Source: Gracilinanus agilis
Taxonomy: Eukaryota
NCBI RefSeq assembly: GCF_016433145.1
Contig: NC_058133.1
Location: 514,874,065-514,935,484, forward strand
DNA: 61,420 bases
Reading direction: 5' to 3'
A program made the translations under genes and the position numbers. This document shows, in pieces, positions 1 to 61,420 of the stretch (positions are counted from its first letter, which is position 1; every line of letters begins with the position of its first letter). Under the pieces are notes generated by a model. The model saw nothing but the letters and a program-made list of their open reading frames with translations. It was not told the origin of the DNA and did not search any database.

Positions 1-189
1 TAGGACTAAATGAAGTTATATACCAGTGAACTCTATGAGGCACTTACAATGGAAATTGATATTATGCAACTTAAACTGTTTTAAAAATTGAAGAAAAGCT
101 TTATGAGACTATCTCTATAGAATACATATATCCTCATACACAGAGCGAGAAGAGTTCAATAACAGAAATAAAACTGTAGTCAAATATTT

Positions 190-990
190 CTTTTTTTATT
201 TTATTTTTATTTTTATTTTGAATATTTTCCCATAGTTACATGTTTCATGTAACTTTCCCACTCCCCAAATCCTGCTAATCCCCCTTAGCCAACACATAAT
301 TCCTCTGAGTTTTACACGTATCATTGATTAAGACCTAATTCGATATTATTGATAGTTGGATTAGAGTTATCATTTAGTATCTTCATCCCCAATAATATCC
401 CCATCAGCCCATGTGTTCAAGTAGTTGTTTTTCTTCTGTGTTTCACCTCCCATAGTTCTTCCTCTGAATGTGGCCAGTTTTCTTTCTCATAAGTTCCTCA
501 GCCTTGCTCTGGATCTTCGCAATGCTGCGAGTAGAGAAGTCCGTTATGTTCAATTGCACCACAGTGTATCAGTCTCTGTGTACAATGTTCTCCTGCTTCT
601 GCTCCTTTCACTCTGCATCAGTTCCTGGAGGTCATTCCAGTTCACATGGAATTCCCCATTCCCCTCTCATTTTCCAATTTTTTACCACTACAAAGTGGCT
701 ATACATATTTTTGTACAAGTCTTTTTCCTTATTATCTCTTTGGGGTATAAACCAAGCAGTGCTATGGCTGCATCAAAAGGCAGATAGTCTTTAAAAGCCC
801 GTTGAGCATAGTTCCAAATTGCCATCTAGAATTTTTGGATCAGTTCACAACTCCACCAGCTATACATTAATGTCCCAATTTTGCCACATCCCCTCCAACA
901 TTCATTACTCTCACCTGCTGTCATTTTAGCCAATCTTCTAGGTGTGAGGTGATACCTCAGAATTGTTTTGTATTCAAATATTTCTAATGC
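190..990 (-). mobile_element. LINE-1 3' end fragment (marsupial L1), antisense
   Basis: T-rich tail at ~190-220. The antisense L1 3'UTR/ORF2-end sequence (aatgtcccaattttgccacatcccctccaaca) recurs at ~16.4k and ~47.1k. ORF-track ORFs 425-787 and 468-794 are its antisense read-outs. Boundaries approximate. Confidence 0.85.
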
Positions 991-1039
991 ATATTTAAAC
1001 ACAAAAATTGAATAAAATATTTGCATCAAGGTTAAAACA

Positions 1040-2965
1040 ATATGCTAAACATATTTCTTGGGAATTAGAATAAAATAAAGCCAACAATTAGATCAAATTT
1101 ATTCACTATTGGGAGCATTTAATTATAACATATGATTTTTATAATCTCCCCAAAGAAAAATCTTATGGCACAATATAATATTTGAGCATGTCAAAAATAT
1201 AAAAATCCTTGGAATAAAAGGACCATTTTTTAGTATGCTCAGAATTATTTATAAAACCAAAAACCAGCCTAATTTTTATTAGAAAAACATTAGAAATGTT
1301 TTAAGTAAAATCTAGGATAAAACAAGGAAGAGCATTTTCACTAACATTTACTGGCATATTATAATTGTTACCTACAGCCAATATGGAAAGATAAAAGTAA
1401 TCGAAAAAATATGTACAAAGATAAAACAACCCCAGAGATCTAAAAAATAGCTTCACTAACTTAACAAAATGCAATATAAATCTATAGAAATGAACAACTT
1501 TTATATATTTTACTAAGTAAAACACCAGAATCAAGTGACAAAAATGAAGACCACCCAAAATAATCCTAAGATCAAAGTGCTTACCTGAGAATACATAAGA
1601 ATGATATTATGAGCAAATTAATATTTTTTAATTACAGAGATATTCACTCTTTATTGTCAAAGGTTTATCAATTTGGTTTTAAAAAATAATGTTACCTGAA
1701 TAAATTTAGAGGCTTAATATTATCCCAATCAAGGTGCCATGGGTGTCTTTGATAGAATTAATTAAAATGATAAAAAAAATAATTTTCAGGAACAAAATTT
1801 CTCACTTACAAAGTCAACAATGAAAAAAAAGAAAGAATGCGATATCTTGTAGTACCCGATCTCATACTGCATATAAAGTTGTAGTCACTAAAACTATTTG
1901 GTAGTGGTTAAAAATATATAGAAAAATAGAATGATGGACTAGGCAAGGTAGTTATAAAACCCCTTAAATATCATAATGTTTGATAAACTCAAGAAGACAA
2001 ACCATAAGGGAAGGACTACTATATTGAAAGTTCTGTGGAAAAAGGAAAGGCATTTGTCCAAAATTAGATTTTGATCAGCATAATCACATCCTTTTAAAAA
2101 ATATATAGAGAACAATGGAATGAGAGACTTTTTAAATCTAGATTTGTGGGATTCTTAATTATGTAAAAGTTATAAATAATCATAAAAACAAAATAATTTC
2201 AATTAAATGAGTTTTAAACATTTTTTCCACCAACAGCAATATGGCAAAGATTAGACAGAGATTTTCTTTTAGGGGCAAAATCTTTAAATCCAATTTTTCT
2301 CATAAATGTCTGACACCAAAGACACATAAGAGATTGAAATAAATACATAAGTGATCAAAGAAATGAGTAATTTTAGAAGAAAAACAAATATGTGAAAACA
2401 TCTTCTGAATGTATCTAACATGAAACATTCTAATTTAAAACAATTTTGTAAACTGGGAAAAGTTTTATAACAAGTGTCTCTGATAAAGGCCTCATTTCTC
2501 AAATATATAGAGAACTGAGTCAAATTTATAAGAATACAAGTCATTCCCTAGAAAGACCTTTAGGAACTGATGCAGAGCAAAAGGAGCAGAACCATGAGAA
2601 CATTGTACACAGAGACTGATATGTTGTGGCACAATTGAATGTAATAGGCTTTTCTACTAGCAGCAATACAATGATCCAGAACAATCCAGAGGAACTTATG
2701 AGAAAGAAAGTCATCCAGAGAAAGAAAGATATCCAGAAAGTTATTCAGAGAAAGAACTGTGGGAACAGAAACACAGAAGAAAAATATATGTTGATCACAT
2801 AGTTCAATGGGAATATGCTCATGGTTCTGATGTTAAAAAATCGCTCTATTGCAAATATTAATGACATGAAAATATGTTTTGAATAATGATACATGTATAA
2901 CCCAGTGGAATTGTTTGTCAGCTGTGGGAGGGGAGAGGGAAGAAGGGAAAGAAAAATCATGAATC
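1040..2965 (+). mobile_element. Degraded LINE-1 ORF2 and 3'UTR fragments, sense
   Basis: Decayed ORF2 motifs, e.g. cccgatctcatactgcatataaagttgtagtcactaaaactatttggtagtgg resembling L1 PDLKLYYKAVVIKTIWYW. Also ctgataaaggcctcatttctcaaatatatagagaactg and a purine-rich 3'UTR end at ~2930-2960. Confidence 0.75.
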
Positions 2966-4282
2966 ACTCTACCCCTAAGGAGGGTAATGTGGAAAATTAT
3001 TATTAAATTACACTCCTTCTTGCTTGCACCAAAGCCTTTTGTTTTTAACTCAGTTTTATCATCAAGCTGAAAACTGTCTCTTGCTATGTTGGGTCCTCCC
3101 TTTTTTTATCTAGATGTAAAAACTAGCAGTATGGAGACCTACTCCTTATTTATCTTTAAATAAAATTTCTATTGCGTAAGGAAATAATCAATCAGCTAGT
3201 CACATGCTATATTGGAAGCCCCATATAGCCATGTTTCAGTTACTTGGTGTCCAGAAGACCTGCTACTTCTTGGGAGGAAGTCTCTTGAATTCATTTCCTG
3301 TGTATCCATTGTCCAGTGAGAAATCTCTCAGGATGTTCTGGGCAGAGATTGGATTATGAACTCACAGGTAGTGCATGTTGGCTTTTGGGACAGAAAGTGG
3401 GGCTTTCCCCCCCTTTTTTCTAAGACTAGAAGCTTAGCTTCTTGTGCTTATGTCTCTCTCATGTGAGCCCTACTTGGGTTATTTTAGTATCTCTCCAGCC
3501 TTTGTAGGGAGTCTTCTGGCTAGTTTAGAAATCTTGAGCAGTCTTTTAATAAAGTAATATAAAACTAAAAATATAGCCACCAGAGAATTTCATTCATTAC
3601 AGTAATGACTAAAAAGCAAGATTTCTGATATGCTGAACTATTCCTAGCAATAAGTTTTGGAGTAGAAAGGGAAAAAAATAGTGTTCCTCAATAGACTAAT
3701 GACCTACAAACTATGGCATATGAATGTATGCAATTTATTGATATAAGAAATGACAAATGCAAGGGATTCAACAAACATTTGGAAGATGCAAGCAATGATG
3801 CCAAATGAAGTATGCAGAAACAAGGTAAGTACACAATGAACAAAATTATGTAAAATAAAGTAACAAAAATGTTAAAACTCAGATCAAAGTAATGGCAAAT
3901 ATGACTCTAGAGATATGATGAACACCTATACTTCTCATTTCTCAGTAAAGGTATGGTGGATTACAGACACAGAGTAAGTAAGACACAGGATGTCAATTTG
4001 TTGATACATTTTGATTAACTATTTTATTAAACAGGTTTCAATTTTGGAGAATGGTACTGGAAAATGAGGGAATAAAAAAGTATCAAATTCTTAAGAGACT
4101 ATTTATTGTTATCTTTATATGTTATTTATCGAGGCAGTCTTAAAAATAGCATTGGCTTTCATGATCTTTACTCATCTGAAATGATGATGAAGAGATGAAA
4201 TTTCTTAAAGTTCTTTGAATAGTTAGTGAAGGCTTCTTTCTCCCCAGAAAATGCAAGGTGTTTAGAACCTTTTATACTTAGA

Positions 4283-5218
4283 TCAGCATTTCCAAGAGCA
4301 CTTGGAAAAGACTCTGAGCTTCCATAGTACCCTTAGGGCAGTGAGTCTTAGTTTGTTGTGTCCAACAATAAGGATAATGGAGTGGGCCAATGGGTACATG
4401 ATCATAGCCATCAAAGTAAACAGTACAGACTTCTTCCTTTCTAGCATTGAGTCATTTTTGATTATTGAGAACATGCCTATATAGTAGCCAACAAAGAGGA
4501 AGAGGAAAGAGACCATGGATTTCATGACCCTCACATGAGCCTCTATGCTGGGGTCTCTGGAACCTGTGGCATTAAGTTGCATCTGCTGAGTGTGCCGCCA
4601 TAGTGACAGGACTAATAGAAAACAGGAGGTCAGAGACAGAGCAAAAGGAATAATTCCCCCTACATTGAATATCATCATAATCCCAAAGCTTGGGTTTTTA
4701 TGTACTTTTATCTTCTGAGTCAAGTTTAGTTTGTTTTCTAAATTAACAGTTACTTCTAAGACATCACTCATCAATGTTACCATAAGGGAAAGAAGAAAGG
4801 AGAGAAAACAGCAGCTTAGAAGCACCTTGAGGACGACTTTGTTTAGCCTCCACTTCAGCCAGAGGAAGATGGGGTGGGAGAAGTTGGCAATTTTCAGCAA
4901 GTAAAAGACAGCAAGACAGGCAGAGAACCAGGCACTGGCATCGTTGGTCAAACTCCACAATACATTGGAGTTTTTCATTTCGCCCAACAAATATGAAGAA
5001 GGATAGAATAAGAGGGTAAAAATATGTGTTGTGATGATTCCTAGCAAACCAATTCTGGAAATGGCTAAGCAAATGAGAATAAAATTTAAGTAAGAAACTT
5101 TTCTGGTCTTGACCCAGTCAATGCAGTTCACAACTCCAATGAAGGCATTGGCCATAATTCCAAGTAGGACTTCTCCAGTTGTTACAGTTACATACATTTT
5201 CTCCACTGCATTTGACAT
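4283..5218 (-). CDS. TAS2R: Bitter taste receptor type 2 (TAS2R), intact, 311 aa
   Basis: Single-exon 7TM ORF with TAS2R signatures: GIMANAFIG (TM1), LAISRI (TM2), FYLLKIANFSHPIFLWLKWR, LSLWRHTQQM, RDPSIEAH, YPLAHSIILI..NKLR. ECL2 N-glycosylation sequon NLT. Family is certain; a numbered ortholog cannot be assigned. Confidence 0.96.
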   Translation of the reverse strand: MSNAVEKMYVTVTTGEVLLGIMANAFIGVVNCIDWVKTRKVSYLNFILICLAISRIGLLGIITTHIFTLLFYPSSYLLGEMKNSNVLWSLTNDASAWFSACLAVFYLLKIANFSHPIFLWLKWRLNKVVLKVLLSCCFLSFLLSLMVTLMSDVLEVTVNLENKLNLTQKIKVHKNPSFGIMMIFNVGGIIPFALSLTSCFLLVLSLWRHTQQMQLNATGSRDPSIEAHVRVMKSMVSFLFLFVGYYIGMFSIIKNDSMLERKKSVLFTLMAMIMYPLAHSIILIVGHNKLRLTALRVLWKLRVFSKCSWKC

Positions 5219-5527
5219 TTTTTGAGGGAAACTGTACCTTTAATCCTACTGATGAATTAATTTTCTGCCAAAGTTAGCAGGTTGATTTATCTTCCTCTTA
5301 TTATGACAATACTTTATTCCTCTGTCTTCATCATAATCTTATCTTGGGTTAGAAAGTGTCCAAGCCTGTTAAGGGTAGTTCCCTTTGGGACAACCACTTC
5401 TGCCCCTTGTAAACCTTTCTGCAAGGGATATTTTTGGCCCACATCCTATACACACCTACTCAGCATTGTCAGATGATAACTTCTCATATGTCTACACGAC
5501 TAAGGGGCAGAGCTGATTTTTTCCAAA

Positions 5528-5587
5528 ATGTAAATGAAGAACAGATTCTATTTCATTGTTTTTCACTTTCTTCCTTTGACTAATTTG
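5528..5587 (-). promoter_or_regulatory. Conserved TAS2R upstream module, copy A
   Basis: + strand ATGTAAAT(5528-5535)-gaagaacagattcta-TTTCATTG-N21-CTAATTTG, 310 bp upstream of ATG 5218. Conservation is seen directly; regulatory role is inferred. Confidence 0.7.
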
Positions 5588-5743
5588 TCTAAATAAGAAT
5601 AAAGCCAACAGCCTTCAACAAACAGACACAATGGAAAGTATAGAGGCTCAGGAGTCAGAGAACTTGGATCTTAAAACAGCTAATGTCTTCTGGTCTCCAA
5701 ATGTGCCAGAAAGACACTAAATTGCAAGACCCCTACTTTCCAC

Positions 5744-5746
<3 letters not shown>

Positions 5747-5795
<49 letters not shown>
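5747..5795. repeat. (CA)n microsatellite
   Basis: About 24 perfect CA units. Confidence 0.98.
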
Positions 5796-5797
<2 letters not shown>

Positions 5798-6560
5798 CTA
5801 CAATGATTTTTTTTGTGAAATGAACAGTTAAAAGAAGACAAGAACTCAATAAGGTTCAACATAAAAAAAATCTCTAAAAGAGACATTCTGCAGTTCCTCT
5901 AAATCCCCATCTTTGGCTGAATTGGCCAGGGATCTAATATCTCCACATCTCTCTCTGACCCTATTGATTTCTGTCTTTAGATAATTGTTTGCTTGAGAGA
6001 GTGTCAAGGATCACAGTATATTTCTCTGAAAAGGGCCTCTGAGGTCATCTGGTCAAAGTTGATCATTCTGATCCTCTATTTCCTTATCTCTAAGATGAAA
6101 AGATTGGACTTGATGGCTTCTGATATTCCTTCCAACTCAAAATTAATGATTCGATAAGCCTCATTTTACAATTGAGGGAAATGAGGTCTGAAGAGGTTGA
6201 AAGAGTTGTCTAAGCTCAAACAGTGACAGTAATGATGTGAACCCAGAGACTGTAACCTGAAGTCCAGAATTGTTTCCATCATATCAGGTGAAGTAAAGGA
6301 GAGTGACAAAGATAGAATTCACTGATGTTTCCATAAGTATCTCACATTCTAATTAAGCTTATGGTATATTTCTCTACGTCGGTAAGAAGAAAATTGGAAA
6401 GATGCTGAGAATCATCCACTTAGGGAGGGTCAGGAAAAGAGCTTTGGACTTATAGAATCCCCATCTACTTGTACCTGTGATGAATGGAAGAACCACAGTA
6501 AAGACGTTCTGGGACTCAGATGACTTCTTTCATTATGTAAGACACAGACAGGCCATAGCT

Positions 6561-7462
6561 CTAACTCTGTATCTTAGAGTTTCCCAGAGCCTTGAAAATA
6601 GCCCTAGATTTCCATAGGTCCCTCAGAGAGGCTGACCTCAACCTGTTATGCCCCAGTTGGCCATGACTTATATAATAAACAGCATGACCTTATTATTATT
6701 CAACAAAGAAAGAAGACTGAGAGTCCTGTAGTTATGGCCAAGTAGTAGATTTCAGAGAAGAGGAGGAAGTAGAGCACAGCTTTCATGGTCCCCCCACAGA
6801 TCTCCATGTGGGGCTTCTAGAACCTATGACTCTGGTCACCATTTTCTGAGTGTGTCTCCACATTGATAGGACTAGTGGAAAATGGGAGGACAGGGAGAGA
6901 GAAAAGAATAGAAACTCCTCTGCTCAATACATAAGAGAATCTAGATGAGAAAGTTTAGAGATATGCTGACTTAGAAGTTCTCCATCATATTTGTTGTCTT
7001 CTGGACCCAATGTTGGCATTGAAAATATCACTCTTACTCTCAATAGAAGGTAAAGGAGAAAGTATATGAGAGGGCAATTCATCAATACTCATTGACACTC
7101 TATGTTAATTACTTACAGATGGAGTGAGGGAAGTTCATGGTCCTTCAGGTTGGCAAAGATGCTGACAGAGAGGGCAAACTGGGCACTTGAGTGGTTTCAG
7201 AATCCAGATGACCTGCATGTATATTATTGTGTTGATGGCATAACCTTTGGATGAGACCACTCCTACAGTGGATTAGCATTATTGCCTAAATAGACCAAGT
7301 CTGAAAAAGGTCAGCTCAGTAAGGATGAAGTCCCCTTTGGACATGCTTCTGATCCTGACCCATTCTATACCATCAACCAATACAATTAAGCTACTGGCTA
7401 AAACCCTCACTAGAACCCTCCAGAAGCCATGGAACAAAACAGTTCTTGAGAGAATTTATCAT
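6561..7462 (-). pseudogene. TAS2R pseudogene (frameshifts, stops, deletion in TM7)
   Basis: Minus strand reads MINSLKNCFV..MASGGF..VRVLASSLIVLVDGIEWVRIRSMSKGDFILTELTFFRLGLFRQ*, then ..WRHTQKMVTRVIGSRSP.. and ..GHNRLRSASLRDLWK.. in broken frames. The YPLAHSIIL segment is missing. Confidence 0.9.
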
Positions 7463-7562
7463 GACTGAGGAGATGAGTCAGCTTTAAGATTGCTGCTGAT
7501 GAATGACTTTCTACCCAAAGTCTCTGCATCTTAATATGGTGGCAACCAAATTTTCTGTCTTT

Positions 7563-7762
7563 ATTTTTTTTTACCTTTACTTTCTGTCTTAGAATCAATA
7601 CAAGTATCAGTTCCAAGGTAGAAGAGCAGTATGGGTTAGGCAATTGGTGTTAAGTGATTGGCCCAAGGTTACATAGCTAGGAAGTGTCTGAGGCCAGATT
7701 TAAATCCAACTCCTCTCTAATCCAGGTCTGGTTCTCTATCCACTAAGCCACGTAGGTACCCC
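7563..7762 (-). mobile_element. SINE1_Mdo/MAR1-type CORE-SINE inserted between pseudogene ATG and its upstream module
   Basis: Antisense SINE body (gcccaaggttacatagctaggaagtgtctgaggccagatt) with a T-rich tail. Flanked by the near-direct repeat ccaaattttctgtc / ccaaatttttggtc. Confidence 0.85.
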
Positions 7763-7961
7763 AAATTTTTGGTCTTTAGAAAGGCCTCATCCTTCAACTA
7801 GGAAATACTCAGTTCTACAATGCAACGAGGCATCAGGTAGATTCTGGGAAATCACTGTTCAGCATTGTATGCTTCTCACCCAGTGATACAGTCCTCTCGT
7901 TATGATTCTTTGGAAATTTTTCACGTGATCTGACTAAGATAATGAGCTCTTGTTGGTGAAG

Positions 7962-8013
7962 ATATAACAAATGGACTGATTTTATTTCATTTTTCAGATG
8001 TTCTGAAAATTTG
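7962..8013 (-). promoter_or_regulatory. Degenerate TAS2R upstream module, copy B (octamer broken)
   Basis: gagctcttgttggtgaagATATAACAaatggactgattttatttcattt..aaaatttgcc aligns with copy I (tagctcttgtttgtaaagATGTAAATgatggatggatttcatttcattg). About 285 bp from ATG 7462 once the ~215-bp SINE is removed. Confidence 0.5.
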
Positions 8014-9603
8014 CCTAAGCAAAAGAAAAACAACAGTCCAAGACACAGAAAATACAGAGACAAAGATCTTAATATAAGGTTGTAGAACAGCAACCAATTT
8101 CAGAGGAAAGAATACTGGATATTTGGGTTTGAATCACAGCTCTGCCCAATACTGCTTGTGAGACCACACACAAATCATTCAGGTTCCCTGAACACAAATT
8201 ACACTGAATTAAATTTTCATAGTATCTCTGCTAATACTATCTTCGAAGGACAGCACGCTGTAATAATGATAATAATTTTCATTATTATTATTATATAAAG
8301 ATTTAATTTTTGCCAAGCATATTACATATGTAACCAAATTTGGACCTCTAAAAAGTCTCAGCTATCAGGTGCTATTTTTAATCCCCATTATAAAATTAAA
8401 AAGAATAAAACTAAGAGAAGTTATTTGGCCATGAACACATGGCTAGTATGTATCTTAGGTGGGATTCGAACTCAGATCTTGAGAACTCATCCAAAATTCT
8501 ATCCACTGTGCCACCTGAAGTGAATAGAGTGAAACTCTGAAAGGTGTGGCTTTCAATCTCACCTGTGATTCAGTAAGTGAATTCATTTTTCTCTTCCTCA
8601 ATTTATTTCTTTTCAAAACGAAGATGGTGTAATTCTTAGGTCCCTCACATCTCTAAATATGTGATCTTATGGCTGAAAGATGAATGGTTCTTAAAGACAA
8701 ACCAAAGGAGAGATCCTCTGTCCTTAATGTAGGACAGTCAGAAACTTGAAGGCCTAAATCCCTAGGAGTCAGATGTTCTAAAATGGCCAAGATTCTTGTC
8801 CTTTGCCCATTACCTCTCTCTACTTGTCTTTGAAATGGCCTATTGTGGGGTTCTGTAGTCTTGCTACTAGAGAAGAAGGCATTAATCCCCAGTAGAGTAC
8901 AAGGAAGCACAACATGGTGGCAAATCTGATTGAAGTGAGAAGAGGCCGGAAAAATAGATGATTCTAGCGGTTAGACCTTTGTGGAAAAGCTGTAGTTGCA
9001 TGGACACCAGAAACTAAGAAACCAAGGTCTATCTTGTTGGCAATCTCTATCCATAAGTTTTGAAGACCTTGCAAAAGCTAACACTAAACCATCCCAGGAC
9101 TTTGATTTAGAATTTGTTTCTTTCCTTAAGATGTTAGTGTACTTCCTCTACCAAAATCTCCTTACCTGCTTCATTGTGGTACAGAATTGAACCTGAGTTC
9201 TCAAAGGAAATTCCAAGAGATCAAAACCTCTGAATACCATCCCCAGCTGACCTACTGCTGGACCATGTACTTGTCAGTGAGAACCAGCACAAGTTCAGAG
9301 AAATTTACTATTAGGTTACCTACAAAGTAATTTTTTTTATTTTAAGTTTTTGACTACAAAATTTCCCAGTTACTATAGATTATTTCAGAGAGAGATCAGG
9401 AGAGAACTGACCAATGCTTACAAGTTCATAGGTTCTGGAGATATGAAAGAGAGAGGTAGCAATTTTTCCTTTTTCCTGCTTTTCATATTTTTCTTTTTAA
9501 ATTGTATTGATTTTTTTAAATGGTCAATATTAATTTCAGATAAATGAATTTATCTTAGAATCAAGAAAAACATTTTAGGAAATTTAGTCAAAAGAATACA
9601 CAA

Positions 9604-9803
9604 GGGAGCAGCTGGGTAGCTCAGAGGATTGAGAGCCAGGCCTAGAGATAGGAGGTCCTGGGTTTAAATCTGGCCTCAGACACTTCCCAGCTGTGTGACC
9701 CTGGGCAAGTCACTTGACCACCATTGCCCACCCTTACTACTCTCTGCTTTGGAGCCAATAAACAGTATTGACTCCAAGACAGGAGGTAAGGTTTTTAAAA
9801 AAA
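9604..9803 (+). mobile_element. SINE1_Mdo-like SINE, full length
   Basis: tRNA-like head gggagcagctgggtagctcag, CORE region and A tail. Near-identical to copies at 15306, 30886 and 52314. Confidence 0.92.
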
Positions 9804-9859
9804 TACACATGTAAGATAGTATCTGTCATGTTCCTCACCCATCATCCTCCAACTCTCTA

Positions 9860-10560
9860 ATGAAAAGAGCTGATTCTCTTCTCTCCACTCCAGCATGCTG
9901 TATATCTAAAAGGGAAGAACAAGGCATCAATATAAAGGTGATAAAATGGGAGAAGAGGACTCTTGGGATTGGGCATTAAGGTGAGATAAAGAAATTTAGG
10001 AAGTGGTTAGAGATAGAGATGAATGTATAGAGATTGGAGAGAAGGATTTCAGAGTTATGGATTCTATAAAAAGCAATAATTATGGGTGATACTGAGATTC
10101 GAGTTATGTTTATTCTTATGTATGACTAGATTAAAATAAATATGTAGGTTATAGTTGGTGATCTCAGAGGGACAGAGTGTTTGTAGAGTCATCAATGTCA
10201 ATTCTGAAATTCCAAACACTAAGGAAAGGGGTGAGAATGGAAAAAAAATGAACTACTGTTAAGGCGCAGAGTCTGGTAGAGGTCGCCCACAAGGATTGGG
10301 GACCAGCTAATGAGATAGATGAAGTAAACCTTAGATAAAGAGAGGATGTGGAGTCATGATGACAAAGGGATGGCTTTGAAATATCAAAGAGGAGCAAGGA
10401 TATTCTCCCTCAGGACAATTTAAGAGAAAGAATATTCATTATTTGAGACAGTGGTTGGAGAAGCAAGGGTTCTTTCTGTTAGAGCCAAGAAAATGGGGTG
10501 AGATGGAAGTGATATCCAGAATGAGGTAGACTTTTCTTTTTCTTTTTTTAAACAAGAATC
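9860..10560 (-). mobile_element. L2 LINE endonuclease remnant
   Basis: Minus-strand translation ..FSILTPFLSVWNFRIDIDDSTNTLS resembles the L2 APE motif LGDFNIHxDDPSNTLA. Purine-rich + strand typical of antisense L2. Confidence 0.6.
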
Positions 10561-11169
10561 CAGGTGTTACAGAGGCTGAAACAAGAAAAGGAGGTTATCA
10601 ATCATGAAGGGTTAGGGTTTAAGTTGGTATAAATGACGGTATGAAAATAAATGAAGGGAGAAATGTCGATAAATTATAGAACACATTACATTTCCTGAAA
10701 CTCTTGGGGACACCATAGATACCTTGCCATTCAGCAGTTTACCCATACATGATAGATACCACCCATGATAGATCCCACGCAGAGAATGTTCCACCCACAA
10801 ACTGTTAGCTCAGAGAGGTGGCTATTATGGAAGCCAGAGAAAGTTTGTCACTATCTCTAAGAAGGAAGGAGTATCCACATACACTGGGGAGCACCAGGAA
10901 TTTCTCCTGGGAGATCTTCCCTTCAGTGTCAAATTAGTAAGAGTCTGCTGTCTCTGATCAAGGAGAAGTCTCCAGTTAAGGTCCCAGTCAATCAGTCAAA
11001 GTAACTATGTGCTGGGCACTCTTCTAAGAGCTACCCTACAAAGAGAGACAAAGAACTAGGGAGTTCCTGAGAATAGGACAACACAAACAAAATCCCTAAT
11101 ACAAAGAAAAACACAGAAACATAGAGATCAATACAAAAACTAAGAGTTAAAGTAGCATGTTTATGCATT

Positions 11170-11265
11170 AAAGATTTTATTTTTAATTTCTTTTTTCACT
11201 TAAATTTATCATTTCTCCTTTCCATCTGTTACAATCATTGAAAAGGGAAGAAAAAGAAAACCATA

Positions 11266-11321
<56 letters not shown>

Positions 11322-11760
11322 CAAGCAAAAAAAATTTCCCAAATTGGCCATGTCCAAGAAACATTTTTCAATCAGTACCCAGAATCAATCACCACTCTTA
11401 AAGGAAGTAGGTAGCATGTTTCATCATGAATCCTCTGGAGTCATGATTGCTCATTGCATTGATCAGTTTTCTGAAATCTTTCCAAATTGTTTTTATTTAC
11501 ATTATTTTTGTCATATCAATTGTTTTCCTAGTTCTGCTTATTTCACTGTGCAACAGTTCATATGTCTTCCCTGAAACCACCCCTTTCATTGTACCTTATA
11601 ATACTATACCATTTCAACTATAATACCACATTTGTTTAGCCAATCTTCAACTTATGGGCACCTCTTAGTTTCCAGCTCTTTGCTACCACATGAAAGAGCT
11701 GCTATAATATTTATGTATTTGTGATTTCTCTTCCTCTTTTTTGATCTGAGGTAAAGGCAT
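11170..11760 (-). mobile_element. Old L1 3' fragment containing a (CA)n tract (~11270-11317)
   Basis: T-rich tail and antisense L1 3' motifs (ccaatcttcaacttatgggcacctc, tttgctaccacatgaaagagctgctataat). The CA repeat is embedded. Confidence 0.65.
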
Positions 11761-12199
11761 AATAGTTGTATCATATCAGCAGTATTTTCAATATTAGTAA
11801 TGGTTATCATGGTGGTAAGTAAAGGAAAATTAAAAACTCATCTAGTTAAGAAGTGTAATATCATTTTAGAGGAATACATATTCCCTTAGTCTTAACAAGT
11901 TTCATAACAGTATTATAACAGAAGATACCCAAAGACATGAAACCATAGATATTAAAAACATCAATATTACATACATTTATTAAATTAAAACCAAAAAAGA
12001 ATACACTAAATAACTCTAATAAGATATAAATGGTCAGTCTAATTTCAGGAAGACATAAACATACTTCTTTCCATCAGAAACATATCTGAAAGAAGAAATA
12101 TATATATTTATACACACACACACATATATAAAACTTTGGAAAGTACTTTGCCAATAATACCTCTTTTTTCTGCCCAACAACTCTTGACAAATAAACTAA

Positions 12200-12940
12200 G
12201 ACAAGCAGACTAAGTAATCTGCCCAAGTTCACATTGCTAATAAGAACATGAGGCAGGATTTGAAGACTTGGGTCTTCCTCAGTCTAGGCCCAACACTCAA
12301 TCCACTGAGTCATTTAACTATCCAGCTAAGCATGGAAGTGAAGGATGTGTGCAGAACATTAGAAAAACTAAATGTCACAAATCTTTGGTGATTCTAAATT
12401 TTTCTGATATAGATAATAAACTAAGGCAAAAAGAATGAATCAATAAGAGCAAAAAAGTTGTTAAAATATTAAACACATCTTCTAGGAGCCATGTTCAAAG
12501 ACTTCAATGGATATGAGTATTTGGAGTCAGGAAGATCTGAATTCAAATATGGCCTCAGACATTTATTAGCTTATAACCAGAGACAAGTTACTTAGCCTCT
12601 GCTTGCCTCAGTTCTTTTGACTATAAAATGAGGATAATAATGTTCTCTACTACCTAAGTTGCTATATCAAATGAAATAATATTTGTGAAAATGTTTAGCA
12701 CAGCACCTAGCACAGAGTGTTGTTTCACTAATTTCTGTCCTTTGACTCTTTGTGGCCTCATATGGAGTTTTCTTGGCAAAGATTTTGAAGGGATTTGCTA
12801 TTTCCTTCTCCAGGTCATTTTATAGATGAGAAACTGAGGCAAACAGGATTAAGTGACTTGCCCAGAGTCATATAGCTAATAAGTCTCTGAGGTCAGATTT
12901 GAACTCATGAAGATGATTCTTCCTGACTTTCAGATCCAGC
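12200..12940. mobile_element. Cluster of MIR/MAR1 CORE-SINE fragments
   Basis: CORE motifs such as gagtcaggaagatctgaattcaaat..ggcctcagac and ttttatagatgagaaactgaggcaaacagg..aagtgacttgcccagagtc. Confidence 0.8.
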
Positions 12941-13630
12941 ATTCTAACTTAATCTGTAGTGTTCACTCACACTAAAAATGTTCAATGCACTCATTGCAAG
13001 TAAGTTCAAGTTGGTTCCAGTATACCCCTGGATATATGTGTATGAATGTATATAAACATATGCTTTTACTTTTAGAGATGGAGCTATACAGACATGCATA
13101 TTCTAAATACAAGCAGGCTATAGTCATGCATGTGCATAGGTATATATATGTACATACTCATACTTATAACTCGTGTATTAGTATGCATATACTTGATATA
13201 TATGTAATTTTACTTACAAGTTCCTGGAAACAGGATTATCATCTGAAGCAATATAAAGTAATAATAATATTGGTCTATACTTCTCTTTCTTTGCTTTGCC
13301 TATTTTTAGTTTGTATATTAGGACCATTTTTGTTTTGTAAAATTGATTTGATAGTATCTTCTTTCTCAAATTTTAAAAATAATCTCTGTATTAGAGTTAC
13401 TAATTGATCTTTAAATGTTTAGCAATAATTACTTATAAATGACACCCACACTTATGTGTTACAGTAAGTGTATTATATTGTAACAATAGACATTTCCAAG
13501 AAGCAGTGTTTCTTATTTTAAGTTAATTTAATTGACTGGTCAAGATAATCTTAACTCTCTCCATGATCCAAAGAGACACTTAAGGAAAGTGAGTGGAACC
13601 AAAATGCTATGCCATCTCTTACCTAAAGCC

Positions 13631-13815
13631 TTTTCTTTTTTTCACTCACACCTTTTTTTTTCACACTGTGTATTGGTTCCAAGGCTGAAGAGTGTTACAT
13701 GCTAGGCAGTTGGGGGTTAAGTGATTTGCCCTAGAAAGTGTCTGAGGCAATGTTTGAACCAAAGACCTCCTTTCTCTAGGTCTTATTCTCAATCCACTGA
13801 GCTACCTACCTGCCC
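13631..13815 (-). mobile_element. SINE1_Mdo-like SINE (older, internally deleted)
   Basis: Antisense of the 9604 SINE, ending ..caatccactgagctacctacctgccc. Confidence 0.85.
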
Positions 13816-14181
13816 ACAAGAAACAATTTAAGTTTAATCTGCTTTATTGGCAGTTTCTTCATCATTTTTCTAGTTTTAGACAATCAACAAAACAATAAAT
13901 TAAGTACTAATTTGTAAAATTTCCAAGATATGAATATTCACACTAAAAATTTAATAATCTGCCTGAGTTATTGAAGGTGATTTCACCACCCACCCACCAA
14001 TACTCCATAGTATTTCCCATTCAGTATCTCTTTACTGGATACTGCTGTCTTGGAATTCTGTACAGGAGCATATCACCAGAATGCTCTGGCTCTTATAACT
14101 CCATTGCTTGCTGCATCAAAAAAAAAAAAAAAAACAAAAAAAAAAACCTTGAAATTAAATATAGTTGGGATGGTGGTAGAG

Positions 14182-14375
14182 CAGTGATTCCCAAAGTGGA
14201 CACTACTGCCCCCTAGTGGGTGCTGCAGTGATCCAGGGGAGAGGTGATGGCCACAAGTGCATTTATCTTTCCTACTAATTGCTATTAAAATTAAAAAATA
14301 ATTAATTTCTAGGGGATTAAGTAATATTTTTTTTTGGAAAGGGGGCGGTAGGCCAAAAAAGTTTGGAAACCACTG
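14182..14375. mobile_element. Non-autonomous hAT (Charlie-type) MITE, 194 bp
   Basis: TIRs cagtgattcccaaa / tttggaaaccactg and a perfect 8-bp TSD TGGTAGAG (14174-14181 and 14376-14383). An 8-bp TSD is diagnostic of hAT elements. Confidence 0.92.
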
Positions 14376-15305
14376 TGGTAGAGGGAAAGAGAACTAATAG
14401 TCAATATATGTCACTTGGCTCTCCAACAAACTGATCACCTCAGTCTCCATTCAGAGTCATCTCAAAAAGAAGTCCAAGAGCAAAACTCCCAAAAACGAAG
14501 GAGGAAAGAGTGTCAGAGATACAGATGAAGCTACCAAGGCAGGAAGACAAATACAATGTACAATTGCTAAGAGACAAAATATTTATGGTACAAAAGTCCA
14601 GAAGAAAATTGTGCTACTGTAACACTTGAAAAGAGTACAAAATGTCCACACGGACTCTAAAATGGGTAGCAAGACCTAATGAAATAATTTAAAGAGATTA
14701 CATTAATTTAAAAAGGCAAAATGGAGAGGAAGTGGAAAAATAGAGACACTAATATACTGTTGGTGGAACTTTGAACTGATCCAACCATTTTGGAGAAAGA
14801 CTTGGAATTGTGCCCAAAGAGTTATAAAACTGTGTATACTTTTTGACCCAGCAATACTAATATTAGATTATTTCCTAAGGTGATCAGGGAAAAAGGACAC
14901 CAAAACTTACCAATAATTCAATATGTCAATGTATAACCACCTAACAAAGTTTCTCATAGAATTCTTGCATTACTGATTTCTTGGAAGAACATCTAGTATT
15001 TGGAAAGGAATTGAATTAAATTCTCATGCTAGAGGGGCATAGCTATGTGTCTGGCTATAGCTAACTGTTGACTCTGATTTTACTGGGGCCTATTCTCACT
15101 ACTGGGGACTACAACATCCCATGAATTTCTTATGCATTCTTTGCCACGATAAAAAGAGCTGCTATAAAAATTTTCGTACATATAAGTCCTTTTCCTTTTT
15201 AAAAATCTCTGTGGGACACACTTACTAGTAATATGTCTAGGCCTGTGGGGCATAGTTCCAAATTATTCTCCATAATGATAGAATCAGTTAAGAACTAAAC
15301 TAATA

Positions 15306-15507
15306 GGGGGGCAGCTGGGTAGCTCAGTGGATTGAAAGCCAGGCCTAGAATCGGGAGGTCCTAGGTTCAAATCTGGCCTCAGACACTTTCTAGCTGTGTG
15401 ACCCTGGGCAAGTCACTAACCCCCATCGCCTACCCTGACCACTCTTCTGCCTTGGAGCCAATACACAGTGTTGACTCCAAGATGGAAGGTGAGGGTTTAA
15501 AAAAAAA
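15306..15507 (+). mobile_element. SINE1_Mdo-like SINE, full length, inserted in L1
   Basis: Head ggggggcagctgggtagctcagtgg and A tail; flanks share aactaaac. Confidence 0.92.
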
Positions 15508-15529
15508 CAACTAAACAAATAGTGCATTC

Positions 15530-18500
15530 ATGTCACAATCTTCCTACATAACCTCTAACTTTCATCATTTTTCTTTTTAGTCATATTTCTCAATCTGATA
15601 GGTACAGGGTGGCAACTTAAAGTTGTTTAAATCTTCCTTTCTCTAGTCAATATTGACTTAGAGCATTTTTTCATATAACTCTAGCTTTTTTAAAATTTTT
15701 ATTTATTTAATTAATTTAGAACATTTTTCCATGGTTACAAGATTTATGTTCTTTCCCTTCCCTCCCCCCACCCCAACACACAGTTCTACTGGGTTTTACA
15801 TGTGTCTTTGATCAAAACCTATTTCCATATTATTGATATTTGCACTAGGGTGATCGTTTAGAGTCTGTCATCCCCAATCATATCCTCATCGACCCATGTG
15901 ATCAGGCAGTTGGTTTTCTTCTACATTTCTGTTCCCACAGTTCTTTCTCTGAACATGGATAGCATCTTTTTCATAAGTCCCTCAGAATAGTCCTGGGTCA
16001 TTGCATTGCTGCTAGTAAAGAAGCTCATTACATTTGATTGTACCACAGTGTAGCCATCTCTGTGTACAATGTTTCTCCTAGTTCTGCTCCTTTCACTCTG
16101 CATCAATTCCTGGAGGTCCTTCCAGTTCACATGGAATTCCTCCAGTTCATCATTCCTTTCAGCACAATAGTATTCCATTACTAACAGATACCATAATTTG
16201 TTCAGCCATTCCCCAAACGAGGGACACCCTCTCATTTTCCAATTTTTTACCATGACAAAGCAGCTATACATATTTTTGTACAAGCCATTTTCCCTATGAT
16301 TTCTTTGGGGTACAAACCCAGCAATGCTATGGCTGGATTAAAGGGCAGGCAGTCATTTAGCACCCTTTAGGCATAGTTCCAAATTACCATCCAGAATAGT
16401 TCGATCCATTCACAACTCCACCAACAGTGCATTAATATCCCAATTTTGCCACATCCCCTCCAACATTTATTAATTTCCTTTGTTGTCATGTTCACCAATC
16501 TAACTCCAACTTTGATATCTTCATCTGAAAATTGACTATTCATATATTCTTTGACCATTTATCATTTGGGGAATGACTTATATTCTTATAAATTTGATTT
16601 AGTTCTCTACATGTTTGAGAAATGAGGCAGTTAGAGATACTTGCTATTAATTTCCCCACCCAATTTTCCGTTCTCCTAATCTTAGTTGCATTAGTTTTAT
16701 TTGTGGGAAATCTTTTAAATTTGATTTATTTGAAATGATCACTTTTACATTATGTAATGCTCTCTATCTCTTGTTTCATTATATTTTCCCTTTATTCATA
16801 TATCTAATAAGTAAACTACTCCACGCTCTTCTAATTTGTTTATGATATCATTCATTATGTTTAACTCATATCCATTTTTTACTTCATCTTGGCATATGGT
16901 ATAAGATGATGAGCTTTATCTAGTTTCCTCCAAATTGATTTTAAGTTTTCCCAGCAGTTTTTGTAAAATAGTGAGTTTTTGTCTCAAAAGCTAGAATCTT
17001 TGTGTTTATCAATGTAGTATAGAGAAGGGGTCATATAGTTTTTTCAAGCTTTGGCTGAGTTCCAAAAGCTGTTAGGGTTTTGGAATCTTGAGGAAAAGAC
17101 AGTTGATTAGGGTCTCCCGTGGAGGAAGGTTGTCTGATCAGCTGAGCTGCTTCCTTACCTAGCTGTAGTATTGAAATTTAGCCTAGCTTTGATATATTTA
17201 CTTAAGAAATTATTATTTTGGATAAACCCTTTATATCTTCCTTCCCTAATATTATTTCCTACCTTTCCTCCTTAACCTTATATGTCTGTGGAGTTAATAA
17301 GGAAGAGTGATTAGAGAGGAGTTAAAATCTGTGAAGGGTTAATTGTTATTTGACAATATTAGATATAGAGAAACTAGTCAGTCATCATTTATTTTGTAAG
17401 CTGAGTTAAAGGCTGGTCCTTACTCAGACTCCATCTTTGCCTCCCTTCCCCCACCTGAGGTTCCTGAGACAACTGTTAGGGCTTCCTTTGAACCACTTTC
17501 CTGACACATCAACCTTTAAAGATAATAAACCCTTTTGTTGTTTCAACAGACTTATTAATATAATTGGTCAGTTAGTTATATAAGAGAGGGAGAAGAGGGA
17601 AAGAACCAACATACTCTGGGCTTAGAGGGAAGCCGGTATCCATCTTGGAGGAAGGTGTAACTTCAAAACAAGTCCCTTCCTGTGAAATTAACTAAGCCTG
17701 TTGTTAATTTCAGTTTAGTCTATTTCCCTCAGCCTGTGTTTGAGTCTAAGTCCTGGTCTGTAAGCCCTGTTGTATTTGCCTGTTACATTAATTCTCCCTC
17801 TCCCTGAAGATCTTTTCCCTTCAGTGCTGTACTCCTGACTTCAGCCCTATTATATTCTGAATCTCCTTAATCCAAGCCTACCTGTAACCTAGATTACTTA
17901 CTTAGCAAGTCTCTGACAATCTCCTTTCAAATTCCCTTATCCCACACACCTTTCCTCAAATTATCCCCATAACATCAAACACTGCATTACTATGATCATT
18001 TCCTCCTGAATTTTGTGTATCCAAACTATTGCACTGATCTACCACTTTATCTCTTAGCCAATATCAGACTATTTTTATGTTAACAATTTTATAGTATAGT
18101 TTGTGATCTGGCATGGCTAGGCCACCTTAAATCATGTTTTCCCCATTAATTCCCTTGATATTATTGACCTTTTGTTGTTCCAGGTGAATTTAATTATTAT
18201 TTTTTCTAGCTCTCTAAAATAATTTTTGATAGTTTAATCTGTATGGTACCAAATAAGTAAATTAATTTAGGTAGAATTATTCATTTCTGGTTCATCCTAC
18301 CCATAGGCAATTAATATTTTTCCAATTATTCTGGCCTGATTTCATTAGTATAAAAATATTTTGCTATTTTATTCATGTGTTTCTTGAATTTGGTTTGCCT
18401 GGTGTCTCCCAAGTATTTTATATTGTCTGCAATTATGTTAAATAAATATCTCTTTTTGTCTCTTACTGCTGGACTTTGATGGCAATATGTAGAAATGCTG

Positions 18501-20590
18501 ATAACTTATGTGGGTTTATTTTTCTATCACACAACTTTGCTAAAGTGATTAATTACTTCAACTAGTCTTTTAGTTGATCCTCTAGCATTCTCCAAGTATA
18601 CCATAATATCTATAAAGAGTGATAATTTTTTTCCTTGTTGCCTATTCTAATTCCTTCAATTTATTTTTATTCTCTTATTGCTATATGTAGCATTGCTAAT
18701 CCACTATTGCATAAAAGTGGTGATGATGGACATCTTTGCTTTACTCCTGATTTTATTGGGAAAGCTTCTAATTTATCCCCATTACAGATAATGATTGTTG
18801 ATAGTTTTTGATGGCTACTACATTTTTTAAGGAAAACTCCATATATTCCTGCTTTTTAATGTTTTTAAAAGGAATGAGTTTTATTTTGTCAAAAAACATT
18901 TTTCTGTATCTATTAAAATAATCATACGACTTTTGTTGATTTTGCTATTTATGTGGTCAATTATGCTTCTGGCTTTCCTAATGTTGAACCAGTCTTACAT
19001 TTCCAGTTTAAATTCAACTAGTTATACTGTATGATTCTTGTGAGATAGTCCTATAATCTCTGCTAGTATTTTATTTAAAATATTTGCATCAATATTCATT
19101 AGATACATTGGTCTATAATTTTCTTTGCTTTTGGTTGGTTTTGGTTGGTTTTGGTAACATCACCATATTTGTGTGATAAAAGAAATTTGATAAGACTCTT
19201 TCCTTGTGTATTTTTCTAAATAGTTTAATATAGTACTGGAATTAACTGTTCTTTAAATGTTTGGTAGAATTCACTTGTGAATCCACCCTGAGGATCTTTC
19301 TTAGGAAGGCTCGTTGATGGCTTGTTCAATTTCATTTTCTGAAATGGAATTGTCTAAGTATTCTATTTCTTTTTATTTTAACATAAGCAATTTATATTTT
19401 TGTAAATTTTTCCTTATTTCACATATATTGTCAGATTTATTGGCAAAAATTGGGCAAAATTACTCTAAATGTTTTAATTTACTCTTCATTGGTGTTGAAT
19501 TCAACCTTTTCATGTTTGACACTGTAATTTGGTTTTCTTCTTTCTTTTTAACATAAAATTGATCTATGGTTCACATATTTTTACTTTTATTTTCATAAAA
19601 CCAGATCCTTGATTTATTTATTAGTTCAATGGTTTTTTTTTAGTTTTTATTAATCTCTCCTTTGATTTTCAGGATTTCCAACTTGGTGTTTATTTACAGA
19701 ATTTTAATTTTAATTCCCCTCCCCTAGTATTTTAGTTGCATGCCCAGTTCATTGATCTGCTCTTTATGCTATTGATGTAAATATTTAGAAATATAAATTT
19801 CCCCTAATTACTTTAGGCTACATATCATAAATTTAGTATGTTTAGTCTCATTGTTTTCATTCCCTTTAATTAAGTTACTGATTGTTTCTATGATTTATTC
19901 TTTGGCTTATTCGTTATTTAGTATTAGATTATTTAGTTTTCAATTCACTTTAATCTGTTTCCAAAATTTCCAAAGAATATAATTTTGTTGCATTGTGTTC
20001 TAACAAAGAATACATTTATTATTTCTGCTTCTCTGTATTTGGTTGTGAGATTTTAAGCCTTAATCCTTGGTAAATTTTTGTGTAGGTGTCATGTACTGCA
20101 CAGGAAAATAAAAGTATATTCCTTTCTATTCCCACTGAGTTTTCTTCAGCGGTCTAGCATATCTTGCTTTTCTAAAATTATATTCACTTACTTAATTGTT
20201 ATTGTTAGATTTATCTAGTTCTGACCAGAGAAAATTGAGATCCCCACAAGTACAGTGTTACTGTTTTTTTCCTTCTGAACCTCATTTGCCTTTTATTTTA
20301 AGAATTTGGATGCTCTACCATTTGGTTTTTATATATTTTCCCTTCTCAGAGGTGTTTCAGTTTTGATCAATTCTTCCCTCAATCTTCCCTCCCTTCTATT
20401 AACCACTTTCTTCTCTTATCCCTCTCCTGTCCTACTTTCTTGTAGGGAAAGAAAGATTTCAACAGTGAGTGTATTTTTTCCCTTTTTTCAAGCTAGTTCT
20501 GGTGACAGTAGAGTTCAGGGGTTGACCATCACCCCAGCATCTTCCCCTCCACTGAGAAGCAAAAAATATTATACTCTTGTCATTAGTGAT
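15530..20590 (-). mobile_element. Long antisense LINE-1 ORF2 region with a nested younger L1 3' end (~15690-16500) and a nested LTR
   Basis: Antisense ORF2 throughout. ORF 15921-16283 reads CFVMVKNWKMRGCPSFGEWLNKLWY.., the L1 ORF2 C-terminus. L1 sequence rejoins across the 17013-17974 insertion (..ttatcaa|acactgcattac..). Confidence 0.9.
17013..17974. mobile_element. Solo LTR (ERV1-like), 962 bp, inserted in L1
   Basis: Begins TGtagtat and ends ccataaCA, with a 4-bp TSD TCAA (17009-17012 and 17975-17978) interrupting continuous L1 sequence. A 4-bp TSD fits ERV1 class. Orientation uncertain. Confidence 0.85.
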
Positions 20591-21074
20591 AAACAATTTT
20601 CTTAGACCAGTGTTCTACCAAGAACCTCAGATCCACAAATATCAGGGAATCCTGCTTTATCTAATCAGTTCTAAATTTGTTCACACAGTAAAGCACAGTT
20701 CATAGTTAAATAGACATAAGATCCACCTTTCCAATGCTGTCCCCTTTCAGATAAGAAAGGGCAGTAGAGGGCAATACAAGCCCTCCCAGGAGGTTTCCCC
20801 TCTCTCAGCTTGCAAAGAGTATTATAAACCCAATGAAAAAACAGAATTCAGATCCCAAACAATGAGATTCCAGAAAGTCCTCCAACCTTTCTCCAGCCAA
20901 TCACCAAAGCAATGCTCCTCTCTCAATCACCAAATTCTTTGCAAAGAAATTAAAGAGCCGGCTGTGTCAAATGCACAACTTTTATGTCTCCTGAACTTGA
21001 TTTCTTATCATTTGTGTTAAGGTGATTCTCCTTCCATCTAACCCTTTCTATTGCTTCTTCTCCTTCTTTTTAAA

Positions 21075-21255
21075 TCATGACATTCCATTTTAGAATTAAT
21101 ACTTTGGTTCCAAAGCAGAAAAGCAATAAGGGTTAAGCAATGGTGGTAAAGTGACTTGCCCAAATCACACAGCTAAGAAGTATCTGGGGACAGATTTGAA
21201 CCCAGGACTTCCCTTCTCTAGTGCCTGCCTTTCAATCCACTGAGACACCTAGTTG
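21075..21255 (-). mobile_element. SINE1_Mdo/MAR1-like SINE
   Basis: Antisense SINE body gtgacttgcccaaatcacacagctaagaagtatctggggacagatttgaaccc. Confidence 0.8.
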
Positions 21256-21826
21256 TTTCCACTATTACTTTATCTAATAACTTCTCTGGCTTCTAATGTC
21301 TTCCATTTCCATGATTCAGGACTTCCTAATGGTTTATGACTTATCTTTATTTTATGGGGTAAAAATTCAAGAAACCTAGCTATCTGTCAGACACGAATCT
21401 ATCAGTTCTTATGTAATCTGTCTATAGCCCCCAAATAGTTATTTGATTTATAATTTTGTCAGTTATAAATTTTAAACCTCAAAAAAGTTACAAACAAATG
21501 GCCTGATGGCGAACAATCAGTACTTCAACCATTGTCCTGCCTACAATTTTTGAAGAGCAGTTCTCTCAGAACAGTGTATGTCTCTGCTCAATACTTTATC
21601 TGAAAGTCTCCCCCCGCCCCCAAACATCGTGTCAGTCAGTTTTCCTCACATGTGTGATCTTTTTCTGTTGCTTTATAACAACCAAATTGTCCCAATATTA
21701 AGGGGACAGAACTTTAAATGTGTTTAACCCAAACATTGGAATCCAATGATCATTGAACATCCTAAATGTTCAAATACTCTATAATCTTCTCTGCCTTGAA
21801 AAGGCAACATTTACTTGGTATTTGGT

Positions 21827-22765
21827 TCATATTCCAAAGAGTCTGCCAGATTTTCTGAGGTGGCATCTGAGTTTCCAAAACACCTTCAGTAAGGCCTGCC
21901 TCAGCTTGCTGTTCTCCAGGATCAGAATTATGGAATGGGCCAAAGGATAGATGGCCATGACTATCATTGCAAACATTACAGTCAGATTGTTGGCAAATAG
22001 AATTAAGCTTAAAACTCCTATGATGATCGCCACATGATATAGTGCAAAGAGGAAGAGGAAGGAGATTGTGAATTTTATGGCTTTCATATGGGCTTGTGTG
22101 CTTGGATCTCGGGAGTCTCTGAACTTGAGCTGCATCTTTTGGGTATGTCTCCATAGTGACAGGACTAGCAGGAAACAAGAAATCAGACATAGAATGAAAG
22201 GGAGGAGATTCCCCATATAAAAGAATATTGTAGAAAGTAAAAGCTCAGTGTTATCTATTTCAGTCATTTCAGATATATTTGCTTTATTTCTTTGATAAAA
22301 GAAAATTGGAGGTGTTTTTTCTGTCAGTGGCAGTAAAATGAGCAAAGAAATAATCAAGCACCCCATCAGCATCCTGATGACCAACTTGTAAACTCTCCAC
22401 TTCAGCCAAAGAAAGACAGGGTGGGAGAAGCTGGCGATTTTCAGAAACAAGAAGACGTTGAGGCAGGCATCAAACCAGGCACTTGACAAAGTAGATAGGT
22501 ACCATGGAAACTTCAAATATTTCAGTTTATTTTCAAGGTTATTCTTGAAATAGGAACCTAATAAAATAATTGTAGATGTTATTGTACACAGAAGAATGAT
22601 CCTGGATATGGCCAAGCCTGTGAGGATGAAGTCCAATGTGGATATTTTCCTGGTCTTAACCCAATTCATGTAGTTCACCAGTCCAATGAAGATGTTGACC
22701 AAAACTCCAATGGAGAATTCTCCAGATGCCACAGTGATACAAATGTTCTCCATGACAATTGCCAT
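21827..22765 (-). CDS. TAS2R: Bitter taste receptor type 2 (TAS2R), intact, 312 aa from first ATG
   Basis: The ORF-track start at 22780 is a TTG; the first ATG is at 22765 (MAIVMENI..). Signatures: LAISRI, FLFLKIASFSHPVFLWLKWR, LSLWRHTQKM, RDPSTQAH, YPLAHSIILILENSKLR. ECL2 sequon NIS. Confidence 0.96.
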   Translation of the reverse strand: MAIVMENICITVASGEFSIGVLVNIFIGLVNYMNWVKTRKISTLDFILTGLAISRIILLCTITSTIILLGSYFKNNLENKLKYLKFPWYLSTLSSAWFDACLNVFLFLKIASFSHPVFLWLKWRVYKLVIRMLMGCLIISLLILLPLTEKTPPIFFYQRNKANISEMTEIDNTELLLSTIFFYMGNLLPFILCLISCFLLVLSLWRHTQKMQLKFRDSRDPSTQAHMKAIKFTISFLFLFALYHVAIIIGVLSLILFANNLTVMFAMIVMAIYPLAHSIILILENSKLRQALLKVFWKLRCHLRKSGRLFGI

Positions 22766-23065
22766 GTCTACAGAGAACAAAATGCTAGCCCTTTAATATC
22801 ACTATTGGCAAGTGAATTTCTAATGATGGGGAAACATCTTACAATTTTGTCCTCCCACTTAATCATGGCTTTCTTTGTTGGTCAGAAGATGCCCAATATT
22901 GCTATGGGATGAAGCTACAATTATCATCAAAACAACAATCACTTTTCTTTTGATACAGCTCGCCTTAATTTTTTAGCTCTGACTCTGAGAATGTCCTCTC
23001 AACATGACTAGATGGTAAACTTCCAGAGCATTCCTGAGTGATGGGTGGAATTGTGATTTGTTTAG

Positions 23066-23124
23066 ATGTAAATGAAGCATAGCTTACATTTCATTGATTT
23101 GCCCTTTTTCTTTAGCCTAATTTG
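23066..23124 (-). promoter_or_regulatory. Conserved TAS2R upstream module, copy C
   Basis: ATGTAAAT(23066-23073)-gaagcatagcttaca-TTTCATTG-N20-CTAATTTG, 301 bp upstream of ATG 22765. Confidence 0.7.
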
Positions 23125-23799
23125 CCTTGAAACGAGTCATCAGCAGTCCTCTAGAACTTGAAGAATATAGAAGAAATAAGCTTGTAATTATCAAGATCAA
23201 GTCTTATATTATTCCTGACCACCATCATCTCTGAGAATTAGCCTGGTCTTAGGAAAAAGGCACAAATCTGAAGCCCAATTCTGACATTTACTGTTTATGT
23301 GGACATCAGTAAATCATTTAAGCCTAACATTTAGCAAACTGCCTGGCATGTAGTAGGTGTGTAATACCTGCCTGTTGACTAATTGACATGACAAACTCTC
23401 TTAATACTAGATTCTTCAGTTAATATTAAAATTCAGATCTCTTGAAAAGTGACTATCTCTGCTATTATATCTTTCAAAGAGACTTGTCAGATTTTAGCAT
23501 AGAAAGGTTAACTTTTTGGTAGAGAGTTTTTAAGGTGCTGTTTGACTATCCTGACTCAAATAGTTTTTGAAGCCTTGCAGTGATTAATAAATTGAAGTGA
23601 AATAAATGATGAAGTAACGAATTAACTTCAATTTTCATTTTTGTCATTTTAAACTTAACAAACATCAACAAACATAAATGTTCATATATATATATAAACA
23701 AAATATCTGTATATGAATCTTTAATCTATATGTCTTGGTTAGGGTTGGAATGCTTTTAGAGTATGTATTAAATGCTTTTTAACATTTACTTGCTTGTCT

Positions 23800-25114
23800 A
23801 TGCCCCTTTCTTTTTTTTTTAAAGAGGCCAGTTCCTTTTAATGTTGTTTCAATTGCATATACAGACAATTTTCAATTATTGTTTTCTGAAATTTTGCAAT
23901 TCAAATTCTTTCCCTCACCAAGATGGTAATGTAATATAGGTTATACCAGTGCTGTCATGCAATACATATTTCCATATTCCTCATGTTATGACAGAAGGCA
24001 TATATCATACATATAAGATATATCATACATATCATACTCATGAAAGAAATAAAATCAAAAATAGTTCGCTTCAATCTGAATTCAGGCTCTAAGAGTTCCT
24101 TCTATAGTTGTGGATAGCATTTTTCATTATGATTCTGTTTTGGTTGTTTTGCATTCTTGTACTGTTGATAATAGTTTAGTTATTCATAGCTGATCATTTC
24201 CTTTACACTCATTTCTGTTAACAAATACAGTATTCTGATTCTTCTCACTTCACCCTGCAACCAGTTCATATAAGTCTTCCCAGGTTTTTCTGAAATCGTC
24301 CTATTCACCAATTCTTATGGCACAAGAGTATTCCATTACAAGCACATACCACAACTTATTCAGCTGTTTCTGATTAATAAACATTCCCTCAGTTTCTAAT
24401 TCTTTGCCATTACAAAAAGAGTTACTCTAAATATTTTTGTGTATATATGTCTTTTTCCTTTTACTCTGATTTCTTTGGGATACAGAACTAATAATGGTAT
24501 TCATGACTCAAAATGTATGCATAGTTTTATGGTCCTTTGAGATATCCTATTAATTTTAGTATTTCTTTCACTTCCCTTTGTTTAATGTAGTTTTTTTGCA
24601 TTACATGAAAAACATGCATTTAATATTTCTACTTTTCTACATTTGGTTTTGAGACATTTATGCCCTGTTATATGGTCAATTTTTGTGAAGCTGCCATGAG
24701 CTGATGAGAAAAAGTCTATTCCCACTCAGTTTTATCCTGATGTGTATCATATAAAAATTTTATTAAATTGTATTTAACTTCTTAATGTCTTTTTTGTTTG
24801 TTTTTGGTTGAATTTGTCTAGTTTTGAAAGGGGAAAGTTGAGGTCCCCCAGTAGTATAATTTTACCATCTCTTTCCTCATGTAACTCATATAACTTCTCC
24901 TTTAGATATTTGGATGCTTTGTTATTTGGTGCACATATGTTTAGTTCTGATATTGCATCATTTTCTATGTCATCTTTTATCAAGATATAATTTCCTTCCT
25001 TTTCTCTTTTAATTAGACCAATTTTTACTTTTGCTTTATCTGAGATCATGATTGCTATCCCTGCTTTTTTTCCTTACTGAAGCATAATAAATTTGGTCCA
25101 GACCTTTACCTTTA

Positions 25115-25155
<41 letters not shown>

Positions 25156-26330
25156 GCCTTGCTCTAAATGTGTTTCTTATAGATATGTTGTGGGGTTCTT
25201 ATTTTTAATCCACTTTGTTATCCTCTTTCACGGATGAGTTCATCCCATTTACATTCACAGTTATTATTATTGTGTGTTTCTCTCTATCTCCTTTTCCTCC
25301 TGTCTATCTTTCTCTCTCTCCCCTTTCAGCCTTTTGCTGTTCACAAATGTTTTGCTTCTGACAATAATCACCCCCAATTAATTCTCTCTATTCTCTTATT
25401 TCCCTTTCCCTCCACTTCCCTATTAAATAAGATAGGTTTCTGTAGCTGATTGTGGATATTATTCATGTTTTGAGCTAATTCTGATGAGCATAAAGTTCAA
25501 GCAATTGCCTGTCACATACCCCACCTTTGCTCTTCCACTGTATTAACTCTTACACACCTCTTCATGTAAGATAATATACCCCTCTTCTTTCCCTCATTTT
25601 CTCTTTTCCAGTGGGTTCCTCTTTCTCATCCCTTATTTTTTTTTGGATATCATCCCATTCTTTTAAACCTACTCCTTTCCTTCTGTCTATGTACACTCCT
25701 CACTGCCCTAATGGTAATAAAGTTCTTAAGGGTCTTAAACACTTCAGGTATCATGGATATTTTAAGTATCTTAAATATCACTATTATCATAAATATCTTT
25801 TGTATCTTAATTGTCATCTACCTATGTAGGAATGTAATCAGCTTAACCTTAGCTACTTATTTTATCTCCTGCAATGATCACTATGATTTATTTGGGCAAG
25901 ACCACTTCCCCTAGCTATTTAAGTGAATAGTATCATCTCTGTTCTTCTATTTGTTTTTCAATAATTTAACCATTTGGATCCAGTTCATGTTTCCATTTGG
26001 AGATTACTGTGGCATATGGCATTAGATGCTTATATAAATCTAATTTCTACAAGATTATTTTCCATTTTTTTCCAAGCAGAATTTGTTGACTGTAAAGCCT
26101 TTACCCCAGTAGTTAGAATCTTTGGGTTTATAAAAAGAATATTTTACTATTTTCATTTGCTTCCATTCCTTTTTTACCCAGTTTAGTCCACTGATAAACT
26201 TGCCATTTAAAAAAATAACACAAATAGTTTTGGTGACCATTGCTTTGTAGTCTATCTTGACATCTGATACTTCCTTTCCCCAATGACTTTTTTCATGTCA
26301 CCTTGAAAAGCTGACCTTTTATTTCATCGG
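23800..26330 (-). mobile_element. Old antisense LINE-1 fragments (3' end, endonuclease region) with a (TG)n tract at ~25118-25153
   Basis: ORF 24774-25049 (ISDKAKVKIGLIKREKEGNYILIK..LNICAPNNKAS..LGDLNFPLS) is the L1 ORF2 APE domain. Antisense 3'UTR motifs at ~23.9-24.5k. Confidence 0.85.
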
Positions 26331-27079
26331 TAGAATTTCATCAACATTCTTCTTTCTAAATAAAGTAATCATATGGTAAATAACTGGCCTAATACTGAAT
26401 AAATAAAATAATTCAGGCAACATTTTCTCTTCCTACTCTCCTGTTTCTCCTCTCTTCTTCAAACCTGAACTTTTTCACCACACAAATTGTTCCAACAATT
26501 TCTTCCTACATTTTATTTTCTCTTTTTTATTCCTCCTTTATGTTGAACCATTTAAAATTGAGATATGTTTTGCCTCTAATTCTTCCTTCACCAACTCTTC
26601 CCTTTCTCTAAAAGTCTCTTCTCATACATTCCTAATCCTACATATTTCCATGTTGAGTTTAATGAATCTTACAACAAATTCTTTTCATTTGAATGTGTTT
26701 TTACCTTCTATTTTCAACCCTCCATTGTTCACTTCATTATAATTCACTGCTTCCCCTGCTAGCTACTTTCAAGCCATGAGAGATATTCAGGAAATTTCCT
26801 TCTCTTGGGCCTTCTTCTCTATTTGTATACTCATCTCTAATGCCTCAAACTTGTGAAATAGTGCACTCTAATTCTTCTTGTGCAGATTATCACTAGTATA
26901 ATTCTCTCCTTCCCAACACTTTCCCCTTCTCAAGCCATTTGGTTGTCCTGAGGTCCCTCCTTAATATCTTTAATATTTCTTATGAAAAATTGTCTCAGAT
27001 TTTACAAAGCTCTTAAAGATGGTTTGGTGAAGAAAGGATACACCAGAACTACTTACTTTTGTTACATGTAGATTACATA

Positions 27080-27225
27080 TTGCATCTAACCAATAAATAT
27101 TTGTTAAATATCTGCTATGTGCCAAGAACTTTGCTAAGTGCTGAGGATAAAGAGAAAGACAAAGTATAGACAAAAAGAAAGACAAAGACTGCCCTCAAGG
27201 AGCTCATTATTTAATAGGGAAAGAC
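27080..27225 (-). mobile_element. L2 3' end fragment
   Basis: tgctatgtgccaagaactttgctaagtgctgaggata..ctgccctcaaggagctc is the typical antisense L2 terminus. Confidence 0.7.
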
Positions 27226-27699
27226 AATATATGAAAAAAAGTTTAAAAGGAAAGGTGGAGGAAGGGAGAGAGCATGCCCTGAAGTGAGGAGTCATCTTGA
27301 TGAAGTCTTACAGTTGAGAAGGAAATGTTAAGGTGGCTGTCCTAGGGTCCCTCCTTAAATGTAGGATCTGAAAGGAGCTCTTTGATGTCCACTCTCTACT
27401 TTCTCCCATCAGAGAGAGAGAGGGATCCTTGAGGCAAGAGTTATGGAAGAAGTTTGAGTAACAGTTCATATGACCTTATGAAAAGATGGGACTCTGGGGA
27501 CAGTGGTGAAGTCCAAGGGAGAGTCAAGGTGGTAGATTAATGAGGCCCCCCTCCTTAAATAGAGGATCTAGGAAGACCTCTCCAGTGTCCACTCTCTAAC
27601 CTCTATTGCATAAAACTCTTTTGGAGCTTCTTCAGCTTATATACATCTGCTTCTGGTCTCATTTCAAGATAATATCCTCCCCAGTTTCTTAGTTCTCTA

Positions 27700-28060
27700 A
27701 AAATGATCTTGGCAGATGGGCTAAACCAGTTTTGGGATAACTGACAGACTTTAACTATGTCAGTGACTTAATGGGATGTCTACTCAAAGCATGTGAAGAC
27801 TTGCCCCAGTGTAACTGGTGTATGAAAACAATTTGTTCCAATAGCCATGATGGTGACTGAAGCAGGTGGTATGGAGCAGCTAGAGCTTGGTTAGCCATTG
27901 AAGATGCCAAAGTCATCCTGATTCTTCTCACCACTGGAATTTGATGACTCTGGAAGAGAGAGGCTGATGACTGTACAATGCTGCCTCAATGAAATCCAAT
28001 TCATGCAAAAGTCAAGACCTCCCTGTGATGTCATCAGTGCTGTTGGAAGGACAAACAACC
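27700..28060 (+). mobile_element. Marsupial SINE (WALLSI4/MdoRep1-like)
   Basis: cttggcagatgggctaaacc..aacaatttgttccaat..gatgactctggaagagagag. A related antisense copy lies at ~31900-32235. Family name from memory, unverified. Confidence 0.6.
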
Positions 28061-30354
28061 AGCTCTCTAAAAAATAAATTCAGAAATTTCTTTATATGAG
28101 AATAATGAATGAATAATAATTCAGAAATAATAAATGAATGATCATAAGACATATATATTTAGTATAAACATATATGTTCATCTGCAGGAAATTTGTGAAT
28201 ATACACACACATATAGACCTAGGTTTCTACATCTTTTCCATAAGGGGAAAGATGAGATATGTTATCAAATTTCTACTATTTTAAAATATAATTAAATCTA
28301 TTTGGAATTGACTGAATTCCTGGACCCAAGGATGAGCCATTAATATCTCAAAAACAACTTGGAATATAGGCTCCAACAGAATGCCTTAGGCATGGGTGCC
28401 TAGACATGTGATACCTAATGTTTTTTATTAGTGACTAAATGGGAGTCATGGCCTCCTTATAAAATGTTCCAATGACATATAGAGGGGAGGTGTAGTTGAC
28501 AGACTGAATGACAGAGCTGGAACCCCAGAAGTTCATAAGTGCCAAAACATTGAGACAAACCAAATAAGCAACTTGAGTTTGAGCAAATCAATATGAGGTC
28601 TAGAGCTAAATAAATCCATGAACTATACACATAGTAGCAAAATAGTCTATTAAGGCTTTTTTAAGCTCTCTATTTAAAGATAAATTAATTTGCTACCATG
28701 TTCTATGGATTTATTTACCCCTAGAGTATCTCATATACACAATACTCATATATTACTAAATACATTAAACTCGAACAATACTAACAACATAAATACCTAG
28801 CAGTACTATAATTTGTATAGTGCATGGATATTCTTACCCTAATTAGTATCATAATCTTACATAAGACATACTATGTAGAGGGACATCTACATTTCATCTA
28901 CAGTCACAAGATCAAAACCCCTAACATTTCTAACATATCACAACCATTAGTAATACCTCAGTCCTCACCTCACAAGGGATCACCCTCCTGCCATCTGAAG
29001 ACTTGCAGTCCTTCAGAGGAAAGCCATAAATCGTGATGTACCTAACTCCTGTGACTGGCTACTGATAGTTACGTTAGGACCATGTGTTTGTTCATCGCAT
29101 CCAAATTGCCATTAACTAAGGCATTGAGATGTTGTGCTTACTAGTCATTCAATAATGCAACATAACTGATTCTACCTGGCATGGTTGGGGGAGGTTTGGG
29201 GAGGGGAATCTTTATCCACTGGGCAGACACCTGGGAACACCAATAACTCCTAGGAACTAACATCCAGTGCAATCCTTATAGCTCATATGAAGTAAATGGG
29301 GATAATAAATGAATGATCATAAGACATATATAATATAAGAAATATATAGTCTTGATGTGGAATATTAATTAATTACAATTAGCTCAATGAATAGTTTTTG
29401 AGATTAAGTCAAACCCATACTTGGATTTTTAAAAGTTAACTTTATAAGTAAAATGTTAAGGGGATTTAGGCAGTAGGTTTTACTAAAAAACATCCAGAGG
29501 TCTTAACATCTTCTAAGATCAATAGATATCAATGATATCATATGGTATCAGAGTCAAAACATCTAATATGTTCTTGAACTGCATTTCTAGTCATAGGTTC
29601 CAGGAAAAAGGAAAGGATCTTCCTCTGCCCAGCTCATAGATTTGTAATCTTATGTTTAAAAATCAGTATAAAAAATTAAGAAAGACGAGAGACAGCCTTC
29701 CAAGGAGAACTACAAGAACTGTATGGAGAACCTGACTAAATATTTCTAGAGAGTTAACTTATTTGGAAAAATCAGTGTGTTAGAAACAACAAATAGAGAG
29801 CCAATCTCTTCTCATAAGGTCCCACTGAACAGCCCACAATCCTTCCCATTCAGTAGCTTCCCATCATTGATGACCATGACAGAATCTCTGCAGTGAGCAC
29901 CTTGTTCCAAGCTCTTGAGAAAGAGAAAAGGCTTAAAAGTAATATGGCCAGACACAAGAGCCAAAGATATTTCTCAAGATCTCTCAGCAGTTACCTCTGA
30001 AAGGCAATGAAATAAGAAGCCTCCTCTCTCAAAAAGGGGAATGTTCAGGAGCTAAGGCCCTATATGAGAATGGAAAATGACTGAGAATAACAAAATAACA
30101 CAATTTCAAATATAATGGAGAAATAATGTGATTTTAGAGATTCCCAGGCTAAATTCTAGAATTTAATACTTGTAAAACTTGTGGGAAAGAATATGGAAAG
30201 GCCACAAGGAGTTTGAAAGTGGTTAAAAGACTAGCAAAACAATTAAATTCCTTTAACTGAGGAATACAATTAACATCCTAGAAAAAAGCTGGGATACCTT
30301 ACAATAACATCTATCACATCCAAGATAAAATATAACATACTCTGATATTAATAA

Positions 30355-30770
30355 TCTGGCCCTGTCTTACCTTTACAGTCTCCTTATACCTTATTCTGTT
30401 CCACCATATCCTGTGATCCAATAGCATTGACCTCATTTTTCTTGCAGAGGACATTCCTCTTCCTGATTCCATGAATTTTCCCTATCTGTCTCCCAGACTT
30501 GGAGTTCTCTCCTTCCTTATCTCCAACTCCTGTCTTCTCTGACTGTCTTCAAATTCTAGTTCAAATATCACCTTCTACAAGAAGCCTTTCCTAATTCACC
30601 TTAATGCTGGTGCCTACCTTTGATTGATATTTGTGCATGATCACTTTCATACTTTTTCTCCTTTAACCTTTGAGCTTCTTGAGAACAGGGATTGTATTCT
30701 GCCTAGCTTTTAGTCTCTGATACTTAATAGAGTACCTGCACATAGGTATTTAGTAAATGCTTTTCATTGA
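30355..30770 (+). mobile_element. L2 3' end
   Basis: ttcaaattctagttcaaatatcaccttctacaagaagcctttcct..gagcttcttgagaacagggattgt..taggtatttagtaaatgct. Confidence 0.75.
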
Positions 30771-30885
30771 CAGACAGTGAACTTCTTAAAAAATAAAAAT
30801 AATGAATGAGAAAGAACTCAAAAAGTCAATGATGCAACAAGAAATGTAAAAGCAAAGTAAAAATAAATTTTTAAAAAGATATCTA

Positions 30886-31084
30886 TTTTTTTAACCCTTA
30901 CCTTCCGTCTTGGAGTCAATACTGTGTATTGTCTCCAAGGCAGAAGAGTGGTAAGGGTAGGTGATGGGGGTCAAGTGACTTGCCCAGGGTCACACAGCTG
31001 GGAAGTGTCTGAGGCCAGATTTGAACCTAGGACCTCCTGTCTCTAGGCCTGGCTCTCAATCTACTGAGCTACCCAGCTGCCCCC
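30886..31084 (-). mobile_element. SINE1_Mdo-like SINE, young full length
   Basis: Near-perfect reverse complement of the 15306 copy. Confidence 0.93.
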
Positions 31085-31899
31085 TAGTTTTAGATATGAG
31101 GAAAACAAATGTAATCATCATAAACAGAAAAACAAATGTAATGAACTTACCCATAAATTTGTATGGATTGCACAATTTATTAGAAATTTTTTAAAGATTT
31201 CCATACTTTCAAAAAATATACTGAAAATGTAGAGATTCATCTAGGTTTACCATGAAATGTGGAGAAATTTTTATTATGTATTGATCTAAAAAAGTAAAAA
31301 TAACACTATTGATGTGCAAGAGTAAAAATAAATATGAGTCATGACAAAATAATTAACATCTTATTTCAAGTATCTATACCTAATAAAAATAACTATCAAA
31401 TTAACTAAGTGGAATAATATCTAAAATCTTGAAACATAAAGTAGAAATTAACAAATATTAGGAATTTCAAAATGTCCCTTTGAAACTGATAGAAACCTAA
31501 GAGAAAGATAAATGTGAAAGAAGTGAAGGATCTGAAGAAAATATATGCTTTGAATATGATCATTATATTAGATGTGATAAACCTTTGATGATTATTGAAT
31601 GGAAATAGTGAAAAGTAAACCTACTGTTAACCATGTGCAGTACCTTTGAAAAGGCTGATCCAGTTCTAAGTCATAAAGTTGTCATAAATTAAGGAAAAAG
31701 GCATGTGTGTTATATAAATATATTTTGGGGTAGACATACAGACAGTCGTAGATAGATACAGATATAAAGATATATGCAAAATATATTTTAGGAGTCATAC
31801 TCAAACATTCTAATGTATTGTTGATTTCAACAATGTGCATGTTCATTCTAATTACAGCGGTTGCAATGCCTGTTTTTCATATTGTTGTTGCTTTTCATT

Positions 31900-32235
31900 T
31901 ATTTTGTAAGAGGACCAATTAAATCACTGTGTGGTATCTCAACATATACATGAATTAGATTTAAGTGAGGCAGAATTGCACGAAGCCTCATTCACTTTTT
32001 CAGTCTTTTAAGTCTAGTGGCAAGAAAAAAGTCAGAATGTCTGGTTATGACCTTGGATACAGATCTTAGCATCTTTAACATCTGACCATGCTCTAAACCC
32101 TCCACAGCACCTTCTTCAGCTGCCTTCATGGTAACAGCCCCAAACCATCAGTGAGTAGGGGGAGGGTTGTCTACCCCAAACATGTGAAGACTTCCTCTGG
32201 TGGAATGGGTGGATGAGAACAATTTGTTCCAATGA
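31900..32235 (-). mobile_element. Marsupial SINE (WALLSI4/MdoRep1-like), antisense
   Basis: Shares catgtgaagactt..gagaacaatttgttccaat and atgaattagatttaagtgaggcag motifs with the 27.7k element. Confidence 0.55.
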
Positions 32236-32383
32236 TTCATCATATTTGTCAATGTCCTAGTATAATTTTTTTCCATAGAGGGGCAAAATAATATACTAAA
32301 GGCTTTTCTTCATTCTTTTGATATGATGAAGATATCAGTGGAGAACATAAACAGTTCATTTTAATCTATTATTTTTACCATAC

Positions 32384-32668
32384 NNNNNNNNNNNNNNNNN
32401 NNNNNNNNNNNNNNNNNNNNNNNNNNNNNNNNNNNNNNNNNNNNNNNNNNNNNNNNNNNNNNNNNNNNNNNNNNNNNNNNNNNNNNNNNNNNNNNNNNNN
32501 NNNNNNNNNNNNNNNNNNNNNNNNNNNNNNNNNNNNNNNNNNNNNNNNNNNNNNNNNNNNNNNNNNNNNNNNNNNNNNNNNNNNNNNNNNNNNNNNNNNN
32601 NNNNNNNNNNNNNNNNNNNNNNNNNNNNNNNNNNNNNNNNNNNNNNNNNNNNNNNNNNNNNNNNNNNN
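32384..32668. other. Assembly gap (285 N)
   Basis: N run. ORF 32356-32679 is an artefact of it. Confidence 0.99.
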
Positions 32669-32779
32669 GTCTTTTGCAATTTTATAATTTTAGCCTAGAC
32701 TCTGAGTTTGATTTTCAGCTTGGATCAGATAGATGTATTCTATCTTTGTTACTAAGTTGTTGAACTGCTGTTTACTCAG

Positions 32780-32839
32780 ATGTAAATGAAGAAGAGCTTC
32801 TATTTCATTGATTCTCACTTTCTATGGTAATCTAATTTG
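32780..32839 (-). promoter_or_regulatory. Conserved TAS2R upstream module, copy D (orphan, pointing into the gap)
   Basis: ATGTAAAT(32780-32787)-gaagaagagcttcta-TTTCATTG-N21-CTAATTTG, plus the proximal box ttagcctagactctga at 32690-32705. Confidence 0.7.
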
Positions 32840-33116
32840 ACTTGAAAAGAGTTTTCATGTGGGAAGAGGGTAAGATTTATTTATTTTCCTCCCCCATAGA
32901 GTATATAGTTACATATACCAAAAAAGAATATAATATCAGTGATAATATGTAAACGAGATGCTTATATCTGGTGACTCTATAAATTTAGAACATTTATCTC
33001 TGATGGAATCATAGGATAATTTAGGATTGATTGGACTGAAAAGCATGACATGCTTTAGGGCTATTAAAAGCCTGAGTTGATAGCTCTGCAGCTAGTCATT
33101 AGTTGAAACTAGGAAT

Positions 33117-33815
33117 TGAAGGGGAAATCAGCTTTCAATTTTGGGGGAATTTCTCTCTCCTTCTTGTCCTCACTGGCTGTTATGCATAAAATGAGAGCTA
33201 TTCAATCAACAGAAGATGGGCAACAAGTCAAGAACAGGAACACACTCCACACAAACCCCCAAACCAAGAGGAATCCATGTGAGGGGGAAATGGAACCAAA
33301 AAGTCTAGCTTACAGATAATTGTACCCAAGGAAGTGTATTGTGTATTGTGAAAAAGTACATCCTTAGGCTGTAGGAGGGGAAAACATTTTACTGTTCTTT
33401 TGAGACCCCCTCAACAAATGTCTATGTTTTGTGCTAATTCTCTAATTTACTAGTCAAAGGTTGACACATACAGGAGGCTTTGAACTTCATCTTTAGGAGC
33501 GCTGGCCTACCTTGGATCTAGGCACTGACAGCCTCCACCCTAGGAACCCACCTAATGAGTTCAAACTAAGAAACCACTTCCTCACTGGGAGGTTTCAAGG
33601 AATGATTCCCTTATAAGAACCATTTTTCTCTTTCATATATACAGCTCTCTTCTTGCCTTCTAAATCTCACATTTGATGGATGCGTCTTCTTACTCAGCTG
33701 GCTCCCAGGAAAATGAACCTTGTTTTTAAACCCCTAAAGATATATAGCTGATTCTTCAGCCACCCAATAGGTGATTGCTCTCTAATTCCATATAGCTTGA
33801 CCAAAGAATTTCACA
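33117..33815. mobile_element. Possible LTR-like element
   Basis: Roughly 700-bp segment of higher complexity with TG..CA ends (tgaagggg..tttcaca). No matching TSD found, so support is weak. Confidence 0.3.
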
Positions 33816-36800
33816 CCTTTTAAAGGTTTTGTGGTTATTAAATCATATTCACCTCTTCATGACCTCATTAGGGGTTTTCTTGTCAAAACTACTGGACTGG
33901 TTTGCCATTTCCTTCTCCAGCTCATTATACAGACAAGGAAACTGAAGTAAAGTGGGTTAAGTGACTTGCCCAAGGTCAGAGAGCTATTAAATGTCTGAGG
34001 TCAGATTTAAACTTCACTCTTTCTAACTTTTGGTTAAGCCTACCAACTGTATCTCCCTGCTACCCCTGTAAAGGTCTAAAAAAGTGCAACCATTTCTTTG
34101 TACCTCATTTAAGGTCTTAGCAACTCCTTTTTTCCTTAATCCAATTTCATTCTATGACATCTTCAACAAGGAAAAAATATCAGTTGTTCAGGGTTGACCT
34201 AATCTACTCCCATCCTACAACCATATCTGAATAAATATTTGACAACTAGGATCAATGATCCTTTAAAACTCTGAAACTTTAGTTCCATCTACTGAACTGA
34301 AGCCTAAGCTCTGGGAAGTAAATCTTGTCCTCTCCAGTAGCAAAGTACTAAATTAATTTCAATGTATAAAAGCAGAAGCATCCAAGTAGTAGAGTTGGAA
34401 GCCAGTGTATGGAGGTTTGAAAAAAGAGCATGAGGTAAAAGAAAGTACTACCCATGAGGTAGTTGTATATATTCTAATACATGTCATTCAGTTACAGTTA
34501 TCTAAAGTATGGCAATGGCCTCCAGCTCAATGGAAATATAGAGTATGAATTTGAGTAATGTGACAACTTGTGAGGTTCATTATTTTTAATAATTAGTATC
34601 TATCTGTGGGTGTAAATATCTATTTCTTCAAATTTGACTATGAAGAAAAAAGGAAACATAAGAAAAAGATGAGAGAGAACAACCCAACGAAGGATTTTTA
34701 AGGGCAGAGGAGATAAAGAGACACAAGATGAGATAAAAAGAAAATGATTTAAAAAGGAAAGTTTCCAGAGGAAATAGGAACAGAGGGGTTTGAGGGTATA
34801 AGTAGAGAAACTAATAATGATGAGAAGAATTCAAATTATTAGAATGTATCTTCTTGTGGGAGGCCAATAAGAGAAACAGAGTCTCAAATAGATAAAAATC
34901 TGAGACTCCTCTTTTGATTCCTTTTCTGATCCACACCTTTTCACCTTTTCTTATTGGAAAACTTTAAGCTCTTAGCAAACCAACAGTCAAGAGGTTAACA
35001 TTTTCACCCTTGGTCAAGAGTGCAATTGCTTGGGTCTCAAAGGGTGTTTCAGACAGTCAAGGTCAAAAATGTAGGACTTCCCAACCCAGCAAAATATTCC
35101 CAGGCTTAGCTTACTGATGATGAGGCAGCTACAATCCAACCTCATACTCTTATCTTCACCTTGAAGTTTCTGAGGTTTCTGTGTGTTGTCTAAAGTAATT
35201 GCAATGTCTCTGAAGCTATAAAACTCTCTGTACTTTTGGGGTGAAAGGGAACTTTGCATTGATCAGAATTCTCAAGTCTTTTTACTTTACAATGTAATAA
35301 TGGTCATTGTATAGCTTGCTCTTTGGGTTCTGATTTTTTCACTCTGCATTGTTTCATGCCACTCTTCTCCAGTTTCTCTGAACTCTTCTTTTCATCATTT
35401 TTTACAACAGAAGAATATTTGGTTAGAGCTAGGTTGTAAAGTATATGTGGTGTTGAACTTGCAATCAGGAAGCTTTACAGTTCAAATCCTATCTAAATTA
35501 TTTAATCTCTTTCTGTCTCAATTTCCTCCTGTATAAAGTGGGTATAAAAATAGCACATACCTTGAAAGGGTTATTGTGGATCCAATCAGATGTACATGTA
35601 AAGTACTTTGCAAAAGGTAAAACACTATATAAATGCTAGCTCTATATCACAATTTGTGTTCTTAGTCCCTTACTGATAGATAATTAATAAAAATATGAAA
35701 ACTCTAGACAAATACAATTATTTAATACTAGATAGAAAAGAATATGGAAGGGCACAAAAACTCTGAAAGTGATTAAGATGACTAAAATATAAGGAAAGAA
35801 GAAATTGGGAATAAAATTGATAACCTAGATAGATGCTAGTATACCTTACCATAGTAGTGGCTACCTGAAAAAGAGAATGAAAAAGAGAATGAAAAAGATT
35901 TAACTCAAAGATTCAATAATAAAATAAGAAATAGCAAAGTAAAAACCAAATGGTGAGCATATGTGAAGCAACTACTATTGCTGGATGGAAAGAAAATCAA
36001 GTTTAAGCATGGTAACCATTAAACGGAATGAGATTAACTCACCATAAAAAGTTGGATGATGATAAAATGGACAAGGAGGCAAATTCCAATGATTTCTTTA
36101 TTGCCAAAGAAACATTTGTTAACCCCCGCAAGCCAAGATTCCTAGAGACTTAAAAGGAGAGATGAAGTAGAATTTATTATTGATCCCTGTAGAATCTAAA
36201 AAAGTAAGAGTAACAATCTTGGTGTCAGAAAAGGTGATAATTAAAAATGATATAATCAAGAGAAAAAAAGCAAAGAACATCTATATTTTATATCTTTTGG
36301 TTTAAGTACAAATTGGATTGAAATGAAGCAGAACTGCATAAATTGGCTTCACTCTCTCTTTCAAAAATCAAATTCTAGTTACAAGAGAAAAGTCAAGATG
36401 ACTAGTGATGACTTAATGTAGAGGATGATCTTGGCTTCTTCCATGTCTAACCAAGCTCTAAGTGCTCCCCAGGATCTGCTTTCAGACTTTCAGATATTGC
36501 TTTCAGACTTATGCAAATCTGACATAAACAGGAAAAAAAATTAAGGATATGGACTGAACATTAGAAAAGCTAGATGGGACAAACCTTTGTTTAACTGAAT
36601 AGAAATCTTTAGGAGTATATTATTTTTCAGAATTATTCAGAAATGTGCAAAGATTGATGACATTGCAGGTTATTAAAATCATAAATAAGAGCAAAAAGGC
36701 ACAAACAAATTAAACATATCTTTTAGACATTGTACAGATGCTAGGTGGATCTTTTATCTCACCAACATAGATCTTCCCTCCAACGATTCATATCACAACT

Positions 36801-38319
36801 TATCCATTCCCACCCATCCAATGTGAAGTGTCCGAAAAACTACAAAGTGTCAATTCCACTGAGCAGAAGAGTTTTGCATTTTCTCTTGATATAAGAATAA
36901 CAGAGGAACACATGTGAAATCTAATATTTGTCCCCTGCTCTTCCCATGTGAACAGTCTATTGTCTTTTTAGTCAACATACCCTTCTTTGTAATTGTTTGC
37001 TACTTGCTAAAGTCTACTTGGAGCTAGCAAATGTCTTTTTATTTCTCTCTGGGTCTTGTAATTCTTTAGAGACTACTGTTCCATTTCTTCCAGCCATTCA
37101 ACAATACTGATAGACAATTGCTATTAAATGATGAATGTGTTGGGGTGAATTTTGGAATCATTAAAGGAGCTTTTTTTAATTTTAAAAGACAATATCACCC
37201 TTTTTTCTCTTCCAGCTTCATTTTAAGCACATTTGATTGTTTGTTTCCTAGTTTCTCCTGAGAGGCCAAGCAAAAGCTTGTAAACCTATAAACAGTCAGC
37301 TTTTATTTCATTATTTTTAACTTTCTTCCTCAGCATAATTTATGTATGGAAGAGACATAGATTAGTGTAAGACAGAAATTATAGAAAAGGAAATAATGTC
37401 TGCAAACATCACTTTTTTGACCATCATATTCATTTAGATTTATTTTAGTCTAACGGATAGCACATTGAAATCATGGATCGGAATCTCTCTCAATAGATAT
37501 TCACTTATGTTCTGTGAACTATTGTTTCCTCAAGTGAAATTAATAAATTTTAATGAATTTATATTTCTGCTCTTATACCTTTTAATGAATGATCTTGTCC
37601 AATTTTGACATAGAAACCATGAACACATTGTCTAAGGAGAACTTTTAAAAGCATTGCTTTGCTCTCCTAAAAAGGTTTTGTTTAATAATCTTGTACATTT
37701 TGGGGGGATTAAACTTTTGACTTTAAATTGGTGCCTATACTGAGATGCTTAGATAAGGAAAGCTGCCAGAGGCACTGGAAGATTATGTCACATCTTTGGA
37801 CCTCATAACCAGGAGATGTTAAAGGCAGAATTAACACTCAGGTCTTTCTGACTCAGCCTCTTTACTCCACTGACTGCTTCTCCATTTCTCTCTGAATGAT
37901 GCTCATTTTTCATGTGCTGTGGCCTTCAGTGTTCAATGGCTTACAATCGTACAAGGCATGGTCCTTCATCTCAGGGAAAAGTTTCAGTTCCTTAAAGAGG
38001 CTTTGGAATTTTCCAAAGACAATCCAGCCCACCTTCCTCCTTCAATTTCAATTGAGGCCCAGTTCAATGTCCATTTATAATTTTTTTCATAATTAACAAA
38101 TAGTTGATAAGCTCTTTAGGGCATTTGTTTAAATGCATATCACAATCTAGACAATAAATGCAAAATATCTATTTTGTGGATGATTTATCCAAACTTTGGG
38201 TTCCATTGATCTTCAATATGACTAATAGAAGAACCCCATCAAATGCCAAATATCTTGTGATGGCTTCTCTCTTTCCACCAAAAAAAAGAATAGGTATATT
38301 TTCTAGAGTTCTGACTATG

Positions 38320-39221
38320 ACAGCAATAATTTCCCAGGGCTTTTGAGAAAGTCCAAGAGCTGTCATCACTTCCTCATGGAGGGAGGTATCACCTTGTTAT
38401 TCTTCAGGATAAGAGGAATGGAATGGGCCAAGTGGTAGATGGCCATGACCATCAAAGTAAACACTGCATCCGTCTTGTTATTAAATATGGAGGAGTTTCA
38501 TGTTCTTATGATAATTTCATGATGGTTCAGTACAAGGAAGAGGAAAGAGACAACTGATTTCATGGTCTTCAAGTGGACTTCTTTGTGGGGATTTCTAGAA
38601 CCTGAGAACATTATGGTGCAGCTGTTGGGTGTGCCTCTACTAGGAAAGGATTAACAGGAAACTTAGTCAAGGACAGGAAGAGACAACACTATCCATGTGG
38701 AAGAGGATGGTAGGGCGTGTGCTGTAATTATCTGATTCTTTTTATTTGTGTTTGTTTTGTTTTCTTGATGAGCTTTAAAACTATAATTATCACTTATTTT
38801 CTCCATAAGTGGAATCCCAATTAGCACAGATATGAGCAAGCAGTCCATCAGATCAGTTTCTTCCTTTAAGCCAAAGGAAGGTGCATTGGGAGAAGTTGGC
38901 AGTTTTTAGGAGGTAGAAAAAACCGGGTCAGGATGAAAACCAGCCACTTGAATCTCTGCTCAGGTACCAAATGGCATCCACATGTCTCATTTTTCCAGGG
39001 CTATGTCATTTAGGATCGAGTATGAAAAAGTTACTATACATACCTATACTAGATCAGTCTTAAAGATTGCCATGCCAGCAAAGATGAAGTCCAAAGTAGA
39101 CAATCTTCTTATCTTGACCCAGTCTATACAATTGATGGATCCATTGAAGTCATTGCCAAAATATACCCCTAAACTCTCTAGCTGCCTTAGCCATACAGAT
39201 GTTCTCCACTGTATTTGGCAT
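38320..39221 (-). pseudogene. TAS2R pseudogene (multiple frameshifts and stops)
   Basis: MPNTVENICMAKAAREFRGIFWQ* then, in shifted frames, SINCIDWVKIRRLSTLDFIFAGMAI.., YLLKTANFSQCTFLWLK, HTQQLHH..SRNPHKEVHLKTMKS and MVMAIYHLAHSIPLILKNNK. 3' boundary approximate. Confidence 0.92.
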
Positions 39222-39514
39222 GACTACAGAAAGAAAACTCAACTTTATTCTTATTATTTATAAATTTGTTTCCAGGCAAGGGGCAAAAACTATCTACCTC
39301 TTTAAATGACAATTTTCTTCTCCATCTTAATTCTAGCCACCCTTTTTGAGCAGGAACCCAAGCCTTGGACTGAATGATGTTACAACTATGTTGAAGACAA
39401 TCACCATTCTTCCTTTGATAACAGATCACTCTGGGAGTATAGTCCATATTGAGTGCATCCTTTCAGCATGATGGATGGTTCATTTTCATTGGTGCTTCTG
39501 ACTTAGAAGATGAG

Positions 39515-39569
39515 CTATAAATAGAGGGCAGCTTTGGTTTCATTTATTTCCCTTTTCAAGTCTAATTTG
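39515..39569 (-). promoter_or_regulatory. TAS2R upstream module, copy E (octamer broken)
   Basis: gatgagCTATAAATagagggcagctttggTTTCATTT..tCTAATTTGtcttgaaaa. The distal box is intact and the octamer is altered. About 294 bp upstream of ATG 39221. Confidence 0.6.
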
Positions 39570-40564
39570 TCTTGAAAACTGAGTTAGTAAAAATCTAGAA
39601 CATGGAGAATGTGCAAAAATGAAGGTGGAGATGGAGCAGCATCATTTCACTAACTATCCTCTTAACTGATATGCATCCTGTTCTGCTGGAAAAAGGACAC
39701 AGGCTTGAGACATTTAATAGATGTGTGACCCGGGAAAAAAGTCAGTTCATCTCTCTGTCTTTAATGCCTTAGCTAATACTAGTGCTCAGACTTCAGTGAG
39801 CTTAATCTTTCTCTCTTGTTATCTTTTGAGGAGTTTTATCTAATTTTAGCATAGGAGAAAGATATTTAAAAGTATAAAATCTCAAAGGTGATGTTTACCC
39901 CTCTGAATAAGAAACTTCTAAATAGTCATGCACATAGTTAAAAATTCCTAGATTGAATCAGATTGCCTAGGAAGACATGACTTTGGGGGTATTATAATTA
40001 TTATCAGCATTATTGTGAGCTTGACAGACATTAGGAAACTACATTTTCATATACAAAGAATAGAAAAAGAGAGTTATATCTGACAGTATGAATTTTTATT
40101 ATATACAGATGATATGTCTAGAGTATATCTAGTAAATGTAATATGATAGTTCCAATATTGATCTTCTTGTCTGTGTCTCCTTTTTAACTGCCTTCACTGC
40201 CTTCATTGTCTTCTCTGAATTAAAAAAAAATCGACTCTCCTTTTTTTAATAGAATACCTATAACTATCACTCTATGAACTCCCCACCCAAAGAAAAGTAC
40301 CCTCTTGTAAAATATAAATATAGTTGAACAAAACTAATGTGTCTGAAATAAAAAGTTCAATTTGTACCCAAATATTTTTGCTGGTCTTTGATGTATACAA
40401 TTAGTCATTCATTTTGTTTTCCTATGTAAATAGTCAAACATAGTGAGATTCAATGATAACTAATGGGCCTTGAAAGGCTTTTCAAGAATTCAGAACTGAC
40501 TTCTCTTCCTACAGAAGAAGGGAGTTATTCCAAGGTTTATTACACAAAACCTTGACCAGATCCC

Positions 40565-41500
40565 TTAGAAGCAGTGTTTAAGCTGCCATACAATGCTCAG
40601 GAAGGCCTGCCTAAGTTTGTTATTCTCCTTGATTAAAATGATAGAATGGGCCAAGGGGTAGGTGGCAGCTATTAACATTGATAAAAACACAGCTGGAGTA
40701 CTTTCAAAAAACACATAGCTCACATTTGCCATGATGATGCCCAAATGGTATAGTAAATAGAGGAAGAGGAAAGACACCATGGATTTCATGGTTTTCTTAT
40801 GCACCTCTGTGCTGACGTTTCTGGAGGCTGTGATCTGCTGGGTATGCCTCCACAGGGAGAAGACTAACAAAAAGCAGGAGATAATGGACACACCGAAGGG
40901 AAAAAATCCCTCCATGTGGTAGAAAATCAAAAAGAAAAAAAATATTTGTTTATGGCTTTTATTTATCTGCATCTTATGAGTTCCATTTGCTTTATTTTTA
41001 TACTCAGCAAGGATTTTATATATCTCATTTATTTTCTCTGTCATTGGAAGATTGATAAGCAAGGAAATGAGGAAGCTGATAACCATCATACCAAGAACCA
41101 CCTTGTTAATCCTCCACTTCAGCCAGAGAAAGGCAGGATGGGAAAAGGTGGTGATCTTCAGGAAGTAGAAGATGCTGAGGCAGGTACCAAACCAGGAACT
41201 TACATGGTTGCTCAAGTTCCAAAGATGTTCTAGGTAGCTTGGATTACCATCGGCATATAAATCTAAATAAGAATTCATTATGATTATAGATGTGAATGAC
41301 CCCATGAAAATGATCCTAGAGACAGCCAAGACAGTGAGGATTAAGTCTATTGAATACACTCTTCGAGTCTTGACCCAGTCTATGAAGTTGACCAGTCCAA
41401 TGAAGCCATTGGCCAACCCTCCTACTAGAAACTCTGCAGCTGCCAGCATCACACAGATTTTCTTAATGGGACCTTGAATGTCTGTAGAAGACAAATACAT
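40565..41500 (-). CDS. TAS2R: Bitter taste receptor type 2 (TAS2R), open ORF, 311 aa; ancestral ATG mutated to ATT
   Basis: GGLANGFIG, LAVSRI, FYFLKITTFSHPAFLWLKWR, FSLWRHTQQ, YPLAHSIILIKENNKLR; ECL2 sequons NGT and NKS. The family start position (41479) reads ATT, and an in-frame ATG 7 codons upstream opens the frame. Confidence 0.93.
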   Translation of the reverse strand: MYLSSTDIQGPIKKICVMLAAAEFLVGGLANGFIGLVNFIDWVKTRRVYSIDLILTVLAVSRIIFMGSFTSIIIMNSYLDLYADGNPSYLEHLWNLSNHVSSWFGTCLSIFYFLKITTFSHPAFLWLKWRINKVVLGMMVISFLISLLINLPMTEKINEIYKILAEYKNKANGTHKMQINKSHKQIFFFFLIFYHMEGFFPFGVSIISCFLLVFSLWRHTQQITASRNVSTEVHKKTMKSMVSFLFLYLLYHLGIIMANVSYVFFESTPAVFLSMLIAATYPLAHSIILIKENNKLRQAFLSIVWQLKHCF

Positions 41501-41762
41501 CTTTCAGAGCACTGTTACTGAAATGGTTTCCTAACCAGTGTGATTCTTTTCCTTCAGATTCACAGTTTCCCTCTTTGCCTAGAAAGTGCCCAACTTTATT
41601 GTGGGATGATACTTTAGCTGTCTTCAAGACACCTGTGACTCTTCCTCTGATAACAGACCAGGTAGTAATTTTAGCCCAGACTTTGAATGTTTCCTTTTTG
41701 CATGGCCAGACAGTACATTTCCATGTTATTCCTGGTTGAAAGGTGAGTTCGTATTTGTTCAG

Positions 41763-41822
41763 ATGTAAATGAAGGACAGCTTCTATTTCACTGCTTTTAC
41801 CATTCTTCTTTAGCCTAATTTG
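41763..41822 (-). promoter_or_regulatory. Conserved TAS2R upstream module, copy F
   Basis: ATGTAAAT(41763-41770)-gaaggacagcttcta-TTTCACTG-N21-CTAATTTG, 263 bp from ATG 41500 and 284 bp from the ancestral start position. Confidence 0.7.
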
Positions 41823-41867
41823 CCTTCAAGAGTTGTCAACAACAGTCTAGAATCCTGAAAATGCAGG

Positions 41868-41982
41868 AAATAAATAAATAAATAAATAAATAAATGAATA
41901 AATAGATAGATAGATAGATAGATAAATAGATAAATAAATAGATAAATGGATGGTCGGGCAGAGAGATAAATAAATAAATAAA
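41868..41982. repeat. Compound (TAAA)n/(TAGA)n microsatellite
   Basis: Tetranucleotide arrays seen directly, briefly interrupted at ~41950-41965. Confidence 0.95.
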
Positions 41983-42049
41983 TGCAGTGGTAAAGGCTTA
42001 CCACCTTTATGACCTCTTCTTCACTGACACCCAGTCTGGTCTGGTGGAA

Positions 42050-42480
42050 GAGTTTTGCCTGTCTCTCCATCCCAACAGGGAGTACTTGCCACATTAAAGA
42101 GTCAAAGGAAGAGAGAGCTGAAAGCTGTGTCTCCTTTTCAAATGATGCAGCAATTTGTCCCTTGGCCCTGTTGGGAGGGTTGGAAAGTGGGAAGGACAGA
42201 AAGATAAAGATGACCTGGGCTTCAGTGTGCCACACCAGAGCATCAGATCCTATCAACACTAGATCCCCCTCACGTGGTCAAATGCATCCAGGACCATAAA
42301 ATCACCAAGGTGTCACAGTCCCTTAGCATGAAGGCATACACATCTGCAAAACAAAAAGCAAAAAAGGTCAACTTTGCATTTTCTAGGATTACCCCCTATT
42401 ATACTAGAATGAATCAATGGCTTCTTTTGCAGTTTTGCACATGGTCAAGGATTAAAACATTGAATTAAATTGTTTAGGGA
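42050..42480 (+). mobile_element. Probable CR1/L3 reverse-transcriptase remnant
   Basis: Decayed resemblance to CR1 FADDTKLGG..EDR..QxDL (FSNDAA..LLGG..GKDRK/DDLG), aaaaagcaaaaaaggtcaac and cagttttgcaca motifs. Highly diverged. Confidence 0.4.
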
Positions 42481-42789
42481 AATAGTGACTTTGTACATGT
42501 AGTCCTTATAGACCCTGGATGAGGTGTAATAGCAGGTGACTCCACACTTACCACATATTCCCCTTCAGAATTCTAGGGATATATTTGAGGGTTTATGGCA
42601 TTTTTTCTAATGCTTTCAGCTAGAGCACTGATTCTGATGTATTTCCCACTATCCAAACTTATTAACCATTTACCTTTTCAGTATCATCTAACTAGTGGGC
42701 CTTAATATATCCTCAGTACCATTGGAATCACCTAATAGCTCCCCAGTATCATTCAACCAATTAATATTAATTAAATGTTTTAAATAAAG

Positions 42790-43790
42790 AAATAAATGGA
42801 ATGTATAAGAATACAAGTCATTCCCCAATTGATAAATGGTCAAAGGATATGAACTAGTAGTTCTCAGATAAAGTAATTAAAACTCTCTATAGACATGCTA
42901 AAAAAATTCTCTAAATCACTATTATTTAGGGGAATGTCTCATACCTATCAGATTGGATATTATGACAGAAAAAGAAAATTACAAAATTTGGAGAGGTTGT
43001 GGGGAAATTGAGGCACTAATGCACTGTTGGAGGAGTTATGAATGAATTCAATCATTCTGGAGAATAATTTGGACATATGCCAAATGGTTATAAAACATAC
43101 TCTTTGATCCAGCAATATCATTACTAAGTTTCTATTCCAAAGAAATAAAAATCAAAAAGGGGAAGGAGTTATAAATAGAAAAAAATTTAAAACAGCTCTT
43201 TGGGGGCAGGGCAAAGAATTGTAAAGTGAAGATATATCCATCAAGTGGAGAACAGCTGAGTAAGCTATAGCATATGATTGTAATTGAATATTATTGTGTT
43301 ATAAGAAATGACCAGCATCAGGAAGAGTTCAGAAAAATGTGAAAATACTTACATAAACCAAAGCAGAGTGAAGTAAATAGAACCAAGAGAACATTGTGCA
43401 CAGTGACAGGAATAAGAACAAATATGAATAACAGCTATTATCAGCAATACAATGATCCAAAATAATCCCAAAGGACTCATGATAAAAATTGCTAACTTCT
43501 TCCAGAGAAAGAACTGATAATCTGGAACCAAACCAAAGCAAACTTTTTCACTTTCTTTTAAAAAATAACATTTTTTGGTTTGAGTTTTCTTCCACAAAAG
43601 TAAAAGTGTTTTACATGGTTGCACATGTAAAATTTATATGAGATCATTTGCCATCTCAGGAAGATGAAAGAGGAAGGAGTGAGGGAGAGAGGGTCAAAGA
43701 AGGGAGAGAATAAGGAACTCAAAACCTAAAAAAAAGTGAATGCTAACAAAATTGTTTTACATGTAATAGAAGAAAATAAATATTATTTTA
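42790..43790 (+). mobile_element. LINE-1 3' end, sense
   Basis: aagaatacaagtcattccccaattgataaatggtcaaaggatatgaac.., followed by L1 ORF2-end and 3'UTR with a purine-rich terminus. Confidence 0.85.
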
Positions 43791-44269
43791 AAAGACTATG
43801 CAGTTAAGGTTGGAAATTCAAGGTTTCTAGCTCAACAGGCAAACTTTATTCTCTGGGCCTGCAATAATTAAAGATCTCATAATAAAGCAAAAAATAAAAG
43901 CAGAAGAAAAATATGAACATTTATCAATCAGGCACCAACATTTTATGGTCCTAAAATAAATCCTGGTAAAGGATTTAGTCATATAAAAGGAAAAGTACTC
44001 AAGCATTCAACTATGCAAAAGTTGTCTCAGAGAATTTGTCTGATTTGTAAAGGAAACAAGCAAACAAAATAACTGTAAATTATAGCCTAAAATGAAGAGA
44101 CAAAAAAGTGCCGTTTTTCTCTAATGGATCCTCCAAATAAGCAATGATGTTTTTCTGTCATGTCTGACTGTCCCTACTCAGAGTTTTCTTGGCAGAGATA
44201 TTGGAATGGGATTACATTTCCTTGTCCAGTTCATTTTACAGATGAGGTTTCTTGATCCAGAAAGCCTGA

Positions 44270-46110
44270 GATTCCTTTGTTTCATTAAATGTCAATTTTT
44301 TTCTTTGGAGGATTATGCTCAGTTTTGCTGAGTATGTAGCTCTAGGTTGTAGTCCTAGATCCTTTGCCTTTCAGAATATATTCCATGCCTTCCAGTTCTT
44401 TAATGTAGAAACTAGTAAATCCTGTGTAATCATGACTGTGATTCCTTGATATTTGAATTGTTTCCTCCTGGCAGTTTGCAGTACTTTTCCTTTGGCCTGA
44501 GAGTTCTGGTATTTGGCTACAATAGCCCAGGATTTTTTTGGGGGGGGGTCTCTTTCAGGAGGTAATCAGTGAGTTCACTCTATTTCTATTTTTAGCTATT
44601 GTTCAAGGATACCAGGCCAGTTTTCTCTGTTGATTTCTTGTAATATGGTATCCATGCTTTCTTTTTGATCATGGCTTTCAAGTATTCCAGTGACAATTAG
44701 ATTATCTCTTCTGCATCTATTTTCCAGGTGGGTTGTTTTTACAGTGAGGTATTTTAGATTTTCTTCTATTTTTTCATTTTTTTTTACTTTGTTTTATTGT
44801 TTCATTATGTCTTATAGTTTTATTAGCTTCTATTGATCCAATTGTAATTTTTAGGAAGTTATTTTCTTCCTTGAATTTTTGTATTTCCTTTTTCATTTGG
44901 CTAATCTTAGTTTTTTAAAGAGATTTTCCTTCAGTGTTTGTTGTTGGGTTTTCTTGCCTCCCTTTTCATTTGGTCTCTTCTATTCCTTAGGAAGTTGTTT
45001 TCATCAAGGTACTTTTGTGCCTCACCTTCTTTTGGGACTATTCTAATTTTTAGAGAGTTTATTTCTTCATTGATTTTTCCCCAGATATTGAGTTTTTCTG
45101 CCAATTGTCTTACTGTTTGGTTTTTTTAACTTCTTTTCAAGTCCTTCCATGGATTTTTTTTGAGGCCTCACATCCTTTCACACTTTTACTTGAGGTTTCA
45201 CATGTTTCCTTTATGGCATTGTTATCTTCTTCTGAGGTCAACTATTTTGGTCTTCTCTGTCACTAAAGTAACTTTCTACAGTCAGGATTTTTTTTTGTCT
45301 TTTGTTCATTTTTCTAAAATTTCCCCCATTATCTTATCTATTTGTGTAGGTTTTTTCTTTGATCCTGGGGTAGAGGGTGCACTACACCAAGCTTGTTCTA
45401 TCCTTCTCTGGTGTGTGGGTAGGACAGGTGGCTCTTGTTCCTCACAGTATGTCTGTCAAGGAGGTGGCCTTGCTGGCTTGATCTCGGGAAGTTTGCAACT
45501 ATTTTTTCCAGCTATATTCAGCACCCTGTGCTATTAGGTACCCCACTGTTTCATTTGTCAGACTGGTCCCCACTCCATACTTCCTTGCTCCTTCCAAGGG
45601 GCCTGGGCTGTGCAGGTTCCCTGATTTGGGCTCTGCTGTTTCAGGCATTCTGTTGCCACATGGAAGTGAATAGGTTACATCACTATAGTTCTAGTTCTTC
45701 CTCTCTACTCCCCTATAACTCAGGGCTCCTCCTACCATGTGGGGGTGAGTAGATTTATGTGATTCTAATTTCCCATTTCAGCTCCCTTATACCCCAAGAG
45801 CTCCAATGCCAAATGAAAGTTTATAGGTTTCCTCCCTTTTATACCTATGTGGAGTGGCTTAGTCTGGGCTTGTTCCTGTTCTGCAGCTTCATTGCCTCTG
45901 GCAGAGTCATGGATTTCTTCAAGGTCTTTTGGTTCTTGAAGATACTGTGCTGCTTGGGCTGCTCTCTTCTTCTACCCCACTGAGCAGTGTTCCTCCAGCT
46001 TTCCTTTGTTTTGAGGTGATTTATTTTCTTATTTTGGTTGCATGGAGGGATCATTTGAGTGGAGCATTTTTAATCTTCAATCTTAGCTCCCAGCCCCTCA
46101 GTATTCTTCT
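44270..46110 (-). mobile_element. LINE-1 5'UTR/ORF1 region, antisense
   Basis: Antisense ORF1 motifs (ctttcagaatatattccatgccttcc, gtatttggctacaat, ctctatttctatt) and a GC-richer 5'UTR-like segment at ~45.4-46.1k. Confidence 0.75.
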
Positions 46111-46121
46111 ACGATCTAGAC

Positions 46122-46314
46122 CAGTGATTCCCAAAGTGGGTACCACTGCCCCCTGGTGGGTGCTACAGCGATCCAGGGGAGGCAGTGATGGCCACAGGTG
46201 TATTTGGGGGTGGTGAATAACTGTAAGAGGGTGGTGATAGTATGTGACAGGGGGCGCTAAGTAATATTTTTTCTGGAAAGGGGGCGGTAGGCCAAAAAAG
46301 TTTGGGAACCACTG
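46122..46314. mobile_element. hAT-Charlie-type MITE, second copy
   Basis: TIRs cagtgattcccaaa / tttgggaaccactg; flanks atctagac and (aa)ttctagac match the NTCTAGAN Charlie target. Same ends as the 14182 element. Confidence 0.9.
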
Positions 46315-46333
46315 AATTCTAGACCAATAATAT

Positions 46334-47685
46334 CTTTTTTTGCTTTTATTTTATTTTTATTCATTTTTACATTTAAAAAAATTTTAGAATATTTTTTCAT
46401 GGTTACATGATTCATGTTCTCTCCCTCCTCTCTTCCCTCCCTCCTCCCAGAGCTAACAAGCAATTCTACTGGTTTATACATGTCTTATTACTCAGAACTT
46501 ATTTCCATATTATTCATATTTGGAATAGAGTGATCTTTTAAAAACTACAACCCCAAATCATATGCCTACATAACCAAGAGATAAATCATATGTTTTTCTT
46601 TCACCTTTCTACTCCCATAGTTCTTTCTCTAAGTGTGGATAGCATTCTTTCTCATAAGTTCCACAGGATTATTCTTGATTGTTGTATTGCTATTGGTAGC
46701 AGAGTCTATTATATTTGATCATTCCACAATGTTTCACTTTCTGTGTACAATGTTTTCCAAGTTCTACTCATTTCACTCCATATCAGTTCATGAAGTTCTT
46801 TCCATTTCATATAGAAATCAAGCAGTTCATCATTCCTTATAGCACAATAGTATTCCATCACCATCATATACCAAAATTTATTCAGCCATCCCCCAATCAA
46901 GGGACACCCTCTCATTTTCTAATTTTTGTCACCCCAAAAAGAGCAGCTATAAATATCTTCATACAAATATTTTTATCTCTTTGGGGTACAAACCCAGTAG
47001 TTGTATAGCTGGATCAAAGGGCAAACAATCTTTTAAAACCCTTTGGGCATAGTTCAAAATTGCCTTCCAGAATGGTTGGATCAATTCACAACTCCACCGG
47101 TAATGCATTAGCGTCCCAATTTTGCCACATCCCCTCCAACATTCTCTACTTTCCTTTGCTGTGTGTGAGGTGGTACCTCAGAGTTGTTTTGATTTGCTTT
47201 TTCATGTGTTTATTGATAGTTTTGATTTCTTTATTTGAAAACTGCCTATTCATGTCCCTTGCCCATTTATCAATTGGGGAATGGCTTGATTTTTTTGTAC
47301 AATTGATTTAGCTCTATATATATATTTGAGTAATTAGACCTTTGTCAGAGGTTTTTTGTTAGAAAGATTTTTTTCCCAATTTGTTGCTTCCCTTCTCATT
47401 TTGGTTGCATTGCTTTTATTTCTATAAAACCTTTTTTAATTCAATGTAATCAAAATTATTCATTTTACATTTTGTAATATTCTCTGTCTCTTGTTTGGTC
47501 TTAAATTCCTTCCTTTCTCATTGATCTAATAGTTATACTACTCTGTTAACCTAATTTATTTATGATTTCACTCTTTATATTTAAGTCATTTACCCATTTT
47601 GAATTTATCTTGACATAGGGCATGAAATGTTGATCTAAGCCTAATTTTCCCCATACTGTTTTACAATTTTCCCAGCAATTTCTGG
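46334..47685 (-). mobile_element. 5'-truncated LINE-1 abutting and truncating a TAS2R
   Basis: T-rich tail at ~46334-46370, then antisense 3'UTR/ORF2, ending ..ttttcccagcaatttct directly against TAS2R codons. Confidence 0.88.
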
Positions 47686-48071
47686 CATAGCCCAATAATA
47701 TTTTGAGGTCCATGTTGTTAATTGTCCACTTCAGCCAAAGAAAGATATGGTGAGAAAAACTGATGTCTTCAGGAAATAGAAGATTAATTTAGGCAGGTAG
47801 CAAAATAGGCACTTGATTCATTTTTCAGTTACTAGATAATCTCCAGATGTCTCAGTTTACCAGTATTATATAATTTAGGAGAGAATAATATATATTTGCC
47901 ATTAGTGACCACAACAAAACAATCCTGGAGATGGCCAAACCAGTTGGGATGCTCTTCTAATCTTAACCCATTGGGTATAGTTCACCAGTCCAATCAACTC
48001 ATTAACCAAAACTCAACTAATAACTCTCCAGTAGCCATAGTTACATATGTGTTGTCCATGGTGCTTGGCAT
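47686..48071 (-). pseudogene. TAS2R pseudogene, 5' part only (~390 bp)
   Basis: MPSTMDNTYVTMATGELLV, then a frameshift to VLVNELIGLVNYTQWVKIRR, TGLAISRIVLLWSLM, and FSHHIFLWLKWTINNMDLKILLGY, then L1. The C-terminal part was not found in the window. Confidence 0.9.
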
Positions 48072-48379
48072 GCCTGCAACAAAAATCGTTGATGTTTATA
48101 GTACTGCTGGTTCATGGATTTCTAGTCAAGGTGAACAGCATGATGTGCCTATTGAAAAACATTACTTTTCTGCATAATTGTGATTTTCCTCTGTGGCCAG
48201 AAATTCCCAAGCCCTTCTATGGGATCAGGCTGCCACTGTCTTCATAAAAACACTCCTTCTTCTTGCAAACATTTCAAAGCAGTGATTTGAGCTCAGACCC
48301 TGAATATGCCCTTTCAGCATTGTCAGCTGTTAAATGTCCATGAGTACCCCTGACTGAGAGGCTGACATTGTTTGTGAGG

Positions 48380-48436
48380 ATGCAAATGAAGGCCAGCCTA
48401 TTTCATTACTTTGACCCTTCTTCCTTAGCTATTTTT
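48380..48436 (-). promoter_or_regulatory. TAS2R upstream module, copy G, with canonical octamer ATGCAAAT
   Basis: ATGCAAAT(48380-48387)-gaaggccagccta-TTTCATTA. The spacer is 13 rather than 15 bp and the distal CTAATTTG box is degraded. 309 bp upstream of ATG 48071. Confidence 0.6.
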
Positions 48437-48614
48437 CTTAGCTTTATTCCTTAGATATTTTGCACATGGGCAGTGATTTATAGGTTGATTTGAATTGAAT
48501 GGGAAAATAGTGACTTTATTTCAAAAAATCATTTATTAAGATGATAAAATTAGATCACTTGAGTTCTTTTTGCTTTTATTTGTCACATTCTCTTCACCAA
48601 TTCACCCAGACCAC

Positions 48615-48650
<36 letters not shown>

Positions 48651-48672
48651 TACTTGGGACACTCAGTTATAT
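48615..48672. repeat. (TA)n tract followed by a 32-bp unit repeated after the gap
   Basis: catatacacatacttgggacactcagttatat at 48641-48672 is identical to 49073-49104. Confidence 0.9.
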
Positions 48673-49072
48673 NNNNNNNNNNNNNNNNNNNNNNNNNNNN
48701 NNNNNNNNNNNNNNNNNNNNNNNNNNNNNNNNNNNNNNNNNNNNNNNNNNNNNNNNNNNNNNNNNNNNNNNNNNNNNNNNNNNNNNNNNNNNNNNNNNNN
48801 NNNNNNNNNNNNNNNNNNNNNNNNNNNNNNNNNNNNNNNNNNNNNNNNNNNNNNNNNNNNNNNNNNNNNNNNNNNNNNNNNNNNNNNNNNNNNNNNNNNN
48901 NNNNNNNNNNNNNNNNNNNNNNNNNNNNNNNNNNNNNNNNNNNNNNNNNNNNNNNNNNNNNNNNNNNNNNNNNNNNNNNNNNNNNNNNNNNNNNNNNNNN
49001 NNNNNNNNNNNNNNNNNNNNNNNNNNNNNNNNNNNNNNNNNNNNNNNNNNNNNNNNNNNNNNNNNNNNNNNN
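48673..49072. other. Assembly gap (400 N)
   Basis: N run. The five ORF-track ORFs spanning it are artefacts. Confidence 0.99.
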
Positions 49073-50884
49073 CATATACACATACTTGGGACACTCAGTT
49101 ATATATATATATGTATATATATAGTTATATATAATTCTATATATAGTTATACATAAATAACTGGGCCCTTGTGGTCAATAGAAAGGTTACTTGTGGAACA
49201 TGGAGTTTTTCAGACCTTGCTGCTCAAGTACCTGTAGCATTACACTATTACTCATTGGATGTTTGAAAAAAAACAATGTTTATGAATTGGTTATCAAATT
49301 GTTCAACCTACATCATTCTTTATAATAATTAATATGAAAATGAACTTTTCTATGCGCATTAAAAGTTCTGGCATTCAGATCAAAATCATTGTCATTTCTA
49401 TTTTTAAAGTCTTTGTCTTATTTTACATTGCTATTTTAATTTACTCAGAACAACTGAAATGGGTAAAATGATCTGCCTATGTTCATATAACTAGTGTTTT
49501 AGCTGAGATTTAAATTCATATCTTTCTGACTCCAGGTCTAGTTATCCATTATGCAAAACTATTTCTTAAATAATTAAGAAAATGAGCAAAGAAGCTAAAT
49601 TATGTTTATTTTTTATTTTTATTTTTGGAAATTTTTATTTAATTAATTAATTTAGAATATTTCCCCATAGTTACAAGATTCCTGTTCTTCCCTCATCCTT
49701 CCCTCTTCCCCTAAATTATGTTTTAAGACATGATAGATTACTAATATATAAATATATGTGTGTATGCTATATACATATGTACATGCAAAACATACAGATA
49801 TATTCTCTTAACAAAAAGGGTATAGATGATAAACCATACAAATTAAAAGCAATCTAAATAATCTTCAGGGACTGTTAGAGATTTCATGATGAGTTTTTCA
49901 GACAAAGAAAGATAAGTAGAAAAGAAATGAAATATTTGAACAGCATAATTTAAAAATTATATATGATAAACTATTTCTTTTTCAGCAATATCCAACATTT
50001 AGGCAAAGACTGACCCCAAGCTAGGATATGAAGAACACATAATTAATACCAAAAAGCAGCAATAGAAAACATAACCTTTTGAGAACCAAATTCATATATC
50101 CTGTGATCTCATTGAAGTAAGTGTTTCTTCCCTTGATGTGGGGATACAGCCCATCCCTACATATCCATCTTGTTGTATAGAACACTTGTTCACATTCTCT
50201 CCTAAGTACTTGAGATCTTTCTTGGCATCACAAAGATATCAGTAGAATATAGAGGAAATCAATTTCTTGTTTCTCACCTGTGTTTGGACCATTTTATTTT
50301 TCTGGCATACACTTCTTAGGTGATAGCCTTTATTTCAGTTCTTCGCATTGCTTTATTTGTTATTTTGACAATTTGCTTTCAATCAGTCTTTCTCTTCATT
50401 GCCCTTCTCTTCAATGAGACGTTCTCTTTTAATTCTTCCAAGACCATGACATTCTACAGTTCACAGAATTTAAAAGACAGTTGTAGATAGTTCATATTTA
50501 AAAATTGCCCTTTGTTTTAGGGAGATATTTGGGATCATTAAAAGCAATTTGTAATTTCTCTAAGGTAATCCAGTTTAATTTTTGAATTCAATTTAAAGCA
50601 AGGTTTAATGATTTTTCCCATATGAAATGTCTGTCAGAGATTCATATATGCCAGTGAACAAGCCTTATAGGCTGACCATCTAATTTCATGCTATTATTTG
50701 AATAAAAGGTAGTCTTAATCCACTTCTTTGTTTCCTGTATAAATAATTAAACCAAACTTTGTATTTCAATGTTTTCTAATTATAATGAATAGAATAATAA
50801 CCTTAAAAAAACATTCTTCAAGAACTCAACCATGGCATCTTTACTACCATACCCCTCTCTGAAAAATGCAAGAATTCTTAAAGT

Positions 50885-51853
50885 TTAGGCTCTGCCACTT
50901 AGACTTTCCCAGGGACTTTGAGGCAGTTTCCCCAGTGCCCTCCGAAAGGCCTGTCTCAGCTTGCTGTGGCCCAGTATTAGGATGATGGAGTGGGTCATGG
51001 GATAGACATTCATGACTATCACTGAAAGTATGGCAAGAAGTTTACAATGACATATAGATAAGCTTAAGACTCCCATGGTGATGCCCAAATGGTATACTAC
51101 AAAAACAAAGAGGAAAGAGATTATGCATTTCATGGCCCTCACATGGGCCTCTGTGTTGGGATCCCTGGAGCCTATGACTGTGAGATGCATCTTCTGTGTA
51201 TGCCTCCACAAGGACAGTACTAACAGGAAACAGGAGATGAAAGATAGAGCAAAGGGGACCAAACCCCCAGTATTTAAGAGAATCAAGGCAGAAAATTTTA
51301 GGGTTTTCAATCTTTGGACATTATGACTCATATTTATTTTATTTTCCTGATCACTGGGAATCAATTGTATCTTAGTGATTCTCTCCATCGTTGGAAGGAT
51401 AATGATCAAGGATATGGGTAAGCACCCCATCAGCATCCTGAGGACCACCTTGTTAATTCTCCACTTCAACCAAAGAAAGGCAGGGTGGGAGAAATTTGCA
51501 ATCTTCAGAAAGTAGAAGATACTGAGGCAAGTTCCAAACCAGGCACTTGAATGGTTGCTAATGTTCCAAATAACTTCTGAAAGAATCCAATTATTAGTGT
51601 AATCTCTCTTAACATAGATAAAAACAAAAATGGTCATTGTCATTAGTGCCCACAATGTACCAATCCTGGAGATGGCCAAGCCAGTAAGGATGAAATCAAC
51701 TGGGGTTACTCTTCTGGTCTTCACCCACTCAATACAGTTTACCAATCCAATGAAGCCATTGGTGAAAACTCCCACTAGGAATTGTCCAAAGGCCACAATC
51801 ACACAGATGTTCTCGAGTACACTTGGCATATTTATGAAGAGAAATTCCTTCAT
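50885..51853 (-). CDS. TAS2R: Bitter taste receptor type 2 (TAS2R), intact, 322 aa (314 aa from family-consensus ATG 51829)
   Basis: MPSVLENI, GVFTNGFIG, LAISRI, FYFLKIANFSHPAFLWLKWR, LSLWRHTQKM, RDPNTEAH, YPMTHSIILILGHSKLR. ECL2 sequon NMS. Confidence 0.96.
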   Translation of the reverse strand: MKEFLFINMPSVLENICVIVAFGQFLVGVFTNGFIGLVNCIEWVKTRRVTPVDFILTGLAISRIGTLWALMTMTIFVFIYVKRDYTNNWILSEVIWNISNHSSAWFGTCLSIFYFLKIANFSHPAFLWLKWRINKVVLRMLMGCLPISLIIILPTMERITKIQLIPSDQENKINMSHNVQRLKTLKFSALILLNTGGLVPFALSFISCFLLVLSLWRHTQKMHLTVIGSRDPNTEAHVRAMKCIISFLFVFVVYHLGITMGVLSLSICHCKLLAILSVIVMNVYPMTHSIILILGHSKLRQAFRRALGKLPQSPWESLSGRA

Positions 51854-52146
51854 ACCATTAATACTTTTCCTGATGAATAAATTTCTAGTCCAGATGAACA
51901 GAAAAATCTCTCTCTTAAGATAACAGTGGTCTTCTTCTTCCTCTTCCTTGTGTTCTTTTTCTATGGTCAGGAAACCTGGGTCCTTCTAAGGGACAGGACT
52001 ATAGCTGAATTCATAACAAACATCACTTTTCCTTTCTATTAGTTGAGGTGATTGTTAGCTCAAACCTTGAGCCTGTAGTTTCAGTATTTTAGGTGGTAAT
52101 CATTCATGTGTGCTAAGCCTAAGAGTCTGAGCAGCTGTTTTCAAAG

Positions 52147-52205
52147 ATGTAAATGAAGGACAGATTCTATTTCACTGTTTTGCACTTTTAACTCAACCTA
52201 ATTTG
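52147..52205 (-). promoter_or_regulatory. Conserved TAS2R upstream module, copy H
   Basis: ATGTAAAT(52147-52154)-gaaggacagattcta-TTTCACTG-N20-CTAATTTG, 318 bp from ATG 51829. Confidence 0.7.
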
Positions 52206-52313
52206 TCTACATTAAAGAAATCAACTAAAGTATCTATCAGAGAGAATGTAGAAAAATATAGGGATAGAATATTTATCAACTTTCTGACAATTATCTTTCC
52301 TAAAATGCAGTGA

Positions 52314-52532
52314 GAGGGGCAGCTGGGTAGCTCAGTGGATTGAGAGCCAGGACTAGAGACAGGAGGTCCTGAGTTCAAATCTGACTTCAGACACTTCCTC
52401 GCTATGTGACCCTGGGCACAGCCTAGCCCTTACCACTCTTCTTCCTTGGAACCAATACACAGTATTAATTCTAAGATGGAAGTTAAGGGTTTGTTTAAAA
52501 TAAAATAAAATAAAATAAAATAAATAAAAAAA
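52314..52532 (+). mobile_element. SINE1_Mdo-like SINE with (TAAAA)n tail and 13-bp TSD
   Basis: TSD taaaatgcagtga at 52301-52313 and 52533-52545. Confidence 0.93.
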
Positions 52533-52814
52533 TAAAATGCAGTGAAGTCTAGTGGAAAGAAGACAGGACCCTTGGATTTGACTCCAATCTGACATGTTCT
52601 AGCTTTGTTATCATGAAAAAAATCAGTCTGTAACATGGGGTGAATAAGTCTAGTAGAATGCCAAACATTCAGGGAAAGCACTAACTTAAAATGAAGGTAA
52701 AAACCAATGGAACTAAGATAAAGAAATCATGACATCAGCTCTAAAAGAGGTATGAGTATTCCACATGTTAACTTGGTTAACAAAGATGGAAAAATGATGA
52801 TCGAGTAGTAAGGC

Positions 52815-55770
52815 ATCAAGGGAAGATGGCACAGTAGAACATGAAGCTTTCTTGTCCTCCTAAAATACCTCACAAACAACCAAAAATAATTCCACAGAAT
52901 CAAAGCTAAAAGTGGCAAAAACAGACATGAGTTGAGAGTGAAACTGAACAGCCTGGGAAAAATAAGGAGGAAGGTTTCTGTCTTCTTTGACCTCAGACCT
53001 ACTGCTATAGGCCCTGGGGCAGCAACAGACCTGATTGATGTCAACAAGGCAATCCCTGGAGGCAACCTTGCCGTATTTGCTGAGCCCTTTGGAGCCTATA
53101 TCACTGAAGATAGTACTGGAATCCTCAAGTGAAGGGCCCCAGAAGCAGCTATGTCTGCTGTAGCCTCAACTCCAGAGACCTCCAAAGGCCCACAGCTTGG
53201 GAATGAGGAAGTAGACAGCCTGGAGTATGCTGGCCCTTGGCCCTGAGGGCAGAAGCTCAAGCCTTGCTGCTAGCAAACAAAGGATTTTGAAGACCCAAGG
53301 AATGTAGACTAGACAGCTGTTCTGTCCTGGAATGAGTCAATAAGAGAAAGAGTAAGGTAGGAGCACACACCAGTGAGTGCTTACTGAAGGCCTGGACCCC
53401 CATCAGCTAAGATCATTCCCAGGGGACTGGAGTCCCTGCTTGCTACAACAAGGGAAGGTAGGCTAGCTATTTGCAATAGCAATGGCAGAACTGCCCAAAA
53501 GCTCTAGTCAGAACACTTGAGGTCAGTCACAGACAGTTGCTTAAGCAAATGACCCAAGATTAAATTAGATCCTGGACTTCCAGGTTTAGAAGAAACTACT
53601 ATAACAATAAGAAGAAAAAAATTAATACTGTGGAGCTACAGTCAGAACAACACAAGACTTAATAGCCACATTTAAAGGACTCGGGGCATGTAACAGCATT
53701 TTGTAGAGCAAAAGTACTGGGCTTACGATGAAGAGTAACATATCCAACTTTAATGAACATAATTATAGAAGGTAAAAAAATCAATATTTAATGATCTAAA
53801 GGAGTTACAACTATTTCTGGGAGAAAATCCAGAACTCAGCAGAAAATTTGATTCATAAGAAAAATACAAAAGTAATGAAAGACTAATCATAAGCAATCCA
53901 AGAGGTCAAATTATTTGATTCTTGTATGGGAAAATTCCATCAATGGCCTGTGGGAATGGTGTAATTTCCTGGGTATTTTTTTGATATGCAAATGTTTTAT
54001 CTTTTATTTATTTTTTATTTTAAAAATATTTTTCATGTTTACATATCTCATTTTCTTACCTTCCCCTTTCTCTTCCCCCTCCTGAATCCAACAAGCACTT
54101 CTACTTGGTTACACAAATGCCACCACCTATACCCATTTCCATATCATTCATCTCTGCAATAGAGAAATCTTTTAAAACCGAAACACCAAACCATATATCC
54201 ATATAAATAAATGATTGGCTATATGTTTTTCTTCTGTTGTTCTACTCCCACAGTTCTTTCTTTTGATATGGATAGCATTCTTTCTCCTAAGTCCCTTAGG
54301 ATTGTCTTATATTAACAAAGTCCATTACATTGGATTATTCCACAATGTTTCACTTTCTGTGTATAATGTTCTCTTGGTTCTGCTCATTTCACTCTGCATT
54401 AGTTCCTGGAGATTCTTCCAGTTCATATAGAAATCCTCCATTTCATCATTCCTTACAACACAGTAGTATTCCATCACCATCATATACCATAATTTGCTCA
54501 GCCATTACCAAATTGAGGGACACCCCCTCATTTTCCAATTTTTTGCCACCACAAAGAGCATGATTTCCTGGGTATTTTGAATGGATGTATATAGATGGAA
54601 GACTTTAGGCCAAGATGAATGTAATGGAATAAGCCAAAATGGTAGGAGAATAGAGCAGAAATGAGGTAGGGTGGAATGACTATCTCATATGGAGGAGGAA
54701 CAAGTGGAGGAACTGAAATGGAGAAAGGGAAGAGAGGATTGAAGACTGGTAGTATTAAAAGACTACTTTCATAAGATTTGCTATAAAAAGAGAACAATAT
54801 ACACAATTAGAAGGGTAAAAATTTTCTTAATGTATATAGAAACAAGAGGGATAGGGTGATGGGATAAGGGATGGACTAGGGAGGAGAGTACATATCAAGA
54901 GGAGGTGAGTAAAGTGAGGAAATGGGGTGGAATTCTTAGGAGAGGATAGGGGAGGGATTTTTAGAATTGAACTTATATCAAAAAGTAGGAGGGTATGATT
55001 GTAGGGATAAGTAAGTGATTTTTGAAAAGGTGGATAGAATAAGAATTAAAAAGTAAGGAGAAAGGGACAAGAGAAGGACCTTTGGAAACATGGACCATTT
55101 TGGAACTAGGAGGTCAAAGGATGACAATAAAGGAGTGTTTTGGGGAAAGGATGTGAATTGGAGAGGTATTGGTCATAGGAAATTGGACATCTGAGGAGGG
55201 ATATGATAGAAAGGAAGAAGGGGACAACAGTGAGAAGGAACAGAGTTGATCGAAATATATCTTATGACATTGAGTTTAATCAAATGAATTCACATATAGG
55301 AAGAAAATGGAGAGCAGAAACATTAAAAAAAAAAACCAGGACCTTACACTGTGTGGTTTACAAGAAATACACTGAAAATGAGAGACACACATAAAGTTAA
55401 AGCGAGGGACTTGAGCAGACTATACCATGCCTTGACTGATCCAGAAAAGGTTGAAATAGTAGCCATGATATCTGATGGAGTTGGGGCTAAAATGGGTATA
55501 ATTGAAAGAGATGAACAGAGTGACTATTTTATGTTGGGAAGTAATATGAATACTGAAGTATTATCAGTATTGGACTTGCATACCAAGTGTCATAGCATCC
55601 AGATTTTTAAAGGAAAAACTAAAGGATATGCATATGGAAATAAATAACAAAATAATAATAGAAGACTTTAATTTCTCACTCAATGAGTTAGATAAACCTA
55701 ACCAAAAAATGAATAAGAAAGAAATTAAGGAGATAAATGGAACCTTAGATAGTTAGATATGATAAATATT
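52815..55770. mobile_element. Old L1 5'UTR/ORF1/inter-ORF/endonuclease fragments (sense) with a nested antisense L1 3' end (~54005-54565)
   Basis: L1 start-like gggaagatggc at ~52821. ORF 55351-55647 (LYHALTDPEKVEIVAMISDGVGAKMGIIERDEQSDYFML) is a decayed APE domain. Antisense 3'UTR motifs at 54.0-54.55k. Confidence 0.7.
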
Positions 55771-57579
55771 GGGAGAACCCATACACACCTGCATGACATC
55801 ACTTGTAGATCTAAGGCTAAGCATACACGTACTACAAACATAGGTTGCTGGTGAGATAACAGTGGTTTAGAGAACATAACAATTCTGCAAAAGTCCTACT
55901 TTAACACTCATTATACTATGGGGATAAATCTGCAATTCTGAGGGGTTGTGGCATTGAAACAAAAGTTCCACTGGGTATGACCAAACTGTAAAGATTTAGT
56001 TTTGAAAAGAATATGGTCCTGACAACAGATTGTGTCTGCTGCCTAAGGACAATTATAGTTAAATATGGCCCTGTTTATGTATGTAAACCAGAAAGGTTAA
56101 GCTGAACAAATTAAATGTTAATAGGAACAAGGAGAAACAGGCCTAATATTACATTGCTAGAGCAGTTGTGAATTGTTTGGGGGTTTGTTTGGGTTTTCTA
56201 AGAAAACAAGATGGAAATATGTATTAAGAGCTATAAATCTATTGATGTTTATTGATTTAGGGATCTCATTACTAGGATTAGGACCTAAGGGCATTTTTGA
56301 GAGGGTAAAGACTATGTATATATGAAACTATTCACAGAAGTTTCATTTGCAATGACAAAATAACTGGAAGTAATGCAAATGAAGTAAAGGGGAGAAATAG
56401 CTGTAAAAAGTATGTATTTGATTGTAATTGATTATATTATATTATTAGAAATGACAAATTTTGTAACTATAAAGGAAATAATGGAAATATATGAAGAGAT
56501 GAAAAGAGAATAAGAATAATACAAGCTATGATCATATTTTCTTAGTGACATTTTTGAAAGTATCCAAGTAAAACAAATCCAAAGGGAACTCAAAAGCAGA
56601 GGATATTGATATTAGCACACATCTATAATTTACATAGTTTTCACAAATTGTAAACAATATGTATTTGTGGTTTTGCACATCATTTTTTAAGCACATGTTT
56701 AGTTAAATGTTCTTTATTCATGGTGGTGATGGTTAGTAAGTATATAATAAAACAATTAAATCATAAAATGGTGGGAAACTAATGTACAATCTTCTTTCTC
56801 CAGACTCACTTCATGGTTTACATAAAAACATAGCCTGTTTTTCATGAGGAAAGTAAAAGATTATCCAAAAGCAACCAGCAACTAGTAAATTTCATAAGGG
56901 AGGCTTATTCTTGTATATGGCACTAATTACCCAGGTACCATATTTCAAGAAATCATTAAATGGTACCACCTAAATTTCTTAGAAACAAAAGAAGAGTTGA
57001 AAATAGAAAAAAAAAAAATCTCCTGGTCAAAATCCAGATCTACCAAGACAAAGACAAAATACTGACTACAAACAACCAGAAAATAAAGGCACCAAGGAGT
57101 CATTCAGAATCTGATAATATTATAGTTTCTATAAAAGAGAAGAAATGGTGGATTGCGATATTGCAAAAGACAAAGGCTTAGAAAGAAAAATAACATATTG
57201 GAATTCCAAATAAAAATATATTTGTAAAAGAATAGTATTCTTTATGAAAAGAACAGAAGCAAAAATATTCTGAAAAGAAAAAGTGTGATTTAAGAAAAAC
57301 CAAACTACATTTGAGGAATTAGAAGGGCCCAAATGACGGTGACCTTCCTACACTCTAACAAGGAGAGAGAAAGGAAGGCTCCCTTCAAAAACCCTGTTTT
57401 CAAGAGTGACAGATCAGAAGGACAAATTCAGAGCTTGTAGGAAACTTTGTTCTGTTTTGGTGGTTTCAAGAAAGGAAGGAAAGTAGAATGAAATCCACAG
57501 GGGAAGAAACAAGTAAGAAGGGGAGACTTAATAAAGGTAGAATCCATAAAACTTGGCAACTGATCAGAATATGTGATGT

Positions 57580-58625
57580 TGTTTGACTTTTTGGATATAA
57601 AAAAGAGAGTGAGAGGTCAAGAAGGGATCCAGGTTTGGAAGTCTAGTAGATTGTAAGTGCATTCGAATCCTTGTCAGAAACCAGGAATTTTAGAGTCGTG
57701 AAAGTTTTTTGAGGGGAATACAATGAATCTGTTTGAGATATGCAAAGATTAAATTATCTATTGGACATCAAATTAGAAATTTCCAGAAGACAGCAATGTG
57801 AGACAATAGTCCAGGACATGGATTTCAGCTTGAAACATAAATTTGAGACTTCCCTAAAGAGATGATCATTTAAATGAGTCTCTTCCTCTTCTCTCAATTT
57901 AAAGAAAATAAGGATAATCATGGTTTTTGTTTTGCTTACTTGACCCTTTTGAGTCTTATTTTCTTCTAGATTAATATAGATTCTAGCACCATCATTCATA
58001 TTTTCTGTCATGAAATAGATGAACAATTGATCCCATCAAAATAAGGGCAGAGCCTTGGTGGATGATCATATAGAGTGGTCATAATAGAGTGATCATCCAG
58101 TAATAAATACTGAGGAAAGAAAAGTCAGATTCTTAAGAAGAGAGCCAAGAGAGAATAATGTCATGAAAACCAAGGATGAGAGGATAGCCCACAGGAGTAT
58201 GTATGATTTAGTGTATCAGAAGGTTTAGTGAGGTCAAAATGAATGAAGCCTGAGAAAAAGGCATTGATGTTAGTGGTTATGGGAACACTGGTGGCCCTGG
58301 AGAGAGCAGTCCAATCAAGAAGCACTTATTTGGGGGCACCTAGGTTGCTCAGAGGTTAGAGAGCTTGGCCTGGTGATAGGAGGTCCTGGGTTCAAATCTG
58401 AATTCAGACACTTTCTAGCTGTGTGACCCTGAGCAAGACACTTAACTCCCTTTGTCTAGCTAGACTCTAGCTCTTACTGTTCTTCTGCCTTAGAACCAAT
58501 ACACAGTATTGATTCTAAGAAGGAAAGGATTTAAAAAAAATCATTAATGCTTACTATGTGGCAAACCCTGGAAAACAAATTAAAAGCAAAAGGAGTTCTT
58601 GCCTTCAAGGAGTTTATATTCCAAA
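57580..58625 (-). mobile_element. L2 fragments, antisense, interrupted by a SINE
   Basis: gagaataatgtcatgaaaaccaagg..gaggtcaaaatgaatgaagcctgagaaaaaggcattg and the terminal aatgcttactatgtg..ttgccttcaaggagttt. Confidence 0.65.
58332..58540 (+). mobile_element. SINE1_Mdo/MAR1-like SINE
   Basis: Head gggggcacctaggttgctcag, CORE region and A tail. Confidence 0.88.
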
Positions 58626-59548
58626 ATATTTCAGTTAATTGGTGGAGTCAGAAGTCATATTTCTAGAAACTGAGGAATTAGTAGGAGGTAGGGAAGTGGA
58701 GGCAAGGAAGAGCCTTTCAACAGCCTGATATCCAGAAGTAAATGTTCATTCCTCAAGTATGACATTGTATTGAGTTCAGACATTCTAATGCCTCCACTTC
58801 TCTTAAACTTTATCAAATATTTACTCAGGCCTGTGGGTATGTTGGGTCTGGGGGTGCAAGAAGGATGAAAAGGAGCAAGACATGTTTGCTTCCACAAACA
58901 CAAACAGTACATACATGCCTACATTTCAACCAATAAATTACCATTTATTAAATGTCTTCTATGTTCCAGATCCTGTTCTAGGCACTGATTTTATCCATTT
59001 GTGATATGAAGAGTTAATTTTAAAAAAAGGAAAGTCATAAGGACTTTTTTAAAGAATGAGAAGGAAAATCAATGTAAAAAAAAAAAAAGACAGTGGCATC
59101 ATGGTAGTCAACCTTTTGGCCCTCTTAGGCTTCATCTATCATAATGTGTATCACTGTGTCTATTTTTTTCTCCCTTTAAAAGCTTATTGGTGCAAAGTCT
59201 CTAGGGCCTGTGGTCATGGGCAATGATATAGAAGCTGATCCATGAATACCTTTTTCCTGTCTCCATGAGTAACTCATATTGTACTTAAGTTGATGCAGGA
59301 TCTTCCTATGGGCACCAGCCCTTAAAGGATAGAAGACCTCATGGTCAGAAGAACTGGCAATCAATCACCTTTTTACATGACTTTCTATTGCTTTGGTGCC
59401 TGATATTTAATAAACATTTCTTTCATAGATAGTACTCAATAATTTGAAATAATAATGAATAGAAGAGTCTTAGAAAAGTGTTTCAAGACTCAGCTGGCTT
59501 CTTTCCTCCTGGAAGAGGCAAGATTCAGAACATATCTGTTTCCAGAAT

Positions 59549-60507
59549 TCAGTTTCTCAGAGCATTTGAAGCAATTCTTGTGACCTCAGAGAGGTTTACC
59601 TTAGCTTCCTGGGTTCCAAGATTAGAATGATGGAATAGTACAAGGGGTAGAAGTTCAAGACCATCAAAGAAAATACCCTTAACAGATTATCCTCCACTAA
59701 AGAAAACACTAATTCTCTTATGATAGAGGTTGTGAAAAACAAATAGGAAGAGGAAGGATATCAGAGATTTCCTAGCCTTCACATGGGCTTCACCACTGGG
59801 GTCTTTGAAGTCTGTGACATTGATCTTTATCTGTTGGATGTTCCTCCCCAGGAAGATTAGCAGATAACAGGTAATCAGGGACAGATCAAAAGGGAAAACT
59901 CCCACATGTACACAACTATGCAGGCACACATGTGTACATACATAACTCCCTATTGAAAAGAATCAAGATGGAAAAATGTTGGTCTTAACTTCCTGGGACC
60001 TTCTGGGTCATGTTTTTTTTCTTTCTTCTAGATCAATATGGATTGTGGAATTGTTTGCTTTCCCTTCCATTGAAAGATCAATGAACAAGTTGATGAACAA
60101 TCAACCCAGTAGCATCCTAAAAATCCCCTTGATAATTCTCTCTAGCTAAGGAAAGCCAGGGTGAAAGGAGATTCTAATCTTTAGAAAGTAGAAACTTCTA
60201 GAGGAAGTGGAAAACCAGACCCTCATATGATTACTTAAGTCCCATGAGGCCTCCAAATACCTCAGTTTAGCAAGGACATAACATCCAGGATTGAACACAA
60301 TTACAAAAAAAGCCTACTGTTAGTGTTCATCACTAGTTTTCACCACCTAGAGATGACCAAGTCACTGAGAAAGAAATCCCCAGTGAACATTCTTTTGGTC
60401 TTCCAATTTATGCAGTTCACCAAAACAATGGAGCCAATGGTCAAAGACCTCCCTAAGAACTCTCTAGCAGTCATAGTCACATAGATGTTCTCCATCATAC
60501 TTGGCAT
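59549..60507 (-). pseudogene. TAS2R pseudogene (stops, frameshifts, 47-bp insertion in TM5)
   Basis: MPSMMENIYVTMTAREFLGRSLTIGSIVLVNCINW..GDFFLSDLVISRW*, later GVFPFDLSLITCYLLIFLGRNIQQIKINVTDFKDPSGEAHVKARKSLISFLFLF and a degenerate YPLYYSIILILEPRKLR. Confidence 0.92.
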
Positions 60508-60655
60508 GTCTAAGGAGAGAAAACATAGCATAATTCAGGACAACTACACCAAACCACCAACTAATGATTTTTAACACAGACTCTGCTTTTATCTTCTCAT
60601 CATTACCAGGAAGTAATTTTCCACTTTCTCTCATGGTTAGCTCTTGTTTGTAAAG

Positions 60656-60715
60656 ATGTAAATGATGGATGGATTTCATTTCATTGCTTTACACTTTCTT
60701 CCTCTGTCTAATTTG
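60656..60715 (-). promoter_or_regulatory. Conserved TAS2R upstream module, copy I
   Basis: ATGTAAAT(60656-60663)-gatggatggatttca-TTTCATTG-N21-CTAATTTG. It is only 149 bp from ATG 60507, implying a ~150-bp deletion in between. Confidence 0.65.
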
Positions 60716-60987
60716 TCTACATAGGGATCATAAGCAACTGTCTAGGACAGGAAAATAGGGAGAAAAACCAAACAAATTTACCAGCGTGCCACTATCTTTG
60801 TTGAGAAGCAATCTAATATTCTGGAAAGAGGGTTAGCATCTTTCACTTTATTTCCTTCAGGAGTCTTTTTTTTTTAATAGCATATGTGATATTTGTTTTC
60901 AGTCATGATATGTCGAATATGGAAATATGTATTTCACGAAAGCGCTAATATAACCTATATCAGACTATTTACCACTTTAGAAAGACA

Positions 60988-61045
60988 GAGGAAGGAAGGA
61001 AGGAAGGAAGGAAGGAAGGAAGGAAGGAAGGAAGGAAGGAAGGAA
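60988..61045. repeat. (GGAA)n microsatellite
   Basis: About 14 GGAA units. Confidence 0.97.
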
Positions 61046-61314
61046 AGAGAGAATCTGAATAGCAAAGTATCAGAAAACAATTGTCAAAAATGGCTTCTAT
61101 AGGCAATTGAAAAATATAAAATTCAATAAAGAAAGGAAAGATGGCTGGATTCTTGAGCTTAGATCCCAGTTCTAAGAAACACTAGTTGTGTGCTCACTGG
61201 AAAAATCACTAACCTCATTTGAACCTGTTTCCTCATTAGGAAAAAAAAGGGTAGCAAGATTTGCAATATTTGCCTCAGAATGTAGTTGTTAAAAAGATGT
61301 GTAATTTCCAGGGA

Positions 61315-61420
61315 GATCAAAAACAGAGAAAGAAAACTATAGACCAATCTCCCTAATGAACATAGATGCAAAAATCTTAAATAGAATACTAGCAAAGAGA
61401 CTCCAGCAAGTAATTAAGAA
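61315..61420 (+). mobile_element. Young 5'-truncated LINE-1 (ORF2 RT start) inserted in a MIR; runs off the window
   Basis: Open frame [33 protein letters not shown], the canonical L1 RT motif. The preceding ~61140-61310 is MIR-like. Confidence 0.9.

What the first reader, a model, noticed from the sequence alone, without database searches (positions are those of the whole stretch)
5528..60715. A fixed-geometry, octamer-containing module upstream of every TAS2R: candidate bitter-receptor promoter code (POU2F3/Skn-1a)
Seen: nine copies of a ~60-bp element, + strand ATGTAAAT-N15-TTTCAYTG-N20/21-CTAATTTG, at 5528, 7962, 23066, 32780, 39515, 41763, 48380, 52147 and 60656. It lies 263-318 bp upstream of the ATG in intact genes. 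The octamer-like core, the 15-bp spacer and CTAATTTG are invariant in all four intact genes, while the proteins and spacer bases differ visibly. Copy G carries the canonical octamer ATGCAAAT at the same position. Established: ATGCAAAT is the POU-domain octamer; POU2F3 (Skn-1a) specifies sweet/umami/bitter taste cells and tuft cells and acts with the OCA-T coactivators; TAAT cores are homeodomain sites; olfactory receptor promoters use an analogous homeodomain + O/E pair. Inference: this is a shared POU + homeodomain (possibly SOX; CATTGTT in copy A) cis-regulatory module for TAS2R co-expression. I cannot verify whether it has been described.
Basis: partly seen in the sequence, partly recalled or inferred. 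Interest (0 to 1): 0.85.

Follow-up and report, generated by a model that had tools for sequence, protein, structure and literature searches.

The report
Conserved octamer promoter module of bitter-receptor genes
Every bitter-taste receptor gene in this opossum cluster has the same ~60-base control element about 300 bases before its start codon, and its core, the classic "octamer" ATTTGCAT/ATTTACAT, sits at the same place in koala, Tasmanian devil, horse, jackal, deer mouse and gecko genes, so it is probably an ancient promoter switch that the searchable literature does not describe.

Summary
Six of the nine copies match the full pattern exactly (0 expected). Three are decayed copies beside old pseudogenes, and I found a tenth relic.

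All genes lie on the minus strand. In gene sense the module reads CAAATTAG-N20/21-CARTGAAA-N15-ATTTACAT, then 263-318 nt to the ATG.

The four intact paralogs are only 43-52% identical in protein, and 23% of their third codon positions are invariant. In the module 40 of 60 columns are invariant (Fisher 2e-10), so it is under purifying selection.

The octamer recurs in gene-sense orientation outside the window:
- 250-330 nt upstream of TAS2R genes in koala, devil, horse, jackal and Peromyscus;
- as one-mismatch variants in tenrec and squirrel;
- as an invariant GATTTGCATCT 130-170 nt upstream in gecko, followed by a TATA-like box.

Only the octamer is universal. The spacings and the CAAATTAG box are clade-specific, and the SOX idea fails.

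The best reading is a proximal promoter octamer read by a POU class-2 factor, plausibly POU2F3 with OCA-T. Binding and the transcription start were not tested.

I found no paper describing it, and a 2020 review reports that earlier in-silico work found no enriched sites.

The earlier scan note on gap 1 (s1-154069) fits: module D is intact-like, but its coding sequence is not in the assembly.

The parts
5528..5587 (-). Module A, exact; octamer 310 nt upstream of the ATG of intact gene A
4283..5218 (-). Intact TAS2R gene A (311 aa)
7948..8017 (-). Module B, decayed (17 of 48 constrained columns changed); pseudogene pieces at 6588-7428
23066..23124 (-). Module C, exact; 301 nt upstream of ATG 22765
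21827..22765 (-). Intact TAS2R gene C
32780..32839 (-). Module D, exact and intact-like (2 of 48 changes); its coding sequence is not in the assembly (gap 32384-32668 follows)
37297..37342 (-). Tenth module relic: boxes 3 and 2 recognisable, octamer lost, no coding remnant
39513..39577 (-). Module E, decayed (13 of 48); pseudogene at 38372-39239
41763..41822 (-). Module F, exact; 263 nt upstream of ATG 41500
40565..41500 (-). Intact TAS2R gene F (311 aa)
48369..48429 (-). Module G, decayed (10 of 48) but with the canonical octamer ATGCAAAT at 48380; pseudogene at 47690-48086
52147..52205 (-). Module H, exact; 318 nt upstream of annotated ATG 51829
50885..51829 (-). Intact TAS2R gene H (314 aa from the annotated start; the ORF runs to 51853)
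60656..60715 (-). Module I, exact (2 of 48 changes); young pseudogene at 59530-60522
32384..32668 (.). Assembly gap 1; the two sides are not shown to be continuous and there is no TAS2R homology on the far side
48673..49072 (.). Assembly gap 2, in a TA-rich repeat with an identical 32 nt on both edges; outside module G

Best explanation
The module is the conserved proximal promoter of TAS2R bitter-receptor genes.

**Core element.** Its core is a gene-sense ATTTGCAT/ATTTACAT octamer, usually followed by CT. It was inherited from the common ancestor of amniote TAS2R genes and has been kept by purifying selection in each functional paralog. It decays once a gene dies.

**Most likely mechanism (inferred, not shown).**
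- A POU class-2 factor binds the octamer just upstream of the transcription start. In taste type II cells and tuft cells that factor would be POU2F3 (Skn-1a) with its OCA-T coactivators.
- This switches on every TAS2R gene in the cells that hold that factor, much as the octamer with Oct-2/OCA-B drives immunoglobulin V-gene promoters in B cells.
- The marsupial-specific boxes may be auxiliary POU or homeodomain sites that tune this. CARTGAAAT resembles TAATGARAT, and RGNCAAATTAG is an inverted octamer-like or ATTA site.

**Shown here:** existence, constraint, orientation, position and deep conservation.

**Inferred:** the binding protein, the position of the transcription start and the cell specificity.
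For: **Constraint among paralogs**
- The four intact paralogs are 43-52% identical in protein. Pairwise identity is 0.46-0.58 at third codon positions and 0.47-0.63 at four-fold sites.
- The 60 module columns have mean pairwise identity 0.795. That compares with 0.42 just upstream, about 0.52 downstream, and at most 0.46 in the best window of shuffled controls.
- Four-way invariant columns: module 40/60, codon position 3 69/297, four-fold sites 6/28, codon position 2 168/297. Fisher test against position 3: 2e-10.

**Decay with gene death**
- At the 48 columns invariant in intact genes, the old pseudogenes' modules have 17, 13 and 10 changes. The young pseudogene I has 2, and D has 2.

**Orthologs**
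- In the three-way footprint of gene H, koala and devil, conservation peaks at 0.97 over the octamer and its flanks. Four-fold sites are at 48/73.

**Other species**
- ATTTRCAT lies on the sense strand 50-450 nt upstream in 14 of 19 TAS2R genes, against 0.05 expected per gene. Outside the window it is 10 of 15 (binomial 2e-10, not corrected for shared ancestry).
- The four other eutherian genes have a 7/8 variant at the homologous place.
- In an unbiased 8-mer count, ATTTGCAT and TTTGCATC are shared by the most genes (9; shuffle maximum 6).
- All 16 ATTTRCATCT matches in the nine loci are on the gene-sense strand.

**Gecko**
- GATTTGCATCT is the only long invariant block among five paralogous promoters. 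A TATA-like box follows 11 nt later.
- Eutherian TAS2R7 orthologs have an invariant TATA-like CTAAATTAAC 22 nt after the octamer.

**Literature**
- Tas2r expression is lost in Skn-1a/Pou2f3 knockouts in many tissues (PMC5720759).
- POU motifs are enriched in open chromatin of type II taste cells, and Tas2r loci are open only there (PMC10239704).
- OCA-T recruitment needs adenine at octamer position 5, which all variants here keep (PMC12755459).
Against: - No binding, chromatin or expression data exist for these sequences.
- The transcription start is not mapped.
- The window's own octamer is a 7/8 variant (C4 to T). Its affinity for POU2F3 is not known to me.
- The same site would be bound by ubiquitous POU2F1, so the octamer alone cannot explain taste-cell specificity, nor the difference between bitter and sweet cells.
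- The authors of PMC10239704 read their data as POU2F3 acting perhaps as a repressor.
- Marsupial copies have no TATA box after the octamer.
- Acceptor-like sequences just before some ATGs leave room for a start further upstream.
- One echidna gene lacks the sense-strand octamer.
- Paralogs and orthologs are not independent samples, so the binomial P values overstate the evidence.
Confidence: 0.6

Rival explanations
1. The element is a constrained promoter element, but the protein that matters is not POU2F3. It could be ubiquitous POU2F1/Oct-1 giving basal promoter activity, or a non-POU factor that reads overlapping bases. Candidates are a homeodomain on ATTA, a C/EBP-like factor on GTGCAAA, or an IRF-like factor on GAAANNGAA. 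Cell specificity would then come from distal enhancers.
For: - The octamer is bound by all class-2 POU proteins (established knowledge).
- The didelphid form ATTTACAT departs from the consensus.
- Conservation in marsupials covers about 12 nt, CTTCATTTACAT, plus CT, which is more than the octamer.
- Type II cell-selective intergenic ATAC peaks in mouse Tas2r clusters suggest enhancers (PMC10239704).
- Elf3, Klf4 and Fezf2 ChIP peaks are reported at the Tas2r138 start site in thymic epithelium (PMC10901246).
Against: - The one thing shared by gecko, marsupial and eutherian copies is exactly the octamer plus CT. The flanking candidate sites are not shared.
- Tolerated variation is confined to single octamer positions, and adenine 5 is always kept.
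Confidence: 0.25
2. The module is transcribed and works at the RNA level as a 5'-UTR structure, a small upstream reading frame or a splicing signal. Alternatively it lies in an intron of a transcript that starts further upstream.
For: - A weakly conserved TATA-like block (TCTATATTCT type) lies 40-70 nt upstream of CAAATTAG.
- Pyrimidine-rich AG acceptor-like sequences sit directly before the ATG in several copies and in tenrec.
- Box 2 holds ATGAAATAG in some copies.
- Contigs of a related species cover the region beyond the module, but these look like DNA.
Against: - RNAalifold finds no consensus structure at all in ten aligned modules: 0 pairs.
- The mini reading frame is not conserved. Genes F and H have GTG, and gene C reads through.
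- No conserved GT donor lies between the module and the ATG.
- In gecko the octamer is followed by a TATA-like box, as in a promoter.
- The conserved core is a classic DNA-binding site.
Confidence: 0.1
3. The copies are alike only because the genes are tandem duplicates or exchange sequence by gene conversion, with no function.
For: - The genes are tandem paralogs on one strand.
- The whole 5' region is still weakly alignable.
Against: - The module is far more conserved than synonymous sites of the same paralogs, and identity falls to 0.42-0.52 within a few bases on either side.
- It decays in old pseudogenes.
- It is kept in lineages separated since the marsupial-eutherian and mammal-reptile splits.
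Confidence: 0.02

Closest known systems
Octamer element of immunoglobulin V-gene promoters (also histone H2B and snRNA promoters), read by Oct-1/Oct-2 with OCA-B
   Same: - An ATGCAAAT/ATTTGCAT octamer is kept in the proximal promoter of every member of a large tandem gene family.
- It has a fixed orientation relative to the gene. In gecko and eutherian TAS2R7 it lies a short distance upstream of a TATA-like box.
- Cell specificity is thought to come from a lineage-restricted POU factor plus an OCA coactivator that needs adenine 5 (PMC12755459 for the OCA-T parallel; the Ig facts are from established knowledge).
   Different: - It is a different gene family and cell type.
- The transcription start is unmapped, so the -70-type position is not shown.
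- Didelphid copies use ATGTAAAT, and marsupial copies lack a TATA box.
POU2F3/OCA-T1/2 target sites in tuft cells and tuft-like lung cancer
   Same: - Both use the octamer with adenine at position 5.
- TAS2R genes are expressed in POU2F3-dependent cells and are lost in Pou2f3 knockouts (PMC5720759).
   Different: - The papers I could read report no TAS2R promoter among described POU2F3 targets.
- Occupancy here is untested.
Family-wide promoter motifs of other chemoreceptor genes: olfactory receptor O/E plus homeodomain sites, and conserved V1R promoters (PMC3247230, PMC1955453)
   Same: - Short conserved promoter blocks are shared by many paralogs of a clustered chemosensory receptor family.
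- They are far better conserved than the surrounding non-coding DNA.
   Different: - The motif is different (octamer rather than O/E).
- TAS2Rs are co-expressed in groups rather than one per cell.
- Conservation here reaches across amniotes, not just within subfamilies.

Membership tests
POU-domain octamer site | 8-nt match to ATGCAAAT (either strand) | tested here: met
   - Exact in window copy G, devil (2), horse (2), jackal (2), Peromyscus and gecko (5).
- 7/8 (ATGTAAAT) in the six exact window copies and in koala.
- 7/8 in tenrec, squirrel, horse_2 and jackal_2.
POU2F3/OCA-T-competent octamer | Adenine at octamer position 5, required for OCA-T recruitment (PMC12755459) | tested here: met
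   Every variant seen keeps A5: ATGCAAAT, ATGTAAAT, ATACAAAT and AGGCAAAT.
POU2F3/OCA-T-competent octamer | Occupancy by POU2F3 in taste or tuft cells, and loss of activity on mutation | not testable with these tools
   No ChIP, CUT&RUN or reporter data are reachable. The literature search found none for TAS2R promoters.
Ig/H2B-type octamer promoter | Octamer within about 100 nt upstream of the transcription start, with a TATA box between | tested here: inconclusive
   - A TATA-like box lies 11 nt after the octamer in gecko and 22 nt after it in eutherian TAS2R7.
- There is none in marsupial copies.
- No start site is mapped.
Constrained cis-regulatory element (phylogenetic footprint) | Conservation significantly above synonymous or flanking divergence of the same genes | tested here: met
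   - 40/60 invariant columns against 69/297 third positions, Fisher 2e-10.
- Pairwise identity 0.795 against 0.42-0.52 in the flanks.
   - It holds in the six exact window copies. Devil has N19/N15.
- One koala ortholog has lost two boxes.
- Eutherian spacing from box 2 to the octamer is 12-14 nt.
- Gecko has only the octamer.
Structured RNA element | Conserved base-paired structure with covariation | tested here: not met
   RNAalifold on 10 modules gives 0 predicted pairs.

The most novel reading that the evidence does not exclude
The sense-strand octamer is the ancestral promoter element of amniote TAS2R genes. POU2F3 with OCA-T reads it directly. The bitter-receptor repertoire would then be a second large multigene family, besides immunoglobulin V genes, whose members are all wired to one lineage-specific POU/OCA pair through a promoter octamer kept for more than 300 million years. 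The clade-specific extra boxes would decide which subset of receptors a given cell expresses.
Probability: 0.4. Interest if true: 0.8.

Novelty: new member of a known kind. Interest (0 to 1): 0.7.

Why it matters
How bitter-receptor genes are transcriptionally controlled is described in the field's own papers as poorly understood (PMC10239704). A 2025 review of the receptors says nothing about promoters (PMC12703716). Earlier in-silico work is reported to have found no enriched binding site in human or rodent TAS2R proximal promoters (PMC7225360, citing Foster et al. 2015).

A single short element, conserved in position and orientation from gecko to opossum to horse, gives a direct and testable link between the master regulator of taste and tuft cells (POU2F3) and the receptor genes themselves.

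It would also help in three practical ways:
- annotating TAS2R promoters;
- telling live genes from dead ones, since the module decays with the gene;
- designing minimal promoters for bitter or tuft cell reporters.

Tried and rejected
- **RNA evidence for the transcription start.**
  - The only RNA-labelled runs holding the region come from a relative about 92% identical. Coverage is flat over the coding sequence, both flanks and beyond the module, which looks like DNA.
No start site was obtained.
- **Monodelphis and a second Gracilinanus locus.** Three look-ups returned no DNA because the file was too large. Other TAS2R clades of the same genome could not be tested.
- **RNA structure rival.** No consensus structure was found.
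- **Upstream reading frame in box 2.** It is not conserved.
- **SOX site.** The WWCAAWG core is present in only 3 of the 6 exact copies, so I rejected it as a shared feature.
- **Splice donor between the module and the ATG.** None is conserved.
- **Neutral relic or gene conversion.** Rejected.
- **Gap 1.** I looked for TAS2R homology or paralogous 3' flank on the far side and found none.
- **Literature.** Ten searches found no description of an octamer in TAS2R promoters. Subscription journals are not covered, so prior description cannot be excluded.
Full report
**What is in the window**

The window is marsupial. Its proteins sit on a 523-Mb contig shared with proteins named Gracilinanus agilis, and the best outside match to gene H is a Monodelphis TAS2R at 85%.

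It holds a tandem TAS2R cluster, all on the minus strand:
- four intact genes: A 4283-5218, C 21827-22765, F 40565-41500, H 50885-51829;
- four pseudogenes: B, E, G, I.

In gene sense it reads CAAATTAG - N20/21 - CARTGAAA - N15 - ATTTACAT, then 263-318 nt to the ATG.

**Check of the observation**

The full pattern matches exactly six times, at 5528, 23066, 32780, 41763, 52147 and 60656. None is expected in shuffles.

A profile made from the six exact copies finds them and also a tenth relic at 37297-37342. Copy G carries the canonical ATGCAAAT.

**The gaps, tested first**

- **Gap 1 (32384-32668).** It begins about 110 nt downstream of module D.
  - The other side has no TAS2R homology and matches only SINEs. 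A gene would need at least 1.1 kb where 285 N are written.
  - The two sides are therefore not shown to be continuous. Either the gap is under-sized, as scan note s1-154069 proposed, or the gene is gone.
  - Module D is intact-like, which favours a live or recently live gene.
- **Gap 2 (48673-49072).** It lies in a TA-rich repeat 285 nt upstream of module G and has the same 32 nt on both edges. It does not affect the finding.

I did not try to fill either gap.

**Is it more than shared ancestry?**

The four intact paralogs are old. Protein identity is 43-52%. Pairwise identity is 0.46-0.58 at third codon positions and 0.47-0.63 at four-fold sites.

| Region or site class | Mean pairwise identity | Four-way invariant |
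|---|---|---|
| Module, 60 columns | 0.795 | 40/60 |
| 100 columns just upstream | 0.42 | - |
| 200 columns downstream | about 0.52 | - |
| Shuffled controls, whole alignment | 0.24 | - |
| Shuffled controls, best 60-column window | at most 0.46 | - |
| Codon position 3 | - | 69/297 |
| Four-fold sites | - | 6/28 |
| Codon position 2 | - | 168/297 |

The Fisher test of the module against third positions gives 2e-10. The module is thus kept as well as, or better than, second codon positions.

At the 48 columns invariant in the intact genes, the modules of the three old pseudogenes have 17, 13 and 10 changes. The young pseudogene I and copy D have 2 each. Constraint follows gene function.

**Beyond the window**

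I fetched flanks of TAS2R genes from other species through exact-protein look-ups.

- **Orthologs of gene H.** Koala and Tasmanian devil carry the module at the same place.
  - The three-way footprint starts about 110 nt upstream of CAAATTAG and peaks at 0.97 over the octamer and its flanks. Four-fold sites are at 48/73.
  - Devil has the canonical ATTTGCAT. One koala ortholog has lost the other two boxes.
- **Eutherians.** ATTTGCATCT or ATTTGCATCC lies 252-310 nt upstream of the ATG in two horse genes, two jackal genes and Peromyscus TAS2R7.
  - It is preceded 12-13 nt upstream by CAWGRAAW.
  - The remaining horse, jackal, tenrec (TAS2R19-like) and squirrel (TAS2R1) genes have a 7/8 variant at the homologous place.
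- **Gecko.** Three genes (43-63% identical to one another, about 30% to gene H) and two relic promoters all carry GATTTGCATCT.
  - In the three genes it lies 132-169 nt upstream of the ATG.
  - It is the only long invariant block in their alignment and is followed 11 nt later by a TATA-like box.
- **Echidna.** The one gene sampled shows no sense-strand octamer.

Two counts summarise this:
- An unbiased 8-mer count over 19 genes puts ATTTGCAT and TTTGCATC first by number of genes. ATTTRCAT is present in 14 of 19 upstream windows against 0.05 expected per gene.
- All 16 ATTTRCATCT matches in the nine loci are on the gene-sense strand.

These P values ignore shared ancestry. The stronger argument is that the octamer survives where everything around it has diverged.

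**What is universal and what is not**

- Only the octamer, usually followed by CT, is shared by all clades.
- The N15 spacing and the CAAATTAG box are marsupial features.
  - Horse TAS2R7 has CAAATTAG at another distance.
  - Its eutherian orthologs keep only an ATTA core there.
- The SOX core is in 3 of the 6 exact copies.
- Read as sequence, box 2 (CAATGAAAT) resembles the TAATGARAT POU site. Box 3 in copies C and F (AGGCAAAT) is a 7/8 inverted octamer, the same variant that replaces the main octamer in horse_2 and squirrel. The marsupial module may therefore be a cluster of POU-type sites. This is my inference from consensus strings, not a test.

**How it most likely works**

I read it as a proximal promoter whose octamer recruits a class-2 POU factor shortly upstream of the start site. 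In taste type II and tuft cells that factor would be POU2F3 with OCA-T1/2. This mirrors the octamer/OCA-B logic of immunoglobulin promoters.

Support from papers:
- Tas2r transcripts vanish in Skn-1a/Pou2f3 knockouts in many tissues (PMC5720759).
- Tas2r loci are open only in type II cells, and POU motifs are enriched in those cells' peaks (PMC10239704).
- OCA-T recruitment needs adenine 5 of the octamer, which every variant here keeps. Position 4, the one that varies in marsupials, is contacted only through water (PMC12755459).

Not shown: binding, start site and activity. No usable RNA data could be obtained.

**Rivals**

- Another reader of the same bases, either Oct-1 alone or a non-POU factor: about 0.25.
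- A transcribed or intronic element: about 0.1. This is weakened by the absence of any consensus RNA structure and of a conserved donor or upstream reading frame.
- A neutral relic: about 0.02.

**Novelty**

Ten full-text searches found no paper linking TAS2R promoters to an octamer.
- A 2020 review states that earlier in-silico analysis found no enriched transcription-factor sites in human or rodent TAS2R proximal promoters (PMC7225360).
- A 2025 review of bitter receptors does not discuss promoters.
- Subscription journals are not covered, so I cannot exclude an earlier description.

The element type is classic. Its role as a family-wide, amniote-deep TAS2R promoter element appears new, so I file it as a new member of a known kind.

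Noticed in passing
window 37297-37342 (- strand): A tenth, decayed module relic. Boxes 3 and 2 are recognisable, the octamer is lost, and no coding remnant lies downstream. It is probably the promoter of a deleted or fully eroded TAS2R.
   Followed up: partly
window 22766-22785 (gene C); likewise just before the ATG of F, E and G; L007 9975-10000: A pyrimidine-rich stretch ending in AG lies directly before the start codon and looks like a 3' splice acceptor. No conserved GT donor lies between the module and the ATG, so the 5' exon structure of these genes is unresolved.
   Followed up: partly
L003, L004, L005, about 470 nt upstream of the TAS2R7 ATG: Eutherian TAS2R7 orthologs share a palindromic ATTTGAAATTCAAAT about 170 nt upstream of the octamer. 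As I remember it, this is one base off the PORE POU-dimer site. They also share an invariant TATA-like CTAAATTAAC 22 nt after the octamer.
   Followed up: no
L008 8050-8060, 14475-14485, 16720-16730, 19620-19630: Four of the five gecko TAS2R promoters (not g2) share TGATACCT about 30-40 nt before the octamer. It resembles a SIX-family site (from memory). Gecko g2 has a forward ATGCAAAT about 80 nt upstream of the sense-strand octamer.
   Followed up: no
L003 11292-11301; L005 11316: ATTTRCATC on the gene strand lies about 350 nt after the stop codon of TAS2R7 in horse and jackal. It may be the promoter of a lost downstream paralog.
   Followed up: no
window 52296-52400: A very high-copy SINE lies immediately upstream of the conserved promoter block of gene H. 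Word depth in the read runs is in the millions. It marks the upstream limit of orthologous conservation.
   Followed up: partly
window 48641-48672 and 49073-49104: An identical 32 nt stands on both edges of assembly gap 2. The gap may be two contig ends overlapping in a TA-rich repeat rather than missing sequence.
   Followed up: partly
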